A DNA stretch of 64,000 nucleotides. It comes from Deltaproteobacteria bacterium (GTDB taxonomy: Bacteria > Desulfobacterota > Syntrophia > Syntrophales > JAAYKM01). The stretch covers positions 2,414-66,413 of the forward strand of contig JAAYKM010000032.1 of the NCBI GenBank assembly GCA_012522415.1, read 5' to 3'. The translations under genes and the position numbers were made by a program. The notes beneath the pieces were generated by a model, which saw nothing but the letters and a program-made list of their open reading frames with translations, had not been told where the DNA came from and searched no databases. Below, piece after piece: positions 1 to 64,000 of this stretch (within the stretch, counting starts at the first letter, position 1; every line of letters begins with the position of its first letter).

Positions 1-2
1 AA

Positions 3-272
3 GGAGAGGCAGGAATAGAAGGCTTATTGGAAAAGTCAGGTATTCTCTCCGATCCTCAGTACAACTATGTGACAGGCATTCTGCTAATGATCCATCCGTG
101 GCACAGGCCTACCGAGGTTTGGGGTCTATTCGACTCTCAGGTACACGCGCAGTGGAACGATAGCAACCCTGAGATAGCCAAGTGTCTGTTTATCCTTACT
201 GGTGACAACTGGAACGACGATATGGATTCAAACGGCTGGAATCTCCAAGGGGCCTTGCAGAGCAATGGCTAA
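3..272 (+). CDS. 3' end of an unidentified protein that starts upstream of the window
   Basis: The frame is open from the window edge to TAA at 270-272; the track lists only the TTG-started part 27..272. The Trp/Asn/Asp-rich C-terminus (GDNWNDDMDSNGWNLQGALQSNG) is not assignable to a family by eye. Confidence 0.3.
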   Translation, partial: GEAGIEGLLEKSGILSDPQYNYVTGILLMIHPWHRPTEVWGLFDSQVHAQWNDSNPEIAKCLFILTGDNWNDDMDSNGWNLQGALQSNG

Positions 273-714
273 CAAAAAAATCCAGCGGACGTCTTACAGC
301 CGCCGCTGATTTTAGCGTTAGGCCATTGGTTAAACCCGCCGGCCGATGCCGATAGAGAACAAACATCAGCCCGGGTGGCATGACTTTGTGCGACAAGTAT
401 CCTGACAGACACCGAGACGCCGGTCGAATTTTACAGCGGCAACCGGGTGCGGCCTTCGAGGCGTTGAGGAAGGCTGACAACAAAAAGGTGACCAACATCT
501 TACATAGTCATCCCTGAAAAACTCTGTACGACCTTTTTAGATCCCTTTATTACGACCGGAAACACTTTCCATCAAGATCGCGAGGCGGGATTTGACGAGG
601 TCTCTGTGTCGGATGCCCTGGTTATGAAGGAGCATGGGTTATGAATCAATGATCCCATGGGAAACCATCCTGCGGTAACATTTTATTTGAGGTAATTCGA
701 ACAGGTGGCGGTGT

Positions 715-745
715 TTGACAGTTCTCGTCATTTGTGAGATATAAG
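715..745 (+). promoter_or_regulatory. putative sigma70-type promoter upstream of pfk
   Basis: TTGACA at 715-720 is followed after 17-19 nt by GATATA/TATAAG (738-745), about 70 nt upstream of the pfk GTG start. Confidence 0.3.
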
Positions 746-815
746 GAAAATCGCTTGACTCATGATCCATTGAACGAAACCGGCGGTAATACCGCCGTGA
801 CAGGGGAGACGCGGG

Positions 816-2129
816 GTGACCGAAGATATTCTGAATTTGCATATTGAGAGTCTCGGCGAAAATACGATTCCTTCGCCGGTCCTTACGAGTAAATTTACTT
901 CTGATAACAAGCGCGTTCTCTTCAACATAGGGTTGGAGAGTTATAACGCTTTTACCACGGCCGACGGCCAACCCCTTTCTCTGGAACTGGCCGGTCCCAG
1001 GGAGGAAATCTTCTTTGATCCCGCAAAAACGAAAGCTGCCATTGTGACTTGCGGTGGACTCTGCCCCGGGATTAACGATGTCATCCGGGCCATTGTCATG
1101 GGACTGTATCATCGTTACAGTGTAACGAACATCATCGGGATCCGTTATGGGTTTCAGGGTATGATTCCAAAATACGGGCACGAGGTTCGCACGCTGACTC
1201 CGGAAACGGTCCAGGACATCCACACCCTCGGCGGGAGCATCCTCGCCTCATCCCGCGGCAAGCAGGACATTGAGGAAATGGTGACCGCTCTGAAACGGAT
1301 GAACATCGACATTTTTTTCTGTATTGGTGGAGACGGCACCATGCGCGCCGCGGGACTGATTGCCGAGGAAATTATGCGGAGAGAGTGGAACATCAGCGTG
1401 ATCGGCATCCCGAAAACGATTGACAACGATTTAAATCTCATTGAAAAAACGTTTGGTTTCGATACGGCCATTTCGGAAGCCGTCAAGGCGATTCAATCAG
1501 CCCATGTCGAGGCCAAAGGCGCGCCCATGGGTATCGGTCTCGTCAAACTGATGGGTAGGCAATCCGGGCACATTGCCGTTGGCGCCGCTCTGGCTCAAAA
1601 TGACGCCAATTTTGTTCTGATCCCGGAAGTGCCTTTTGATCTCGACGGAGAAAAGGGGTTTCTCAGGGCTCTGGAAAAACGGATGTTGAGAAGAAAACAT
1701 TGTGTCATCCTGGTTGCGGAAGGAGCAGGCCAGGAACTGATGAGGCAAGTCGATACATCACCCGTGGAAACGGATGCTTCGGGGAATCTGCGGCTCCTGG
1801 ATATCGGGTTCTTTCTCCGTTCAAAAGTTGAGGAGTACTTCAAGAAAATCGGGATGGAAATCAACCTGAAATACATTGATCCGAGCTACATGATTCGGAG
1901 CGTCCGAGCCAACGCCGGCGATAGTATTTACTGTGGTGCTCTCGGACTTTACGCGGTGCATGCGGCGATGGCCGGGAAAACAGGAATGCTCGTCGGATTG
2001 ACCCGGGACGAATATGTGCATATTCCCATCCGGATGGTGACCTTCGGCAAGAAGGTCGATCCGGACAGTACCACCTGGCTGCGTGTTCTGGAATCAACCG
2101 GGCAGCCGAATATGAAAAATGAATTATAA
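816..2129 (+). CDS. pfkA: 6-phosphofructokinase (PfkA family, long form)
   Basis: 437 aa with motifs [32 protein letters not shown] and [13 protein letters not shown] rather than GGDD suggests ATP dependence. GGGGAG Shine-Dalgarno (SD) sequence before the GTG start. Confidence 0.9.
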
Positions 2130-2194
2130 AATGCTTGCAAATTCCTACGGGATGCTTTAGAAGGCGCCATACTGAATTCAACAGGAGTCAAATC

Positions 2195-2392
2195 ATGTCA
2201 AGGGTATGTGAAATATGCGGAAAGAAACCGTCCGTAGGGAATAATGTCAGTCATGCGAACAACAAGACGAAGAAGGTCTGGTATCCCAACCTGCAAAAGT
2301 TGCGTTGCATCGACAAGAAGACCGGTTCCATCAGCAAACTCAAGGTGTGCACCCGCTGCCTACGTTCCGGCTTTGTCACCAAGGCCCTGTAA
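2195..2392 (+). CDS. rpmB: 50S ribosomal protein L28
   Basis: [35 protein letters not shown] is a typical L28 sequence. ATG at 2195 is preceded by ACAGGAG. The track ORF 2135..2392 carries a spurious N-terminal extension. Confidence 0.92.
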
Positions 2393-3187
2393 TATACCGC
2401 AGTAGGGGGATTCCCGTATCGCCCGGACAACTCCGTGGAGATAGGGCGTGGGGTCGCCGATCAGGGACATGCCCTGATCCATCAGTTCCTCCATCCCCGC
2501 GCAGGCCGATTCATTCGCATCATCTGCACCGAATATCCTGACATAACGGGGGACCCGTTCGTCCCCTTTCGTAAACCGGATCATTTTCTCCAGCGTGTAA
2601 AAATCCATGGCGTGGTTCATGGCCTCCCTGATCACCGATTCTTCGACCCCGAACAGCCAAGACAGTGTTTTTGTGAATTCGGGCATATAATATCTATCCG
2701 TCTTTGCCATGGCATCCTGAAAAAGGTCGATCAGGCCGTTCCCGGCCGCTGTTTCCCGGAGATAAACGTCTATGCTGAGCTCAACGATCATATGAGAACG
2801 GTAGATGGCCTCCAGCCGATTCACGGCACAGCCGAACCTCGCGCAGTAATCCATAATCGGGTCAACCAGGGATTTACCCATGACATAAGTGTAGCCGGTG
2901 GCATCGGGATTGAACTCCGTGACCACCTCTTCGCAGATTCGCCCATGATGGGCAATATCGTCGGCCAGAAGATGGATCTGCACATAGTGCGCTTTCCTGA
3001 ACTCCGGGGGGACTTTCATGAAACGGGGAATGCGGTGGGTCATGGAAGAATGGACGCTGCGATGTATCGGCAGGATATCGGGACAGACATTATAGACAAA
3101 AATATCCGGTGTCGTCACTTCCAGGCCGGCCAGGTCCAGAAGTTCCCTCAGGATCCAGGTATGCGTCAACATCAACATAGAACCCAT
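2360..3187 (-). CDS. hypothetical protein, possibly a metal-dependent hydrolase (His-rich motifs)
   Basis: 275-aa ORF with protein-like composition ([11 protein letters not shown]..., [11 protein letters not shown]). The 354-aa plus-strand ORF on the opposite strand is R/H/G-rich junk. The 3' end overlaps the rpmB 3' end by 33 nt. Confidence 0.55.
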
Positions 3188-3265
3188 CTCTTCGAGTTTA
3201 CTTCTTGTAAGGGTTCAACAAGATATTATCGAAGGCAAATTTATTTTTCTTGCCGGCCCGGATTT

Positions 3266-3493
3266 TCAGGTACAGGGAACTTCTTCGATGGGAAAAGTAC
3301 TTTGCAAGTCCCTCAGCAAAAAATCAAAATCCTCCTGTTGATCCGCGATAATCGAAATCTGAAGGCGAGCCGGTTTCGGATCGATGGTCGTCACGACGGC
3401 CATTCCTTCGTAGCCCTCGATAATAAACTGAATGGCGGCGATATCCCTGCGATCAACCCGGTAATACCTTACAATCATCGTCGCATTTTTCAT
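3266..3493 (-). CDS. DUF4911 domain-containing small protein
   Basis: YYRVDRRDIAAIQFIIEGYEGMAVVTTIDP matches the DUF4911 pattern from memory. ATG at 3493 has a GAAGG SD; the track start 3517 is an upstream TTG. Confidence 0.6.
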   Translation of the reverse strand: MKNATMIVRYYRVDRRDIAAIQFIIEGYEGMAVVTTIDPKPARLQISIIADQQEDFDFLLRDLQSTFPIEEVPCT

Positions 3494-3557
3494 GCATGAT
3501 GCCTTCAGTTGCTTCAATCAGTAAAGAAGTAGCACCCTGAAATGTTTCCTGCAAGAC

Positions 3558-3587
3558 AAAAAGCGGCCGGGGAGCCCGGCCGCTTTT
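3558..3587 (-). terminator. rho-independent terminator (bidirectional shape)
   Basis: AAAAGCGGCCGGG-GAG-CCCGGCCGCTTTT forms a perfect 9-bp GC stem flanked by A and T runs, about 40 nt after the stop of the 3627..3953 gene. Confidence 0.8.
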
Positions 3588-3626
3588 CGCATCAACTTTG
3601 TTGGTTCCCTTGGTTCTCGGGTCAGC

Positions 3627-3953
3627 TCAACGTCTGTTCCCATGGATATTATCGACATAACGGTTGTGGGCATGTCCCCTATTTTTGAGGGGAAGCTGCT
3701 TTTTTCCGGACCCATGGTGGCCATGCTTGTGACCAGAACTGTACGCATGCCAACGGGAATAAACGGGTTTCGCTTTGACGAAAACCGGAGAAGGCGGATG
3801 GTACACACGCGGTGAATCGAATGTCACAACGGGAACCGGCAAACCCAAAAAGAATCCTATCGATATGTCGGCGGCCAAGGTTGGTTTCGGCAGCATCACG
3901 ACCGCTGCCCCAAGCATCAACGTTACAAAGATTGTCCTGAGAGTTTTCATCAT
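3627..3953 (-). CDS. small secreted protein with a His-rich C-terminus
   Basis: AAGGAGG SD before ATGATG at 3953. Signal peptide MMKTLRTIFVTLMLGAAVVMLPKPTLA. The C-terminal part contains HKHGHHG and GHAHN. Confidence 0.6.
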   Translation of the reverse strand: MMKTLRTIFVTLMLGAAVVMLPKPTLAADISIGFFLGLPVPVVTFDSPRVYHPPSPVFVKAKPVYSRWHAYSSGHKHGHHGSGKKQLPLKNRGHAHNRYVDNIHGNRR

Positions 3954-4158
3954 ATCCTTACCTCCTTGTCTTGTTTGAATGACGTTCTTTTGTTGTGTTT
4001 TATATGTCTCGATCATTTCAATTCCCATGCCAACGATTGGTAATTTGCCTTATGATGAGTATTTTCGGGAAGATAGCTCTTGCCGGTTCAGTGAATCGGC
4101 ATTGTGGCGCAAAATGACTGCATAGAATGTTCGCATTTATGGCCGATCCGCCGTATGA

Positions 4159-4815
4159 ATAGTATCCAGGCCCTTAAGAAACAGGGCCGTTGTCGCCGCC
4201 ACGCTGACCGGACCGTCCATTTTCAAAGGGGTGAGCCGATATGACACCCAGATTTCCACTATTGCCGCCGTCCGCCATTTTCATGAGAAGGTGGGCAGCA
4301 TTATGTTTGTCGGTGGTGAGAATTTCGGCCTTATCACATTCAATGACGAAGGTGACTACGAACGCTATCGGTCAAACACCTCCTGCGCCGCCGGAACGGG
4401 CGGTTTCATTGAGGAACAGGCCGTGAAACGCGGTGTTTCTCTTTCGGGATACGCAGACCGCGCTCTGGTCGCCGTTCTGGAACACCGGTTGAAGAAACCT
4501 GTTTTTGTCTCCAGATTTTGTCACCTGACGGGTGCCCTTGGGAGCGCCCTGATCCTGGCGGAGAACGGGCTCCAACGCTCCGGTTTTCGAGGCCTTGCCC
4601 TCTGTCGGGAAGAGATGCCTGTTGAAAATGAGGTATGTGAGATTTGCCATAATCACTGCAAGATTTGTAAGGTAATTGTGCAGGGGGAAACGGTGGTGTT
4701 CGGGTTTTTGTGTGGGCGGGATTATGAGACCAAGGGTATGTCGGTCCGGCCCGGAGAAAATACGATCTTCTGGATGTGCGCCGGCAGGTGTTTCGGTCCG
4801 TAGAGAGATCCGGCC
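4159..4815 (+). pseudogene. decayed remnant of a BadF/BcrA/HgdC-type CoA-substrate-specific enzyme activase
   Basis: The frame opens after TGA at 4156. It keeps the activase motifs GGENFGLI and NTSCAAGTGGFIEEQA, then jumps directly to ..HLTGALGSALILA and the Cys cluster CEICHNHCKIC..GFLCGRDYE. The N-terminal ATPase part is missing. The frame breaks near 4765, where the sequence continues as YDLLDVRRQVFRSVE in another frame. Confidence 0.6.
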
Positions 4816-5028
4816 CTACATCAAATTTCCTCGTAAGGAATCGAGGGAAGTGTTGGCGTAGGGGCGGATGTCAGGGGAAACAAAAGGAAAGGTATGGAGT
4901 TGGAAACCTGGAGATCGTGAGAGGGTTGTGCTTGTTCCCCGGGAGAAGGGACTTATAAATACCTTGACAAGGAACGAGCCATTCCGTAACGTAACTCCCC
5001 TGAGTAACCGGGAAAAACAGGACAGGGC

Positions 5029-5439
5029 ATGTACGCACGCAAAATCGTTATCCGTTATAGTGCCGATATCGTAGAAGAGCCGATTATTTATGAGCTGGTC
5101 AAAAAACACGATCTCGTCTTCAATATTCTGAAGGCGCGTATTTTTCCGCGTCGCGAAGGTGTCATTGTCCTTGAACTGACGGGAACAAAGGAAAACTTTG
5201 ATTCCGGCATCCGCTTTCTCAAGGAAAAAGGCCTCAAGGTTGAATCCCTGTCCAAAAGCGTCAGCCAAAATCTGGACCGCTGTGTTCACTGCGGAGCTTG
5301 TACCGCATTCTGCCCAACCGGGGCCCTCTATTTCGACCGGGAAACCTGGCAGGTTCATTTCGATCCCGAGCGGTGTAACGGTTGCGAACTCTGTGTAACC
5401 GCATGTTCGGCACGCGCCATGGAGATCAATCTGTTTTAG
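5029..5439 (+). CDS. NIL domain / 2x[4Fe-4S] ferredoxin fusion protein
   Basis: The N-terminal IVEEPIIYELVKKHDLVFNILKARI is NIL-like. The C-terminus has CVHCGACTAFCP and CNGCELCVTAC. Confidence 0.75.
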   Translation: MYARKIVIRYSADIVEEPIIYELVKKHDLVFNILKARIFPRREGVIVLELTGTKENFDSGIRFLKEKGLKVESLSKSVSQNLDRCVHCGACTAFCPTGALYFDRETWQVHFDPERCNGCELCVTACSARAMEINLF

Positions 5440-5443
5440 CCTG

Positions 5444-5794
5444 TTAAGGCTTTGTGCCCTTTCCCGGTTCCGGGTGCCATATTTTATCGACTTCTTCTAT
5501 TTTCTGCTTCCCCTTTTCGATATATTCCTTGCCCATTTTGTAGCCCGTTATGCCTTTTTCTACGGATTCAATGGTTTTCTGCTCCGCTGTTTTCAGGGTT
5601 GATTGGATATTCTGTTTAGCCGTTTCCGGGTTCTTCCAGTAAAAGTATCCGTAGATACCAAGGAAGATGAGGAGAACAAGCAGGGCCATTTTGAAGAGTT
5701 TTTTAAAGAGAAACCAGGTAATAAAAAAGGCGCAGCAAACGGCTATCGCTACCGTGAGCTGGTGACTGGTTATGTAACGGATGAGTTCGTCCAT
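5444..5794 (-). CDS. small membrane protein (2 TM, Lys/Glu-rich tail)
   Basis: CAGGAGG SD before ATG at 5794. Two hydrophobic helices are followed by a charged C-terminus. Confidence 0.5.
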   Translation of the reverse strand: MDELIRYITSHQLTVAIAVCCAFFITWFLFKKLFKMALLVLLIFLGIYGYFYWKNPETAKQNIQSTLKTAEQKTIESVEKGITGYKMGKEYIEKGKQKIEEVDKIWHPEPGKGTKP

Positions 5795-6088
5795 GCTGTT
5801 AAACCTCCTGGAAAGATGATGGTTATAGACGAGCCATACAGGATAAACAATATCATACGGCGCTAATTTACAGAAAAACGCCAAGAAAATCCAGCCCTCC
5901 TTTCATCTTGACAAAGCAGGAGCCTATGAAATAGTTACGACGAAGGGACAGAAGAAAGATAATGAAATATTACGGTATATTAGATGAATACCAGTTCACT
6001 GTGGGCGTGAAAGAACCTGTAAAACCGGTCAATCGAGGGGGTATGAATTTAAAAAACGGTGCATGTTTTGCCACAGGGGCGTCAAGCC

Positions 6089-7426
6089 ATGAAGGCTGAT
6101 TTCGGGTGGGGGTACCGAAAGAAAGTGGCGATTACGACCCTGGGATGTAAGGTGAACCAGTACGAGTCATGCGCTCTGGCCGGTGAGTTTAGGAAGCGGG
6201 GCTACGAAGTCGTGCCTTTCGGTACGCCGGCCGACATTTATGTCATTAACACCTGTACGGTGACGGGCCGAAGCGATTATCAGTCCCGCCAGTTGATCCG
6301 GCGAGCCTTCCGCGCCAACCCTGGGGCAATCATTGTCGCGACGGGTTGTTACGCCCAGGTTGCTCCGGAGGAACTTGCGGTGATGCCGGAAGTATCCCTC
6401 ATCGTGGGAAACGATGAAAAGCTGACCCTGCCGGAACGCATCGAAGCGATGGGTGACGGCAACGGGAAGGTTCAGGTCGGCGACATCTGGCATGTGAAAC
6501 ATATTAATTTCCGGTCGGTTTCGTTTTTCCCAGATCACACCCGGGCCTTTCTCAAAATCCAGGATGGATGCAACGCCTGTTGCAGCTACTGCATTGTGCC
6601 GACGGCCCGAGGCAGGAGTCGGAGTCTTCCTCGGGAAAGCGTGTTGACGGAGCTGCGACGTCTGGGGCAAAGCGGATATCAGGAGGTCGTTCTGACGGGG
6701 ATTCATCTGGGGGCCTACGGTCAGGATTTGCCGGAGCCGATGGGGTTGCTCGATATGTTGAAGGCTGTAGAAAAGGAGCGACCCGTTTCCAGGATCCGTC
6801 TGAGTTCCCTGGAACCGGCCGAGATATCCGACGAATTGGTTGATTGGGTTGGGAGATCGAACGTAATCTGCCCGCATTTCCATGTTCCCCTGCAAAGTGG
6901 GGACGATGATGTGCTGCAATCCATGCGACGCGCCTATGATCGCGCCTTTTTTCACGCCTTGATTGAAAAAATTAGGGCGAAGGTGCCTCGGGCAGCCATT
7001 GGCGTCGATGTCATGACAGGGTTCCCGGGCGAGGATGAGGCGGCCTTCCAGAATACCTTTGATTTGATCGCGTCCCTGCCTTTAACCTATCTCCATGTTT
7101 TCCCCTATTCGCGAAGGCACGGGACGGCGGCGGCGGTCATGGAGGGACAGGTGGAGGAGAAGGCCAAGAGGGGGCGGGCGGAGGCGTTGAGACTTCTGGG
7201 AGCCGGGAAAAAGGAAGAATTCGCCCGCTCGTTTGTCGGCGCCGAACTACCCGTTCTGATCGAAGGTTACGGCGGCAGAGATAAAAAAAACATGAGGGGA
7301 TGGACGGACAATTACCTGGCCGTGATTTTTGAACAGGGGAACCCCGATTGGATCAACCAGATTGTCCCTACCCGGATTTTGGACGAAGAAAGGGGACAAC
7401 TCAGGGGGAGGGTCAATCATGCCTGA
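6089..7426 (+). CDS. mtaB: tRNA (N6-threonylcarbamoyladenosine) methylthiotransferase MtaB, a MiaB-like radical SAM enzyme
   Basis: KVAITTLGCKVNQYES is the UPF0004 domain, CNACCSYCIVP is the radical SAM CxxxCxxC motif, and a TRAM-like C-terminus is present. The track start 6059 is an upstream GTG. Confidence 0.85.
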   Translation: MKADFGWGYRKKVAITTLGCKVNQYESCALAGEFRKRGYEVVPFGTPADIYVINTCTVTGRSDYQSRQLIRRAFRANPGAIIVATGCYAQVAPEELAVMPEVSLIVGNDEKLTLPERIEAMGDGNGKVQVGDIWHVKHINFRSVSFFPDHTRAFLKIQDGCNACCSYCIVPTARGRSRSLPRESVLTELRRLGQSGYQEVVLTGIHLGAYGQDLPEPMGLLDMLKAVEKERPVSRIRLSSLEPAEISDELVDWVGRSNVICPHFHVPLQSGDDDVLQSMRRAYDRAFFHALIEKIRAKVPRAAIGVDVMTGFPGEDEAAFQNTFDLIASLPLTYLHVFPYSRRHGTAAAVMEGQVEEKAKRGRAEALRLLGAGKKEEFARSFVGAELPVLIEGYGGRDKKNMRGWTDNYLAVIFEQGNPDWINQIVPTRILDEERGQLRGRVNHA

Positions 7427-8141
7427 GAAACGGGATCGTATTTTGCGGCGGTTGGAGGCAAAACTTGGTTATCGGTTCAGGAACAGGGCTCTCCTGGACC
7501 AGGCTCTGACCCACCGTTCCTTTGTCCATGAGAACCCGGATTCGACATTGGAAGACAATGAGCGGATGGAGTTTTTAGGCGATGCCATTTTGGGGTTCTG
7601 CGTCAGCGATATGCTGCTTAGAACTCATGAACATTTCACGGAGGGCCAGCTTTCAAAGGCTCGGGCGTCCCTGGTAAAAGAGGGCTCCCTCAGTATCGTT
7701 GCCGGCATGATTGGCCTGGGTGATTATGTTCGTCTGGGCAAGGGCGAAGAAGCTTCGGGGGGGAAAACCAGGGTCTCCACCCTTGCGGATACACTGGAGG
7801 CTGTGGTGGCCGCTATTTATATGGATGGCGGACTCAGGGAATTGACCGGGTGGTTTCATACTTTTTTTGTTCCTCTCCTGGAACGTAACCCGGAGAAGTT
7901 CCGCTACGCAGATTACAAAACGGCGCTCCAGCAGGTCGCACAGAAAAAATTTCGCGATATTCCAGCTTACACCCTCATCGGCTCATCCGGCCCTGATCAT
8001 CGGAAGCTTTTTGAAGTCCGGCTTGTCACCGGAAACATCGTTACGCAGGGCACCGGGAGGACCAAAAAGGAAGCGGAGCAGGGGGCGGCGCGCCAGGCCC
8101 TGGCGCTGATCGAAGACGATGGCGGGGAAAAGCCGAAATGA
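7419..8141 (+). CDS. rnc: ribonuclease III
   Basis: LTHRSF..NERMEFLGDAIL signature plus a C-terminal dsRBD (KTALQQ...GTGRTKKEAEQGAARQAL). The start ATGCCTGA overlaps the mtaB stop. Confidence 0.92.
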   Translation: MPEKRDRILRRLEAKLGYRFRNRALLDQALTHRSFVHENPDSTLEDNERMEFLGDAILGFCVSDMLLRTHEHFTEGQLSKARASLVKEGSLSIVAGMIGLGDYVRLGKGEEASGGKTRVSTLADTLEAVVAAIYMDGGLRELTGWFHTFFVPLLERNPEKFRYADYKTALQQVAQKKFRDIPAYTLIGSSGPDHRKLFEVRLVTGNIVTQGTGRTKKEAEQGAARQALALIEDDGGEKPK

Positions 8142-8197
8142 CGGCGATGTGAAGGAGACAAGCCAAAATAAACAGACGAAACGAAAAGGAGCAATGA

Positions 8198-9883
8198 ATG
8201 GGTGAGCCAGGCAACAAGATCATTTTTTCCATGATTCAGGTGAGCAAATTTTACGACAAAAGACCGGTGATCCAGGATATTTCCCTGTCGTATTTCTACG
8301 GCGCAAAAATCGGCGTTTTGGGCCTGAACGGCTCGGGAAAAAGTTCGCTCCTGCGGATCATGGCCGGGGTGGACAAGGAGTTCAACGGCCAGCTCATCTT
8401 CAGCCCGGGTTACTCTGTCGGTTTGCTCGAACAGGAACCACATCTGGACGACACCAAGACGGTGCGGGGCATCGTTGAGGAGGCCGTTGCGGAAACAGTC
8501 GAACTGGTGAACGAATATAACCGGATCAACGAGCGGTTCGCCGAACCCATGTCTGATGAAGAAATGGACCGACTTATCGCCCGCCAGGGGGAAGTGCAGG
8601 AAAAACTGGATGCCCTGGATGCCTGGGACTTGGACGAGCGTCTGGAGATGGCCATGGATGCCCTGCGCTGCCCGGAGGGAGACACGCCGGTTGAGATCCT
8701 CTCCGGCGGCGAACGGCGTCGCGTCGCCCTGTGCCGGCTCCTTCTGCAGAAACCGGATATCCTGCTGCTGGACGAGCCGACAAACCACCTGGACGCGGAA
8801 ACCGTGGCCTGGCTGGAGCATCATCTGCAGCGATACGAGGGAACGGTCATTGCCGTGACCCACGACCGCTATTTCCTGGACAACGTCGCCGGCTGGATTC
8901 TGGAACTGGACCGCGGCCGGGGCATCCCGTGGAAGGGGAACTACTCTTCATGGCTGCAGCAGAAGCAGGAACGTCTGCGACAGGAGGAAAAAGCCGAAAC
9001 CCAGCGCCAGAAAACCCTGCAGCGGGAACTCGAATGGATCAGCATGTCCCCCAAGGCGCGGCAGACGAAATCCAAGGCCCGGATCAGCGCCTACGAGGAA
9101 CTCCTTGCTCAGCAGGGCGAGGCCCGCTCCGAGGAACTGGAAATCTATATTCCCCCGGGGCCTCGCTTGGGTAGGGTCGTTGTGGAAGCCGAGGATGTAT
9201 CAAAGGGTTACGGGGACCGTCTCCTCTTCGAGAGGATGAATTTTCTGCTTCCGCCGGGCGGAATTGTCGGGATCATCGGCCCGAACGGCGCCGGAAAGAC
9301 GACTCTGTTCCGGATGATCACGGGACAGGAAACACCGGATGCCGGTCAGATCCGCGTCGGCGAGACGGTCAAACTGGCCTACGTGGACCAGAGCCGGGCC
9401 AGTCTCGACCCGGAAAAGTCGATCTGGGAGGTTATTTCCGGCGGCCGGGATACGCTGCAGTTGGGGGATGTATCGGTTAAGTCGAGGGCTTACGTGGCCA
9501 GGTTTAACTTTTCCGGGGCGGACCAGCAGAAAAAGGTGGCCAACCTCTCCGGTGGGGAACGGAACCGGGTGCACCTGGCCTGTATGCTGAAGGAAGGGGC
9601 CAACGTCCTCCTCCTGGATGAACCCACAAACGACCTCGATGTGAATACCCTGCGTGCCCTGGAGGAGGCCCTGGAGAATTTCGCCGGTTGCGCCGTCGTG
9701 ATCAGCCATGACCGGTGGTTCCTGGATCGTGTGGCCACCCACATCCTGGCCTTTGAGGGTGACAGCAGCGTCGTCTGGTTCGAGGGCGGTTATTCCGATT
9801 ACGAGGCGGACCGGAAAATGAGGCTGGGCGCGGCAAGCGACCGTCCCCGCCGGATCAAGTACCGCCAGTTGACCCGGGCGTGA
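8198..9883 (+). CDS. ettA: ABC-F translational throttle protein EttA
   Basis: 561 aa with two ABC cassettes ([16 protein letters not shown], two LSGGE signatures) and an EttA-like N-terminus and length. Confidence 0.88.
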
Positions 9884-10020
9884 TACGGGGGTGTCAGGTT
9901 GTGATGCGGAGCAGGAACCCCTTAAGGGAATGCCCTTCAGGGCGGGCCAGCTATTCCGGTATGATTGTAAGAAACGATTGAACGAAGAGGGGACAAACAC
10001 GAAATCAGCGGGGGACATCC

Positions 10021-11187
10021 ATGTCGAATCTCTTTTCTCCTTGGGCAACGGACCCGGTCCGGGGGGTTTTCCTGCGTCGGCTCAACCGCTTCGTCGTTGA
10101 ATGCGACTTGAACGGTCGGCCCGTCTCGGCCCATCTGGCCAATCCGGGTCGTCTGTGGGAGTTGCTTCTGCCGGGGGCCACAGTTTTCCTTATTCGACGG
10201 GGAAGCGTGACGGCGGGCGGCCTCATGTACAGCGCCGTAGCCGTGGAACGGGACGGCGTTCCGATACTGCTGCACACCCAGATGGCCAATCGGGTTGCTC
10301 GACATCTTCTTGAGTCAAATCGGGTTCCCGGGCTCGAGGATACGAAGATTGTCAAGGCGGAGGCGACGGTCGGACATAGCCGGTTCGATTTCCACCTTCT
10401 GCAACGGGGATGTGACATTCTTTGCGAAGTCAAGTCCTGCACCCTCTTCGGTAAATCGTTCGCCATGTTTCCCGACGCCGTGACGGAACGGGGGAGGCGT
10501 CATCTGATGGAACTGGCGGAACTGGCGGACCGGGGCTTCCACTGTGTCGTCATTTACCTTATCCACTGGTCCGGCGCCCGTTACTTTCTCCCGGATTTTC
10601 ACACGGACCCTGATTTTTCTCGGATTTTCCGTGAGGTGCGCCACAGGGTCCGTTTCTGTCCCCTGTCCGTCGGTTGGTCTTCGTCGCTTCACCTGCTTGA
10701 TCCGGTAAGGGAGGTGGATATCCCTTGGTCCGTTCTGGAACGGGAAGACTGTAACCGGGGAAGCTACCTGTTGATCCTCAATCTGGCTTCAGATCGTTCG
10801 ATTGATGTCGGGAGGCTGGGGTCAATATTTTTCCCGGCAGGTTATTATATTTACGTCGGATCGGCTCAAAAAAACTTGTCTCAGCGTGTGAACCGCCATC
10901 TGCGCCGTAAAAAGAAGCCCTTCTGGCACATCGATTACTTGAGAAATCATGCTGACAGCTGTGTTGCCGTGCCCATTCGATCCAGTGAAAACCTGGAACA
11001 TGAATTGGCAGGGGCTTTGGGTAAAATCTGTGGGCGGCAGATCCCGGATTTCGGTTCGTCGGATTGCCGCTGCCCAACCCATCTTTTCAGCTTGCCGTGT
11101 CACCCGTTGCGGTATCGGCCGTTCATCGCCCTTTTACAAACTTACCGGATGGATCGCCTGGAGGATCTGGTAGAGGTGAGTCGATGA
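10021..11187 (+). CDS. sfsA: SfsA nuclease-like protein fused to a DUF123 / GIY-YIG (Uri)-like domain
   Basis: The N-terminal ~235 aa are SfsA-like (GVFLRRLNRFVVECDLNG...AHLANPGRL). The C-terminal ~150 aa match the DUF123 pattern (GSYLLIL..GYYIYVGSA..RVNRHLRRKKKPFWHIDYL). It is one uninterrupted ORF. Confidence 0.75.
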   Translation: MSNLFSPWATDPVRGVFLRRLNRFVVECDLNGRPVSAHLANPGRLWELLLPGATVFLIRRGSVTAGGLMYSAVAVERDGVPILLHTQMANRVARHLLESNRVPGLEDTKIVKAEATVGHSRFDFHLLQRGCDILCEVKSCTLFGKSFAMFPDAVTERGRRHLMELAELADRGFHCVVIYLIHWSGARYFLPDFHTDPDFSRIFREVRHRVRFCPLSVGWSSSLHLLDPVREVDIPWSVLEREDCNRGSYLLILNLASDRSIDVGRLGSIFFPAGYYIYVGSAQKNLSQRVNRHLRRKKKPFWHIDYLRNHADSCVAVPIRSSENLEHELAGALGKICGRQIPDFGSSDCRCPTHLFSLPCHPLRYRPFIALLQTYRMDRLEDLVEVSR

Positions 11188-11234
11188 TCAATCTGGAATG
11201 TAAGAAAACTTTTTCGTCTGGGCCATCCGGAAAA

Positions 11235-11264
11235 AAAGGGGCCATGTGAAACACGACCCCCTTT
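11235..11264. terminator. hairpin between convergent sfsA and yip1-like genes
   Basis: AAAGGGG..(15 nt)..CCCCTTT is flanked by an A-run and a T-rich run. Confidence 0.45.
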
Positions 11265-11310
11265 GTTTGTATGTGATTTGCACGACAGTAATTGGCAAGG
11301 GATGAAACCG

Positions 11311-11895
11311 CTACATCATCATTGGTCCCCGGAAGACGATGCCCCGGACGATTCCATTCATGATTACCTGAATGATGATGGCAACCAGAAGGGTGGTAAC
11401 GAAGAAGCCGAGGTGTTTTTCGGCAGGTGCATCCGTCAACTGCTTGATGCCCAGGTAAAGGAGATAAAGACCGTAGAGCCCGGCGATCAGGGTGATCACC
11501 CCCAGAGCCGGAACAATCAGGAAAACGCCGCTGATCCAGAAAGGGGTCATGGAGAAAACCGCGATTTTGAAGGCAGCCCCCATATCCCGTGTAGCGCCAA
11601 AATTTTGCGAGAGACGATCAATGATTATGGCCAGCAGGTATACGCCGACCAGGCTCAGAACATAGCTCAGCAGGCAATAAACCAGACCATACTGGAGGGG
11701 CAAACGGAACGTGCCCAGGCCAAAGGAAAACCCGATGACGCTGAATCCAATAAAACCGCCCAAAGCCGGGATGGCCGCCAGGATCATGGCATATTGCTTG
11801 AAAAGATCCGCCGTCGTGCAGGTTTCGCCTTTGATCACCTCCCACTCCGAAGCCGGGGACAAAATGATGTTTTTGACTCTCTCGACCAGATTCAT
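11311..11895 (-). CDS. Yip1-family integral membrane protein
   Basis: AAGGAGG SD before ATG at 11895. 5 TM with a Yip1/DUF1282-like N-terminus (MNLVERVKNIILSPASEWEVIK). Confidence 0.65.
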   Translation of the reverse strand: MNLVERVKNIILSPASEWEVIKGETCTTADLFKQYAMILAAIPALGGFIGFSVIGFSFGLGTFRLPLQYGLVYCLLSYVLSLVGVYLLAIIIDRLSQNFGATRDMGAAFKIAVFSMTPFWISGVFLIVPALGVITLIAGLYGLYLLYLGIKQLTDAPAEKHLGFFVTTLLVAIIIQVIMNGIVRGIVFRGPMMM

Positions 11896-12037
11896 ACGCA
11901 CCTCCTTCATTCATTTTTTAAGGACCAGTTCACAACCCAAAAAATAAATTCCCCTTCCAACCTTTATTGATGTGGTCGGCTCTTTTTCCGGCCGGATTGC
12001 ATGGACGGCCATGGTCGGGTTTTCAGACGACGCTGCA

Positions 12038-12349
12038 CTATTTTATAGAGACCGGGTCACCTTTCGGTGCCATTTGGTTTTTTCGGAAGGTGTCAATGAT
12101 TCTTTTGAGGGAAGTCTGTTCGTCATCGTAGGTAATGATAATCAGATTGTCGACTCCGTCCTCGAAATGACGGATCCCCTGCATATTTTCCAGAACAACC
12201 CGTGCCCTGGCGTGACCTCCTCACGAATCGTAGCCGGGAATAGCCAGCTGGACAACGCGTTCTTCCGCATACAGGGGTATGGCGAAGAGGTTTGTCAGCA
12301 TGAACATGAAGGCGACGAGTAAGGCATGGGGAAAGAACCGGACATTCAT
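12038..12349 (-). CDS. candidate selenoprotein: secreted MerP/CopZ-like heavy-metal-associated (HMA) domain protein with in-frame UGA (Sec) at codon 43
   Basis: ATG at 12349 with AAGGA upstream. The signal-like N-terminus is MNVRFFPHALLVAFMFMLTNLFAIPLYA, followed by EERVVQLAIPGYDS, then TGA at 12223-12221. The same frame continues GGHARARVVLENMQGIRHFEDGVDNLIIITYDDEQTSLKRIIDTFRKNQMAPKGDPVSIK to TAG at 12040-12038. The joined sequence follows the HMA pattern, with the TGA at the first-Cys position of the GMTCxxC motif. It is absent from the ORF track because both halves are shorter than 60 aa. Confidence 0.6.
12190..12210 (-). promoter_or_regulatory. putative bacterial SECIS hairpin
   Basis: 10 nt after the UGA lies CCAGGGCA-[CGGGU]-UGUUCUGG, an 8-bp stem (2 G-U pairs) with a G-rich 5-nt apical loop. 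The loop starts 18 nt after the UGA, which fits the bSECIS geometry I recall. Confidence 0.5.
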
Positions 12350-12618
12350 ATTTTGTATTTCCTTCTTTGAATTCGGTACGGTCAGCAATGTAGCGGTCTT
12401 TTAGGTAAAAATCCAGAGATATTTGATTAAACTAACGGTTTTCCCGTGACCTGTCGTGAAATGAATGATCCCGTCTTGACAGGGGATCGGCATTCAATAT
12501 AGAACGAGGTCATCGATGTTCAAAAAAACGAGGACAGCAGTGTTTGTTCGACATATGGATGGCATTTCACGGATGATCCCCCGGATGCCGCATTCCTGAA
12601 AGGCAAACTGGAAACGGC

Positions 12619-13236
12619 ATGGCACTTATCACGACCGCTCCGTTTATTCTCGCTTCGGCGTCCCCAAGACGAATTGAGTTGCTGAGCACCCTGGGATTGG
12701 CTTTTACGGCGATGCCCAGTGGCGCCGATGAAAGCTGCCGGGTCGGCGAAAGCCCGACTGACCATGTGCGAAGGGTTGCCTGTATGAAGGCCAGGGCTTT
12801 GGCCATGCGCCATCCGGATGCGTGGATTCTGGGAGCTGATACCATTGTGGCCGTCGACGGCGAGGTATTGGGCAAGCCAAAAAATGCAGCAGACGCGCGA
12901 CGGATGCTGCGGCTTTTGAGTGGCCGGACGCACCGCGTTTACACCGGCTTTGCCGTCATCAGAAAATCGGTTTCCCTGATGCGCCGAAAAACAGTTCGTT
13001 CAACGGTTCTTTTCAGCTCGGTTGGAGAAGACGAGGTTGAGTGGTATATCCGAACGGGTGAACCTTACGGCAAGGCGGGGGGATATGCCATACAGGGCAA
13101 GGGGGGGGTGTTCGTTCGACGAATTTCCGGCTCCTATTCCAACGTGATCGGTCTGCCGATCAATGAGGTTTTTGAAATCCTCAAAAAAATCGGAGCCATT
13201 CATTTCGATGAGGGTTGTGGTGAACAGGTCGGTTGA
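12619..13236 (+). CDS. maf: Maf-like nucleoside triphosphate pyrophosphatase
   Basis: ILASASPRRIELL, GADTIV and YGKAGGYAIQG are motifs typical of Maf/YhdE. Confidence 0.88.
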   Translation: MALITTAPFILASASPRRIELLSTLGLAFTAMPSGADESCRVGESPTDHVRRVACMKARALAMRHPDAWILGADTIVAVDGEVLGKPKNAADARRMLRLLSGRTHRVYTGFAVIRKSVSLMRRKTVRSTVLFSSVGEDEVEWYIRTGEPYGKAGGYAIQGKGGVFVRRISGSYSNVIGLPINEVFEILKKIGAIHFDEGCGEQVG

Positions 13237-13924
13237 AAAAAATGTTGTCTGCATTCGCGAGGAAATTGCGGAAGCGGCATTCCGTAGTGGACGTGACCCT
13301 TCCGAGGTGCGTCTGATGGCGGTTACGAAAACGGTTGATGACGAACGGATCCTGGAGGCCGTTGCGGCCGGGGTTCATCTCATCGGTGAAAATTACGTAC
13401 AGGAGGCCCGGAGAAAGGTTCCGATTTTACCTGAGGATCTCGAATGGCACATGATCGGACACCTCCAGACAAATAAATCCAGGCATGCCGTTCGCCTCTT
13501 CCATATGATCCAGTCCGTTGACCGTATGGAACTGGCTAGAGAATTGAATAAACGCTGTGTGGCTGCGAACGTGGTTATGCCGGTTCTGGTGGAAGTGAAC
13601 ACGGGAGGTGAGGAAAGCAAGAGCGGGATCAGACCGGAGGAAGCGGTTCGTTTTGTCGAAACGGTTGCAACATGCGGAAATCTCTCCATTCGGGGGCTTA
13701 TGACCATGCCTCCCTGGTTTGCGGAAGCCGAGGAGGCCCGTCCATATTTCAGGGCTCTGCGGGAAATGCGTGACAGGATTACGGAGCGGCATGTTCCCGG
13801 CGTTCATATGACGGAACTCTCCATGGGGATGTCCAATGATTTTGTCGTTGCCGTGGAGGAAGGGGCAACGATTGTTCGGCTTGGGCGGGCCATCTTTGGT
13901 GAGCGCCCGCCAAAACACGTTTAA
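13208..13924 (+). CDS. yggS: YggS-family pyridoxal-phosphate homeostasis protein
   Basis: LMAVTKT (PLP lysine), IGENYVQE, HMIGHLQTNK and LSMGMSNDF. The start is uncertain; ATG 13208 overlaps the maf end. Confidence 0.85.
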   Translation: MRVVVNRSVEKNVVCIREEIAEAAFRSGRDPSEVRLMAVTKTVDDERILEAVAAGVHLIGENYVQEARRKVPILPEDLEWHMIGHLQTNKSRHAVRLFHMIQSVDRMELARELNKRCVAANVVMPVLVEVNTGGEESKSGIRPEEAVRFVETVATCGNLSIRGLMTMPPWFAEAEEARPYFRALREMRDRITERHVPGVHMTELSMGMSNDFVVAVEEGATIVRLGRAIFGERPPKHV

Positions 13925-13934
13925 TGGAGATTGC

Positions 13935-14417
13935 ATGAGGCTTCTGAAGTTCACCCTGAATGATGATGCAATCGAGATCGGGGTTCAAGACGGTGAGACA
14001 CTCCTCGAAGTGCTGCGGCACCGTTTGGGCATGACGGGGACTAAGCAGGGCTGTGACCAGGGCGAGTGCGGCAGTTGCACGGTTCTTCTGGATGGGCAAC
14101 CCGTTTTATCCTGTCTCACTTTGGCAGTTCGCGTGGATAAACGCCAGGTGACGACCATTGAAGGCCTTGCGGTGGGCGGTAATCTGCACCCTGTTCAGGG
14201 GGCCTTTCAAGAGGCTGGGGCGATTCAGTGCGGTTTCTGCACTCCGGGGATGGTTTTGACGGCCAAAGCGCTGCTGGATCGGCGGCAGGATCCTCAACGG
14301 GAGGAGATCAAGGCGGCTCTTGCGGGGAATCTCTGTCGTTGCACCGGGTACAAAAAAATCGTGGAAGCGGTTGAGCTGGCGGCAACGCGGCTGGGGAAAC
14401 ACGATGGCCGGGGATAA
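13935..14417 (+). CDS. [2Fe-2S]-binding small subunit of a xanthine dehydrogenase-family molybdoenzyme (CoxS/HcrC-like)
   Basis: GCDQGECGSCTV and QCGFCTPGM...CRCTGY are the two [2Fe-2S] motifs. Confidence 0.88.
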   Translation: MRLLKFTLNDDAIEIGVQDGETLLEVLRHRLGMTGTKQGCDQGECGSCTVLLDGQPVLSCLTLAVRVDKRQVTTIEGLAVGGNLHPVQGAFQEAGAIQCGFCTPGMVLTAKALLDRRQDPQREEIKAALAGNLCRCTGYKKIVEAVELAATRLGKHDGRG

Positions 14418-16698
14418 CGTCTACCACTGCATCGGCCGGGGCAGGCCGCGGACCGACAGCCTGGCCAAGGTGACCGGAGCGGCGCAGTTTACAGCCGATA
14501 TTCCGGTGCACCGTTGTCTGGTGGGAAAAATTCTCCGATCCCCTCATGCCCATGCCCGGATCCTCTCCATCGATACGCAAAGGGCGAAGGCCCTTCCGGG
14601 AGTCAAGGCGGTGGTCACCGGCGTGGATGCTCCGGTCAAATACGGTATTTTGCCGGTTTCCCAGGATGAATATCCCCTGGCGGTGGAAAAGGTGAGGTTT
14701 GTCGGTGATGAGGTTGCCGCGGTGGCCGCCGTCGATGAGGCAACGGCCCTGCGGGCCCTTGAACTCATTGAGGTGACCTATGAAGTGCTCCCCGTTATTC
14801 TCGATCCCCATGAGGCTCTTGTTCGGGAGGATGTAAAAATTCACGAACGGGCCGTGGAAGCCAATATTGAACGGCGGGTGCATCTGGTTTTCGGTGATCT
14901 GGAACAGGCCTTTGCCGAAGCGGATTATATCCGGGAGGATCGCTTCTTCAAAGAGGCCGCGAGTCATGCCTTTCTTGAACCTCACAGCGCCCTGGCGCAG
15001 TATCAGGACGGCAAACTCACCCTCTGGAGTTCAACCCAGGTGCCCCATTATGTCCATCGTTCCCTATCCAGCGTTCTCCGTATCCCCATGGAGAAAATCC
15101 GGGTGATCAAGCCTGCCCTGGGCGGCGGATTCGGGGGAAAAGGCGAGCCCCTGCCGCTGGAATTCGCAGCATCGCTTCTGGCCATGAAAACGGGTCGACC
15201 CGTCCGGGTCATCCACAGCAGAGAAGAGGTGTTTCTCACCCATCGGGGACGTCATCCCATGGAAATGACTCTAAAAACCGGGGTGAAACAGGATGGGACG
15301 ATCACGGCGGTTCAATTCAGCAGTCTGTTGGACGGCGGGGCCTACGGTTCCTACGGCGTTGTGACCATGATCTATTCCGGGCAATTGCTGACAGCGCCTT
15401 ATCGGGTTCCCGCTTACGCCTTTGACAGCGTGCGTGTATTCACGAACAAACCGCCTTGCGGTGCCCAACGCGGCCATGGTGGCGTACAGCCGCGTTTCGC
15501 CTTTGAAGTGCATTTGGACCGGATTGCCGCCGATCTGGGAATCGATCCCCTGGAAATACGCCGACGGAATGCCATAGAGGCGGATACGGTCACGGTGAAT
15601 GAACTGCGCATTACGTCCTGCGCATTCAAGACGTGCCTGGACCGGGTTGCGGAGACAGTGGATTGGAAGAACAAGCATGGCAAGCTGCCCTACGGAAAAG
15701 GTGTAGGCCTGGCCGGGGGATTTTATGTGACAGGGGCGGCCTATCCCATCTACGCCAATCCCATGCCTCATTCCCAGGTACAAATAAGGGTGGATCGTAA
15801 CGGGGGGGTGACCGTTTTTTCCGGTGCTTCCGACATCGGCCAGGGTTCAGATACGCTGCTGGTCATGATTACCGCGGAAACGCTCGGCATTCCGGAGACG
15901 TCGGTTCGCGTCGTTTCCGCCGACACGGAAATAACGCCGGTTGACCTCGGTTCCTATTCCAGCCGGGTGACCTTTATGGCTGGGAACGCCTGTCATCAAG
16001 CCGCTCTGGAGATCCGTGACCGTCTGCTTGCCGTCTGCGCGAAAGAACTGGAACGAAACCAGAAAGATCTGAGGTTCAGGGAAGGGCACCTATTCGCAAA
16101 GGAAGCTCGGGAGCCCCTGATGACTTTTGCCGAAGCGTCCGTTCTGGGGGAGGCCTCCGGAGTCGCCTTGTGCGCTTTGGGGAGTTATCGTCCACCGGAA
16201 TTGGCCGGTTCCTACAAGCTTGGAGGCGTGGGGCCGTCTCCGGCCTATTCCTTCGGCGCCCAGGCGGCGGAGGTGGAGGTAGACACGGAAACCGGAGAAA
16301 TCCGGGTCGTGAAAATCCACTGCGCCCATGACTTGGGGTTTGCCCTCAACCCCCTGGCTGCATCCGGTCAGGCTGAAGGGGCCGTCGTCATGGGATTCGG
16401 TGAGGCGGTGCTGGAGCATCACGGTTTTTCCCCGGGAGGCCGTCACAATGGCCCCACCTTTTTGGATTACAAAATTCCAACCTGTCTCGATGTGCCCGAT
16501 GTGGACGTTACACTCGTTGAGAGTATCGATCCGGCAGGGCCCTACGGGGCGAAGGAAATCGGCGAAGGAAGCCTTCATCCAAGCCTTCCCGCCATTGTGA
16601 ACGCTCTGTACGATGCGGTCGGTTGCTGGTTTCACGATCTGCCCCTGACGGCGGAGCGGGTTCTGGCGGCTCTTGATCACAAGGAGACTCCTTCATGA
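14404..16698 (+). CDS. molybdopterin-binding large subunit of a xanthine dehydrogenase-family enzyme (aldehyde oxidase / 4-hydroxybenzoyl-CoA reductase alpha-like)
   Basis: About 764 aa with GRPRTDSLAKVTGAAQFTADI, GGGFGGK, GAQRGHG and GAKEIGEG. The start overlaps the small-subunit stop. Confidence 0.88.
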   Translation: MAGDNVYHCIGRGRPRTDSLAKVTGAAQFTADIPVHRCLVGKILRSPHAHARILSIDTQRAKALPGVKAVVTGVDAPVKYGILPVSQDEYPLAVEKVRFVGDEVAAVAAVDEATALRALELIEVTYEVLPVILDPHEALVREDVKIHERAVEANIERRVHLVFGDLEQAFAEADYIREDRFFKEAASHAFLEPHSALAQYQDGKLTLWSSTQVPHYVHRSLSSVLRIPMEKIRVIKPALGGGFGGKGEPLPLEFAASLLAMKTGRPVRVIHSREEVFLTHRGRHPMEMTLKTGVKQDGTITAVQFSSLLDGGAYGSYGVVTMIYSGQLLTAPYRVPAYAFDSVRVFTNKPPCGAQRGHGGVQPRFAFEVHLDRIAADLGIDPLEIRRRNAIEADTVTVNELRITSCAFKTCLDRVAETVDWKNKHGKLPYGKGVGLAGGFYVTGAAYPIYANPMPHSQVQIRVDRNGGVTVFSGASDIGQGSDTLLVMITAETLGIPETSVRVVSADTEITPVDLGSYSSRVTFMAGNACHQAALEIRDRLLAVCAKELERNQKDLRFREGHLFAKEAREPLMTFAEASVLGEASGVALCALGSYRPPELAGSYKLGGVGPSPAYSFGAQAAEVEVDTETGEIRVVKIHCAHDLGFALNPLAASGQAEGAVVMGFGEAVLEHHGFSPGGRHNGPTFLDYKIPTCLDVPDVDVTLVESIDPAGPYGAKEIGEGSLHPSLPAIVNALYDAVGCWFHDLPLTAERVLAALDHKETPS

Positions 16699-17684
16699 CC
16701 CTCCCCGAACTGGATGTTCTGAAGCCAGGGACGCTTGCCGACGCGCTGCGGTTACTGAGAGAAAATCCCGATGCACGGCCGATAGCAGGAGGGACCGATC
16801 TGCTGGTTCTGATGAAACAGCGATTGGTTAATCCGAAAACTCTCATTGATGTCAGCCGACTGTCCGAATTGCAGGATATCGCGGAGCAGGACGATAGTCT
16901 TCGCATCGGCGCCGCCGTTCTCTTGACCGAAATTACGGGTAACGACCGGATCAACAGGGATTACCCCGGCCTGGCGGAAGCGGCCCGGTTCGTGGCGAGT
17001 CCAAACCTCCGGAATATGGGCACGATCGGCGGTAACATCTGTTTGACGCCCCGATGTTCATACTTCAACCAATCCCAATTTTGGCGCGACTCTCTTGGTC
17101 GCTGTCTGAAAACCGGCGGCGACGTATGTTTTGCGGTTCCCGGGGCCAGGCGCTGCTATGCCTCTTTCTGTGCAGATTGTCCCCCCGTACTGATCGCCCT
17201 GGGTGCGACTGTCACAATTGTCCGGTGGAAAAAGGGAGGTGTGACGGAACGTCGGGGTTCACTTGAGAGTATCTAGCGGGACGACGGTGTAAAGCCCTTA
17301 TCTCAGTGGCGGGACGAATTGGTGACGGCGGTGCATCTGCCCTTGAAGGGAAAAGGATATCGTTCAGCCTATTTGAAATACCGACGCCGGGCTTCCATCG
17401 ACTTTCCCCTGGCCGGTGTTGCCGTGGCCTTTGGCCTGGAAGAGGGGAAGTTCAAGAATATCCGCATCGTGCTGAACGCACTGGCCTCTTCACCGATTCT
17501 GGCAGGGGAGAGCATGGCCCGTTTGGAGGGAGAGCCATACAATGAACGTGTCGTGGAAGATGCGATGACCTGTCTGGCCCGGGGAGCGCATCCGGTTCGC
17601 AATCAGGCGGGGTCCCCGGAGCATCGTCGTCGAATGGCTGGAATTCTCTTCCGGAGGGCGGTGGGAAGACTCATCAATGTGTAG
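16695..17684 (+). pseudogene. FAD-binding medium subunit (CoxM/HcrB-like) with a Cys-rich insertion, interrupted by an in-frame TAG at 17274-17276
   Basis: The track ORFs 16695..17276 and 17319..17684 are in the same frame. The N-part has PIAGGTDL and MGTIGGNIC. The C-part has AVHLP..YRSAYLKYRRRASIDFPLAGVAV (CO-dehydrogenase flavoprotein C-domain). The stop falls where homologues have an aromatic residue (..LESI*RDDG..). Confidence 0.75.
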
Positions 17685-17849
17685 GAATAAAAAGGGGTGC
17701 ATGGGACTCACTGGCTTCGACAGGGTCGGGAAATGCATCCGATGATTTAGGTCGGACCCTGTTTCCGGTAAGCAGACTGGAAAAGCTTCCAGAGAGAGCA
17801 GGGTCTGTTTCGCCTGTGGTGGAAACGTCCGGGCAAGGCGATGGTCAGG

Positions 17850-18314
17850 CTAAAGCAGGTGATCTGGAACACGGACCGCGACAACCTCGCCTTTGACACA
17901 GGTTTCTCCTTTTGCCCGCAGAACGATATCGACCACAACACGGCGGCCCCGTATGTCCCGAACCTTGCCGCGAAGCTCCAGTGTGGTGTCGATTGGCGTC
18001 GGTTTCAGGTAATCCACGTGCAGGGATGCCGTGACAAATCTCAAATGCGGTGCCGTTCCCATGTCTCGGCCAGCCGCACGGTATGCGGCGGCGGCGGCCG
18101 TTCCGGTGCCATGACAGTCAATGACTGATGCCAGAATGCCACCGTAGACGTAGCCGGCCATTGCTGTGTGATAGGAATGGGGGGTGAACCGGCAAACGGA
18201 TTCATCTCCGTCCCAGTAACTCTTTATTTTCAATCCCATATCATTAAGACGGCCACAACCGAAACAGATACTGTGCGCGTCTTCGTAATAATTCTGAAAA
18301 GCCTTGTCATTCAT
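17850..18314 (-). CDS. PaaI/4HBT-type hotdog-fold thioesterase
   Basis: 154 aa with CFGCG followed by HTAMAGYVYGGILASVIDCHGTG, typical of PaaI-family thioesterases. Confidence 0.75.
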   Translation of the reverse strand: MNDKAFQNYYEDAHSICFGCGRLNDMGLKIKSYWDGDESVCRFTPHSYHTAMAGYVYGGILASVIDCHGTGTAAAAAYRAAGRDMGTAPHLRFVTASLHVDYLKPTPIDTTLELRGKVRDIRGRRVVVDIVLRAKGETCVKGEVVAVRVPDHLL

Positions 18315-18329
18315 GTCATCTCCATTGCT

Positions 18330-18884
18330 TTATAAAACCGTCTTCAGTATGTAATCCAGCACTTCGTTCAGGTTTGAAAATAGCCTGAAGCCGTGGTTCG
18401 CACAGACCTGATTCCACGGGCATAATAACCCCGTTGCCGGGATACCACTGGTTAAAGCCGTCTTCAGAGTGGGCGGCGCGTCATCCACGATGACATCCGC
18501 CCTGGAGAAAAGCACGGTTTTGTCCAGAGAGAGATGGAGTTCATCGTAGGGCAGTCTGTGCTTTTCAAGCCATTGTTCGGTTGGTGGCCTTGTCGAGGGT
18601 ACACGATGGCTGGCTAGGGTAAGGTGGTATCCATTTGCCTTGAGAGCGGAGAGAAAATCCCGGGCCTCGGGATAGGGCTGATACAAATCATTTTCTTGGC
18701 CATGATGAATTGTATTGATTGCGGTAAAGAAATCTTCCTGAGAACAGTATGTTTCCCATATGTCGAAATTGAACCATTGATCTGGCGAGGGAAAACGGGT
18801 GTTTATTTTTTTGAGTTCAGAATACAGGGCGTCACTGAAAGGCCAGAGGGTGTTATCGATGTCGATGATTGCTGTCCGGGTCAA
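18330..18884 (-). CDS. HAD-superfamily hydrolase (5'(3')-nucleotidase-like)
   Basis: IIDIDNTLW is the DxD motif I and a VIVDD motif lies near the C-terminus. TTG start. Confidence 0.55.
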   Translation of the reverse strand: MTRTAIIDIDNTLWPFSDALYSELKKINTRFPSPDQWFNFDIWETYCSQEDFFTAINTIHHGQENDLYQPYPEARDFLSALKANGYHLTLASHRVPSTRPPTEQWLEKHRLPYDELHLSLDKTVLFSRADVIVDDAPPTLKTALTSGIPATGLLCPWNQVCANHGFRLFSNLNEVLDYILKTVL

Positions 18885-19082
18885 GATAATACGGTCTCCT
18901 TGAAGATTTGCAGGGGTTTTAAATTACTGATTCTTCCCTTATACAGGTGTCGCGATTGCGGGGGCGTGTCGGAAAGAGGAGGATCATCAAGGGGAAGGAT
19001 CATCGCATGGTGTGATTTGAAAAGCGATCTCAAACTTTAACGCAGGCCCCGCCAATGTACGATAAAAAAACCTCTGGAAACG

Positions 19083-19538
19083 TTACCGGTCATAACGCCA
19101 GGGGATATTCTTGAATTCCAGATAGTTACGCAGTGCCTGACGGAGTGTTTCCACTGTATGTTCGGCACAGTGAAGGCTTTCCTCCGGTAGTCCTCCCAGA
19201 ACGTTAAGGATATCCCGCCCGGTGATCACCATGGCTTCGCCGACCGTTTTCCCCATAGCCATTTCAGCGCCGGAGTTGCCTGCGGCAATGGCATTGATGC
19301 ATCCGTTGGTTTGGAAGCGGACATCGCTGATCCGATCGTCTTTTACCATGAAAGAAAATGCCATCTGGTCGCCACAGTCCCGTTTCACGCAGGCGTACCC
19401 GTCCGGTCGGTCGATTGTGCCCATTCGGGTGGGTTCGAGCCAACAGCGGATCACTTCATCCGAATACTTCCCCCGCATCTCCTCCGTCAGGGCGTTTCGG
19501 ACCGCGTGGATCAAATCATTCGTTTTTGCATTATTCAT
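19083..19538 (-). CDS. NifU/IscU N-terminal-domain Fe-S cluster scaffold-like protein
   Basis: CGDQMAF...NGCINAIAAG...LHCAEH carries the three conserved Cys of the IscU fold. Confidence 0.7.
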   Translation of the reverse strand: MNNAKTNDLIHAVRNALTEEMRGKYSDEVIRCWLEPTRMGTIDRPDGYACVKRDCGDQMAFSFMVKDDRISDVRFQTNGCINAIAAGNSGAEMAMGKTVGEAMVITGRDILNVLGGLPEESLHCAEHTVETLRQALRNYLEFKNIPWRYDR

Positions 19539-19550
19539 AAGCAGGTACCC

Positions 19551-20564
19551 TCAGGTAATGGAAATTTTTAAGGTTCCGCCGCGTCCGAGGATGTCATGCA
19601 GGTGCAGGTATCCAAGGATTGTCCGATGTTCATCAATTACGACTAGGGCAGTGATTTCGATCCGCTGCATAAATTCGATTGTCTCCGCAACGGATGCGTC
19701 TTCCGCCATGGTTTTTGGATTGGGACTCATATAACGATCAACAGTTACGGCCGAAAAATCACGACCCTGACGGACGAGACGCCGAACGTCGCCGTCCGTC
19801 AGGATTCCCAGGAGACGGTTTTTATCGTCCGCAATCAGGACGAACCCCTTGTTTTTGTTGTCCATGACTTCGATGGCATGCAAAAGGGGTGTTCCCGTGA
19901 GTACACGGGGAATTTCCTCTCCCCTGATCATGATGTCACGCACCTTTGCCCGTAAACGCGCACCCAGATTCCCTCCGGGGTGAAATCGAAAAAAGTCTTT
20001 TTCCCTGAAGTTGCGTTTTCCGATAAGGGCGATGGCCAAGGCATCTCCCATGGCCAGCGAAGCGGTGGAACTGGAAGTCGGCGCAAGATTGAAGGGGCAG
20101 GCCTCCCGCTTGACGCCCACGTCAATAACGACGTCACTGAAGCGGCCCAAGGTCGAGTTGGCCTGTCCCGTGAGGGCGACCAGGGGAACGCCGATGCGCC
20201 GGATGCTTTCAACGACGGGATTCAGCTCACTGGTTTCGCCGCTGTTGGAAATAGCAATCATGACGTCGTCTTTCGTAACGATGCCGAGATCACCGTGCAT
20301 ACCCTCCACCGGGTGAAGAAAAATGGCGGGTGTCCCTGTACTCGTCATGGTCGCCACGATTTTCTTGCCGATCAGTCCCGATTTCCCGATGCCGGTGACA
20401 ATTACCCGGCCTGTAGAGCGGAAAATAAGGTCTACTGCTTTGGCGAAGTTCCGGTCAAGCTTTGGGATGAGTTGGGTGATGCTCTCCGCTTCGATCCGTA
20501 ATACTTCGCGGGCCCGCAAGACGGAATCTTCTTCATCGATACAGTGGTCAGACATGCCTATCAA
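19551..20564 (-). CDS. kdsD: KpsF/GutQ-family arabinose-5-phosphate isomerase (SIS + tandem CBS)
   Basis: VIVTGIGKSGLIGKKI, ISNSGET and a C-terminal CBS pair. Confidence 0.88.
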   Translation of the reverse strand: MIGMSDHCIDEEDSVLRAREVLRIEAESITQLIPKLDRNFAKAVDLIFRSTGRVIVTGIGKSGLIGKKIVATMTSTGTPAIFLHPVEGMHGDLGIVTKDDVMIAISNSGETSELNPVVESIRRIGVPLVALTGQANSTLGRFSDVVIDVGVKREACPFNLAPTSSSTASLAMGDALAIALIGKRNFREKDFFRFHPGGNLGARLRAKVRDIMIRGEEIPRVLTGTPLLHAIEVMDNKNKGFVLIADDKNRLLGILTDGDVRRLVRQGRDFSAVTVDRYMSPNPKTMAEDASVAETIEFMQRIEITALVVIDEHRTILGYLHLHDILGRGGTLKISIT

Positions 20565-20795
20565 CAGGTCCTCATTTAATTTTTTGTATGGCTTCGTTGG
20601 TGATTACGACCCATATCCGGTGCACGCTACCAAAAAATACAGGACAACTCAAGCGGGTTTTATGAAAAAAGTTTTGACAGACCTATGAATTTTTTATAAA
20701 CAGAAATCAGTTTTTTACTGTTGCCCCAAAACACATTTGATGTGTGCCCCATGACAGAATGGCAGAACTTCCGAATACCCAAAAGGAGGGACTTC

Positions 20796-21782
20796 ATGAA
20801 GCGTCGATGGGCTTTCATATGGATGGGCCTTTTGGTCCTGCTGCTCGTTGTTGGAATTCAGACGCAAGCCTTTTCCGCCCAGATCCACCAGGTGAAAAAG
20901 GGCGATACGTTAATCAAGATAGCAAAAAAATACGGCGTATCTGTTGAATCCATAAAAAAAGCCAATCATCTCCAGACGACCAATCTGCAAATCAAGCAGA
21001 GGCTCGTCATTCCCAGTTCCAAAGCGAAGAGCGGGGAAGAAGAAAAATTGGTCGCTTCTACGGCCGGAAAGAACAAGACTCCCGAATATTATACGGTCAG
21101 AAAGGGAGACACCCTCTACGGCATCGCAAAAAAAACAGGCGTATCCGTTACCAGTCTGAAAGCGATGAATCAGCTTAAGGGAACGTCGCTAAGAATAGGA
21201 CGCCGATTGGTTATTGCCCGGCCGGTGACAGGAGAACAGAGGACGCCGAGGCAGAACTTGCGTGCAGCAACGGATTCGGCTTCTCAGGATATCGAGAGCC
21301 TGGAAGAAGATCTGTCATTTATAACGGAACAGGAATGGGAGGAAATCGAGCGTGAACAGGGTGAAAGTGGAGAATTCCTCGGCAAATGGAGAAGCCTGAA
21401 GGAGAGACAGCTTCTGGTTAAAGTGGCCTTGGGTTTCATCGGTGCGCCATATCGAAGCGGTGGAGACACCGTTCGGGGACTGGATTCATCCGCATTCGTT
21501 CAGAAAATTTATGAAATCTTCGATGTTGCGCTGCCAAGAACGGCGTTGGAACAGGCGCGGGTGGGAAAACGGGTGGACAGGGAGGACCTGCAGGAAGGGG
21601 ACCTGGTTTTTTTCCACGATAATCACACGGCGGGTTATGTCGGAATCTACATCGGTGGCAACAAGTTCGTTCATGCATCACCGAGTGGAAACCGGGAGGT
21701 TCAAATCGGACACCTGAATGCGCCGAATGTGGGAAAATATTTTATCAGGGCAGTTCGAATCAAGGACCTTGACGACGTTTGA
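20796..21782 (+). CDS. LysM-repeat NlpC/P60 (C40) peptidoglycan endopeptidase
   Basis: AAGGAGG SD, a signal peptide, two LysM repeats (HQVKKGDTLIKIAKKYG; YTVRKGDTLYGIAKKTG) and a C-terminal NlpC/P60 domain (YRSGGDTVRGLDSSAF...GDLVFF..HVGIYIG). Confidence 0.88.
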   Translation: MKRRWAFIWMGLLVLLLVVGIQTQAFSAQIHQVKKGDTLIKIAKKYGVSVESIKKANHLQTTNLQIKQRLVIPSSKAKSGEEEKLVASTAGKNKTPEYYTVRKGDTLYGIAKKTGVSVTSLKAMNQLKGTSLRIGRRLVIARPVTGEQRTPRQNLRAATDSASQDIESLEEDLSFITEQEWEEIEREQGESGEFLGKWRSLKERQLLVKVALGFIGAPYRSGGDTVRGLDSSAFVQKIYEIFDVALPRTALEQARVGKRVDREDLQEGDLVFFHDNHTAGYVGIYIGGNKFVHASPSGNREVQIGHLNAPNVGKYFIRAVRIKDLDDV

Positions 21783-21815
21783 GAGCTCCGGACGTATTTT
21801 ATCCAGGTTAAAAAA

Positions 21816-21842
21816 GGGACAGAATACTGTCCCTTTTTTTGT
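21816..21842 (+). terminator. rho-independent terminator
   Basis: GGGACAG-AATA-CTGTCCC is followed by T9, 34 nt after the stop. Confidence 0.85.
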
Positions 21843-21911
21843 CGTCGAAACGTATGCTGCAGGGCCATATTGAATTCGCGGCATGGACTACCGAAGGAAT
21901 CATTTTTCAAA

Positions 21912-22736
21912 ATGAGGGCGATTTTTCTTTCCGATACACATCTCCGCAAGGATACAGAGGAGAATTACCGGTTTCTTCTGAAATTGTTTCGTGATCTTAC
22001 AGAGGAGATTCAAAGGGCGGCGGCTTCGGGTGGACAGTCCCTTGATGCCCTGTATCTTATGGGCGATTTTTTTGATTTCTGGTTTTGTAAAGAGGATCGA
22101 TATTATCCCGGTTTCGACAGGATTATCCAGTCTCTTAAGGAAATAAAAAAATTGGGCGTACAGATACACATATTTGAGGGGAATCACGATTTTTTCCTTG
22201 AGGATTTTTTTGCGAACCGTCTGGGCTTTTTTGTCTATCGTGATGACGCGTCAATCGATCTGGACGGACGGCGCTTCTATCTCGCCCACGGTGATCTGGT
22301 GGATCAGTCAAACCGCGGCTATTTGCTGTTACGCAAATTTCTGCGGAGTCGTTTCGTCTATACCCTGCAAAAGATACTGCCCTCCCGGCTGCTTTGGCGG
22401 ATTGCGATGATTACGTCCGAAACCAGCAAGACCATGTGGGCGGAGAGCGGAAAACGCCTGAATGATAAAATGTGCCGATTTGCCCTTGACGTTTGTGCAG
22501 GGGGTTATGACGGGGTCATATTGGGACATAGCCATGAACCTCTGGTTTGGCGGTTTTCCATTTCGGGAGAAGAAAAGGTTCTGGTCACGCTTGGTGATTG
22601 GCTTACATACCGTTCATACCTGGATTATAGGGATGGGGAATTTCATTTGAAATACTATGAAAATGATAAAATCCTTGATCGAGAAGAGAATGTTTATTTT
22701 TCGTTTCGGGGACGGAAAATGCCGCAAAAAGTATAG
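21912..22736 (+). CDS. lpxH: UDP-2,3-diacylglucosamine hydrolase (LpxH-type metallophosphoesterase)
   Basis: MRAIFLSDTHL, GDFFDFW, GNHDFF, AHGD and GHSH motifs. Confidence 0.8.
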   Translation: MRAIFLSDTHLRKDTEENYRFLLKLFRDLTEEIQRAAASGGQSLDALYLMGDFFDFWFCKEDRYYPGFDRIIQSLKEIKKLGVQIHIFEGNHDFFLEDFFANRLGFFVYRDDASIDLDGRRFYLAHGDLVDQSNRGYLLLRKFLRSRFVYTLQKILPSRLLWRIAMITSETSKTMWAESGKRLNDKMCRFALDVCAGGYDGVILGHSHEPLVWRFSISGEEKVLVTLGDWLTYRSYLDYRDGEFHLKYYENDKILDREENVYFSFRGRKMPQKV

Positions 22737-22793
22737 ACATCTGTTTTCGGTTATGTTAAGCAACACAATCTTTCTTCCGGAATTATAATTGAA

Positions 22794-22811
22794 GTATCGG
22801 GATCCCGATAC
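22794..22811 (+). terminator. perfect 18-nt palindrome, possibly the lpxH terminator or an operator
   Basis: GTATCGGGATCCCGATAC followed by CTTGTTTCT. Confidence 0.35.
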
Positions 22812-22912
22812 CTTGTTTCTCCATGACACGAGCAATCTGACAGGTGGGATATACGCGCATGAAACAATTGATTAAAATAGAAAAAAACGGCGGGCAGTCG
22901 ACGATAAAAGAG

Positions 22913-23473
22913 ATGGAAAGAACAGGCCATATCTATGTGCCCAAGAAAATGTTTTTTACCAAAGGCGTTGGTAATCACAAAGAGGAGTTGCACTCTTTTG
23001 AGCTGGCTCTGCGTGACGCGGGAATAGAAAAATTTAATCTGGTTCAGGTGTCCAGCATTATGCCTCCCGGGTGCAAGGTTGTTTCAAGGACAGCCGGACT
23101 CAGGGAGATCGAACCCGGGTCTATTGTCTATTGTGTTATGAGCCGCTGCTGCAGCAATGAGCCCCGCCGTCTTTTGGCCGCCTCAATTGGTTGTGCCGTT
23201 CCGGCGGACAAGAAAACCTATGGCTATATCAGCGAGCATCATTCCTACGGTCAGACGGAACGCCAGGCGGGCGATTATGCGGAAGACCTTGCCGCGGCCA
23301 TGCTCGCCTCCACCCTGGGTATTGACTTCAATATTGAAGAAAGCTGGGATGAGAAAAAAGAAATTTTCAAAATCAGCGGCAAAATCGTCGGAACACGTAA
23401 CATCACGCAGTCCAGCATCGTCAAACATAACGGATACACAACGGTTTTAGCTGCCGCCGTCTTTGTTTTTTAG
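22913..23473 (+). CDS. pdaD: pyruvoyl-dependent arginine decarboxylase
   Basis: FFTKGVGNHKEELHSFELALRDAGIEKFNLVQVSSIMPPGC is typical PdaD, with the self-cleavage SS region. The start is ambiguous (GTG 22844, ATG 22859 or ATG 22913). Confidence 0.85.
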   Translation: MERTGHIYVPKKMFFTKGVGNHKEELHSFELALRDAGIEKFNLVQVSSIMPPGCKVVSRTAGLREIEPGSIVYCVMSRCCSNEPRRLLAASIGCAVPADKKTYGYISEHHSYGQTERQAGDYAEDLAAAMLASTLGIDFNIEESWDEKKEIFKISGKIVGTRNITQSSIVKHNGYTTVLAAAVFVF

Positions 23474-23581
23474 AGTTTCTCTTGGGGGGATGACTGAAAC
23501 CCCTTATATCGGCATCATAAATTGACAGAGTAACGTCGCGTCGGAGTATGCAGGAAACCATCACAAAACGGGGGGTGTGAG

Positions 23582-25801
23582 GTGTTTCTGTCGGGACTGA
23601 AGGCCTTTTTTTTAGTCTCTTCCTTGCTGGGATTTTTGATTCTGGTAAGTCTGGGGCTGATTTCTCTGTTTCTAGGCCGAAAAAATCCGACCAACTATTT
23701 CTTTGCGGGCGTATGTTTTCTCGGCGCCCTGTTCAACGGCAATTTTGTACTTGTCTCCCTCCTGGATTCACCCCGCATCGCCCTGCTTGTCTACCGTTTG
23801 GTCTATTGCCCGTTTGTATTTACATTGCCACTTTATATACGGTTTACTCACGCGTTTTTGGGAATAAACACCCGCAGGGTAGTCGAGAGGATTGCTTTCA
23901 GTGTCAGTGCGGTATTTATTGCATTCTTGCCGTTCGATCTATTCTTCAACGGCTTCTATGAGCATGGGTTCGGTCGCGTTGCCCGTGGGGGGCCCGTGTT
24001 CCTTCTGTTCGCCGTGGCGGCCATTGTATCGGTGCTGTACTGTCTGGCTACGCTTGTGTACAGTGGAAAACGAGCCGTCGATAACCAGAAGAAAAACCGG
24101 ATCAAATATGTTACAGGCGGCCTGGGATTCGGTGCGCTCCTTCTCAGCTTCAATGTTTTTCCAGTGATGGGGTTTCAGGTTTATCCTTTCGGACACTTCA
24201 ACTTCGTTCCGGCGATCATTTTGGCTTTTGGTGTCCTCAAATACGACCTTCTGGACATGGGGGTCCTGATCCGTCGTGGCACCACTTACTTTATCCTGAC
24301 GGGGGTTCTGGTCGTCATCTACCTTGCCCTGCTTTATTTCATGAGTTACTTCCTCATGGTATCCGGCTATCGCAATTCAATGCTGGCTCTGATACTGGCG
24401 ATAACGATTGTTGTGCTTGTCGATCCGTTGAAGGGTCGTATCAAAAAGTGGCTGGACCACGTTTTCTTCATGGGCCGTTATGATTACAGGGAAATCCTTA
24501 AGGAGACCAGCCGCAGGCTCAATCGGATGCGCAAAACCACGGAAGTCAGGGATCTTCTGCTTGATTCCATCCTGCATCACATCCGCCTTCGTTCGATTTA
24601 TCTGCTCATGAAGGAGGGTTCTTCTGGGGAAATACGTTTTTTTGAGAAAGGAGATCTCAGATTACCGTCACATCCTGAAAAAAATCCGGAAAATGTAAGA
24701 CGTCTGTTTTCCTGTCTGGAACGCATGTCTGCCACCGCCGCCATGAGTCGAACGTCTTTGGAGCGCGTCCTTCCAGATCATCCAGACAAAAAGGGGACGA
24801 TGGCTTTGATGCATGCCCTTGGGGTTGTTGCCGTGGTTCCGTTGGTTGCCAAGGAGGGGTTGATGGGAGCCATTCTGCTGGGTGAAAAGTTCTCCGGGGA
24901 ACTCTTCGTCCATGAGGACCTGGAGGTCCTGATGACCATGGCCAACCAGGCCGTTACGGCATTTGAAAACGCCCTTTTTTTTGAGCGTCTCGAGGTCCTC
25001 AATCAGAATTTGGAAAGTCGGGTCGCGGAACGCACCGCCGCTTTGCGGGAAGCTCTTGCAGAGAAGGAAAGAACGGAAGCGCAGTTGATTCGCTCGGAAA
25101 GCCTGGCTGCCATCGGACAGCTGGTCGCCGGCACCGCTCATGAGCTGAATAATCCCCTGTCCAGCGCTTCCAGTCTCATTCAGAGCACCCTGGAAAGCGT
25201 GATGATTCCCTATGAGTCGAAAGCGAACAGGGAGGTCATGATCGAGGATCTCACATTTTCTCTGAAGGAGTTGAGAAGGGCGGGGCATATCGTCCGGAGC
25301 CTCCTAGACCTGTCACGACAAACGGATAATTATCGGGAGCGCGTAAGGATTCATGACGTCATTGATGACGCTCTGCGGGTTCTCCAGAATATCTGCAAGT
25401 CTTTTCCGGTTTATATCGAGAAGCGGTATGCCGAATTTTTGCCGGAGATGGATGGTAATTTTTCAGCGCTTGGGCAGGTCATGGTTAATCTTATCAGGAA
25501 TGCTATTCAGTCCCTGCCGAAAAAGGGTGGCAGGATCTTTTTGTCCACATGGTACGACGAAGAAGCGGGAGACGTTATTGTTTCCTGTGCCGATACGGGA
25601 CACGGCATTCCGGAACGGTCTTTGAGAGATATTTTCAAACCGTTTTTTACCACGAAGGAGGTTGGAGAAGGGACGGGTCTGGGTTTATATCTGTCTCATG
25701 AATTGATCAGGCGTCATGGCGGTAATATTTCCGTGGAAAGTCGCGTGGGTGAAGGATCTTCTTTTACAATCCGTCTGCCCACGACGGGGAGGGAAAAATG
25801 A
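23582..25801 (+). CDS. sensor histidine kinase (N-terminal 7TM sensor region, GAF-like domain, HisKA, HATPase_c)
   Basis: About 7 hydrophobic helices in the first 300 aa, H-box GTAHELNNPL, N box NLIRNAIQS, and G boxes DTGHGIP and GTGLGL. Confidence 0.9.
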   Translation: MFLSGLKAFFLVSSLLGFLILVSLGLISLFLGRKNPTNYFFAGVCFLGALFNGNFVLVSLLDSPRIALLVYRLVYCPFVFTLPLYIRFTHAFLGINTRRVVERIAFSVSAVFIAFLPFDLFFNGFYEHGFGRVARGGPVFLLFAVAAIVSVLYCLATLVYSGKRAVDNQKKNRIKYVTGGLGFGALLLSFNVFPVMGFQVYPFGHFNFVPAIILAFGVLKYDLLDMGVLIRRGTTYFILTGVLVVIYLALLYFMSYFLMVSGYRNSMLALILAITIVVLVDPLKGRIKKWLDHVFFMGRYDYREILKETSRRLNRMRKTTEVRDLLLDSILHHIRLRSIYLLMKEGSSGEIRFFEKGDLRLPSHPEKNPENVRRLFSCLERMSATAAMSRTSLERVLPDHPDKKGTMALMHALGVVAVVPLVAKEGLMGAILLGEKFSGELFVHEDLEVLMTMANQAVTAFENALFFERLEVLNQNLESRVAERTAALREALAEKERTEAQLIRSESLAAIGQLVAGTAHELNNPLSSASSLIQSTLESVMIPYESKANREVMIEDLTFSLKELRRAGHIVRSLLDLSRQTDNYRERVRIHDVIDDALRVLQNICKSFPVYIEKRYAEFLPEMDGNFSALGQVMVNLIRNAIQSLPKKGGRIFLSTWYDEEAGDVIVSCADTGHGIPERSLRDIFKPFFTTKEVGEGTGLGLYLSHELIRRHGGNISVESRVGEGSSFTIRLPTTGREK

Positions 25802-26826
25802 TCATTCTCGCGGTCGATGATGAAGAAGGGGTGCGGCGGTCACTCAGGAGAGCTCTGGAAAAAGAGGACTGGCAGGTATTGATGGCGGAAAACGGTGATC
25901 AGGCCTTGGACATTGTACGGAGCGATAGGCGTGACATCGAGGCTGTCATCTCCGATTTCAAAATGCCCGGAATGAATGGTTTGGAAACCCTGGTGGAAAT
26001 AGGGCGAATCAATCCGGAGATTACGAGGATCATGCTGACAGGTTACGCCACCATGGACAGCGCCATTGAATCGGTTAATGCCGGGATCGACGGTTTCCTG
26101 ACAAAGCCGTTTGACAATACGGAGCTTCGGGCAAAAATAAGAGAATACATTCTGAAAAAACGTCTGAAGCAATTCGTTTCCGAGCAGGTCTACAGCGAAA
26201 TGCAACAGACGGGGGGAAATCTGCTGCCGGGAAGGCGCAAGGTGACGATCCTCTTTGCGGACATACGCGGTTTTTCCTTCATGGCGGAAAGGCTTTCCCC
26301 GGAGGAGTTAACTGATTTGATGAACAAATCCTTTTACACGCCGCTGGACGATGTGATCTGTACAGGGAACGGCATGCTGGACAAGCATATTGGCGACAGC
26401 GTTATGGGGGTTTTTGGCGCCCCGCTTTCTTACGACAACGACGCCGAGCGGGCCGTGATTTCCGCCATCCGTGCCCGTGAAACCCTAGCCGCAATAAATG
26501 GTTGTTACGAGGATGAAACGCGACATATCTCCGTTGGAATAGGCATTGCCACGGGAGAAGTGCAGGCGGGCTTCTTCGGTTCTTCGAGGAAAAAGGAATA
26601 CACGGTTATGGGGATCCCGGTAATCCTCGCTGCACGCCTGGAAAGTCTGGCGGAAAAAGGCCAGATCCTGGTTTGTGAGGAAACCTATCGTCAAATCCGG
26701 CATTTTGTGTCCGCCAGGAAGATAGAATTGACTTTGTTAAAGGGTGTGGAACGCCGAATAGCTGTTTATGAGGTTCTCGGTACCATAAATGTGACAGGCC
26801 CGAAAGAAGTAACACGAACTTGCTGA
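25798..26826 (+). CDS. response regulator with a class III adenylate/guanylate cyclase output domain
   Basis: Receiver domain (ILAVDDEE...VISDFKMPGMNG...KP) plus cyclase domain (VTILFADIRGFS...GDSVMGVFGAP...GIATGEV). ATGA overlap with the kinase stop. Confidence 0.9.
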   Translation: MIILAVDDEEGVRRSLRRALEKEDWQVLMAENGDQALDIVRSDRRDIEAVISDFKMPGMNGLETLVEIGRINPEITRIMLTGYATMDSAIESVNAGIDGFLTKPFDNTELRAKIREYILKKRLKQFVSEQVYSEMQQTGGNLLPGRRKVTILFADIRGFSFMAERLSPEELTDLMNKSFYTPLDDVICTGNGMLDKHIGDSVMGVFGAPLSYDNDAERAVISAIRARETLAAINGCYEDETRHISVGIGIATGEVQAGFFGSSRKKEYTVMGIPVILAARLESLAEKGQILVCEETYRQIRHFVSARKIELTLLKGVERRIAVYEVLGTINVTGPKEVTRTC

Positions 26827-26843
26827 TGGGACAGGGTATGTTG

Positions 26844-28010
26844 TCAGTCGTCTCCTTGAAAATGGCGCGGGTTGGCAGGAACCAGATCGATGACGGTGAT
26901 CTCCGGCGGAGCAAGAACCCGTATCGGAGGGCCCCATGTCCCGGTGCCGCGGCTGACATAGAGTTGAAAACCGTTTGTCAGAGTGTAGTGACCACTATGG
27001 TAAGGGAAGAACAGTCGCGTAAGGAGTCCGAAGGGGAAAATCTGTCCCTTGTGGGTATGTCCCGAGAGTTGCAAATCCGCCATACTGATGCTTTCTGGAT
27101 CGACCACGGGCCGGTGCTTGAGCAAGAGGATGAAGCGAGAAGGCGTTGCCTTCACTACGGGGTTGCTTGTCCGTTTGGCTGATGAGGGCCACAGATGAAA
27201 GGCCTCATGGTCGTCTACGCCCGCCAGGGTCAGGAACCGGTTTATATTAACGGTCTGCCCGCGCAGCACCCTGAACCCGGCCCATTTGAGCCAGGAGATC
27301 GCCCGCTCTAATCCAACGTAGAATTCGTGATTTCCCGTAATAGCGTATTTACCCCAGGGCGGATTGAGCCGGTGAAAAGATTCCAACTGGGCGGCGAAAG
27401 AATCCGGTTGGCCGTCCATCATGTCTCCCGTGCATACCAGTAAGTCGGGATTCGTCTGTTCAACGGCGTCAACAATCCGGGTGATTTGTTTAGGACTGCT
27501 GGTGATACCCAAATGGAGATCCGAAATCTGTACGATGCGGAAGCGTTCTATATCGGGAGGGATTTTTACGGATTTGACGAGAAGACGTTCGATTTTGATG
27601 GAATAGGCCTCGTAAAAGCCGTACAGGCATATTAAAACGGCCATTGCCGAACAGCCGAGGAAAAGCGTTTTTGCGGTGGGGAACGGTATGAGCGGCGTAC
27701 CCCCAGAAAAAACCCCGGTCAGGCGGGAGACAGCGTAACAAAGGTCACCGGTCAGGGACAGGCAGAAAAACAAAAAAATAAAACCCATCCACAGGTAAGT
27801 CGTCCGGGCAAAAAATCGGGTGAACCCATCTTGACGGTATGTTTCAATGACATGAATCAAAATGGGTGACAGAAACATCAGGGCCAGGAAGCAGGCGGGA
27901 AGAAACAGAAACCAGGTGGGGAGCGAGGAACAGGCATGACGAAACTTCAGAAAGAAGTACAGGTGCATGCTTCCGTAAACTGTAAAGAAGGCGAACAGGA
28001 AAAGACTCAT
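26844..28010 (-). CDS. membrane-anchored metallophosphoesterase
   Basis: The N-terminal ~150 aa have 4-5 TM, followed by ISDLHLG, GDMMDG, GNHEFY and SGHTHKGQ. Confidence 0.85.
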   Translation of the reverse strand: MSLFLFAFFTVYGSMHLYFFLKFRHACSSLPTWFLFLPACFLALMFLSPILIHVIETYRQDGFTRFFARTTYLWMGFIFLFFCLSLTGDLCYAVSRLTGVFSGGTPLIPFPTAKTLFLGCSAMAVLICLYGFYEAYSIKIERLLVKSVKIPPDIERFRIVQISDLHLGITSSPKQITRIVDAVEQTNPDLLVCTGDMMDGQPDSFAAQLESFHRLNPPWGKYAITGNHEFYVGLERAISWLKWAGFRVLRGQTVNINRFLTLAGVDDHEAFHLWPSSAKRTSNPVVKATPSRFILLLKHRPVVDPESISMADLQLSGHTHKGQIFPFGLLTRLFFPYHSGHYTLTNGFQLYVSRGTGTWGPPIRVLAPPEITVIDLVPANPRHFQGDD

Positions 28011-28115
28011 GGCTTCATGTCTGGGAGCGATTTTAGATTAACTTACACGACGTGGACAGCGGTATCTTTTATGTAAGACAGGCCGCACGATGCTGGACCA
28101 GCTTGGGGAAACAGG

Positions 28116-28550
28116 TTATTTGTCGATAATTTCTACAAGATTGATGTCAAAGGTTAAATCCTTTCCTGCCAGAGGGTGATTCATATCGAAAGTAATATGG
28201 GTGTCCGTGAACGAAATAATCTTTGCATGACGCATCGAGCCACCCCTTTCGCGGATCTGGAACTGTTCCCCCACTATCGGTTCAAAACCTTCGGGCATCT
28301 GGGAGCGCTCTTCCTCCATGGTATAGCTTTCGATATAAGAGCCGTAGGCGTCCTCTTTCACGATCTTGACGCTCTTCCACTCGCCGACCTCCATGCCGAT
28401 GATCGCTTTTTCAAAACCGGAGATAAGCCTTTGCTCGCCCAGAACGAACTTGATAGGGTCGCCCATGAGGGTTGACATGAAGATGGAGCCGTCTTCGAAT
28501 TTTCCCGTGTAGTTGACGCAGATCATGTCCCCCAATTTTGCTTTTGCCAT
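28116..28550 (-). CDS. slyD: FKBP-type peptidyl-prolyl cis-trans isomerase (SlyD-like, no His tail)
   Basis: GDMICVNYTGKFEDGSIF...GFEKAIIGMEVGE...HPLAGKDLTFDINLVEI. Confidence 0.85.
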   Translation of the reverse strand: MAKAKLGDMICVNYTGKFEDGSIFMSTLMGDPIKFVLGEQRLISGFEKAIIGMEVGEWKSVKIVKEDAYGSYIESYTMEEERSQMPEGFEPIVGEQFQIRERGGSMRHAKIISFTDTHITFDMNHPLAGKDLTFDINLVEIIDK

Positions 28551-29031
28551 GATAAAATCCTTTCCTGTCCGGCGACTTGAAAAATACTTCTTTTGAATCC
28601 CCTCAACAGCATATGGTTACTGATCGAGCATTGGCATTACTGTTATTAGGAAAATCTTTTCTTTGTCAAGTAATAAAAAAGTTGCGCGTAAAAGGTGAAC
28701 ACATGGAACCCTTTCCGCGGCAGGCGCACCGAAGGATCAAGCCGAGGTTTTCTCAATCTGTTTGGATACCTCCGGAACGGTGAGGACATTCCTTCGCTAT
28801 TGCGGAAATGGGTGACACGCTATATAAACCTCCAATAGCTACCACACCAACCAGGGTAACTCGCAACAGATTGAAGACTGGCCTTGGAAGAGACATAAAA
28901 AACGGTTCGATGATGTTGGGCACGGTGCGGTCATGTTCGCCTCTTGCCGAATTTCATCGCGGCAGCAATTGGATCGAGAAAAGAGCCGGGATGAGGTGGG
29001 CATTTATCCCGGTCGGACGAAGGAGAAAAAA

Positions 29032-31167
29032 ATGGCGAGGCAAAAGGGATCTAAGAAAAGATTGACAGGAGACGAGGTGTCGGAAAGCCTGCCGGGCCGT
29101 ATCGAACAAATCTTGAAAACATCGAACCTGGTCACGGTCTTTTTTGATCACACCCGAGATCTCGTCATGATCGGTGACAAAAACCTTCTCTTGCTTTACG
29201 GCAATTCCTCCTTGTGGGAGACCACAGGGTACACGGCAACGGAACTGCTGAATGGGAATCTGGATAAATTTCTTCTTCCCGAATCCGTCCAGTTTATTGC
29301 CCAGGTGGTTTCGGAACAGGGCTGGCCTGTGGGCGCATCCCTGTCGGAAACCTTTCCACGTAGACCGTTCGAGGTGCGCATATCGACATCTCAGGGTGAA
29401 ATCCTGGTATTGGAAATGCGTTTGTTCATGCTTTACGATGAAAAGGGGCACACGGCGGGTTTTTTGGGCGCGGCCAGAACGATTGAAAGGCAAAACAACT
29501 TGGAGGACCCCCTGTACCATATCGAGCGCAGATATCAGGATCTTTTTGAGTCTTCCAACGATGCCATCATGATCCTCGACAAGGAAGGGTTCTTTGACTG
29601 TAACCCGAAAGCTTTGGAAATATTTGCCTGCCCCGGCAAGGAAAAATTCACGAGCCTTCATCCCGCCGATTTATCACCGCTGATGCAGCCAAATAAGGAG
29701 AAGTCCCTTGATCTGGCGAACCGGATGATTGATCTGACCATGAAAAAAGGAACCTGCTCGTTCAGCTGGGTCCATCAAAAATTTTCAGGAGAACTGTTCC
29801 CGGCGGAAGTCAACATGAGCCGATTTTCCATGGCCGGACGGGATGTGGTGCAAGCCGTGGTTCGTGATGTGTCCGATCAGGTTCGGGCCGAAGAAGAGGC
29901 GCTGAAATCGGAGCGGCGTTTTGCTGAAATCATCAACTTTCTTCCCGATCCAACCTTCGCCGTGGATCTGGATGGACGTATCATTGCCTGGAATCGGGCG
30001 ATGGAAAATCTGACGGGAATCCGGACCCAGGACATCATGGGAAAAGGCGATTATGAGCATGCCATTCCCTTCTACGGCAAAAGAAAACCTCTGTTAATCG
30101 ATCTGCTTCTGGAGAACGATCCGGAAACGCTTAAGGTCTATCGAAAAATTCATTGGGCTGAAGGATCGCTTTACTACGAAAACGATGAAGCTATGAAAGT
30201 CGGAAACAAAAATCGGTACTTGTGGTCCAAGGCCAGCCTGATCTATGACCATAACAATCAGGTCATTGGGGCCATTCAAACGATCCGCGATATTACGGAT
30301 CACAAGCAGACCGACCTGGCGGTTTTGGAGTCGGAGAAGAAGTTCCGGACCCTTTTCGAATCCTCCAATGACGCGATCATGATGCTGGATAAGCAATCCT
30401 TTTTTGATTGTAACGGGAAAACCTTGGAACTTTACGGGTTCAGTTCCAAGGAAGAATTTATCAAATATCACCCCGGTGACCTTTCTCCCGCCTTTCAGCC
30501 TGACGGTGCATCCTCCTTTGATAAAGCGAACCGTATGATCGATATTTCAATGAAAGAAGGTTTCCATTCATTTACCTGGATGCATAAAAAAACGGATGGA
30601 AGCCTCTTCCCTGCAGAAGTTCTGTTGAGCCGTTTTAAACTTCGGGGCTATCCAGTGGTGCAGGCCGTGGTCCGCGATATTACTGAACGCGTTCAAAGTG
30701 AACTGGATTTGAAACGGAGCAAGGAGGAACTGGAAGTGAAGTCTGCTTATCTTGAAGAGGCGAACACCGCATTGAAGGTCTTGCTCCGCCGGCGCGAAGA
30801 GGATAAATCGGACTTGGAAGACGATGTCCTTGCAAACGTACGGAGCCTGGTGTTGCCCTACGTTGAAAAATTGAAACAGAGTTTGACCCAACCGGCACAA
30901 CAGGCGTATCTCCAAGTCCTGGAATCAAACCTGAACAGTATTATCTCTCCCTTTCTGCGGAACATCACCCTTGCACATTTCAACCTGACTGGACGGGAAA
31001 TCCAGATAGCCAATCTTGTCAAGGAAGGGAAAACAAACAAGGAAATATCGGAAATGCTGAATCTGTCGGTTCGCTCAGTGGAGTTTCACCGGAATAATAT
31101 CCGGAAAAAGATGAAACTGAACCACCGGAAGACGAATCTCCGAGTGTTTCTCATGTCCCTGTCGTAA
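29032..31167 (+). CDS. multi-PAS sensor fused to a LuxR/FixJ-type HTH DNA-binding domain
   Basis: GAAGGAG SD before ATG at 29032. At least four PAS-like modules and a C-terminal LTGREIQIANLVKEGKTNKEISEMLNLSVRSVEFHRNNIRKKM. Confidence 0.88.
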   Translation: MARQKGSKKRLTGDEVSESLPGRIEQILKTSNLVTVFFDHTRDLVMIGDKNLLLLYGNSSLWETTGYTATELLNGNLDKFLLPESVQFIAQVVSEQGWPVGASLSETFPRRPFEVRISTSQGEILVLEMRLFMLYDEKGHTAGFLGAARTIERQNNLEDPLYHIERRYQDLFESSNDAIMILDKEGFFDCNPKALEIFACPGKEKFTSLHPADLSPLMQPNKEKSLDLANRMIDLTMKKGTCSFSWVHQKFSGELFPAEVNMSRFSMAGRDVVQAVVRDVSDQVRAEEEALKSERRFAEIINFLPDPTFAVDLDGRIIAWNRAMENLTGIRTQDIMGKGDYEHAIPFYGKRKPLLIDLLLENDPETLKVYRKIHWAEGSLYYENDEAMKVGNKNRYLWSKASLIYDHNNQVIGAIQTIRDITDHKQTDLAVLESEKKFRTLFESSNDAIMMLDKQSFFDCNGKTLELYGFSSKEEFIKYHPGDLSPAFQPDGASSFDKANRMIDISMKEGFHSFTWMHKKTDGSLFPAEVLLSRFKLRGYPVVQAVVRDITERVQSELDLKRSKEELEVKSAYLEEANTALKVLLRRREEDKSDLEDDVLANVRSLVLPYVEKLKQSLTQPAQQAYLQVLESNLNSIISPFLRNITLAHFNLTGREIQIANLVKEGKTNKEISEMLNLSVRSVEFHRNNIRKKMKLNHRKTNLRVFLMSLS
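29545..29880 (+). repeat. PAS module copy 1 (intragenic duplication)
   Basis: FESSNDAIMILDKEGFFDCN...LFPAEVNMSRF...VVQAVVRDVSDQ is collinear with copy 2, with more than half the residues identical by eye. Confidence 0.8.
30355..30690 (+). repeat. PAS module copy 2 (intragenic duplication)
   Basis: FESSNDAIMMLDKQSFFDCN...LFPAEVLLSRF...VVQAVVRDITER. Confidence 0.8.
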
Positions 31168-31211
31168 AGTCGTATTCAATCTAAACGGGACCGCAACGGA
31201 GGGCCATGGGA

Positions 31212-32303
31212 TTAGTAGGCCTGCAGCCACTTGTTCATACGGGGATGTTCCTCGTTTGTCCAGCGTTCGGATTGACGAATCGTCAGGAAAAGGGCAAAAA
31301 GATTGTCCATGGCCGAAACAGCCCGTTCCATGAGATAAATCCGCTCGAGGCACCTGCTGTCGGTGTCTTTTTCATCGGTTGCCTCGACTACCTCCGGTAG
31401 TTTCAAAGACTGAAAACCGTATGTATCAGCCTTGAAAGTGAATTCCCAGGTATCCGCGTCAATGCGCAGCCGAATGCGTCCTTCACGTATTTTCTTGCCC
31501 TGCCGCAGGGCCTCTTTCCCCTCCTTCAAATCGGTATTGATTCCATGGCAGGTAACCGTTTCGACATCGGTGCCGTTTCCCGATTCGAGAACCAGACGAC
31601 GGAGAAAAACGACCTCGATTTCATCACCCCGAACGGGGAGGTTGATGGCCCCATTTCTTTCCTCTGATTTGAACCAGAGCCAGGTTAGAAATTCACGGCC
31701 TGCCGTTTTGACGTCAATGGCGGAATTGTGTGCCTCTGCATCGTTGGACGTTAAATGCCGGCCTGATCGTTCCCAGGGAAGATACGGCACAGGGATGAAC
31801 CCGAATGTTTCCTTGAAGATTTCCAGAAAATCCAGGTTGGCAAGTTCTGCCAACGACGTGAAAACAAGCCACTGCCCTGACAGAGACCAGCAGACATCAT
31901 AAAAAGAGGGGATGGGGAGACTCTGCTGGAGGATCGAGAGGTGAAGACGATCCCGAATATCCTGCTTCTGTTCCCGATAGAGCCGATCCCTGCCTGTTTC
32001 GGCAAGATACCTTCTCTCGGCGGTCATAGCCTCCACCTTCAACAGCGAAGCTGGAACCGTTTTCCGGTCCACCCGAAGCGAAAACAGAAGAAAATCACCC
32101 TTTACATGGCGGCTATCATCGAACCGTGTGTCCAGAATATCCTCCAGACCCGTCCAGCCCACAATTTTCGTTCGTTCTGAAGTTTCCAGGCCCGAAAATG
32201 CGTGGCGAACCAGACGTTCCCGTGCAAAATCGAGGAAACGGTCCGGCAGATTCTCCGCGATTTCATAGCGAGTAAAAGTGAGGGGGCCCTTGAGAATGCC
32301 CAT
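31212..32303 (-). CDS. rdgC: RdgC-like recombination-associated protein
   Basis: AAGGAG SD. The N-terminus MGILKGPLTFTRYEI and the region ...KTVPASLLK...REQKQDIRDRLHLSILQQSLPIPSFYDV follow the RdgC layout from memory. Confidence 0.55.
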   Translation of the reverse strand: MGILKGPLTFTRYEIAENLPDRFLDFARERLVRHAFSGLETSERTKIVGWTGLEDILDTRFDDSRHVKGDFLLFSLRVDRKTVPASLLKVEAMTAERRYLAETGRDRLYREQKQDIRDRLHLSILQQSLPIPSFYDVCWSLSGQWLVFTSLAELANLDFLEIFKETFGFIPVPYLPWERSGRHLTSNDAEAHNSAIDVKTAGREFLTWLWFKSEERNGAINLPVRGDEIEVVFLRRLVLESGNGTDVETVTCHGINTDLKEGKEALRQGKKIREGRIRLRIDADTWEFTFKADTYGFQSLKLPEVVEATDEKDTDSRCLERIYLMERAVSAMDNLFALFLTIRQSERWTNEEHPRMNKWLQAY

Positions 32304-32364
32304 AGTTTGCTCCTTTCCATTCAGGTGCGGTCACAATATCCGGCGTTTGAACCCATGCCCTCGC

Positions 32365-33231
32365 CTACAAGGACATGCCGATTTGCGGGGAGGCGTGCTT
32401 CTTACCGGAAGTATGCCCGGTGCGCAGAACTTCTTTCAGCAGGGCCGCGGCCTCCCGATTTCTTTTCTCCGGGGTTTTCGCCCCCATCAGGACAATGATA
32501 TAACGCTGTTCCCCTTTACAGGCCGTGACGATTGTGTGGTAACCCGACACCCTGGTGAAACCGGTTTTTAATCCATCCACTTCGGGGTATTTTCCTAGAA
32601 GCCTGTTACGGTTGGGTTGTGTGATTTCGTGATAGGAATATGACCGCTGTGAATGCAGGTCTAGCGCCCACGGGAATCGGCGGATATAAATATCTGCGAG
32701 GATCGCCATGTCGCGGGCGGTCGTGATTCCACCTTTGGCAGGCAGCCCGTGGGGATTGGCAAAACGGCTGTTCTTCATGCCCAGAAGACTGGCGGTCCGA
32801 TTCATCCGCGCGACAAAAGTGGGTACATCACCGTCGACATACTCCGCCAGGGCGGTGGCCGCATCGTTGGCGGAAACGATTGCCATGCCCTTCATCAGGG
32901 TTTCCAGTTCTACTTCGGTGTCCGGTTCCAGAAACATCTGCGACCCGCCTGTCTGCCACGCCTTTTTGCTGATTTTCACTTGGTCGTCCAGATGGATTTT
33001 CTTGTTCTGTATTGCCTCGAAGATCACGTAGAGCGAGAGAACCTTGGCGAGAGATGCCGGTTGGATCGGCTCATCGATATTTTTGGCCTTGATGATGGTG
33101 CCCGTTGCCGCATTCAACACACAATAGGATTTGGCATGGATCGTGTCGCCAGTTTTATTGCCATGTGCCGGAGACCCGGCAAGGAAAACAAAAACGAGGA
33201 CGATGCACAAAAGGTATTTACGCATATTCAT
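32365..33231 (-). CDS. dacC: D-alanyl-D-alanine carboxypeptidase (S11, PBP5/6-like)
   Basis: Signal peptide plus SLAK (SxxK), SANDA (SxN) and KTGFT (KTG) motifs. Confidence 0.85.
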   Translation of the reverse strand: MNMRKYLLCIVLVFVFLAGSPAHGNKTGDTIHAKSYCVLNAATGTIIKAKNIDEPIQPASLAKVLSLYVIFEAIQNKKIHLDDQVKISKKAWQTGGSQMFLEPDTEVELETLMKGMAIVSANDAATALAEYVDGDVPTFVARMNRTASLLGMKNSRFANPHGLPAKGGITTARDMAILADIYIRRFPWALDLHSQRSYSYHEITQPNRNRLLGKYPEVDGLKTGFTRVSGYHTIVTACKGEQRYIIVLMGAKTPEKRNREAAALLKEVLRTGHTSGKKHASPQIGMSL

Positions 33232-33484
33232 TCCGTAAACTTTGCAGACTCCCGTTCCATTCCACATCATCTGTAACGGGGCGATAAGCGGAATGCACAA
33301 ATAGGCCATTGTGCGGTCTCTGTCAAGAGGTCTTCGTCGAATCCTGAAAAGGAACATGGGCGGTGAAAAGCAGGCGATCAGGACATCGAGGGCCGTAAAC
33401 GGCCCTTGCGGGACTGTTTAGGATTGCAATTATTCATGATTGGGAATAGAAAGAAACGCACCAGTGATGGAAGGATTGAACAAC

Positions 33485-33865
33485 ATGGCGGGTATTTATG
33501 AAATCCACGTCAAAACGCATTTTTCGGCGGCCCACACCTTGACCGGTTATCCCGGCGATTGCGCCCGTCTTCACGGTCATAACTGGAATGTTGAATTGTT
33601 TGTACGCTGTAAGGGTTTGGATGACATCGGTATTGGGATCGATTTTCGGACGGTTAAGGAAAAGATCAACCGGATTCTGGAAGGATTGGACCATAGAAAC
33701 CTCAATGATTTGAGTATATTTCGTGGCACAAACCCCACATCGGAAATTGTTGCCCGTTATCTTTACGGTGCCTTGCAGCGAGATTTGAATGACGGCCGGG
33801 TTTGGATTTCCAAAGTGAAGGTTTCAGAAACGGATGACGCTGGGGCTTTTTACTGGGAGGAATAG
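33485..33865 (+). CDS. queD: 6-carboxy-5,6,7,8-tetrahydropterin synthase
   Basis: FSAAHTL...CARLHGHNW plus the queE/queC context. GGAAGGA SD. Confidence 0.88.
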   Translation: MAGIYEIHVKTHFSAAHTLTGYPGDCARLHGHNWNVELFVRCKGLDDIGIGIDFRTVKEKINRILEGLDHRNLNDLSIFRGTNPTSEIVARYLYGALQRDLNDGRVWISKVKVSETDDAGAFYWEE

Positions 33866-34513
33866 TTGTCTCTCATTGTCAATGAAATCTTCCACAGTCT
33901 TCAGGGAGAATCATCCCATGCGGGACGGCCTTGCGTTTTCGTCCGCCTGACAGGATGCAACCTACGCTGTTCTTACTGCGATACGCGCTATGCCTATGAT
34001 GAAGGGGAGGCGATGGATGTGGAGGAGGTCATCGGGCGTGTTTCCGCCTTTCCCTGCCGACTTGTGGAGGTGACGGGAGGAGAACCGCTCCTGCAGAGGA
34101 AAACCCCGGGTTTGATCAAAATGATGCTCGATAGAGGCTTCGAAGTACTCTTGGAAACAAACGGTACCAGGGATATCGGCTCCATTGACTCCCGTTGTGT
34201 CCGTATTGTCGATATCAAGTGTCCTTCCAGCGGCGAAGCGGAGAAAAATGACTTCGGGAATTTTTCTCACCTGACTTCGCGGGACGAGATCAAGTTTGTC
34301 ATGATGGATCGTAGAGATTACGATTATGCGGTGGGTATTCTAGCCCGATACAGGGATGTTTGCACGGCGGCCAAACCCCCTCTGTTCTCGCCGATCTTGG
34401 GAATGCTGGAACCGTCAGTACTCGCAGAATGGATTCTCAATGACGGTCTGCCCGTGCGTATGCAGTTGCAACTCCAAAAAATTATATGGGGTCAGGAAGT
34501 CAGGGGGGTCTAG
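33866..34513 (+). CDS. queE: 7-carboxy-7-deazaguanine synthase (radical SAM)
   Basis: VNEIFHSLQGES..FVRLTGCNLRCSYCDT. TTG start immediately after the queD stop. Confidence 0.88.
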   Translation: MSLIVNEIFHSLQGESSHAGRPCVFVRLTGCNLRCSYCDTRYAYDEGEAMDVEEVIGRVSAFPCRLVEVTGGEPLLQRKTPGLIKMMLDRGFEVLLETNGTRDIGSIDSRCVRIVDIKCPSSGEAEKNDFGNFSHLTSRDEIKFVMMDRRDYDYAVGILARYRDVCTAAKPPLFSPILGMLEPSVLAEWILNDGLPVRMQLQLQKIIWGQEVRGV

Positions 34514-34522
34514 GAGGAATTA

Positions 34523-35215
34523 ATGCCAAAAAGGAAGAAAGCGATCGTTCTTTTAAGCGGCGGCCTCGACTCAACCACATTGATTGCCATGGCGAAGGAA
34601 GAAGGTTATCTCCTTCATGCATTGACCTTTTGTTATGGTCAAAGGCATCATCAGGAATTAGAGGCGGCGAAACGGGTGGCCGAATTCTTTCGGGTTCAGG
34701 AACATCGCATCGTTGATATTGATCTGCGTGCGTTCGGCGGCTCCGCCCTGACCGGCAATGTCGATGTGCCTAAGCGAAACACGATTGCCCCTGTCGGTGA
34801 AATACCGGTGACTTATGTACCCGCCCGGAATACGATTTTCTTGAGCTATGGCCTGGCTTGGGCGGAGGTCCTGGGGAGCGGCGATATTTTTATCGGGGTC
34901 AATGCCATTGATTACAGCGGTTATCCGGACTGCCGGCCCGAGTTTATCGCGGCGTATGAAAAGATGGCGAACCTTGCAACCAGGGCCGCCGTGGAGGGAA
35001 AAATTCCTGTATCAATTCGTATCCCCCTTATGTATTTGTCGAAGGGGGAGATTATTCGGACGGGATTGAGCCTCGGCGTCGACTACAGCATGACCATGAC
35101 CTGTTACGACCCGTCCCCCGATGGCTTGGCTTGTGGGCAATGTGATAGCTGCCTGTTGCGGAAAAAGGGCTTCGCCGAGGCCGGCATGAGCGATCCGCTT
35201 TCCTATCGTCAATAG
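34523..35215 (+). CDS. queC: 7-cyano-7-deazaguanine synthase
   Basis: [15 protein letters not shown]-loop and a C-terminal [10 protein letters not shown] zinc motif. Confidence 0.9.
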
Positions 35216-35272
35216 ACACCCAGCGGTAATTATGATAGTAAACACGAATATTTTACAAACGACGGGTTTGTC

Positions 35273-36163
35273 ATGGGCATAAAGAAAATCGGCATCATAG
35301 CGAATATCGACAAGGAAAGATCTGACGAGTATACCATCCAACTTCGAGACTGGCTTTTGGTCCGTGGTTTCAAGGTCTATCTGGAAAAACACACGGCACG
35401 CAAAGTGGGCAAGAGGGACGGTATGGATCGCCGCCACCTGGCATCGGTGGTTGATTTGATCATAGCCTTTGGGGGTGACGGAACGATTCTGCGACTCGCC
35501 CATTTTATCCGGGGAATTGAAATTCCCATCGTGGGACTTAATATGGGTGGTTTCGGCTATCTGACGGAAGTGAATCTCAGCGAGATGTTCTGTTCTCTGG
35601 AACGGATTCTATCCGGGAATTTTGAAATGGAGAAACGGATGATGCTCGATGTCGCTATCAAAGGCCAGGATGCCGAAATAGAAGAACAGGCGGTTCTCAA
35701 CGATGTCGTTATCGGTCGGGGACATCTTTCTCGGATGGTCGAATTGGAGGTTTTCGTTAATGATGCGTTTCTGACGACCTTCAAGGCTGATGGGATCATC
35801 GTTTCCACGCCCACGGGTTCTACCGCTTATTCCCTTTCCGCCGGGGGACCGATTGTTTATCCCAAAATGGCCTGCATGGTCATCAGTCCTTTGTGTCCGC
35901 ACACCCTGACCAACCGCCCGATTATTCTGCCCGCGGACGTGGTGGTGACGGCAAAACTTATTACCCGTGAACCGGGGGCCATGGTGACCCTGGACGGGCA
36001 AATATCCTACGACCTCAAGACCGGGGATACCGTAACCGTTTGCCGGTCTCCCTACGTGACAAACCTGATCTCCTCGCCGCTTCGCGATTACTGGGAGATT
36101 CTCCGATCAAAACTGGGTTGGGGGAGACTGCCGGGGGGATCAATGAACAACAAGCCATGCTGA
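35273..36163 (+). CDS. nadK: NAD(+) kinase
   Basis: FGGDGTILR, NMGGFGYL and DGIIVSTPTGSTAYSLSAGGP. Confidence 0.9.
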   Translation: MGIKKIGIIANIDKERSDEYTIQLRDWLLVRGFKVYLEKHTARKVGKRDGMDRRHLASVVDLIIAFGGDGTILRLAHFIRGIEIPIVGLNMGGFGYLTEVNLSEMFCSLERILSGNFEMEKRMMLDVAIKGQDAEIEEQAVLNDVVIGRGHLSRMVELEVFVNDAFLTTFKADGIIVSTPTGSTAYSLSAGGPIVYPKMACMVISPLCPHTLTNRPIILPADVVVTAKLITREPGAMVTLDGQISYDLKTGDTVTVCRSPYVTNLISSPLRDYWEILRSKLGWGRLPGGSMNNKPC

Positions 36164-37851
36164 CCGATCTCAGGATCAAAAATTTTGCTATCATCGGGGA
36201 ATTACAGATCTCCTTGGAAGAAGGCCTGACGGTGCTGACGGGAGAGACTGGCGCGGGTAAGTCCATTGTTCTGGGCGCCCTTGGCCTCGTACAGGGTGAT
36301 CGCGCAACCCCCGATTTGATTCGCACCGATGAAGACGAGGCCGTTGTCGAGGCGGTTTTTGATATTGCAGGCCGTTTTACGCTTCAAGAGAAGCTTCGGG
36401 AGATGGGATTGGAAGCAGCCGATACACTTGTTCTGAAAAGGATCGTTTCCCGGTCGGAGCGAAACCGGGTTTTTATCAACGGCTCCTCCGCCACCTTGGG
36501 GATGCTCACCACGCTGAGCGAACCTCTGATTGATATCTGCAGTCAACGGGAGCACCAGGTGTTTCTTAATCCGGACAATCACATTGATCTTCTGGATGAC
36601 TTTGGCGACTTGTTTCCCTTGAGAAACGAATATGAGGAGATGTACGGAAAATATCAGACGCTTCGGGAACAACGGCGGGCGTTGCAGAAGCGAGCAAAAA
36701 ATCGAGACGAGAGAGTGGACTACCTCACTTTCCAGCTTCGGGAAATTGATCAGTCCTCCCTACAGGAAGGCGAAGAAGAGGCGCTGCGGGAGGAAAAAAA
36801 ATTCCTGACCAATATTCAAAAACTGGAAAGCCACGCCAACAAGGCCTACGATACGCTTTATGGACAGGACGAGTCAATTCTGGAGAAACTCCGATTCGTG
36901 CAGACTGAAATCAAGTCGATCAACGAGATCGACGATCGCTTCCCGACCCAAGCCGAGGGCTTGGATGCCATCTATTACGGACTTGAAGAACTCTGCTTTT
37001 CCCTGCGTGATTATTGCAAGACATTGATTGTCGATCCACAGCGTCTGGACACGATCGAAGAGCGTTTGGCCCTGCTGCAGGAGTTTAAACGAAAGTACGG
37101 ACATAGTATTGCCGGTATTCTCGAAGAACGGGAAGCCATTGCCTTGGAACTGAACGAACTTTCGCAGCTGAAAGATGATATGGGAGCCTTGGATGCTCAG
37201 GTTGCCCTCTGCCTTCAGGAACTGGAACAAAAGGCGCAATCTCTGTCTGATGCTCGTCAGGCCGCAGCCCGCAGGATGGAAGGCGCCATGGAGGATGAAT
37301 TCAAGACCTTGAAAATGGTTGCCTCTGTCTTTCATGTCAAGTTTGCCTGGCATGCGGAAAAAGGCCTCGCCCTGGGGCCGAAGGGGTGGGATCAGGTTGA
37401 ATTTTACCTCTCCACCAATGTCGGAGAGGCGTTGAAGCCTATGACACGCATCGCTTCCGGAGGCGAACTTTCCAGGATTATTCTGGCAATGAGGAGGATC
37501 ATGCTACAAACTGATCCGGTTGCAACGATGATATTCGACGAGGTGGACAGCGGTGTCGGAGGGGCTACGGCGGAGGTGATCGGTGAGAAACTTCGGGACT
37601 TGGCCGGCCGCCATCAGATCCTCTGCATTACCCACCTGCCCCAGATCGCCTGCTTCGGCGATCACCACCTCCGTATTTCCAAGGCGGTTATAGAGGGCCG
37701 GACCCATGTTCGCCTCAGTGTCTTGTCAGACGAAGAAAGGGTTGATGAAATTGCGCACATGATGGGGGGCGGCAGCTTCACAGAGATAGCCAGAAAATGT
37801 GCGGGCGAGTACAGGCGGTCCCTGACAAGAAAATCGACAGAACCGGCATAA
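36157..37851 (+). CDS. recN: DNA repair protein RecN
   Basis: MLTDLRIKNFAII...LTGETGAGKSI Walker A, a long coiled coil, and C-terminal SGGELSRI..FDEVDSGVGG. ATGCTGA overlap with the nadK stop. Confidence 0.92.
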   Translation: MLTDLRIKNFAIIGELQISLEEGLTVLTGETGAGKSIVLGALGLVQGDRATPDLIRTDEDEAVVEAVFDIAGRFTLQEKLREMGLEAADTLVLKRIVSRSERNRVFINGSSATLGMLTTLSEPLIDICSQREHQVFLNPDNHIDLLDDFGDLFPLRNEYEEMYGKYQTLREQRRALQKRAKNRDERVDYLTFQLREIDQSSLQEGEEEALREEKKFLTNIQKLESHANKAYDTLYGQDESILEKLRFVQTEIKSINEIDDRFPTQAEGLDAIYYGLEELCFSLRDYCKTLIVDPQRLDTIEERLALLQEFKRKYGHSIAGILEEREAIALELNELSQLKDDMGALDAQVALCLQELEQKAQSLSDARQAAARRMEGAMEDEFKTLKMVASVFHVKFAWHAEKGLALGPKGWDQVEFYLSTNVGEALKPMTRIASGGELSRIILAMRRIMLQTDPVATMIFDEVDSGVGGATAEVIGEKLRDLAGRHQILCITHLPQIACFGDHHLRISKAVIEGRTHVRLSVLSDEERVDEIAHMMGGGSFTEIARKCAGEYRRSLTRKSTEPA

Positions 37852-38051
37852 CCGGGGTCGAGGTTGTTCCTGCGCGATCTTGTTTTGACGCCCGTGTCGT
37901 TATGAGATATACAGCGGGACAAAATATTTGTCACCTTTGATCAGTGGGCGGCCTGTGGCGGAACCGATGTTTCGTGTGAGGAAAACGGCGACAAAAGGTC
38001 AGGCAGTCACCATCAGACAATGAGGGATATGAATGAAGGGAATTCGGATCC

Positions 38052-38510
38052 ATGCTCAGAAAAGCTCGTATCGGTGATGTCCGGGCCATACACAGAATGA
38101 TCAACCTGTCTTCCCAGAAGGGAGAAATGCTTCCCCGTTCCCTTATGGATATCTACGGCAACCTGCGGGATTTTTTCGTATATTACGACAAAGATGAACG
38201 CTCCGTTATCGGTATTTGCGCCATGAGCATCATTTGGGAAAATCTTGCCGAAATCCGTTCTCTTTATGTGGAACAAGAACATCGTCGTAGAGGTATCGCC
38301 AAAAAGCTTGTCGAGGCCTGCATTTCTGAAGCCATCACCCTTGAGCTTTTTCGTGTATTTACCTTGACCTATCAGACGTCCTTTTTTACACGCCTGGGTT
38401 TTCATGAAGTGGACCGTTCCACCCTGCCCGAAAAAATCTGGTCTGATTGCTTCCGCTGCTCAAAATATCCGGATTTCTGTGATGAAACGGCCATGATTTT
38501 GGAATTATGA
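38052..38510 (+). CDS. GNAT-family N-acetyltransferase (short ArgA-like)
   Basis: LYVEQEHRRRGIAKKLV is the acetyl-CoA binding motif; 152 aa. Confidence 0.7.
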   Translation: MLRKARIGDVRAIHRMINLSSQKGEMLPRSLMDIYGNLRDFFVYYDKDERSVIGICAMSIIWENLAEIRSLYVEQEHRRRGIAKKLVEACISEAITLELFRVFTLTYQTSFFTRLGFHEVDRSTLPEKIWSDCFRCSKYPDFCDETAMILEL

Positions 38511-39832
38511 CGATGTATGTGTTGTTTTGTCGCATTTTTGTCCTGGTTTTTCTTTTACTCTTTTCCGGGTGCGCCTCTGAGCCCGTTCTCAGGAAGGACA
38601 CGTTGAAGCCCGTTCCCCCTCCCGTTGAATCCATGATGGAAGAGCCCCTTCCGACAGAGACGGCAGTGAGACGACAAACCGTCTATAGAAATACGGGGAT
38701 TGTGTACCCTCTTGTCCCGGTTCGATCTGGTGAGATTGTATTGACAGGAGATGATCTGGATATGGCATCGCTGCAACTGGCCATAGAGAGAAGCTTGGCC
38801 TACTATGACCGTCTGTCACCGGGTCTGCAGTATCGTATCGGAAGCACCCTTTATAGTGTCCAGGACCTGAAGGAATCTCTTTTGCTGTTCCTGCGAATCT
38901 GTCTTAACTCCGCCTCCATCGGGGAAAGGGATGAGAAAATCCGGGAGAATTTTGATATCTATCAGGCCACCCATGGCGAGCCGGGCAAAGTCGTTTTCAC
39001 TGGTTACTATGAACCGGAACTCAGAGGCTCGATGGAGCGAACGGAACAGTACCGCCACCCCATTTACCGGGTGCCGGATGATGCCGTCGTGGTCTCCCTG
39101 GGCAAGTTTTTTCCGAAATACAAAGGGGAAAGAATTATCGGCAGACTGGAAGACGGAGAGCTGCTACCATATCCCGCCAGAGCGGAGATCGATGGCGAAG
39201 GGTGCCTTGCGGGGAAGGGACTCGAGATCGTTTGGGTGGACGATCCGGTGGAACTTTTTTATCTCCATATCCAGGGTTCCGGAAAGATCATTCTTCCCGA
39301 TGGGACCGAAATCCGGATCAATTATGCCCAATCCAACGGCAGGGCTTTCAAAGGCGCCTCGTCGTGTCTGCTGAGAAGCGGGAAAATCACGTCATCCCAG
39401 ATGTCTCTTCGGTATGTGAAGCGATATCTGCAGGAACATCCGGAAGACCTTGACCTGCTCCATAAGAACGAAAGTTACATTTTTTTCAAGATCGTACCTG
39501 AGGGTCCGCTGGGGTCCCTCAACGTGCCGTTGACGGCGGGACGATCCCTGGCCGCGGATCCGGCTATTTTCCCCAAAGGAGGTCTTGTCTTCATCAGGGC
39601 CCGTAAACCCATTCTGAATGAGAAGGGGAATCTTCTGTCGTGGCAGCCCTTCGGCCGCTTCGCTCTTTTGCAGGACGCGGGCGGAATGATCAAGGGGCCG
39701 GGAAGAATCGATATTTTCTGCGGTTCCGGCAAGGGGGCGGAACACATTGCCGGCAGCATTAAAGAAAAGGGTAGTCTGTATTTCTTGATCAAAAAACCTG
39801 AGGCGGTTAAGGCAATGGAGCCGGCCCGATAA
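38507..39832 (+). CDS. mltA: membrane-bound lytic murein transglycosylase A
   Basis: Lipoprotein-like N-terminus (LLFSGCAS), an MltA-specific domain and a 3D domain (GGMIKGPGRIDIFCGSG). Confidence 0.82.
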   Translation: MTMYVLFCRIFVLVFLLLFSGCASEPVLRKDTLKPVPPPVESMMEEPLPTETAVRRQTVYRNTGIVYPLVPVRSGEIVLTGDDLDMASLQLAIERSLAYYDRLSPGLQYRIGSTLYSVQDLKESLLLFLRICLNSASIGERDEKIRENFDIYQATHGEPGKVVFTGYYEPELRGSMERTEQYRHPIYRVPDDAVVVSLGKFFPKYKGERIIGRLEDGELLPYPARAEIDGEGCLAGKGLEIVWVDDPVELFYLHIQGSGKIILPDGTEIRINYAQSNGRAFKGASSCLLRSGKITSSQMSLRYVKRYLQEHPEDLDLLHKNESYIFFKIVPEGPLGSLNVPLTAGRSLAADPAIFPKGGLVFIRARKPILNEKGNLLSWQPFGRFALLQDAGGMIKGPGRIDIFCGSGKGAEHIAGSIKEKGSLYFLIKKPEAVKAMEPAR

Positions 39833-40063
39833 CAGTTCACGTTGATTATTTTGGGTGCTGCATCTTTGAGGACGGTCATCCCTTCCCGTCAGTTCGGCAC
39901 TTACCGCATGGTCCCTTCGGAGAATATTATTCAGTCAGGTTTTGCCGTTGCTGCTGATGATCATCACGAACGAACCGGGGGGAATGATGAAGGATGAAAC
40001 AGGGCGGTTTTTTTACTGTGGGAAGCGTCAGTTGAACGCAGGAAAAGAGAGGGGGGTGGGACA

Positions 40064-40783
40064 ATGAAACTGAGAGTAATGATTTTGTCTTTTTTCATGA
40101 TCCTTATGGCGGCGAATGGACAGGCGGGGTTGCTTGGTGATTTTATAAAAGGGCTCTCTTCACCGGGTGTTTCGTCTCCTGACGCACAGACTACGGCATC
40201 GGGCCTGAAAGAGGCGCTGACAGTCGGTGCAGAGAAGGCGGTCGGACTGCTCTCAAGGGAGGATGGATATTTCGAGAATCATATGGTGAAGATCCTTGTA
40301 CCGAAACAGATTCAGAAGGTGGCGGATGTCCTGGTTAAAGTCGGGTATCGGCAACAGGTTGATGAGTTTGTCCTGAGCATGAACCGGGCGGCGGAAGCGG
40401 CTGCGCCGCAGGCCAAGGATATTTTTGTCAGTGCCGTGCGACAGATGACGTTCGAAGAGGCCATAAATATTCTCAGGGGTGATCAGACAGCCGCCACGGA
40501 GTATTTGAAATCGAAAACGTACAGTTCTCTTGCGGATCGTTTCAATCCAATCATTGCCGAAGCCATGGATAACTACGATGTTACCCGGCGCTACGAGTCA
40601 TTGATCGGGACCTACAGCAAAACACTTCCTTTTATCAACCTCGAATCCCTTGATCTTGATCGGTACGTGACCAATAAGGCTTTGGACGGTGTTTTCTATA
40701 TGATCGGGGAAGAGGAAAAGGAAATCAGGGCCAACCCAGCAGCCCGTGTAACGGATCTGTTGAAGACGGTTTTCGGTGGGTGA
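40064..40783 (+). CDS. DUF4197 domain-containing periplasmic protein
   Basis: Signal peptide; [31 protein letters not shown] resembles DUF4197 from memory. Confidence 0.55.
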
Positions 40784-40903
40784 GCCCCCTGTTTCCCGTG
40801 GCGGCGAAACGATGAGTGCTCCTTTTGGGCGGATGCCATCTCTGTACGCCAGCCTTTCGACCCGGATGCGGTCCACACGAATATTTTTACGAAAGGGATT
40901 CTC

Positions 40904-41521
40904 TTGTCTGTGAATTTACCGAAAGCCAAGCCTTTCCTGGGGTTGAGGAAACTGTTTCACGTTCTGGTTTCCTCTATCGCCCCGCTTGCTTACTGGTATC
41001 TGCCATTCTGGATTCCAGTCATGGAAGTCCGAGATTTCGTATTGACGGTACTCTTGTTCGCCCTGATCGTCTTTCTCGTTTTAGACACGACAAGACTTCT
41101 GTTTCCCCCTGTAAACCGCTGGATCATGAAGCATTTTTCTGGCTTGATTCGTGAGACCGAAAGGAAAAAAATGACCGGTGCGACTTATACCTGCCTGTCC
41201 TTTCTTGTCGTGGTCTTTTTGTTTCCCCGGGACATTGCCGTTGCGGCCATGCTGTTCCTGACCTTGGGGGATACGGCGGCGGAAATAGCCGGCAATAATT
41301 GGGGACGGAAAAGATACCGGGGTCGCTCTCTGGAGGGGATGGCCGGATTCTTTACAGCGGTTCTGCCGTTGTCGTGGATAATTTTTCAAAACGGTGTCGT
41401 GGCTTTTACCGGAGCCGTCGTGGGGGCATGGATCGAATTTTTTTCCGTCGGTGTTGATGATAATCTGACGGTGCCGCTTCTTTCGGCGGCAGGACTCTGG
41501 TGCTTATCCTATGTTGTGTGA
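40904..41521 (+). CDS. CTP-dependent polyprenol/diacylglycerol kinase-family membrane protein (CdsA/SEC59/VTE5-like)
   Basis: 6 TM with GDTAAEIAGNNWGRKRY. TTG start. Confidence 0.5.
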   Translation: MSVNLPKAKPFLGLRKLFHVLVSSIAPLAYWYLPFWIPVMEVRDFVLTVLLFALIVFLVLDTTRLLFPPVNRWIMKHFSGLIRETERKKMTGATYTCLSFLVVVFLFPRDIAVAAMLFLTLGDTAAEIAGNNWGRKRYRGRSLEGMAGFFTAVLPLSWIIFQNGVVAFTGAVVGAWIEFFSVGVDDNLTVPLLSAAGLWCLSYVV

Positions 41522-41951
41522 TGGAGAGGAATCACCATGGGTGGACGATCCGGTGATAAAAACAGTCACGGCGGCGATTCTTGTCCATGAGGGAAAAATA
41601 TTGATTGCATGGCGCGGAGTAAATGATAGGCTTGCGGGTCACTGGGAATTTCCCGGCGGAACTTTGGAAGTCGGGGAATCCCCCGAAGACTGTCTGGCGA
41701 GGGAATTGCGGGAGGAATTCGCCATCGAAATCGAGGTGGGTACCTTTGTCGGCGAGAGCGTCTATCATTACAACCACGGTGCGATCTGTCTGATCGCCTA
41801 TCTGGCCCGCTGGAAGGGCGGCTCTCTTGAGTGCCGGGTCCATGAACGGTTCGCCTGGGTTCATATCGAGGAACTCGGGGGCTACGTGTTTTCCCCGGCG
41901 GATTTACCTTTTGTAAAATGTCTGCAACATGGTGAAATCAGCATAGATTAA
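41511..41951 (+). CDS. mutT: NUDIX hydrolase, MutT-like
   Basis: Nudix box GHWEFPGGTLEVGESPEDCLARELREEFAI. Confidence 0.82.
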   Translation: MLCDGEESPWVDDPVIKTVTAAILVHEGKILIAWRGVNDRLAGHWEFPGGTLEVGESPEDCLARELREEFAIEIEVGTFVGESVYHYNHGAICLIAYLARWKGGSLECRVHERFAWVHIEELGGYVFSPADLPFVKCLQHGEISID

Positions 41952-42070
41952 GAAACGTTACGCAGCGGGTATTTGCCGATCCAGCGATACCATGCTATGG
42001 GGAATGAGAGCATAAATTCGTATTTTTACGGAACCTGCCGGGAACGGGAAGGAGAGGCTGAGAGGCGATC

Positions 42071-42508
42071 ATGTTGGAGGAAGAGGGAATTGTTGTCGAG
42101 GCAGTCGGTACAACCGCGAGGGTGGTGATCGAGAAAAAAAACGCCTGCGAAACCTGTGCTGCCGTCGCTATATGTCATCCGTCTGCACAGGACTATGTCG
42201 AAGTGGAGAATCCCCTGGGGGCGGTCAAAGGTCAGAGGGTAAAAATCGTTGTGGAGCCGCAGCGGTATTTCAAAGCCTCTGTAATTCTCTATGGCGTTCC
42301 CGTTCTTGCTTTTATCGCCATGGCGTTGATGGGCAAACTCGCGGCGACTGCTTTACTGGGTGATACCCATTCCGATCTGTGGGCCTTTGTCGCCGCCTGT
42401 GCTGCCGTGGGGATCACTTACAAACTGATTATAAATTACCATCGTCGGACTTCCCGGAATCGTGCATACCATCCGGTCATTACGAAAATCATGGAGACCG
42501 GTGTATAG
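42071..42508 (+). CDS. rseC: RseC/MucC-family (SoxR-reducing system) membrane protein
   Basis: EEEGIVVEAVGTTARVVIEKKNACETCAAVAIC followed by two TM helices. Confidence 0.7.
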   Translation: MLEEEGIVVEAVGTTARVVIEKKNACETCAAVAICHPSAQDYVEVENPLGAVKGQRVKIVVEPQRYFKASVILYGVPVLAFIAMALMGKLAATALLGDTHSDLWAFVAACAAVGITYKLIINYHRRTSRNRAYHPVITKIMETGV

Positions 42509-42737
42509 GGGTCTGGTCGTATCGACCTCCGAGAGATCAAGGTGATAAGGGAAACCGGTCCGGGTTCGATTCACTTACCGATACGTCGATTGTTTTTTCC
42601 CTCGTGATCTTGGAGAGTTGTGGTGTGCCAGAGCCGTTTTTTGATCGGGAATGACTGTGGTTCCCCTCGGCTAGATTATGGGCAATCGTCTTGTAGGCGC
42701 TTTGAGAAGGGGCGATTCAAAATCTTTCATCCCCATC

Positions 42738-42765
42738 TTGACAGGATAGAATTGATGTTTATTAT
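42738..42765 (+). promoter_or_regulatory. sigma70-type promoter of groES-groEL
   Basis: TTGACA (42738-43), a 16-nt spacer and TATTAT (42760-65), about 70 nt upstream of the groES ATG. Confidence 0.5.
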
Positions 42766-42834
42766 AGCGTCGATTTAATTCCTAGGGAAAATCCATAACA
42801 AGAAATCATATAATTGAGAAAGGAGAGATTGGGG

Positions 42835-43128
42835 ATGAAAATCAGACCATTACAAGACAGGGTTATTGTGAAGCGTTTGGAAGAAGAGGAGAAAACCAAG
42901 GGAGGTATCATCATTCCGGATACAGCCAAGGAAAAGCCCATCGAGGGCGAGGTCATCGCGGTCGGCAAGGGCAAAATCCTGGAGGACGGCAAAGTCGCCA
43001 AACTGGACGTAAAAGTGGGTGACCGTGTGCTTTTCAGCAAGTACGGCGGTACGGAGGTGAAAATTGACGGTGTGGATTACCTCATCATGAGGGAAGACGA
43101 TATACTGGGCATCATTGATAAGAAATAA
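42835..43128 (+). CDS. groES: co-chaperonin GroES
   Basis: [35 protein letters not shown]...; AAAGGAGAG SD. Confidence 0.95.
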
Positions 43129-43137
43129 CCGAGATAA

Positions 43138-44787
<1,650 letters not shown>

Positions 44788-44822
44788 CTGATTGTTGGAG
44801 ACATAGGCAAATGGTCAAGAAG

Positions 44823-44856
44823 GGCCTCCGATTGTTGCAAATCGGAGGCCTTTCTT
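44823..44856 (+). terminator. rho-independent terminator after groEL
   Basis: GGCCTCCGATT-GTTGCA-AATCGGAGGCC forms an 11-bp stem followed by TTTCTTACTTCTTCTT. Confidence 0.85.
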
Positions 44857-44922
44857 ACTTCTTCTTGAAAGACTATGGTTTATGTGGTAGTTAGGCAGCC
44901 AAATCTCCTGGAGGCGTTTTGA

Positions 44923-47724
44923 ATGGATTATAAAAGTACCTTGAATTTGCCTAAAACGGGCTTCCCCATGAAGGCCAATCTCTCCCAGAAAGAACCGGAG
45001 ATCCTCGGGCTTTGGGAAGATATGAGCATCTACACCTGCATCAGGGGCGCTTCCCGGAAGATGACACCATACATCTTGCATGACGGTCCTCCTTACGCCA
45101 ATGGGAACATTCATCTCGGCACGGCACTGAACAAAGTCATCAAAGATATCGTCATCAAGTCCAAAAATATGTCCGGTTTTGACTGTATTTATGTTCCGGG
45201 GTGGGATTGCCATGGCCTTCCTATAGAACATCAGGTGGATAAAGAACTGGGGGAGAAAAAAGGAACCCTGTCGCAGGTTGAAAAACGCTTGGCCTGCCGG
45301 AGTTATGCCGGAAAATTTGTTGACTTGCAGCGGAAGCAGTTCAAACGCCTCGGTGTGTTCGGGGACTGGGAAAAACCTTATCTCACCATGGAATACGACT
45401 ATGAGGCGACGACGGTTGAAGAATTCGGAAAACTCTACCTCAATGGCAGTGTCTATAAAGGGAAGAAACCCGTTTACTGGTGTGCCACCTGCAAAACCGC
45501 CCTGGCGGAAGCCGAAGTCGAATATGCGGAACATCATACGCCGTCGATTTATGTCAAATTTGCTGTGGTTTCCGATATAGCCGCCGTTCGCCCGAAGCTG
45601 GCGGGGGAAAAGGTCCATTTTGTCATCTGGACCACCACGCCTTGGACCATTCCGGCCAACTTGGCCATCGCTCTCCATGAAAAGTTCCTCTATGCGGCTG
45701 TAAAGGTCCGCGGCGAGGTACTCATCGTGGCCAAGGAACTCCTCGACTATTGTCTGGACGCTTTCGGCTGGCGTAATGAACCCCACGATATCCTGGATGA
45801 GTTTCTTGGAGTGGAGGCAGAGGGACAGCGCTGTCGTCATCCATTGTATGACCGGGAAAGCATCATCATTATCGCGCCCTTTGTCACCCTTGATGCCGGA
45901 ACCGGCTGTGTCCACATTGCCCCCGGCCACGGCCAGGAAGACTATGAAATCGGTATGCAATACGGGCTGGATAATTACGCGCCCGTCGATGTGGACGGCA
46001 GGTTTACTCCCGACGTCGAGTTCTTTTCCGGTCAGTTTGTCTTTGATGCCAACGAGGCGGTCAATGCGAAACTCGAAGAGCTGGGGAGCCTTCTCGGTAA
46101 CATTGATTTTGAGCATTCCTATCCACATTGCTGGCGATGTAAACAGCCGATCATTTTTCGTTCCACAGAACAGTGGTTCATTTCCATGGAGAAAAACGAT
46201 CTGCGAAGAAAGGCCCTTCAATGTATTGATAAGGTCGAGTGGATTCCCGGTTGGGGTCACGGCCGGATCTATGGGATGATCGAAAATCGCCCCGACTGGT
46301 GTATTTCCCGCCAGCGCCTGTGGGGTGTTCCCCTCACGATTTTTTACTGCGAACACTGCAACCAGGAATTGTTGACGAAAGAACTTCTGGATCGGCTGGT
46401 TGCCCTGATTAAAGAGCATGGCGCCGACGTCTGGTTTGAAAAAGACACGAAGGAGCTGATGTTTCCCGGTACGGTCTGCCCGGTATGCGGCCATGAACAT
46501 TTCCGGAAGGAAACAAACATTTTGGATGTATGGTTTGACTCCGGTGTAAGCCATGCCGCCGTGCTGGAGAGATGGCCCGACCTGTCGTCGCCGGCGGACA
46601 TGTATCTGGAAGGCAACGATCAGCATCGGGGATGGTTCCATTCGTCGCTTTTGGAGTGTGTCGGCACGCGGGGCCGGGCACCCTATAAAAGCGTCCTGAC
46701 ACATGGGTTCGTCGTGGACGGCGAAGGGAAAAAAATGTCCAAGTCGGTCGGCAATGTCATTGAGTCGCAGCAGATCATTGATCAGTATGGTGCGGAAATC
46801 CTCCGGCTCTGGGTGGCTTCTGAAGATTATACCGAAGATATCCGTGTTTCGGATGAAATTTTGAAGCGGCTTGTCGACGCCTACAGACGCATCCGCAATA
46901 CGGGACGCTATATTTTGGGTAATCTCAATGGTTTCGATCCCGATAAGGATTTATTGGAGATCGATGATCTCCAGGAAATGGATCGGTGGATTCTTCATCG
47001 TTTGCAGGAAGTCATCCGCCGGGTCCGGGGCGCTTACGAGGAGTTCCAGTTCCATGTGGCTTACTACACCCTCTATAATTTCTGTGCCGTCGATCTGAGC
47101 GCCCTGTATCTGGATGTGCTGAAGGACAGGCTCTACACATCCGGGACGAAATCGAAGGCAAGACGTTCAGCCCAGACGGCGATATACCGGATTCTCGATA
47201 CCATGGTTCGCCTGTTGGCGCCTATCCTGGCCTTCACTGCGGAAGAAATCTGGGCTGCCTTACCGGAATGCGCGGGTAAAGCAAAAAGTGTCCATTTGAC
47301 GCAGTTTCCATCGGTAGACGAACGCTTTCATGACGCAGAGTTGGCGGAACGCTGGAAAACCATGATTGCCGTCCGGGCGGAAGTTTCCAAAGTAATCGAA
47401 ACGGCCAGGCAGGGTAAAATAATCGGGCATTCCCTGGACGCCGCCGTGGATTTATCCTTGCCGCCGAAGCTGCTTGAAGCGCTTCATGGCTGTGAGGGGG
47501 ATATGCGTGCGTTGCTGATTGTTTCGCAACTGCAATTTGTCGATCGGGAACAACTGACCGATCCGACAGTCAGTGAAGCCATAGACGGTCTCATGATCTC
47601 TGTATCGAAAGCAAAGGGGCAAAAATGCGATCGTTGCTGGATTTACAGTCCGACTGTGGGGATGAATTCGGAACATCCCGCGATTTGCGCCCGATGCGCT
47701 GAGACGGTTTCTGAAATCGGCTGA
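44923..47724 (+). CDS. ileS: isoleucine--tRNA ligase
   Basis: 933 aa with HDGPPYANGNIHLGT (HIGH), KMSKS and a C-terminal zinc-binding CDRCW...CARC. Confidence 0.95.
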   Translation: MDYKSTLNLPKTGFPMKANLSQKEPEILGLWEDMSIYTCIRGASRKMTPYILHDGPPYANGNIHLGTALNKVIKDIVIKSKNMSGFDCIYVPGWDCHGLPIEHQVDKELGEKKGTLSQVEKRLACRSYAGKFVDLQRKQFKRLGVFGDWEKPYLTMEYDYEATTVEEFGKLYLNGSVYKGKKPVYWCATCKTALAEAEVEYAEHHTPSIYVKFAVVSDIAAVRPKLAGEKVHFVIWTTTPWTIPANLAIALHEKFLYAAVKVRGEVLIVAKELLDYCLDAFGWRNEPHDILDEFLGVEAEGQRCRHPLYDRESIIIIAPFVTLDAGTGCVHIAPGHGQEDYEIGMQYGLDNYAPVDVDGRFTPDVEFFSGQFVFDANEAVNAKLEELGSLLGNIDFEHSYPHCWRCKQPIIFRSTEQWFISMEKNDLRRKALQCIDKVEWIPGWGHGRIYGMIENRPDWCISRQRLWGVPLTIFYCEHCNQELLTKELLDRLVALIKEHGADVWFEKDTKELMFPGTVCPVCGHEHFRKETNILDVWFDSGVSHAAVLERWPDLSSPADMYLEGNDQHRGWFHSSLLECVGTRGRAPYKSVLTHGFVVDGEGKKMSKSVGNVIESQQIIDQYGAEILRLWVASEDYTEDIRVSDEILKRLVDAYRRIRNTGRYILGNLNGFDPDKDLLEIDDLQEMDRWILHRLQEVIRRVRGAYEEFQFHVAYYTLYNFCAVDLSALYLDVLKDRLYTSGTKSKARRSAQTAIYRILDTMVRLLAPILAFTAEEIWAALPECAGKAKSVHLTQFPSVDERFHDAELAERWKTMIAVRAEVSKVIETARQGKIIGHSLDAAVDLSLPPKLLEALHGCEGDMRALLIVSQLQFVDREQLTDPTVSEAIDGLMISVSKAKGQKCDRCWIYSPTVGMNSEHPAICARCAETVSEIG

Positions 47725-47727
47725 TAT

Positions 47728-48213
47728 ATGAAAAAGTACGGTCTGTTCGTTGTGACGGCGTTGTTGATTATCCTGTCCGACCAGTTGACCAAATACTGGA
47801 TTGACACCTCCATGACGCTCCACGATTCCATACCGGTCTTGCAGGGGTTCTTCAATCTTACCTATGTCCGGAATCCCGGTGCGGCTTTTGGTTTTCTTGC
47901 GCAGACTTCCCCGGCGTTCCGTTACACTTTCTTTATCGGCGTGAATATACTGGCGATTACCCTTATCCTCTTCTATCTTCGGAAAGCGGCCACGACCGAA
48001 TTCCGCTTGATTCTCGCCTTGGCGTGCATTATGGGGGGGGCGGTCGGCAATCTTATCGACCGGATTTGGTTTGGGGAGGTCCTTGATTTTCTCGATTTCT
48101 ATATTGGTACGCTGCACTGGCCCGCCTTCAACGTGGCCGATTCCTCCATTTCAGTGGGGGCCTGTTTGCTGGTTTGGGAACTCTGGAAACGGGGCAGACA
48201 GGCGAGCGTTTGA
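47728..48213 (+). CDS. lspA: lipoprotein signal peptidase II
   Basis: 161 aa, 4 TM, NPGAAFG and FNVADSSI motifs. Classic ileS-lspA linkage. Confidence 0.92.
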   Translation: MKKYGLFVVTALLIILSDQLTKYWIDTSMTLHDSIPVLQGFFNLTYVRNPGAAFGFLAQTSPAFRYTFFIGVNILAITLILFYLRKAATTEFRLILALACIMGGAVGNLIDRIWFGEVLDFLDFYIGTLHWPAFNVADSSISVGACLLVWELWKRGRQASV

Positions 48214-48294
48214 CCGGTCAAGCCAGCCTCGACCGGTTAACCGGTGTGATATCAAACTAAAAAAACAGCTGCGGCAAAGCTCAAAAGCATTTGA

Positions 48295-48567
48295 CCGCAG
48301 ACGACCAGGGAACGGCCATACCAGCCGGCACGGACTGCTTGCTGGGTAGAGGAGTATGAGCGGCGCTACCCGGACGCTATACGGCTTCTGAAGGAAGGTC
48401 TTAAGGATACCCCGCCGTTTCTGACTTTTCCCTTTCTTGATCATCGAAAGATCAGTTCTACCAACCTCATTGAACGCTTCCATCGCGAGATTGGGCGACG
48501 GTCCCGGGTTGTAGGCATCTTTCCCGGCATGGATGCCTGCCTTCGCCTGGGGTCACCACATACCTGA
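48295..48567 (+). mobile_element. C-terminal remnant of an IS256-family (Mutator-type) transposase
   Basis: The frame is open only for 48295-48564: ..WVEEYERRYPDAIRLLKEGLKDTPPFLTFPFLDHRKISSTNLIERFHREIGRRSRVVGIFPGMDACLRL. This matches the conserved IS256 transposase C-terminus from memory. No N-terminal part or inverted repeats were seen. Confidence 0.65.
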
Positions 48568-48948
48568 TTGCATATGTATATGGCGAGGATGTGACTGCGG
48601 ACATCCTGATCGTCGAAAAAATCGGGGCAACAGAGGTCCTGATAGCGGGCAAAGAGATCGCCGCCAAGGTGGCCAAAGGCATGATTTCTCCCAATGTACT
48701 TGACTATCTCCCTTCTCCCTTTGTCCGAGAAACATATGCTTTTTGAGATGGCTCCACCGAACAGTTTTTTGGGAAAATCCATCCGTGCCTTGGAGCTTCG
48801 GCGCCAGTACTATATCGAGGTTCTTGGGGTAAAGGAGAGCATTACCGATGAAGTGAAAATGATGTTCCGTGCAGGTTTCATCATCAAGGACGGGGGGATT
48901 CCGGTCGTGTTCGGCAAGGGAAAAGATATCAGAGAGAGCACGCAGTGA
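48552..48948 (+). pseudogene. 3' remnant of a TrkA/KtrA-type K+ transport regulator (RCK_C/TrkA-C), 5'-truncated and frameshifted
   Basis: ..ILIVEKIGATEVLIAGKEIAAKVAKGMISPNVLDYLP is in one frame. LSEKHMLFEMAPPNSFLGKSIRALELRRQYYIEVLGVKE..GFIIKDGGIPVVFGKGKDI follows in another frame (track ORF 48694..48948). The shift coincides with a tandem 7-bp duplication, CTCCCTT x2, at 48708-48721. Confidence 0.6.
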
Positions 48949-51054
48949 TCAGGGACGGTCTTGGATGATTGTTGCATCCACGATGACCGGGCCGGATTCC
49001 GAGAGAATCAGTGGATTGATATCGATTTCCCGAATGGACGGGAATGCATTGCCGAGTCGTCCCAGTATAACCAGATAGCGGGCAAGCACTTCGATCGGGG
49101 CCGGGGGATGCCCCCGGAATCCATTGAGGAGATGACCGTATTTAAGGCTTCCGATCAGGGAGGCGGCCTTTTGAACGGTCAGGGGGGCCAGCGCGAAAGC
49201 GGTATCTTTGACCGTTTCAGCGAAAATCCCCCCCAACCCGACCATTACGCAGGGCCCGTGCTGCGGATCGCGCATATAACCCATGATCAGTTCCAATGTT
49301 CCCTTGATCTGTCTTTGTATCAGAACGGCGCTTCCCGGAGGCATTCTGTTCTTCAGTTCATGAAAAGCGGCAATCAATTGGGGTTTGTCATGCAGATCGG
49401 CCCTCACGAGACCGGCTTCGGTTTTATGGATGCATCCCGGTTGCAACCCCTTTAAAATTACCGGATAGCCCATGCGGGCCGTGGCCTCCAGGCATGCGGC
49501 AACGGAAAGCGCTGGATGTTCTTCTACCGTCGGGAGGCCCGCTTTCATCAAAATTTTTTTTGAGACATGTTCATCCAAAATAGCGCCATCCTCGGGGAGG
49601 ATAATCTCTTCCGTCCATGCAAAATTCGACGAGTCTTCGGCTTCCATGTCCATCCAGTGTGTCGATGTATCCTCCAGCTTGAGCGCCGTGACCATACATT
49701 CCGTAGCCCGGTACAGTTCATGGTAGACGGGTATTCCCAGCTTCCTTGCCTCAACCTGAAAATTCAAGATTTCATCCCGCTCCCCAAGGGCCCAGATAAA
49801 AACCGGTTTTCCCCATTTACGGGAGAGTTCTGCCGTATTGGAGAGGTTCAGTCGGACCCGGGAAAACCCGGCAAAGGTATGAACCATGCAAGCGTCAACC
49901 CCTGTATCGGCAAGGACGGCATCCAGGGCAAGGGAATAGATGTCGAGACCTTGCCCGCTGTGCTGCTCCATAGCCGGCCAAAGGTCAACGGGATTGGCCG
50001 GTGGCATCCATGCCGGGAAAATAGTCGACAATTTTACCGTGGTTGCCCGATCCAATTCGGCCACTTTGATGCCGAAACCATCGAGAAAATCGGCCGCAAC
50101 AATTCCTGAGGCACCACTGAAAGTGAGAATGGCGATACCGGGCTGTTCCGATTTGTGTGGCCGGGGCAAGACCATTCCCAGGGTCCTGCAAAGATCGACC
50201 ATTTGATGGAAATCACGGGCCTCAAGGATTCCAGCCTGCCCCAGGACATCCGCCAGAATATGATGGTTGCCCGCCATACTGGCCGTGTGACTCATCGCCG
50301 CCTGCCTGCCGGTTTCGCTTTTCCCTCCTTTTAAAATGACCACGGGCTTGGCCCTACGGTGGAGTCGATAAATTTCGATGAAGCGCTTCAGATTCACGAA
50401 GGATTCCAGATAAAAGCCGATGACACGGGTATCGTTGTCCTGAAGCAGGTATTCGAGCAGATCGCATTCGTTGATATCGACCCTGTTGCCGATGGAGCAG
50501 ACTTTATTGAATCCGGATATTTTGTGAGACAGGAGATCGACGATAAACCCCGCTGACAGCATACCGCTTTGTACGACCAAAGACACGGGGCCCGGCTCAA
50601 GCAGACCACTCAAGGACAAAGGATCCGTGAAGGAGAAAACAAAGCCGTTTTTCCCGTCAACAAGACCCATGCAATTGGGGCCCCAAATACGGGTGTCTGT
50701 CTGTCCGGTCAGCATTGAAAGCCGGGTCTGGCTAATTTCCCCGTCCCCGCCTATTTCTGAAAAACCGCCGGATTCGATGATCACTCCGGGGATACCCTTG
50801 GCAACACAGGCCTTGGCTGCATCCGGGGTCTGGTTTGCGGGAATGAAGAGAATGGCCAGGTCCGGTTTACCGGGTACATCATATACGGATGGATAACAGA
50901 CCAGGTTTCCAATACTTTTGTACCGAGGATTCACGGGGTAGATGGGGCCTTGGAATGTATTCTGCAGGTTCTGCAGAATGGCATAGCCTCCCTTGGACTT
51001 GTTGGGGGTAGCACCAACGATAACAATACTTTTGGGATGAAAAAAAAATTCCAT
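48949..51054 (-). CDS. ADP-forming acyl-CoA synthetase (fused alpha/beta, CoA-binding + ATP-grasp)
   Basis: N-terminus FFHPKSIVIVGATPNKSKGGYAIL (CoA-binding), GPNCMG, HTASMAG (phosphohistidine loop) and a C-terminal ATP-grasp domain. GAAGGA SD before ATG at 51054. Confidence 0.85.
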   Translation of the reverse strand: MEFFFHPKSIVIVGATPNKSKGGYAILQNLQNTFQGPIYPVNPRYKSIGNLVCYPSVYDVPGKPDLAILFIPANQTPDAAKACVAKGIPGVIIESGGFSEIGGDGEISQTRLSMLTGQTDTRIWGPNCMGLVDGKNGFVFSFTDPLSLSGLLEPGPVSLVVQSGMLSAGFIVDLLSHKISGFNKVCSIGNRVDINECDLLEYLLQDNDTRVIGFYLESFVNLKRFIEIYRLHRRAKPVVILKGGKSETGRQAAMSHTASMAGNHHILADVLGQAGILEARDFHQMVDLCRTLGMVLPRPHKSEQPGIAILTFSGASGIVAADFLDGFGIKVAELDRATTVKLSTIFPAWMPPANPVDLWPAMEQHSGQGLDIYSLALDAVLADTGVDACMVHTFAGFSRVRLNLSNTAELSRKWGKPVFIWALGERDEILNFQVEARKLGIPVYHELYRATECMVTALKLEDTSTHWMDMEAEDSSNFAWTEEIILPEDGAILDEHVSKKILMKAGLPTVEEHPALSVAACLEATARMGYPVILKGLQPGCIHKTEAGLVRADLHDKPQLIAAFHELKNRMPPGSAVLIQRQIKGTLELIMGYMRDPQHGPCVMVGLGGIFAETVKDTAFALAPLTVQKAASLIGSLKYGHLLNGFRGHPPAPIEVLARYLVILGRLGNAFPSIREIDINPLILSESGPVIVDATIIQDRP

Positions 51055-51128
51055 GACGAATCCTTCGGTAGGAACCCGTTTACGGCATGTTACCATAATT
51101 TGCCGTTATTTGTTCAATAAGGAGTGGG

Positions 51129-52430
51129 CTATTTCATCAGGCTGGGCAGGTAAAGGGCGAGTTGGGGGAAAATCATGACCAGGAGAACAGTTGAGAACAG
51201 GGCCGCCATCATCCATATGGTGCCCCTGAATATGATATGGAGGGGGACATCCCGGGCAACCCCGGCCACAACATACACGTTGATCCCTATGGGGGGGGTG
51301 ATGACACCGATTTCAGCCACCAGCACAATGATGACACCGAACCAGATGGGATCGTAACCCAGTGTTGTTACAACCGGGAAAAAAACCGGGACCGTCAACA
51401 TGACCATGGCCAGGGAATCCATGAGACAGCCGAGAAGGACATAGATCAAGATAATCATGGCCATGATCGCAAAGGGGGGCAGGGGAAGGCCTCCGACCCA
51501 CACGCCGATATCGGTTGGAATGCGGGTTACAGCGAGAAAATGACCGAAAATCGTTGCTCCGGCGACAATAACCATGATCATGCAGGTGATGCGTACGGTA
51601 TCGTCCAGGGTTTTCAAAAACCCATCCCAGGAAAGATTTCGTCCGACGACCGCAATGACGAGCGTTCCCAAAGCGCCGATAGCGGCGGCCTCGGTGGGCG
51701 TGAAAAGGCCGATGAAAAGCCCGCCCATGACAAGAAAAAACAGGATCAGCGTTTCAATCAGGCCGGAAAGCGAAGCGATTTTCTCCGTCAACGTGGATTT
51801 AGGACCCCGTGGCCCCACACCCGGTTTCAGTAGGTTCCACAGGATAATCGTCAAGGTGAACATGAATGACAGAAGGATCCCCGGCAACACACCAGACATG
51901 AATAACTTGCCGATCGATTGTTCCGTCATGATGCTGTAAACGATAAAGATGGTACTCGGCGGGATGAGGATCCCCAAGCTTCCGGCTGCGGCAACGACCC
52001 CGGTCGCCAGAGAGGGATCGTAGTTGTATTTTTTCATTTCCGGGAGGGTGACGGAGGCCATGGTGGCGGCGGTCGCACTGGTGGAGCCGCAAATGGCGGA
52101 AAAGCCCGCGCAGGCTCCGACAGTGGCAATGGCAAGTCCTCCCGGAAAGTGACCGATGAATTTATGGGCGGCGTTGAATAGTCTTGTGCTGATTCCGGAG
52201 TGGAAGGCACATTGGCCCATAAAAACAAACAGGGGAATCACCGTCAGATTGTAGGAACTGAATACGGAGAAAAAATCTCTGGCGACAAGATTCATGGACG
52301 CATCCCAGGAAACCAGCATCCCGAAACCGGCAAATCCGACCAGAGCCATAACAAATCCGACGGGCATCTTCAAAAACATCAGGATGATCAGAACGATAAA
52401 ACCTGCGATTCCTGCTTCGGTCGGAGTCAT
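51129..52430 (-). CDS. dctM: TRAP transporter large permease (DctM family)
   Basis: 433 aa, about 12 TM, with a typical DctM sequence style. It overlaps the dctQ stop. Confidence 0.88.
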   Translation of the reverse strand: MTPTEAGIAGFIVLIILMFLKMPVGFVMALVGFAGFGMLVSWDASMNLVARDFFSVFSSYNLTVIPLFVFMGQCAFHSGISTRLFNAAHKFIGHFPGGLAIATVGACAGFSAICGSTSATAATMASVTLPEMKKYNYDPSLATGVVAAAGSLGILIPPSTIFIVYSIMTEQSIGKLFMSGVLPGILLSFMFTLTIILWNLLKPGVGPRGPKSTLTEKIASLSGLIETLILFFLVMGGLFIGLFTPTEAAAIGALGTLVIAVVGRNLSWDGFLKTLDDTVRITCMIMVIVAGATIFGHFLAVTRIPTDIGVWVGGLPLPPFAIMAMIILIYVLLGCLMDSLAMVMLTVPVFFPVVTTLGYDPIWFGVIIVLVAEIGVITPPIGINVYVVAGVARDVPLHIIFRGTIWMMAALFSTVLLVMIFPQLALYLPSLMK

Positions 52431-52909
52431 TTGAAGAGCCTTCCAAGTGATTTGGCGATGTCGAAGAGCAAAGCCAGACAGAGAAAGGCGCAGCCCACGG
52501 CGATACCGGCAACAACCGGATAAACCGGTATGCCGAGGGTGAGAGAAACCTCTCCGCTATGCTTCATGTCCTGGGCATAGATTTGGCACTGTCGGGTAAT
52601 GATGACGAACAGGGCCAGTGAGACGGACGTCACCGCACCCTCAAGAAAGACCTGCACGCTTCGGGGAAGACGTTCAAAGAATATTTCAACGGCGATATGG
52701 CTCCGCTCCACCGATGTATAGGCCATGGCGAAGGAAATGACCAGAGCCCCGAAAAATCCAACCAGCTCATAGGTGCCGGGAATGGGGTGCCCAAAGAAAC
52801 GCAGGATTACGTCGGCACAGGTCAGAAGCATCATCATCATGACCACGATGCCGGAGAACATCGAAATGCTTCTGGCTGCTTGGTGGACCAATCTCTCTAG
52901 TTTCAACAT
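52427..52909 (-). CDS. dctQ: TRAP transporter small permease (DctQ family)
   Basis: 160 aa, 4 TM, located between dctP and dctM. Confidence 0.82.
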   Translation of the reverse strand: MLKLERLVHQAARSISMFSGIVVMMMMLLTCADVILRFFGHPIPGTYELVGFFGALVISFAMAYTSVERSHIAVEIFFERLPRSVQVFLEGAVTSVSLALFVIITRQCQIYAQDMKHSGEVSLTLGIPVYPVVAGIAVGCAFLCLALLFDIAKSLGRLFK

Positions 52910-52989
52910 GATTCCATTTCCGGTTTAAAACACGGATGGCGGCAATGTGAAGCCTACCCATCCATCCCCGCCATCTATTCCCGGTGTGG

Positions 52990-54027
52990 CTATTGAACTG
53001 ATTTGGAGCGCTTTATAATGAGCTTCGCTGTTTCCTTTACCGCCTTGGTGCCTGGAAGGCCCTTTGCGTCGGCAGCGGTCGTAAATTCAGCAATAACCGG
53101 GATAACCGCATTCTTCCAGCGCTGATTTTCCGCGGGGGACAGGGGAATGATTTTATTTCCCAGACTCAGCGTAAAGGCCCTGCCTTCTGCATCGAGATCA
53201 TCCCAGGTTTTCGCGTGCACGTGAATCCATTCCCGGTTGACATCATGGATGATCTGTTGGATGTCTTTCGGAAGGGAACGCCATTTTGTCTTGTTCATAA
53301 CAACAAACATGGCGGTGGTGTAACCGATACCCGTGCAGTTGGTGGTGTTTTTTATGACCTCCGCCTGTTTCCAACCCTTGAGGACCTCAATGGGGCCGAT
53401 GGTGCCGCCGACAACGCCCTTCTGAAGGGACTCATAGGTGGAACCCTGGGGCATGGCCACGGGTACACCGCCGAGGCTGCTGATAACCTTCGAACTCAAC
53501 CCTGTGGAACGAATTTTGAGACCTTTCATATCCTCAAGCGTTTTGACCGGCTTCGTTGTGTGCAAGAGACCTGGGCCGTGGGCATGGAGATACATTACCT
53601 GAACATCATCCAGTTCCCGAGGGGTGAACTGTTTATAAAAATCATTGGCAACATAGGTTGCCACTTTACCGTTCGGGTAACCCATTGGAAGATCTAACAC
53701 CTCCATCAGGGGGAAACGACCACGAGTATAGGCAAAACAGGACATGCCGATATCGGAAATACCTTTGACAACGCCGTCATAACATTGATCAGCCTGTGTT
53801 AGGGTGCCGGAGGAGAACACGGTGATCTTCACACGTCCCCGGGTTCTTTTTTCCACCTCTTTGGCCCAGGCTTCTCCTGCCTTGGCCTGGCCATGACTGG
53901 CCGGGAAGAAGATGCTGTATGTCAAATTGTAGGTTTTCGCGTTGACGGTGGTGGTGAAGAGAAAAGGTGACACAACCATGGCGAAAATGAAAACAAGACA
54001 AACGGTTACCAACAGGTTTTTTCTCAT
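52990..54027 (-). CDS. dctP: TRAP transporter substrate-binding protein (DctP family)
   Basis: Signal peptide, 345 aa, with the DctP-type SBP pattern (..[26 protein letters not shown]..). Confidence 0.85.
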
Positions 54028-54273
54028 GGTACTGATCCTCCCTTATTTTTTAAAAAACAGTTGTGGTGGAGTCTATGAATAATTGAATCGGGATGAAACT
54101 TGGAAAGCCTGCTCATCCCAGAATGGGGACAAGCAGGCGCCGATACAGATAAGTGAGTAACAGAATATGGCAAGGCAGAAAAAACATATGTACAGTGAAA
54201 TTATCCATCGATATCGAACAAATTCCCGTATGACTCCAAGTTGAGCGAGGATTATTGTATTTTACTTTGTGTG

Positions 54274-54586
54274 TCAAGAAATATTTCCCGACTGTGTCTG
54301 GCCCCTCTCCTTCAACTTCTCCAGTTCCTTCCGATAGCGTTCCGCCTCAACCTTGGCGGCTTCCGCGTCTTCCCGGGCTTTGCGGACGGCCATTGCCTGC
54401 CGTTCCTGTTTCCGATCAAGTCTGTTCTGCAGATCACCGAAGCCGATACAGGCGACTAAAACACCTCCGGCAAGAAGCAGAAACGGGATTCCCCCCTCTC
54501 AACAGGACAAGAAAATCGTCGAACCACAACACGAAGCCAAGCAAACCCAGAATGGTGGAAATAATCCCCCCGACGAACCAAGCCAT
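54274..54586 (-). pseudogene. small 2-TM membrane protein with a coiled-coil tail, frameshifted at a G6/C6 homopolymer
   Basis: GAGGT SD before ATG at 54586. MAWFVGGIISTILGLLGFVLWFDDFLVLLRGG is followed by the run at 54491-54496. The original frame stops at 54436-54434. With one base removed the frame continues IPFLLLAGGVLVACIGFGDLQNRLDRKQERQAMAVRKAREDAEAAKVEAERYRKELEKLKERGQ.. to TGA at 54276-54274. The total of 313 nt is 3n+1. Confidence 0.5.
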
Positions 54587-54857
54587 GATTTTACCTCAGC
54601 GTGCTTGGTTGCGAGATTTGTATCTCGTAAATAACCGCAGATTCAGAGATAATTTTTTAGAACAGGTAGCACAGTTGAAGGCCCTTTGCAATATCAATCC
54701 TTTGTTTAATCTCGGGAGATGATTGATGAAATGCGTGGATGGATCAGAAAAAAGACTTGATTAAAACGAAATGTTCAACTACGATGCGCCAGTTTGTTCG
54801 ATCCGGAAAAAAAGCGGACACTTCACCCAAGAAAAGCGACCCAAAGAGGATATTCGG

Positions 54858-55232
54858 ATGATTGAGCCTGATTTTAAAAAAGGAAACGGGCTGGTGCCTG
54901 TAGTTGTCCAGGATGATGAAACAGGCGACGTGCTGATGCTTGCCTATATGAACCGGGAAGCCTGGCTTAAAACCTTGGAGTCGGGAAAAGCGACCTTCTG
55001 GAGCCGGTCCCGAAATTCCTTGTGGCTAAAGGGAGAAACATCGGGTCATGTCCAGATTGTCAAATCCGTCTATATTGATTGTGACGATGACACGATTCTT
55101 CTTCGCGTGAATCAGATCGGTGGGGCTGCCTGCCATACCGGTTATCGTTCCTGCTTTTACCGGAGGATAGTCGGCGGCGATATGGAAATCATCGGGGAAC
55201 CTGTCTTTGACCCGGGAGATGTATACAAATGA
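54858..55232 (+). CDS. hisI: phosphoribosyl-AMP cyclohydrolase
   Basis: [25 protein letters not shown]...[18 protein letters not shown]...DCDDDT..ACHTG. Confidence 0.9.
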
Positions 55233-56107
55233 ATAATCATGTACTAAGGATTGGTCTTCCCAAGGGAAGTTTGGAGCAAAATACGATCGACCTCTTCAAA
55301 AGGGCAGGTTGGCATATTTCTTACGACAGTCGGAGTTATTTCCCCGATATTGACGACGATGAAATGAATTGTACTCTGGTGAGGGCTCAAGAGATGTCCC
55401 GTTACGTCGAGGACGGAAATATTGATCTGGGGTTGACGGGGCGTGATTGGATTCTGGAGAATGAGTCGGATGTGGTTCTGGTGCAGGATCTGATTTATTC
55501 CAAAGTATCGGCCCGGCCGGCTCGGTGGGTGCTGGTGGTACGCCAGGATTCACCGATTCGTACGCTGGAGGACATGCAGGGTAAGCGCATATCGACTGAA
55601 CTGGTCAATTTCACGAAAAAATATTTTTCCGAGCGGAAGATTGATGTTCATGTTGAATTTTCCTGGGGTGCGACGGAAGCAAAGGTCGTGGAGGGACTTG
55701 TTGACGCCATCGTGGAAGTGACGGAAACGGGTTCAACGATCCGGGCCAATAAGTTACGTATCGTTCAGGAGATGATGACGACCAATACCCAGCTGATTGC
55801 GAACCATACTGCCTGGAACGATCCCTGGAAACGACAAAAAATTGAGCAGATTCGATCTCTTTTGAACGGATCCTTGCAGGCCATGGGAAAAGTTGGGGTG
55901 AAGATGAACGTGGAGAAAGAAAATCTGGGCAGGGTCATTCTGTTGCTGCCGTCATTAAAGGCCCCGACCATTTCCGGTCTCTATTCGGAGGAATGGTATG
56001 CTGTGGAAACGATCGTTGATCAGAATGTGGTCAGAGATTTGATTCCCCTTCTACAGGAAGCTGGCGCGGAAGGAATCATTGAATATCCTCTGAACAAAGT
56101 CATCTAG
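55229..56107 (+). CDS. hisG: ATP phosphoribosyltransferase (long form)
   Basis: [10 protein letters not shown]..., TGRDW and [13 protein letters not shown] with a C-terminal regulatory domain. ATGA overlap with hisI. Confidence 0.9.
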
Positions 56108-56117
56108 TGGTGAACAT

Positions 56118-56708
56118 ATGAAAAGAAAAGGAGAGATCTACCGAAAAACCGCGGAAACGGAGATCAATTTATCCGTAAACCTGGATGGGAAGGGGGAGGC
56201 TGATCTGATTTCATCAGTTCCTTTTCTTGATCATATGTTGAATCTGCTCGCCCATCACGGCGGCTTGGATATGTTCGTTCGGAGCCAGGGTGATACACAG
56301 ATCGATGATCATCATTTGGTGGAGGATCTCGGCATTTGTCTGGGGGAAGCCGTGAAACAAGCTCTTCGGGATAAGAGTGATATCAAGCGTTACGGATCCG
56401 CCCTGATACCGATGGATGAGACCTTGTGCAACGCGGCGATTGATATCTCGGGGCGGCCTTACCTGGTTTACCATAGCGCATTGAAAGACCGAAAGATCGG
56501 GGGGTTTGATTCATCCCTTCTCCGGGAGTTTTTCAAAGCCTTTACGGACCACGCGGGTGTCACATTGCACATCAACGTCTTGTATGGTAGAAATACACAC
56601 CACATTGCGGAGGCCATTTTCAAGGCCTTTGCCCATGCTTTCAAGGAAGCTGTCGCACGTGGCCACAGTCAGAAAGGTGTGCTTTCGACGAAGGGAAGAC
56701 TGGATTAA
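56118..56708 (+). CDS. hisB: imidazoleglycerol-phosphate dehydratase
   Basis: RKTAETEI...PFLDHML...DDHHLVEDLGI...NTHHIAEAIFKAF. Confidence 0.92.
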   Translation: MKRKGEIYRKTAETEINLSVNLDGKGEADLISSVPFLDHMLNLLAHHGGLDMFVRSQGDTQIDDHHLVEDLGICLGEAVKQALRDKSDIKRYGSALIPMDETLCNAAIDISGRPYLVYHSALKDRKIGGFDSSLLREFFKAFTDHAGVTLHINVLYGRNTHHIAEAIFKAFAHAFKEAVARGHSQKGVLSTKGRLD

Positions 56709-56727
56709 AAAAAGACAGGAATACAAG

Positions 56728-57408
56728 ATGAAAGCAGGTTGCAAATCCATTTATCCTTTGGGGCTGGTTATTTTGGGCATCATCTTTCTCTTCGGTTGCG
56801 CAGGAGCGGTGAGCTCCTTGTCTTCGTCTTCTTCCGGGGCGGGAATGACCTACAAAAGAATTGCTGTTTTACGGTTCACTCAGGCAAATCCGGCTGATAC
56901 GATTGATAAGTTGATGCCTTCCGATATTGCCCTTCAGGGTGAGCGGGATGTGGATAGTCCGGAAAAGATCGTTGAAACGATTTTTCTGACCAGGCTCGGC
57001 GAAAACAGGGATACGGAGATTATCCCGGTTGAGGAAACCGAAGGAGTGTATCGCCAGCTTACGACGAAAACCATCTCACCCAAAGAAATCGAACTGATCG
57101 GCCAGCTCGGCAAAGCGTTGAAGGTCGATGCAATTGTGGTGGGTTATGTGTACCGTTATATGGAAAGAGTGGGGACGTCCTATGCCGTTGAAAAACCGGC
57201 ATCGGTTGCCTTTGAGATTCACCTGATCGACGTGAAAGCCGGAATTCGAACGTGGCGGGCGACTTTCGACAAGACCCAGCGTTCCCTGATGGAAAACCTT
57301 TTCAATTTTCGTTTTTTTGTTAAGGATAGAGGCCGTTGGATCACGGCAAGGGAATTGGCTGAGGAAGGGATTGATCAGGTCATGCAAAATTTCCCCGGTA
57401 CACGTTGA
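56728..57408 (+). CDS. lipoprotein of unknown function
   Basis: Lipobox LFGC at residues 20-23 and a Ser-rich linker. No family recognised. The track ORF 56506..57408 is an out-of-context upstream extension that overlaps hisB. Confidence 0.6.
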   Translation: MKAGCKSIYPLGLVILGIIFLFGCAGAVSSLSSSSSGAGMTYKRIAVLRFTQANPADTIDKLMPSDIALQGERDVDSPEKIVETIFLTRLGENRDTEIIPVEETEGVYRQLTTKTISPKEIELIGQLGKALKVDAIVVGYVYRYMERVGTSYAVEKPASVAFEIHLIDVKAGIRTWRATFDKTQRSLMENLFNFRFFVKDRGRWITARELAEEGIDQVMQNFPGTR

Positions 57409-57500
57409 AGAGAAGCGGAATCAGCCAAGATTAGATAAACACTGATCGACGGAATCTCCGGTCCACGGGGATTCCGATATTTTTTATGTGAGGCATCCAA

Positions 57501-58238
57501 TTGATTATAATACCGGCCATTGATTTACATGGAGGAAAATGTGTCCGACTCCTGCAGGGAGATTTTGACCGGGTAACGGTTTATGCGGATGATCCGGTTG
57601 GTATGGCGTTAAACTGGCAAGAACAGGGGGCACAACGTCTCCATATTATCGATCTTGACGGATCCCGTGAGGGTATGCCAAAAAACAGGGAAATTATCGT
57701 CAGGATTGCGAGGGAACTTCGGATTCCCATTGAGCTTGGTGGTGGCATTCGGGACATGAAAACGGTAGAGGCCTACCTGAAGGAAGGCGTCGAGTGGCTG
57801 ATCTTGGGAACCGCGGCGATCCGGGACGGCCAGTTCCTCCGTAACGCCTGTGAGGCGTTTCGGGATCACATCATTCTGGCTCTCGATGCCAGGGATGGCC
57901 AGGTTGCCGTGCAGGGTTGGACGGAAACGACGGCTCTGTCGGCCTTGGATATCATTGAACGGTTTCAGGATTATGGTTTAGCGGCAGTCGTTTACACCGA
58001 CATTTCCCGGGACGGTATGCAGACGGGTGTTAACGTGGACGCAACGAAAAAGCTCGCCCAGACGACGGAGATTCCCGTGATCGCTTCCGGAGGGGTTTCC
58101 GATATTAGGGATATAGAGAAGCTGATGCAAATCGAGCAATACGGTGTCCTCGGGGTGATTGCGGGCAAGGCTCTGTATGCGGGAACGCTGTCATTGCCAG
58201 AGGCGATTGCTGTTGCCGGACGGAATCCAGAGGGTTAA
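57501..58238 (+). CDS. hisA: 1-(5-phosphoribosyl)-5-[(5-phosphoribosylamino)methylideneamino]imidazole-4-carboxamide isomerase
   Basis: IIIPAIDLHGGKCVRLLQGDF..., HIIDLDG and ASGGVS. TTG start. Confidence 0.9.
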   Translation: MIIIPAIDLHGGKCVRLLQGDFDRVTVYADDPVGMALNWQEQGAQRLHIIDLDGSREGMPKNREIIVRIARELRIPIELGGGIRDMKTVEAYLKEGVEWLILGTAAIRDGQFLRNACEAFRDHIILALDARDGQVAVQGWTETTALSALDIIERFQDYGLAAVVYTDISRDGMQTGVNVDATKKLAQTTEIPVIASGGVSDIRDIEKLMQIEQYGVLGVIAGKALYAGTLSLPEAIAVAGRNPEG

Positions 58239-58286
58239 GAAAATCCGGACGAACAGGTTGCGCATTTTGCAACGGGAGGGCACATA

Positions 58287-58631
58287 GTGGAAAACTGCAT
58301 ATTCTGTGAAATTGCCAGGGGAAAGATTCCATGTAACAAGGTGTATGAAGATGAGCTGGTCATGGCCTTCGATGATATCCACCCGATGGCACCGGTGCAT
58401 GTCATCATCGTTCCGAAAAATCATATAGCGACAGTGATGGATATGGATCTTGACCATGCCGATGTGAGCAGGGCGTTTTTCCGTGCCATTCAGGCTATTG
58501 CGAAGCAAAAGAATGTGGATCAGACAGGGTTTCGTACGGTGATCAATTGTAACGAGGAGGGAGGGCAGGTTGTCTTTCATCTTCATCTCCATCTGCTGGG
58601 CGGGAAAAAGCTCGTGGATGAGTTAGGTTGA
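58287..58631 (+). CDS. HIT-family (histidine triad) nucleotide-binding protein
   Basis: CIFCEIARGKIP...HVIIVPKNH...FHLHLHLLGG. GTG start. Confidence 0.88.
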   Translation: MENCIFCEIARGKIPCNKVYEDELVMAFDDIHPMAPVHVIIVPKNHIATVMDMDLDHADVSRAFFRAIQAIAKQKNVDQTGFRTVINCNEEGGQVVFHLHLHLLGGKKLVDELG

Positions 58632-58759
58632 AGCCATCGAGAAATCATTATGAATGCCTTGGACAATTTTCTCATATCAGCTTGGTTGACAAAATAAATT
58701 CATGGTTTATCTTAGATTCCGGTAGGTGAGATTTAACAGAAGCTTATCAGGAACGGGTA

Positions 58760-59212
58760 ATGAAGATGGATTACAGAGAAAAATTGGACCAACAAATGGT
58801 CCAGGCGGCAAAAAGCCAGGATAAGGGCCGCCTTTCCGCCCTGCGGATGATCAAAAACACACTTCATAACAAAGAAATCGACCTGCATCGTGCCATGGAA
58901 GAGGCAGAATTTATCCAGGCCTTGTCGGCAATGGCCAAACAGAGGAATGATTCCATCGAGCAATTCCGAAAAGGTGGCCGTCAGGATCTGGTCGAGAAAG
59001 AGACCATGGAGCTAAGGGTCATACAGGAGTTTCTGCCCGCCCAGTTGTCGGAAAAAGAAATCTTAGGAGAAATAGAAGGGGCCATTGCCGAAACGGGGGC
59101 GACCGGTATCCGGGATATGGGTAAGGTGATGAAGCTTCTTATGCCGAAATTGACAGGCAGGGCTGATGGAAAGCTTGTTGGTGATAAGGTAAAGGAGAGA
59201 CTTTCCGGATAA
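58760..59212 (+). CDS. yqeY: GatB/YqeY domain-containing protein
   Basis: KEKLDQQMVQAAKSQDKGRLSALRMIKNTLHNKEID... plus its position before dnaG-rpoD. Confidence 0.82.
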   Translation: MKMDYREKLDQQMVQAAKSQDKGRLSALRMIKNTLHNKEIDLHRAMEEAEFIQALSAMAKQRNDSIEQFRKGGRQDLVEKETMELRVIQEFLPAQLSEKEILGEIEGAIAETGATGIRDMGKVMKLLMPKLTGRADGKLVGDKVKERLSG

Positions 59213-59316
59213 TCAGTATCATTTGTGACGGAATGGTCATGAGGGGAGGACCACTCCCCGTGTAAACAGGGCTTGGAGATCGTGGCGTTGTTTCTCCTGC
59301 GGAAGGGAATACAAGC

Positions 59317-61155
59317 TTGACCGGGTACGTTTCCCAAGAAAAGATTGACGAGATCAGAGACAGGGTCGATATCGTTCATCTGATATCAGAGTATGTTACC
59401 CTGAAAAAAATGGGCCGCAATTTCACTGGACTTTGTCCCTTCCATAAGGAAAAAACACCCTCATTTACTGTCAGGCCGGACAAGCAGATCTTCTTTTGCT
59501 TTGGTTGCGGCCTTGGGGGGAATGCATTTTCTTTTCTGATGCATATCAACGGTATGACATTCCCGGAGGCAATCCGTTATCTGGCTTCAAAAACTGGGGT
59601 TTCGCTTCCCGGGTCTCCATCCCACGCACGAACCGCTGCACGATCAAGCGAGAAAGAACAAATTTATCTCGTCAACAAGGAAGCTTCTCAATGGTTTGTC
59701 AGAAATCTTGCGATGAAGGAGAATGCATCTATCCGTGCCTACTTGGGAAACCGGGGGATTACGCCAGGGGTGATTGAGGCCTTTAGTCTGGGATATGCGC
59801 CCAATAATTGGAGCGGTCTGCGGAACCATTTTGAACGTGGGAAAATCGCGGTTGAATGGGCTGAAAAAGCGGGGCTGGTCGTTACCGGAAGGGAAGGGTC
59901 ATATTATGACCGTTTCCGGGGGCGATTGATGATTCCCATTGAAGATACGGAAGGACGTATTATCGCATTCGGGGGAAGGTTGCTGGATCAGGGTGAACCG
60001 AAGTATCTGAATTCCCCGGAAACACCCGTTTACATCAAGGGACGGTGCCTTTACGGATTGAGCAAATCCAGGGAGTATATTCGGAAAGAAGGCCACGCGA
60101 TTCTTGTCGAGGGATATTTTGATTTCCTGTCCCTGTGGGGCGCAGGGATTCATTCCGTGGTCGCATCTTTGGGGACGGCGCTTACGCAGGAGCAGGTGGC
60201 TCTGCTCCGGCGTTACACTCAGAAAGTCTTTGTTGCATTTGATGCCGATGTGGCGGGTCAAAGAGCCCTGATGCGGAGTTTCGAACTTTTTCTGGCGGCC
60301 GATATCGACGCATTGGCCGTGACGTTGCCGGCTGGAGGTGACCCGGACAACTTCATCCGGGCTTATGGGAAGGAAGGGTTTTTGGAGGCCATCGGTGCTG
60401 CCCAGCCGCTTGAGACTTATTGTTTGGATCAGTTGTGGGGGGGCGAAAAAACGTTGATTGGTGAAAAAAACGCAGTCAAAAAGGCGGTTCAACTTAGCCT
60501 GAATATTACTGACCCCATCGCCCGGAATCTCTTTCTCCGACGAATCTCCGAACGATTCGGTGTTGATTATGAGGTACTGCAACGAGAGGTTCGCGGCACA
60601 CAGAACATTTCATTACCTCCTGCATCGAATCGACAAACGGACAGCCATAAGGGTTCCGTGGCTGATCGGGTCGACAAACTGGAGTTGTCGATTGTTCATC
60701 TGATGCTGGAAAAACCGAATAAGATTCGACGTGTTGTAGAGGACAATGCTCTCACATATTTTTCTGAGGGGAGTTTGAAAGTCCTCGCCGAGCAAATCGC
60801 AACGACTGTGGGAAGGGACGGCAGGGGAATGATCGATCTGGATGGTTTGGTTGGCCTACTCGACCGTCCGTCCATCCGGGAAGCTGTTCTGCGGCTGGTC
60901 ATGGAGGAACAGCCGATTTCTGACGAACTTGCTGATCGCATATATGACGATGTCTTGAACAAGCTGAGACGTCGATGGTTCAAAAAGAAGCGTGGGAATC
61001 TGCAGGCGAAACTGGTTAAAGCGCAACAGGATCGAAACGAAACTTTACAGCTGACCTTGATACAGGAAATTGAATACCTCGTACAAGAAGAAAAAAAGCG
61101 TGTTGTCGGCAATCATGGGGATATACTGAAATTCCGGGAGAGGGCAAATGGATAA
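59317..61155 (+). CDS. dnaG: DNA primase
   Basis: [13 protein letters not shown] zinc finger, a TOPRIM domain (ILVEGYFD...[11 protein letters not shown]). TTG start. Confidence 0.92.
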
Positions 61156-62836
61156 AGAAATCAAGTCAGAGGAATTTAAAAAATTGCTGTCATTGGGCGA
61201 GGAAAAGGGCTTTCTCACCTACGATGATGTGAACGATTTATTGCCCACAGAGATTGTCTCTTCCGAGCAGATCGACGATATCCTGATCCTATTCGGCGAG
61301 AAGAACATCGATATCATTGATCCCGAAAAAGAAGAAATCCCGCAGATCAAAAAGGTTGCCGAGGATCGAAGTAAGACCAAGGAAGGGAATGTCCTCGGAC
61401 TTATCTCCACGGTCGGAAAAACTGGTGATCCCGTAAAAATGTATCTTCGAGAGATGGGCCTCGTGTCCTTACTGAGCCGGGAAGGAGAAGTGGAGATTGC
61501 AAAAAAAATTGAAGATGGTCTCAAAGAAGGCATGGACTCTGTTTTCTCCTCACGCCTGTCTATTAGAGAGATAATGGACCTGGGAGAGGAGTTGCGCAGT
61601 GGTGAAGTGCGGATCAAAAACCTCGTCGATAACCTTGATGACGAGGAAGGGAGTCTCGAAGAGGATACGCAAAAAATTCGGATACTCAACCTGATCGACA
61701 AGATCGCCAACCTGGACAGAAAAAATGAGGAAATCAGAAAAAAACTCAAATCCAGGGGGCTTGATGAAGATGAAAAGGAAGCCCTCAAAGCGGGTATAAT
61801 CAAGAACCACAAGCAAATTATCCGGCATTGTCGCAAAATCCGCTTTAACCAGAAACAGATTGATCGCATGATCGGCCGGATCAAGCAGGCCTTGTCAGAT
61901 ATTGAAGCCGCTGAGGAAAAAATTCAGTCCTGCAGGGATGAATCTTGCCTGTCACGTGCCCAGTTGGAGAAACTTTGGGTGCGTATGCGTAAATTCCCCG
62001 AAGAGGAAAAAATCATCCAGCGCGAAACAGGCATCAATGCCGCGAAATTACGGCATTATGAGGAAACAATCAAGAGTGCAGACAGGGAAATAAAAAGGAT
62101 TGCCGCTGAATCCGCCCACACACCCTCATCTCTGAAAAAATTGGTAATCGCTATGGAAAAAGGAGAACGCAAGGCAGAGCGGGCGAAGCGGAAGCTTGTG
62201 GAAGCCAACCTCCGTCTTGTGGTCAGTATTGCCAAAAAATACACCAATCGCGGTTTGCAGTTTCTTGATTTAATTCAGGAAGGCAATATCGGCCTCATGA
62301 AGGCGGTGGAAAAATTTGAGTATCAGCGGAGGTACAAGTTCTCAACCTACGCCACCTGGTGGATCCGTCAGGCCATCACCCGGGCCATTGCCGATCAGGC
62401 GAGGACCATTCGTATTCCAGTCCATATGATTGAAACCATTAATAAACTGATTCGTACATCCAGATACCTTGTTCAGGAACTAGGCCGGGAACCGAACCCC
62501 GAGGAAATTGCCAACAAAAAGGGCTATCCCTTGGATAAAGTGAGGAAAGTCCTGAAGATTGCCAAGGAACCCATTTCCCTGGAAACCCCCATCGGTGAGG
62601 AGGAGGACAGCCACTTGGGAGATTTCATTGAAGACAAGAAGATCATGTCCCCCTCTGAGGCCACGATCAGTATGGATCTGGCCGACCAGACCAGGAAAAT
62701 CCTGGCCACTCTTACACCCAGGGAGGAAAAGGTTGTGCGAATGCGTTTCGGAATCAGTGAACGGATCGAATACCAGGAAGATGAAGACCGCCGCTATAGG
62801 GAAGTTGCAGGCGGTTCCGCTCTTGAAGGAGAGTAA
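61148..62836 (+). CDS. rpoD: primary sigma factor RpoD (sigma70) with an aberrant or truncated 3' end
   Basis: Regions 1.1 to 4.1 are canonical ([11 protein letters not shown]; [40 protein letters not shown]; TIRIPVHM; [15 protein letters not shown]). After RMRFGI the sequence reads [26 protein letters not shown] instead of the region 4.2 HTH. Confidence 0.85.
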
Positions 62837-62965
62837 GCGTCAGGATAATCATATTGGGACGGGGCCATTCGGGTGAACCTGATAACGGGTTCCGATGAAT
62901 TAGGATTTGACACCGGGAGATAATTGTTATAACTGTCTGCGAAGTTTTTCAATCATAGGGACGTA

Positions 62966-63041
62966 GGGCCCATAGCTCAATTGGTAGAGCCACCGGCTCA
63001 TAACCGGTAGGTCCCTGGTTCGAACCCAGGTGGGCCCACCA
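62966..63041 (+). tRNA. tRNA with CAU anticodon (Met, or Ile2 read via lysidine)
   Basis: It folds as a cloverleaf: acceptor GGGCCCA/TGGGCCC, D arm GCTC-AATTGGTA-GAGC, anticodon arm ACCGG-CTCATAA-CCGGT, T arm CCTGG-TTCGAAC-CCAGG, and an encoded CCA. G1-C72 is paired, so it is not an initiator. Confidence 0.9.
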
Positions 63042-63153
63042 AGTTGTTCCATAAAGCGGGAAGAAGTATAGGCTATGCGTATGAAGGGTAAAGTTTTACC
63101 GGCGCGATTCAATATGGAAACACGAGTTTCGGCAGAAGCTTGCCTCTAAATGA

Positions 63154-63179
63154 ATGCACCTCTAGCGGGTGCATTTTTT
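63154..63179 (+). terminator. rho-independent terminator downstream of the tRNA
   Basis: ATGCACC-TCTAGCG-GGTGCAT followed by TTTTTT. Confidence 0.7.
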
Positions 63180-63211
63180 CTACCAAATTATCTGGGGAAA
63201 GGGAGAAATAA

Positions 63212-63931
63212 TTGATAGAAGACCTTCAGTTGTTCATCTAACTGCAAAGAAGTGATTCCGATGCGGCACGGATCAAAATAAAAAAGAAGGAACTGCCGGA
63301 GCGTATTGCGAGGCTTGATCAAGCCTTCCAGATCATGCAACAGAAGCTAGAGGATTTTCGAGTTCATCTGGAAGATTTGCGCAGCCAGTACCGGGAAAGG
63401 GAGGACAAACTGAGACAGGGACAGGACGGGTTGAAGAAAGCCAGGGAACGTCTCGAGTTAGTCAAAAATAACAAAGAATATCAAGCTATTCTCAAAGAAA
63501 TCGATAGCATGGAAAAGAAGAACGGTGATGTGGAATCGGAGATCATTGGCCTTTTCGATGCCATAGATAAGGAAAACGGTGAGTTGGAACAGCGGGAGAA
63601 GGACTTTGCTGGGGAGTCAAACGCCTATCAAACGAACCGGAATAAACTGGAACTGGAAATGAAGTCTCTTGATGAAAGTATTGCCGAATGCCAGGCGAGA
63701 AACGGGCGGATTAGAGGCTCCCTCGGGGAAAATCTGATCCGCAAATATGAGGCCATCCGGAACCTGCATAGGGACGTTGCCGTTGTTTCTGTCTGGAAGG
63801 GGGTCTGCAACGGCTGTCATATGAACATACCTCCTCAGATGTATAATGAATTGCAGAAGACCACCGTGTTGATGTCCTGTCCCCATTGCAACCGTATTAT
63901 TTACTGGCAAAATGCGGAAGAAAATTCTTAG
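63212..63931 (+). pseudogene. COG1579-type zinc-ribbon / coiled-coil protein interrupted by an in-frame TAA at 63239-63241
   Basis: The track ORF 63335..63931 has a long coiled coil and a C-terminal CNGCHMNIPPQ...CPHCNRI zinc ribbon. The same frame upstream reads (TTG)IEDLQLFI*LQRSDSDAARIKIKKKELPERIARLDQAFQI with a GGGAG SD before the TTG. The full span of 240 codons fits the family length I recall. Confidence 0.6.
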
Positions 63932-64000
63932 TCACTCCCGGTCGATATCGATATTGATTCGGCTCCGGGATAGTCTGTGAGCAATCTTCAAAAATTATAT

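Follow-up and report, generated by a model that had tools for sequence, protein, structure and literature searches.

Why does this locus contain so many nonsense codons, frameshifts and truncated genes, some of them in genes as conserved as groEL? Exact protein look-up places the stretch of DNA analysed here, 64 kb in length and referred to below as the window, on a 67,592-bp contig of an NCBI MAG (Syntrophales, locus tags GX147_*) whose sampling source is an anaerobic digester. An earlier note had treated its lesions as a single window-wide pattern, and had offered consensus errors, ongoing pseudogenisation and site-specific recoding as possible causes. Except for the lesion in rpoD, the features were indeed found where the note had placed them, but they do not hold together as one phenomenon. 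Our comparison with other assemblies strongly suggests that the list combines three classes with no relation to one another, namely errors private to this assembly, old fixed decay, and an rpoD trait that extends across the order.

The same species is present in at least eight further public assemblies, several of which represent the same strain (~99.96% identity). Contigs of GCA_001577815.1 (LSQX) and the MGnify/Logan assemblies of SRR3166066/67 were used as the same-strain comparison set, with ~18 kb of the window having no same-strain contig for comparison, and a second strain, strain B, served as the reference for strain-level differences. The window disagrees with all covering contigs, same-strain ones included, at 29 positions, and no private indel was found in the window against the other assemblies. 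Eighteen of these 29 verified private substitutions fall in three patches of 39-86 bp, each of which carries 6-8 private substitutions and encloses one of the three stop codons that the earlier note had reported in groEL, an Hcr-like FAD subunit and a COG1579 gene. All three stops are present in the window at the reported positions, and in every other assembly the bases at 43573, 17276 and 63239 are C, C and G, respectively, so that the codons are those of Gln, Tyr and Glu.

The groEL patch (43504-43575, plus strand) contains 7 substitutions in 70 bp, which cause the changes R>W, G>G, I>T, V>A, T>P, Q>R and Q>TAG. The TAG at 43573-43575 occupies codon 141, and the conserved GroEL motif KRGIDKA reads KWGTDKA in the window. 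A canonical groEL with CAG at this codon is found in all of the 6-8 other covering assemblies, including three same-strain contigs, and an intact 544-aa GroEL is encoded by the other assemblies. A 36-mer bearing the TAG had no match among JGI metagenome contigs. The second patch (17269-17307, plus strand) lies in the gene for a CoxM/HcrB-like FAD-binding subunit of a molybdenum hydroxylase of the xanthine-dehydrogenase family, and causes the changes N>S, L>I, Y>TAG (17274-17276), L>Q and G>W, with positions 17303, 17305 and 17307 compared with strain B only. Five other assemblies have TAC at the stop site and encode an intact 329-aa protein. The third patch (63164-63249, plus strand) spans the upstream region and the 5' end of a COG1579/CT398 zinc-ribbon gene, with 8 substitutions in 86 bp, including E>TAA at 63239-63241. 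GAA stands at this site in a same-strain contig (LSQX01210510.1) and in four or five others, which encode an intact 239-aa protein, and in the metagenome scan with a conserved COG1579 36-mer the sole match was a JGI contig of strain B. Judged from these assemblies, the real groEL, FAD-subunit and COG1579 genes of the organism appear to be intact.

Besides the patches, there are 11 single positions (4851, 21674, 27481, 27931, 37086, 39408, 39876, 41610, 62330, 62520 and 63915) at which all covering assemblies, a same-strain contig among them, have a base other than that of the window; eight of these substitutions are nonsynonymous, one is synonymous and two are intergenic. The substitution at 62330 changes a Gly of RpoD to Arg (RGYKF to RRYKF), and this Gly is present in 15 of 15 fetched homologues, within a motif of 16 residues.

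The distribution and the nature of these substitutions were then compared with chance and with strain-level variation. The simulated chance of finding at least 4 in any 90-bp window was 3.5e-4, and the Poisson probability of at least 7 substitutions in 90 bp was 4e-13. Private coding changes comprised 20 nonsynonymous or nonsense changes and 3 synonymous ones, in contrast to 82 and 154 at the strain level (Fisher p=1.3e-6), and ~85% of the changes in the coding part of the patches were nonsynonymous. Transitions and transversions were nearly balanced among the private changes (14:15) but not among the strain-level ones (220:54; p=3e-4). With 3 stops, the 23 private coding changes contain somewhat more nonsense than expected at random (p=0.08). 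Since the stops are private to one assembly, clustered and free of any trace of selection, these data support consensus error, the first explanation of the earlier note, for the three nonsense codons. Although substitutions in form, the three stops can almost certainly be put down to sequence errors of this MAG alone.

A control came from same-strain assemblies of one BioProject, which carry private patches of the same kind, but in genes for which the window has the correct sequence. In one sister contig (L012), hisB has 11 substitutions in 100 bp, including K>stop, and in another (L106) the gene for the large subunit of a Mo-hydroxylase has 6 substitutions in 86 bp, including G>stop; smaller patches were found in L018 (3 substitutions in 69 bp) and L015 (3 substitutions in 9 bp). 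Assemblies from other projects mostly show 0-1 private differences, and one short contig (run DRR821167) shows 3.

Such patches may have arisen where low-quality reads were used as bridges over thinly covered or tangled spots of the assembly graph. The assembler MEGAHIT reportedly has a 'mercy k-mer' rescue, by which single low-quality reads can bridge low-coverage gaps. A deposit of biogas-microbiome MAGs was assembled with MEGAHIT v1.1.1 (PMC7038595), and the style of its accession suggests that the GX147 MAG belongs to this deposit. Contigs of four other assemblies stop inside groEL, at 43313-43540, and same-strain LSQX contigs break at 17296|17429, within or near the FAD-subunit patch; two of the patches lie near contig breaks in the sister assembly, and the third does not. 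The usual removal of single-copy k-mers by assemblers counts against bridging. For stretches of 40-90 bp, a substitution density of ~10% is high, even by the standard of poor Illumina read tails. The patches resemble known consensus errors of short-read MAGs in being private to one assembly, limited to substitutions, shorter than a read and without a signature of selection, and in that assemblies from the same reads have patches at other places; they differ from typical cases in this error density, and are described here at the level of assembled contigs. At least 26 further substitutions besides the three stops would likewise be consensus errors of the same short-read contig. Mutagenesis by a diversity-generating retroelement was also considered as a source of the patches and was rejected, as the changes are not adenine-specific.

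We also considered whether groEL, the FAD-subunit gene and the COG1579 gene have really been inactivated recently in the sampled population, buffered by paralogues or by relaxed selection. The lesions do stand in the deposited record, and genuine fixed pseudogenes of the species occur elsewhere in the window. However, point mutations that arise independently do not pile up as 6-8 changes per 39-86 bp at three loci without linkage, a part of one patch is intergenic, and the private transition:transversion ratio is close to 1. Moreover, the same strain has these genes intact in other assemblies, and similar patches are found in sister assemblies of the same reads, but in other genes. We therefore regard recent pseudogenisation as very unlikely. 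Chimeric joins, in which the assembler would have strayed briefly into the sequence of a related, co-occurring species or into that of a divergent paralogue, are conceivable because congeners with 80-87% identical RpoD are present in similar samples, and because groEL is conserved and is the place where the four assemblies mentioned above break their contigs. A functional homologue, however, would differ mostly at synonymous sites and would not contain stops, whereas the patches are mainly nonsynonymous with a stop in each, and one of them is half intergenic. Such joins thus seem highly improbable, and consensus error is still the explanation that we prefer for the three patches.

The second class of lesions behaves in a different way. 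The G6 frameshift, the 7-bp duplication, the relics of an IS256 transposase, TrkA and an activase, and the in-frame TGA of an HMA-like gene, all listed in the earlier note and all found in the window, are identical in all assemblies examined and in both strains. These lesions therefore predate the split of the strains and do not represent 'ongoing' decay of essential genes. They appear to be genuine, old and located in dispensable genes, and are consistent with ordinary genome decay, so that pseudogenisation, the second explanation of the note, applies to non-essential relics and frameshifts, but neither to essential genes nor as an ongoing process. The frameshift lies in a minus-strand gene (54274-54586) for a protein of ~100 aa that is conserved in Syntrophales and has a coiled coil and two predicted TM helices. 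An extra G in the run at 54491-54496 (G5 to G6) interrupts this gene, and once repaired, the protein can be aligned from end to end, with no frameshift, to 13 relatives at the syntenic position. The C-terminal relic of trkA/ktrA (48540-48948, plus strand) is frameshifted by a perfect tandem duplication of CTCCCTT at 48708-48721, which is common to all covering assemblies; it has weak Pfam TrkA_C matches (E=3e-4 and 8e-4), and an indel at 48891 inside it distinguishes the two strains. Adjoining the truncated trkA is the C-terminal relic of an IS256-family (Mutator) transposase (48295-48564, plus strand; Pfam PF00872, E=7.5e-15, model positions 293-364 of 379), which is present in all covering assemblies. 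The collapsed relic of a BadF/BadG/BcrA/BcrD-type ATPase, a CoA-enzyme activase (4231-4803, plus strand), has a weak match to Pfam PF01869 (BcrAD_BadFG, E=1.2e-3) that covers only positions 108-166 of 271 of the model, and its ORF is also called in other assemblies of both strains.

The in-frame TGA (12223-12221) interrupts a minus-strand gene (12038-12349) for a small secreted HMA-like protein, with a visible RBS and signal peptide. A word-indexed search for homologues of this protein returned no match, and Pfam HMA did not match it and matched P0148 (115 aa) weakly. P0148 was the single informative homologue when the C-terminal 60 aa were searched exhaustively with HMMER, and its alignment runs without gaps across the TGA at 41% identity, with Trp at the TGA site. 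The TGA is unchanged in both strains and probably derives from a TGG-to-TGA change. Disruption by an IS element, frameshifts by homopolymers and short duplications, and TGG-to-TGA nonsense are also seen in ordinary bacterial pseudogenes, and 4-5 decayed genes among ~60 in 64 kb strikes us as slightly high for a free-living bacterium.

Site-specific recoding, the third explanation of the note, would have TAG and TAA read by a suppressor tRNA or as pyrrolysine, TGA as selenocysteine and the G-run as a site of programmed +1 frameshifting. In its favour, the TGA and the G6 frameshift are kept in both strains, a +1 slip on A-GGG-GGG-A would restore the presumably ancestral LLRGGIPF, and UGA, which is naturally leaky to Trp, stands where the homologue of the HMA-like protein has Trp. 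Recoding is nevertheless extremely unlikely, because other assemblies of the same strain have codons for Gln, Tyr and Glu at the TAG and TAA sites, which leaves nothing to decode, the TGA stands in the context Y-D-S-UGA and not in a redox motif of the CxxU type, and the hairpin predicted for the 67 nt that follow the UGA (z=-0.06, based on a single sequence) is no better than those of shuffled sequences. A scan for CxxU/UxxC motifs likewise gave no convincing selenoprotein. The only tRNA found in the window by ARAGORN and Rfam is a tRNA-Met (CAT) at 62966-63041 on the plus strand, which is not a suppressor; it was also the only match in the Rfam gathering scan of the window, with neither a SECIS nor any other element detected there. 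Conserved genes with in-frame stops are shared with known recoding systems such as selenocysteine/SECIS, pyrrolysine, suppressor tRNAs and reassigned codes. Unlike in those systems, the same strain is found elsewhere without the stops, and neither a recoding signal nor a suppressor tRNA was found in the window. TAG, TAA and TGA all end ordinary genes in the window, and the earlier judgement that global codon reassignment is unlikely was correct.

The third class consists of rpoD alone. This gene (61148-62836, plus strand), whose start is overlapped by dnaG (59317-61155), encodes a dnaG-linked primary sigma factor of 562 aa that is intact and native. The earlier note had assumed a deletion or frameshift near 62760, a view that our results contradict, since the tail at 62756-62836 (26 residues), which stands in place of canonical region 4.2, is the same in both strains and is kept in a clade of RpoD homologues at 80-87% identity. 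Regions 1.1 to 4.1 are retained, with regions 1.1, 1.2, 2 and 3 matching Pfam PF03979, PF00140, PF04542 and PF04539 above threshold. For region 4.2, PF04545 scored 17.8-19.2 bits (cut-off 24.1) and covered only positions 2-27 of 50 of the model, whereas the controls scored 68-70 bits over the full model. In a GTDB genome scan with RpoD, the best among the matches listed was 69% identical, and the genome of the window itself was not among them. Degenerate tails were found in 23 of 23 Syntrophales loci, including Syntrophus isolates, whereas the tail is near-invariant in 57 non-Syntrophales loci. On this comparison of loci, a degenerate region 4.2 appears to be native to the primary sigma factor across the order Syntrophales. 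The loss would be graded, from diverged but recognisable versions to full replacement by acidic or basic tails. It is also seen in the cultured species Syntrophus aciditrophicus and S. buswellii.

TTGACA-like -35 motifs are conserved upstream of tRNA-Met in Syntrophales, and in the window TTGACA occurs at 62907-62912, upstream of this gene. The mode of the promoter spacer is 15-16 in Syntrophales versus 17-18 elsewhere, a suggestive comparison that is dominated by two or three orthologous promoters and by ambiguous -10 assignments, and on which no claim is based here; the Syntrophales spacer is possibly 1-2 bp shorter at orthologous promoters. Engineered truncations of E. coli sigma-70 that lack region 4.2 reportedly function at extended -10 promoters. 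Erosion of sigma factors is also described for endosymbionts with reduced genomes (bioRxiv 10.1101/2020.09.07.285775). Both cases share with the Syntrophales protein the retention of regions 1.1 to 4.1 and a -35-reading helix-turn-helix that is missing or unrecognisable. Unlike in these cases, the degenerate state would be natural to the dnaG-linked primary sigma factor of a free-living order, cultured Syntrophus included, that retains TTGACA-like motifs. A literature search for peculiarities of sigma factors in Syntrophus or Syntrophales found none. We tentatively propose, as a possibility that may well prove wrong, that the dnaG-linked sigma factor lost canonical region 4.2 throughout the order and yet TTGACA persists, so that, if there is no second canonical sigma-70, recognition of the -35 element would be of an undescribed kind or free of region 4.2.

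These results affect the annotation of this MAG, in which intact genes should be recorded for groEL, the FAD subunit and COG1579. Two of them are now split or truncated as 'hypothetical proteins': exact protein look-up identified the halves of the FAD-subunit gene as NLN59610 and NLN59611, and the COG1579 fragment as NLN59656. The 140-aa GroEL fragment and the other GroEL fragments of the window had no exact match in the protein collection, perhaps because groEL was annotated as a pseudogene; the Maf protein of the window also had no record in the exact look-up. In addition, ~17 further amino-acid changes in the contig, including G>R in RpoD, should not be trusted. The assemblies of the PRJNA283612 read sets have stop-generating error patches at differing places, and comparison with independent same-strain assemblies, followed by tests of clustering, of nonsynonymous:synonymous changes and of transitions:transversions, offers a read-free recipe for telling MAG errors from biology. 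The state of RpoD region 4.2, in turn, bears on promoter recognition in Syntrophales, an ecologically important syntrophic lineage.

Ten proteins of the window exactly matched NCBI entries NLN59610-NLN59656 (locus tags GX147_*, 'MAG: Deltaproteobacteria bacterium', contig of 67,592 bp). The NCBI entry for the FAD subunit of the molybdenum hydroxylase consists of two 'hypothetical proteins', NLN59610 (193 aa) and NLN59611 (120 aa), and COG1579 is a 198-aa fragment; the damage is already in the deposited record of the MAG. No exact match to the GroEL product of the window was found in the NCBI protein collection by exact-sequence look-up. Among the matches listed, the nearest GTDB species representatives were Syntrophales, with RpoD identities of at most 69%. 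Using look-ups with GroES, HisG, the 4HBT thioesterase, YqeY, the 2Fe-2S subunit and the COG1579 protein, we retrieved assemblies of the same species, which is present in many anaerobic-digester assemblies falling into two strain groups. Strain A, the window's own (99.96% identity), comprised contigs of GCA_001577815.1 (LSQX), a whole-metagenome assembly from biogas-upgrading reactors (BioProject PRJNA283612; PMC5985405), and MGnify/Logan assemblies of SRR3166066/67. Strain B (99.0-99.6% identity) included JGI Ga0172382_10000609 (67 kb), ENA k141_1500360 (76.6 kb), GCA_034002525.1 and others. Single-base indels separate the two strains at window positions 33339, 39883 and 48891.

All three nonsense codons were private to the window, that is, seen in this assembly alone. 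Position 43573 in groEL is T in the window but C (CAG, Gln) in 6/6 other covering contigs, which encode a 544-aa GroEL, and the 36-mer with this TAG had no match among JGI metagenome contigs. Similarly, the TAG in the FAD-subunit gene is TAC (Tyr) in five other assemblies, encoding 329 aa, and the T at 63239 in COG1579 is G (GAA, Glu) in six others, same-strain LSQX01210510.1 among them, encoding 239 aa. Moreover, each stop is one of several private substitutions crowded into a short patch: seven in 70 bp at 43504-43573, altering GroEL DVKRGIDKAVETVVAELKKQSKPTKDQ; six in 39 bp at 17269-17307, changing ENLYRDDGVKPLSLG to ESI*RDDGVKPLSQW in the FAD subunit; and eight in 86 bp at 63164-63249, over the upstream region and 5' end of COG1579. 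Eleven more are isolated and spread along the contig, including a G>R change in RpoD where 15/15 fetched homologues have Gly. Compared with the covering assemblies, the window has no private indels. The groEL patch matches the region (43313-43540) where contigs of four other assemblies end; these ends, within the first 400 bp of the conserved groEL in four independent assemblies (contigs L005, L008, L009 and L010), suggest an assembly-graph tangle. The FAD-subunit patch spans an LSQX contig break between 17296 and 17429.

Same-strain coverage extended over about 45.8 kb of the window and contained 29 verified private substitutions, clustered far above chance (simulated probability of at least four in any 90-bp window, 3.5e-4; Poisson probability of at least seven, 4e-13). 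Private coding changes were nonsynonymous or nonsense in 20 cases versus synonymous in 3, compared with 82:154 for strain-level differences (n = 236 coding; Fisher p = 1.3e-6), and transitions:transversions were 14:15 versus 220:54 (p = 3e-4). Random substitution could account for three stops in 23 private coding changes (p = 0.08). Where same-strain coverage was lacking (9.5 kb), there were 40 synonymous and 29 mostly conservative differences and 0 stops, resembling normal strain divergence.

As a control, each other assembly was scanned for positions where that assembly alone differs. MGnify ERZ941570 and ERZ941572 (SRR3166066/67; the window's strain, PRJNA283612 reads) had patches of the same kind at positions for which the window is correct: in hisB, 11 substitutions within 100 bp, one of them K>stop (contig L012, window 56376-56475), with the gene call shortened to 89 aa; six in 86 bp of the Mo-hydroxylase large subunit, including G>stop (L106, 14514-14599), with the gene split into 65 + 667 aa; three in 69 bp of hisG (L018, 55633-55701); and three in 9 bp of an NT5C-like gene (L015, 18353-18361). 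Assemblies from other projects mostly had 0-1 private differences, and the short contig L020 (run DRR821167) had 3. Therefore, stop-generating patches recur in PRJNA283612-read assemblies of the window's strain, striking different genes in each, and the artefact is not confined to the GX147 MAG. Such patches probably arose where single poor reads bridged low-coverage or tangled graph regions, which is consistent with the low-coverage rescue step that MEGAHIT reportedly has. The biogas MAG collection, of which we infer the GX147 MAG to be part, was assembled with MEGAHIT v1.1.1 (PMC7038595). Private, clustered, biased towards nonsynonymous change and paralleled in sister assemblies, the three stops bear out the consensus errors proposed in the earlier note; together with at least 26 other substitutions, they constitute the MAG consensus errors in the window.

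Ongoing pseudogenisation, also proposed there, is improbable for groEL, the FAD subunit and COG1579, which are intact elsewhere. The G6 frameshift, the 7-bp duplication, the relics and the HMA-like TGA occur in all assemblies examined and are genuine but old lesions. The G6 run (54491-54496) breaks the frame of a gene on the minus strand (54586 to 54274). This gene is conserved in Syntrophales, where it sits upstream of hisI, and its ~100-aa product has two predicted TM helices, a coiled coil and no Pfam family. The additional G is present in every examined assembly of both strains, and with one G removed the protein aligns end to end with the products of syntenic genes, all uninterrupted, from 13 Syntrophales relatives (including locus L023, 2752-3051). 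Were ribosomes to slip by +1 on A-GGG-GGG-A, the ancestral sequence would be restored. The 7-bp duplication (CTCCCTT x2, 48708-48721) frameshifts a trkA/ktrA C-terminal relic adjoining an IS256-family transposase remnant (PF00872, E = 7.5e-15). All three are common to the covering assemblies; the strain-separating indel at 48891 lies within the TrkA-C relic, where assemblies call differing small ORFs. The activase ORF (4231-4803), which other assemblies of strains A and B also have as a gene call, matches BcrAD_BadFG at model positions 108-166 of 271 only. A three-gene molybdenum hydroxylase operon (13935-17684) encodes 2Fe-2S, MoCo-binding and FAD subunits, the last labelled '4-hydroxybenzoyl-CoA reductase subunit beta' by one source, and a 4HBT thioesterase gene adjoins it. 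These genes and the activase relic may jointly hint at aromatic-acid metabolism.

The HMA-like gene on the minus strand (12349 to 12038) shows an RBS and encodes a signal peptide; its in-frame TGA (12223-12221) is identical in both strains. The gene product's sole informative homologue aligns without gaps across the stop (41% identity) and has Trp at this position; the TGA is therefore a TGG-to-TGA change. Gene callers missed the gene because of this TGA. Several pipelines called an antisense plus-strand ORF (11972-12322; a 103-116-aa 'hypothetical protein'), which is probably spurious, the secreted HMA-like gene being better supported.

Site-specific recoding of the TAG and TAA sites is neither needed nor supported, since both TAG sites and the TAA site are sense codons elsewhere in the same strain and the window, whose sole tRNA is tRNA-Met, contains no suppressor tRNA; TAG, TAA and TGA each end ordinary genes there, as the earlier note had stated. 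Recoding retains a small possibility for the G6 frameshift and the HMA-like TGA only, and no SECIS-like signal better than shuffled sequence was found at the latter. The lesions are thus not one window-wide biological phenomenon but errors, shared lesions and a lineage trait combined.

That trait is the rpoD 3' end, previously taken for a deletion or frameshift but in fact undamaged. The tail (62756-62836) is the same in both strains, and RpoD homologues at 80-87% identity have equal length and a similar tail, SERIE[YF]xE[ED][ED][DE]RR[YI]RE... We compared tails at loci L021-L042 and L057 (at about 11560-11760) and in proteins P0025-P0069. The RpoD end is near-invariant in 57/57 non-Syntrophales relatives; in 23/23 Syntrophales loci it is scrambled past RMRFGISER, with 50-56 aa after RMRFG versus about 54. 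The complete S. buswellii genome is among these loci, and S. aciditrophicus protein P0069 has a scrambled tail as well. Pfam Sigma70_r4 scored 68-70 bits in controls; of the Syntrophales sequences, two reached 42 and 28 bits and the others, including the window, 15-19 bits, with the match limited to model positions 2-18 to 2-27. The loss is graded, with some tails diverged and others fully replaced.

In the window, TTGACA hexamers lie upstream of tRNA-Met (62907-62912), groES (42738-42743) and yqeY (58686-58691). Among orthologous promoter sites compared across L021-L057, the hexamer upstream of tRNA-Met, downstream of rpoD, is kept in 19/19 Syntrophales loci that have this promoter. The spacer to the best -10 tends to be 15-16 bp in Syntrophales versus 17-18 bp in other orders, weak evidence from few, phylogenetically non-independent promoters. 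Although region 4.2 is missing, Syntrophales keep a consensus -35-like TTGACA. Our literature search found no paper on a degenerate region 4.2 of Syntrophales RpoD. Judging from these sequences, a canonical region 4.2 appears to be absent from the dnaG-linked primary sigma factor across the whole order Syntrophales, which is worth following up.

What the first reader, a model, noticed from the sequence alone, without database searches (positions are those of the whole stretch)
16695..17684. FAD subunit of the Mo-enzyme is split by an in-frame TAG and carries a Cys-rich insertion typical of 4-hydroxybenzoyl-CoA reductase beta subunits
ORFs 16695..17276 and 17319..17684 are in the same frame and separated by TAG at 17274-17276 (..GGVTERRGSLESI*RDDGVKPLSQWRDELVTAVHLP..). 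The stop sits where CoxM/XdhB-type proteins normally have an aromatic residue, consistent with a single-base change from TAY. Both halves remain well conserved.

Between GGNIC and DCPPVLIALGA there is an insertion of about 43 aa, LTPRCSYFNQSQFWRDSLGRCLKTGGDVCFAVPGARRCYASFCA, with 5-6 cysteines. In the family this kind of loop is known from HcrB, where it binds an extra [4Fe-4S] cluster that lets the enzyme run in the reductive direction.

The locus therefore appears to encode a reductive Hcr-like enzyme whose electron-entry subunit is either broken or read through.
Basis: partly seen in the sequence, partly recalled or inferred. Interest (0 to 1): 0.55.

Follow-up and report, generated by a model that had tools for sequence, protein, structure and literature searches.

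The report
Assembly-error stop codon in Hcr-like gene
The stop codon that splits this flavin-subunit gene is in the deposited sequence, but other assemblies of the same strain read tyrosine there, so it is almost certainly an assembly error in an ordinary 4-hydroxybenzoyl-CoA-reductase-like operon.

Summary
An in-frame TAG at 17274-17276 splits a 329-codon CoxM/HcrB-type gene (16695..17684). A roughly 40-aa four-Cys loop aligns without gaps to the [4Fe-4S] loop of Thauera HcrB.

The stop is not biological:
- Two assemblies of the same strain are identical to the window over 3.0 and 8.8 kb except at three bases, and they read TAC (Tyr) there.
- Three contigs of a 99.1%-identical sister strain encode an intact 329-aa protein.
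- The TAG lies in a 39-bp patch of six substitutions found only in this contig. Five of them change the protein and four are transversions.
- The patch straddles the point where both same-strain contigs end.
- A second patch of the same kind puts a TAG into groEL (43573-43575). A same-strain assembly reads CAG there.
- Substitutions private to the window are 14 nonsynonymous to 2 synonymous. Real strain differences are 84 to 168 (p=2e-5).
- TAG is an ordinary terminator in this window, including hcrB's own stop.

The gene belongs to a conserved hcrCAB-like operon of a Syntrophales lineage. Thauera 4-HBCR is the best structural and family match for all three subunits, but all three score below the NCBIfam equivalog cut-offs. 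The Cys loop also occurs in the oxidative enzyme PaoABC, so it does not prove the reductive direction. Interest is low.

The parts
13935..14417 (+). hcrC-like gamma subunit with two [2Fe-2S] domains, 160 aa
   Evidence: Pfam Fer2 plus Fer2_2. The best NCBIfam hit is TIGR03193, 192.3 bits against a cut-off of 257.8.
14404..16698 (+). hcrA-like alpha subunit that binds the molybdopterin cofactor, 764 aa. It overlaps hcrC by 14 bases and hcrB by 4 bases (ATGA).
   Evidence: Pfam Ald_Xan_dh_C, MoCoBD_1 and MoCoBD_2. TIGR03194 scores 937.9 bits against a cut-off of 994.55. The best solved structure is 1RM6_A, E=2.8e-200.
16695..17684 (+). hcrB-like beta (FAD) subunit, 329 codons, interrupted in this record by TAG at codon 194
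   Evidence: Translation. Pfam FAD_binding_5 (residues 6-217) plus CO_deh_flav_C. 1RM6_B matches at E=2.8e-50 over residues 8-326. An intact 329-aa conspecific protein, P0121, exists.
17043..17174 (+). Cys-rich insertion (residues 117-160), the predicted [4Fe-4S] loop. The ligand Cys codons are at 17055, 17103, 17127 and 17154.
   Evidence: The loop aligns to the HcrB loop without a gap. C121, C137, C145 and C154 are invariant in 24 relatives. The loop is absent from CoxM-type matches, which split at residues 120/159.
17274..17276 (+). In-frame TAG. It reads TAC (Tyr) in every other assembly of this species.
17269..17307 (+). Patch of six substitutions found only in this contig (17269, 17271, 17276, 17303, 17305, 17307). 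They give N192S, L193I, Y194*, S203S, L204Q and G205W. The patch straddles the point (17295/17296) where both same-strain contigs end.
   Evidence: The next same-strain contig begins at 17429.
43504..43575 (+). Second patch of the same kind, in groEL (43153..44787). Seven private substitutions give R118W, G119G, I120T, V124A, T126P, Q134R and Q141* (TAG at 43573-43575).
   Evidence: Same-strain contig L011 and five sister-strain contigs read CAG and encode a 544-aa GroEL.

Best explanation
The window is a contig of a metagenome-assembled genome ('Deltaproteobacteria bacterium', proteins GX147_02655 and GX147_02660). It carries short patches of wrong bases where coverage of this strain was too thin for other assemblers to continue. 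One patch (17269-17307) turned the Tyr194 codon TAC of an intact hcrB-like gene into TAG. A second patch (43504-43573) turned Gln141 (CAG) of groEL into TAG. In the organism the gene is whole.

The gene is the beta subunit of a conserved hcrCAB-like molybdenum-flavin-iron-sulfur enzyme. By homology with Thauera 4-HBCR (inference, not shown here), electrons would enter at the extra [4Fe-4S] cluster of the beta subunit. They would then pass via FAD and the two [2Fe-2S] clusters of the gamma subunit to the Mo cofactor of the alpha subunit. There a phenolic acyl-CoA, plausibly 4-hydroxybenzoyl-CoA, would be reductively dehydroxylated.

Shown here: the artefact pattern and the homology. Inferred: the exact origin of the errors (single low-quality reads bridging a coverage gap), the substrate, and the direction of catalysis.
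For: (1) Same-strain contigs L013 (NCBI LSQX01300329.1) and L014 (JGI 3300038805) are identical to the window over 8456-17296 and 14306-17295 except at 17269, 17271 and 17276. They read GAATCTCTAC, that is Tyr.
(2) Sister-strain contigs L001-L003 are 99.1-99.2% identical over 14.7-21 kb. They encode the intact 329-aa P0121, and outside the patch hcrB differs from them by only two synonymous SNPs.
(3) Both same-strain contigs end at 17295/17296, inside the patch. The next contig of that assembly (LSQX01350240.1) spans window 17429-43313, from just after the hcrB patch to just before the groEL patch. That assembly also has an N-gap at 12685-12733. Other contigs of this strain are only 0.9-3.7 kb long. 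Both observations point to low coverage.
(4) groEL carries the same kind of lesion. Same-strain L011 agrees with the window at all 15 strain-marker sites in 40333-44029 but has the wild-type base at all seven patch sites.
(5) Private substitutions are 14 nonsynonymous (2 of them nonsense) to 2 synonymous, against 84 to 168 for strain-level SNPs (Fisher p=2e-5). Transitions to transversions are 9:8 against 232:66 (p=0.03).
(6) The truncated 193-aa and 120-aa products occur in one contig only among about 15 billion proteins. A metagenome scan with a pattern that allows both alleles found only the intact allele.
(7) TAG terminates 18 of 58 ORFs of at least 120 aa in the window, including hcrB itself.
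(8) The operon and its neighbours are syntenic, and hcrB is intact, in relatives at 61-74% identity.
Against: No reads were available, so the error is inferred from other assemblies. Some of those may have been built from overlapping read sets, and none of them is known to be the MAG's own source sample. The three downstream patch sites (17303, 17305, 17307) could only be compared with the sister strain, because no same-strain contig covers 17297-17428. The window also has about six isolated private single-base differences (21674, 27481, 37086, 39408, 39876, 41610). It could therefore be a slightly different sub-strain in which a real variant is conceivable. I cannot name the assembler step that produced clustered substitutions rather than a contig break.
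Confidence: 0.86

Rival explanations
1. The nonsense allele is real. A sub-population or sub-strain sampled by this MAG has recently inactivated hcrB, making it a young pseudogene, through a clustered multi-nucleotide mutation.
For: The TAG is in the deposited record. The downstream 135 codons have no further stop or frameshift, which fits a very recent event as well as an error. The contig has a few other private single-base differences from the same-strain assembly, so it may not be the identical clone.
Against: Two same-strain assemblies read TAC. The lesion is a 39-bp patch of six changes, five of them amino-acid-changing, and not a point mutation. An equivalent patch with a stop sits in groEL, where loss of function is not expected to be tolerated. 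The patch coincides with a contig end in other assemblies. The operon is conserved and intact across the lineage.
Confidence: 0.1
2. The TAG is decoded by pyrrolysine insertion, a suppressor tRNA or programmed read-through, so a full-length beta subunit is made from this sequence.
For: Both halves are in frame and well conserved. A second in-frame TAG occurs in groEL, which must be expressed.
Against: No orthologue has TAG at this column: 23 of 23 relatives, the conspecific P0121 and both same-strain contigs carry an amino-acid codon there, mostly Tyr. TAG is a common terminator in the window, 18 of 58 ORFs, including hcrB's own stop and its neighbours. The only tRNA in the window is tRNA-Met, and no Rfam element lies nearby. 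The stops are embedded in patches of other non-conservative changes, such as GroEL R118W.
Confidence: 0.02
3. The gene is functionally split. A 193-aa N-terminal piece and a 120-aa C-terminal piece, restarting at GTG 17322 or TTG 17319, assemble into a working FAD subunit.
For: The public record annotates two separate proteins, NLN59610 and NLN59611. A possible start codon lies 43-48 bases after the stop.
Against: The break lies inside the Pfam FAD_binding_5 domain, which spans residues 6-217. Residues 194-209 would be lost, including invariant G198 and the near-invariant Y194, D197 and E208. No relative is split: all 120 best hits except this record's own fragment are 323-362 aa. The same strain has the gene whole.
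Confidence: 0.02

Closest known systems
4-hydroxybenzoyl-CoA reductase HcrCAB of Thauera aromatica (PDB 1RM6/1SB3; Unciuleac et al. 2004, Structure 12:2249, cited)
   Same: It has the same three subunits. The gene order is gamma-alpha-beta, with overlapping reading frames in the window. It is the best solved-structure match for the alpha subunit (E=2.8e-200) and the beta subunit (E=2.8e-50). The beta-subunit loop has the same length, and its four Cys align one-to-one. The best NCBIfam hit for every subunit is the Hcr equivalog.
   Different: All three subunits score below the equivalog cut-offs: alpha 937.9 of 994.55, beta 279.6 of 404.55 for the intact conspecific protein, and gamma 192.3 of 257.8. 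The operon sits among housekeeping genes (Maf, YggS, NifU, KpsF), not next to benzoyl-CoA pathway genes. The host is an anaerobic-digester Syntrophales MAG. Substrate and activity are untested.
PaoABC (YagTSR) periplasmic aldehyde oxidoreductase of E. coli (PDB 5G5G/5G5H) and the Methylobacillus aldehyde oxidase (5Y6Q)
   Same: It belongs to the same enzyme family. Its FAD subunit also carries a four-Cys [4Fe-4S] motif (bioRxiv 10.64898/2026.07.15.738685). 5Y6Q_B aligns through the loop region.
   Different: The matches are much weaker: PaoB E=2.8e-20 and 5Y6Q_B E=1.8e-32, against 2.8e-50 for HcrB, and they need gaps in the loop. PaoA and PaoC NCBIfam scores are far below their cut-offs, 139.7 of 322 and 304.3 of 1180. 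PaoABC works oxidatively.
CoxM / XdhB-type FAD subunits (CO dehydrogenase 1N5W_C, glyceraldehyde dehydrogenase 4ZOH_B)
   Same: They share the FAD_binding_5 and CO_deh_flav_C domains.
   Different: They lack the roughly 40-aa Cys loop. Their matches break into two stretches at query residues about 120 and 159.
Low-coverage consensus errors in metagenome-assembled genomes, a known class of artefact (general knowledge)
   Same: The differences are private and clustered. They are unfiltered by selection and lie at positions where other assemblies of the same strain break.
   Different: The errors here are substitutions only, with no indels. The exact mechanism could not be established without reads.

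Membership tests
4-hydroxybenzoyl-CoA reductase (HcrCAB; NCBIfam TIGR03193/4/5) | Three subunits: a [2Fe-2S] gamma, a Mo-cofactor alpha and an FAD beta, encoded together | tested here: met
   ORFs 13935-14417, 14404-16698 and 16695-17684 carry the expected Pfam domains.
4-hydroxybenzoyl-CoA reductase (HcrCAB; NCBIfam TIGR03193/4/5) | The beta subunit carries an insertion of about 40 aa with four Cys that bind an extra [4Fe-4S] cluster | tested here: met
   The loop aligns without a gap to the 1RM6_B loop, and all four Cys are conserved and invariant in 24 relatives. Actual cluster binding was not tested. The motif is not exclusive to Hcr, because PaoB has it too.
4-hydroxybenzoyl-CoA reductase (HcrCAB; NCBIfam TIGR03193/4/5) | Each subunit reaches the curated equivalog score | tested here: not met
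   Alpha scores 937.9 against 994.55 and gamma 192.3 against 257.8. Beta scores 268.5 for the window and 279.6 for intact P0121, against 404.55.
4-hydroxybenzoyl-CoA reductase (HcrCAB; NCBIfam TIGR03193/4/5) | Genomic association with anaerobic aromatic (benzoyl-CoA) catabolism | tested here: not met
   The neighbours are SfsA, Yip1, Maf, YggS, a 4HBT-fold thioesterase, NT5C, NifU and KpsF. No benzoyl-CoA reductase or aryl-CoA ligase was found among about 40 annotated genes of the window. Only the 64-kb window was examined, not the genome.
4-hydroxybenzoyl-CoA reductase (HcrCAB; NCBIfam TIGR03193/4/5) | Catalyses ferredoxin-dependent dehydroxylation of 4-hydroxybenzoyl-CoA | not testable with these tools
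   This needs an enzyme assay.
Genuine pseudogene (nonsense allele) | The stop is reproducible in independent sequence of the same strain | tested here: not met
   L013 and L014 (same strain) read TAC. The truncated product is found in one contig only.
TAG recoding (pyrrolysine or suppression) | The in-frame TAG is conserved in orthologues, TAG is avoided as a terminator, and pylT/pylS are present | tested here: not met
   Orthologues have Tyr. TAG ends 18 of 58 ORFs. The window has only tRNA-Met. The rest of the genome was not examined.
PaoABC-type aldehyde oxidoreductase | Reaches the PaoA and PaoC equivalog scores | tested here: not met
   PaoA scores 139.7 against 322 and PaoC 304.3 against 1180.

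The most novel reading that the evidence does not exclude
The two TAG-bearing patches are real haplotypes in the sampled digester population. They would be products of a localized clustered-mutation process that hit hcrB and groEL. Cells carrying them would survive through TAG suppression or read-through, or through second gene copies.
Probability: 0.04. Interest if true: 0.45.

Novelty: not a real feature. Interest (0 to 1): 0.07.

Why it matters
The result matters mainly as a caution. The public record splits this gene into two 'hypothetical proteins' (NLN59610 and NLN59611) and splits groEL as well, because of local consensus errors. Any pseudogene, recoding or 'loss of aromatic catabolism' inference drawn from this MAG would be wrong.

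The positive result is modest. A Syntrophales lineage from anaerobic digesters carries a conserved, syntenic hcrCAB-like operon with the HcrB-type [4Fe-4S] loop, embedded in housekeeping genes. Its scores fall below the Hcr equivalog thresholds, so its substrate is an open but unremarkable question.

Tried and rejected
1. Template-switch or quasi-palindrome origin of the patch. No inverted repeat of at least 7 nt was found in 17200-17360 in either allele. The DNA folding energy is no better for the window allele, -4.5 against -6.9 kcal/mol. Rejected.

2. Gene conversion from a diverged homologue. None of the 23 relatives has the window's residues (ESI / SQW) at these columns. Rejected.

3. Finding the TAG allele elsewhere. 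A degenerate pattern allowing both alleles returned only the intact JGI contig from metagenome contigs. It returned nothing from genome contigs.

4. Naming the organism from GTDB representative genomes. The search for related loci returned only distant relatives at 25-35% identity, in Binataceae, Chloroflexota and Firmicutes. The only taxon labels are those of the sources: 'Syntrophales bacterium' and 'Deltaproteobacteria bacterium'.

5. Same-strain sequence to the right of groEL. Exact look-ups of the window's LspA and IleRS found nothing on record. This is probably a start-codon choice or further private differences. As a result, the census of private differences is incomplete for 1-8455 and 44030-64000.

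6. Minus-strand reading 5496..4372, which has an in-frame TAG at 4816. Its translation looks non-coding and neither candidate ORF there has a Pfam hit. Not pursued.
Full report
**1. The observation**

- Bases 16695-17684 translate in one frame to a 329-codon product with a single internal stop, TAG at 17274-17276...RRGSLESI*RDDGVKPLSQW....
- The gene's own terminator, at 17682-17684, is also TAG.
- The gene starts with ATGA, overlapping the stop of a 764-aa Mo-cofactor subunit (14404-16698).
- That subunit in turn overlaps a 160-aa double-[2Fe-2S] subunit (13935-14417).

**2. Family assignment and the Cys loop**

The read-through product has FAD_binding_5 (residues 6-217) and CO_deh_flav_C domains.

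Its best solved relative is the beta subunit of Thauera 4-hydroxybenzoyl-CoA reductase, 1RM6_B, at E=2.8e-50 over residues 8-326. The stretch TIGGNICLTPRCSYFNQSQFWRDSLGRCLKTGGDVCFAVPGARRCY aligns with it without a gap.

CoxM-type subunits (1N5W_C, 4ZOH_B) match only as two pieces, ending near residue 120 and resuming at 159. The insertion of about 40 aa is therefore real.

C121, C137, C145 and C154 align with the four Cys of the HcrB loop (chain residues 122, 138, 146 and 155, counted). They are invariant in 24 aligned relatives. From memory, these four Cys are the [4Fe-4S] ligands reported by Unciuleac et al. 2004; that paper's title is cited.

The alpha subunit's best structure is 1RM6_A, E=2.8e-200.

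NCBIfam puts the Hcr equivalogs first for all three subunits, but each is below the trusted cut-off:

| Subunit | Score (bits) | Cut-off (bits) |
|---|---|---|
| alpha | 937.9 | 994.55 |
| gamma | 192.3 | 257.8 |
| beta (window) | 268.5 | 404.55 |
| beta (intact conspecific P0121) | 279.6 | 404.55 |

The loop alone does not prove a reductive enzyme. The same four-Cys [4Fe-4S] motif in the FAD subunit is described as characteristic of the oxidative aldehyde oxidoreductase PaoABC (bioRxiv 10.64898/2026.07.15.738685).

**3. The residue at the stop**

In the 24-sequence alignment the stop column is Tyr in at least 90% of sequences. It is Phe in Thauera.

**4. Provenance**

The 193-aa N-terminal product is NLN59610.1 ('MAG: hypothetical protein GX147_02655 [Deltaproteobacteria bacterium]'), and the 120-aa C-terminal piece is NLN59611.1. 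Both are seen on one 67.6-kb contig only.

The same 90%-identity cluster holds an intact 329-aa protein, P0121. NCBI names it 'xanthine dehydrogenase family protein subunit M [Syntrophales bacterium]'. JGI names it '4-hydroxybenzoyl-CoA reductase subunit beta'.

**5. Sister strain**

Three contigs that encode P0121 (L001 from JGI, L002 from ENA, L003 from Logan) are 99.08-99.23% identical to the window over 14.7-21 kb.

Within hcrB they differ from the window by:
- two synonymous SNPs (16889 and 17120);
- six substitutions within 39 bp (17269 G/A, 17271 A/C, 17276 G/C, 17303 T/C, 17305 A/T, 17307 T/G).

These six give N192S, L193I, Y194*, S203S, L204Q and G205W. Four of the six are transversions, whereas 80% of the other differences are transitions.

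**6. Same strain**

An exact look-up of the window's own HcrA found two contigs, L013 (NCBI LSQX01300329.1) and L014 (JGI 3300038805).
- L013 is 100% identical to the window over 8456-12684. It is identical over 12734-17296 except at 17269, 17271 and 17276.
- L014 is identical over 14306-17295 except at the same three positions.
- Both read ...GAGAATCTCTACCGG..., that is Tyr.
- Both end at 17295/17296, in the middle of the patch.
- The next contig of that assembly, LSQX01350240.1, begins at window 17429 and ends at 43313.
- The LSQX scaffold also has an N-gap at 12685-12733.
- Other contigs of this strain, from the PRJNA283612 runs, are only 0.9-3.7 kb long.

Together these features indicate thin coverage of this strain.

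**7. A second case in groEL**

While annotating the window I found that Pfam matched only the last two-thirds of GroEL, at 43591-44787.

Translation of 43153-44787 gives a 544-residue GroEL with TAG at codon 141 (43573-43575). It also has oddities such as Trp in place of the conserved Arg in '[14 protein letters not shown]'.

Eight contigs carrying the identical GroES were fetched. Of the seven that extend into groEL past the patch start, all have the alternative base at every patch site they cover. The seven patch sites are 43504, 43509, 43511, 43523, 43528, 43553 and 43573.

Among them is L011 (ENA assembly of SRR3166067). It is the same strain, because it agrees with the window at all 15 strain-marker SNPs between 40333 and 44029. 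L011 reads CAG (Gln) at codon 141.

Six of the seven changes alter the protein.

**8. Statistics**

Across both compared regions, window-private substitutions differ from ordinary strain-level SNPs as follows:

| Measure | Window-private | Strain-level | Fisher p |
|---|---|---|---|
| Nonsynonymous : synonymous | 14 : 2 (two nonsense) | 84 : 168 | 2e-5 |
| Transitions : transversions | 9 : 8 | 232 : 66 | 0.03 |

The only other dense SNP cluster, 11638-11749 in a Yip1-family gene, is shared with the same-strain contig. It is mostly transitions, so it is real divergence.

**9. Recoding is excluded**
- TAG terminates 18 of 58 ORFs of at least 120 aa in the window.
- The only tRNA in the window is tRNA-Met.
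- No orthologue has TAG at this column.
- A functional split is implausible. The break lies inside the FAD-binding domain, and a restart at 17319/17322 would drop residues 194-209, including invariant G198.

**10. Context**

The arrangement is SfsA, Yip1, Maf, YggS, hcrCAB, then 4HBT-fold thioesterase, NT5C, NifU and KpsF. It is conserved in relatives whose HcrB is 61-74% identical, and hcrB is intact in all of them.

Those relatives have an extra nitroreductase-family gene directly after hcrB. It is missing here.

No benzoyl-CoA-pathway genes were seen in the window.

**11. Verdict**

The in-frame TAG is a consensus error of this MAG contig at a low-coverage junction (confidence about 0.86). 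A real, very recent nonsense allele in a sub-population cannot be fully excluded without reads (about 0.10).

The underlying gene is an ordinary, intact Hcr-like beta subunit with the expected [4Fe-4S] loop. Its precise substrate is not established.

Noticed in passing
window 43153-44787 (TAG at 43573-43575; patch 43504-43573): groEL is split by an in-frame TAG inside a patch of seven substitutions private to this contig. Six of them change the protein (R118W, I120T, V124A, T126P, Q134R, Q141*). The same-strain and sister-strain contigs that cover the patch encode an intact GroEL with CAG there.
   Followed up: yes
window 21674, 27481, 37086, 39408, 39876, 41610: These are isolated single-base differences private to the window: the same-strain LSQX contig and the sister strain agree with each other against it. 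Five of the six are T in the window. The three whose effect was computed give RecN L349F, MltA H301L and NUDIX R34W. They could be errors or micro-diversity.
   Followed up: partly
window 11638-11749 (minus-strand Yip1-family gene 11311..11910): This is a dense tract of about 19 mostly transition SNPs against the sister strain. It is identical in the same-strain contig. It therefore looks like a real hypervariable or recombined segment and not an artefact.
   Followed up: partly
window 17685-17849; L027 3535-4104, L029 11003-11572: Related species have a 189-aa nitroreductase-family gene 16 bases after hcrB, probably in the same operon. In this species the position is a 165-bp intergenic gap.
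   Followed up: no
L013 4230-4330 (window 12685-12733); contig ends at window 17296, 17429 and 43313: The NCBI metagenome assembly LSQX of the same strain has a 101-base N-gap (L013 4230-4330) standing in for 49 bases of the window. Its contig breaks bracket both error patches. The 67.6-kb MAG contig looks like those pieces bridged through poorly covered stretches.
   Followed up: partly
window 33440-35215: Three consecutive queuosine-pathway genes lie in one reading frame, each ending in TAG: a PTPS/QueD-like gene, a radical-SAM QueE-like gene and QueC. The next ORF begins within 0-9 bases of each stop. They are called as separate genes in all conspecific contigs, so this is probably coincidence.
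   Followed up: no
window 48949-54027 (minus strand): An ADP-forming acyl-CoA synthetase (CoA_binding, Succ_CoA_lig and ATP-grasp_5 domains) lies next to a TRAP transporter (DctP, DctQ, DctM). This could be an organic-acid uptake and activation module. No link to the hcr operon was shown.
   Followed up: no
window 4231-5496: Two overlapping-region ORFs have no Pfam match: 4231-4803 on the plus strand and 4816-5358 on the minus strand. The minus-strand frame continues past a TAG at 4816. The coding status is unclear.
   Followed up: no
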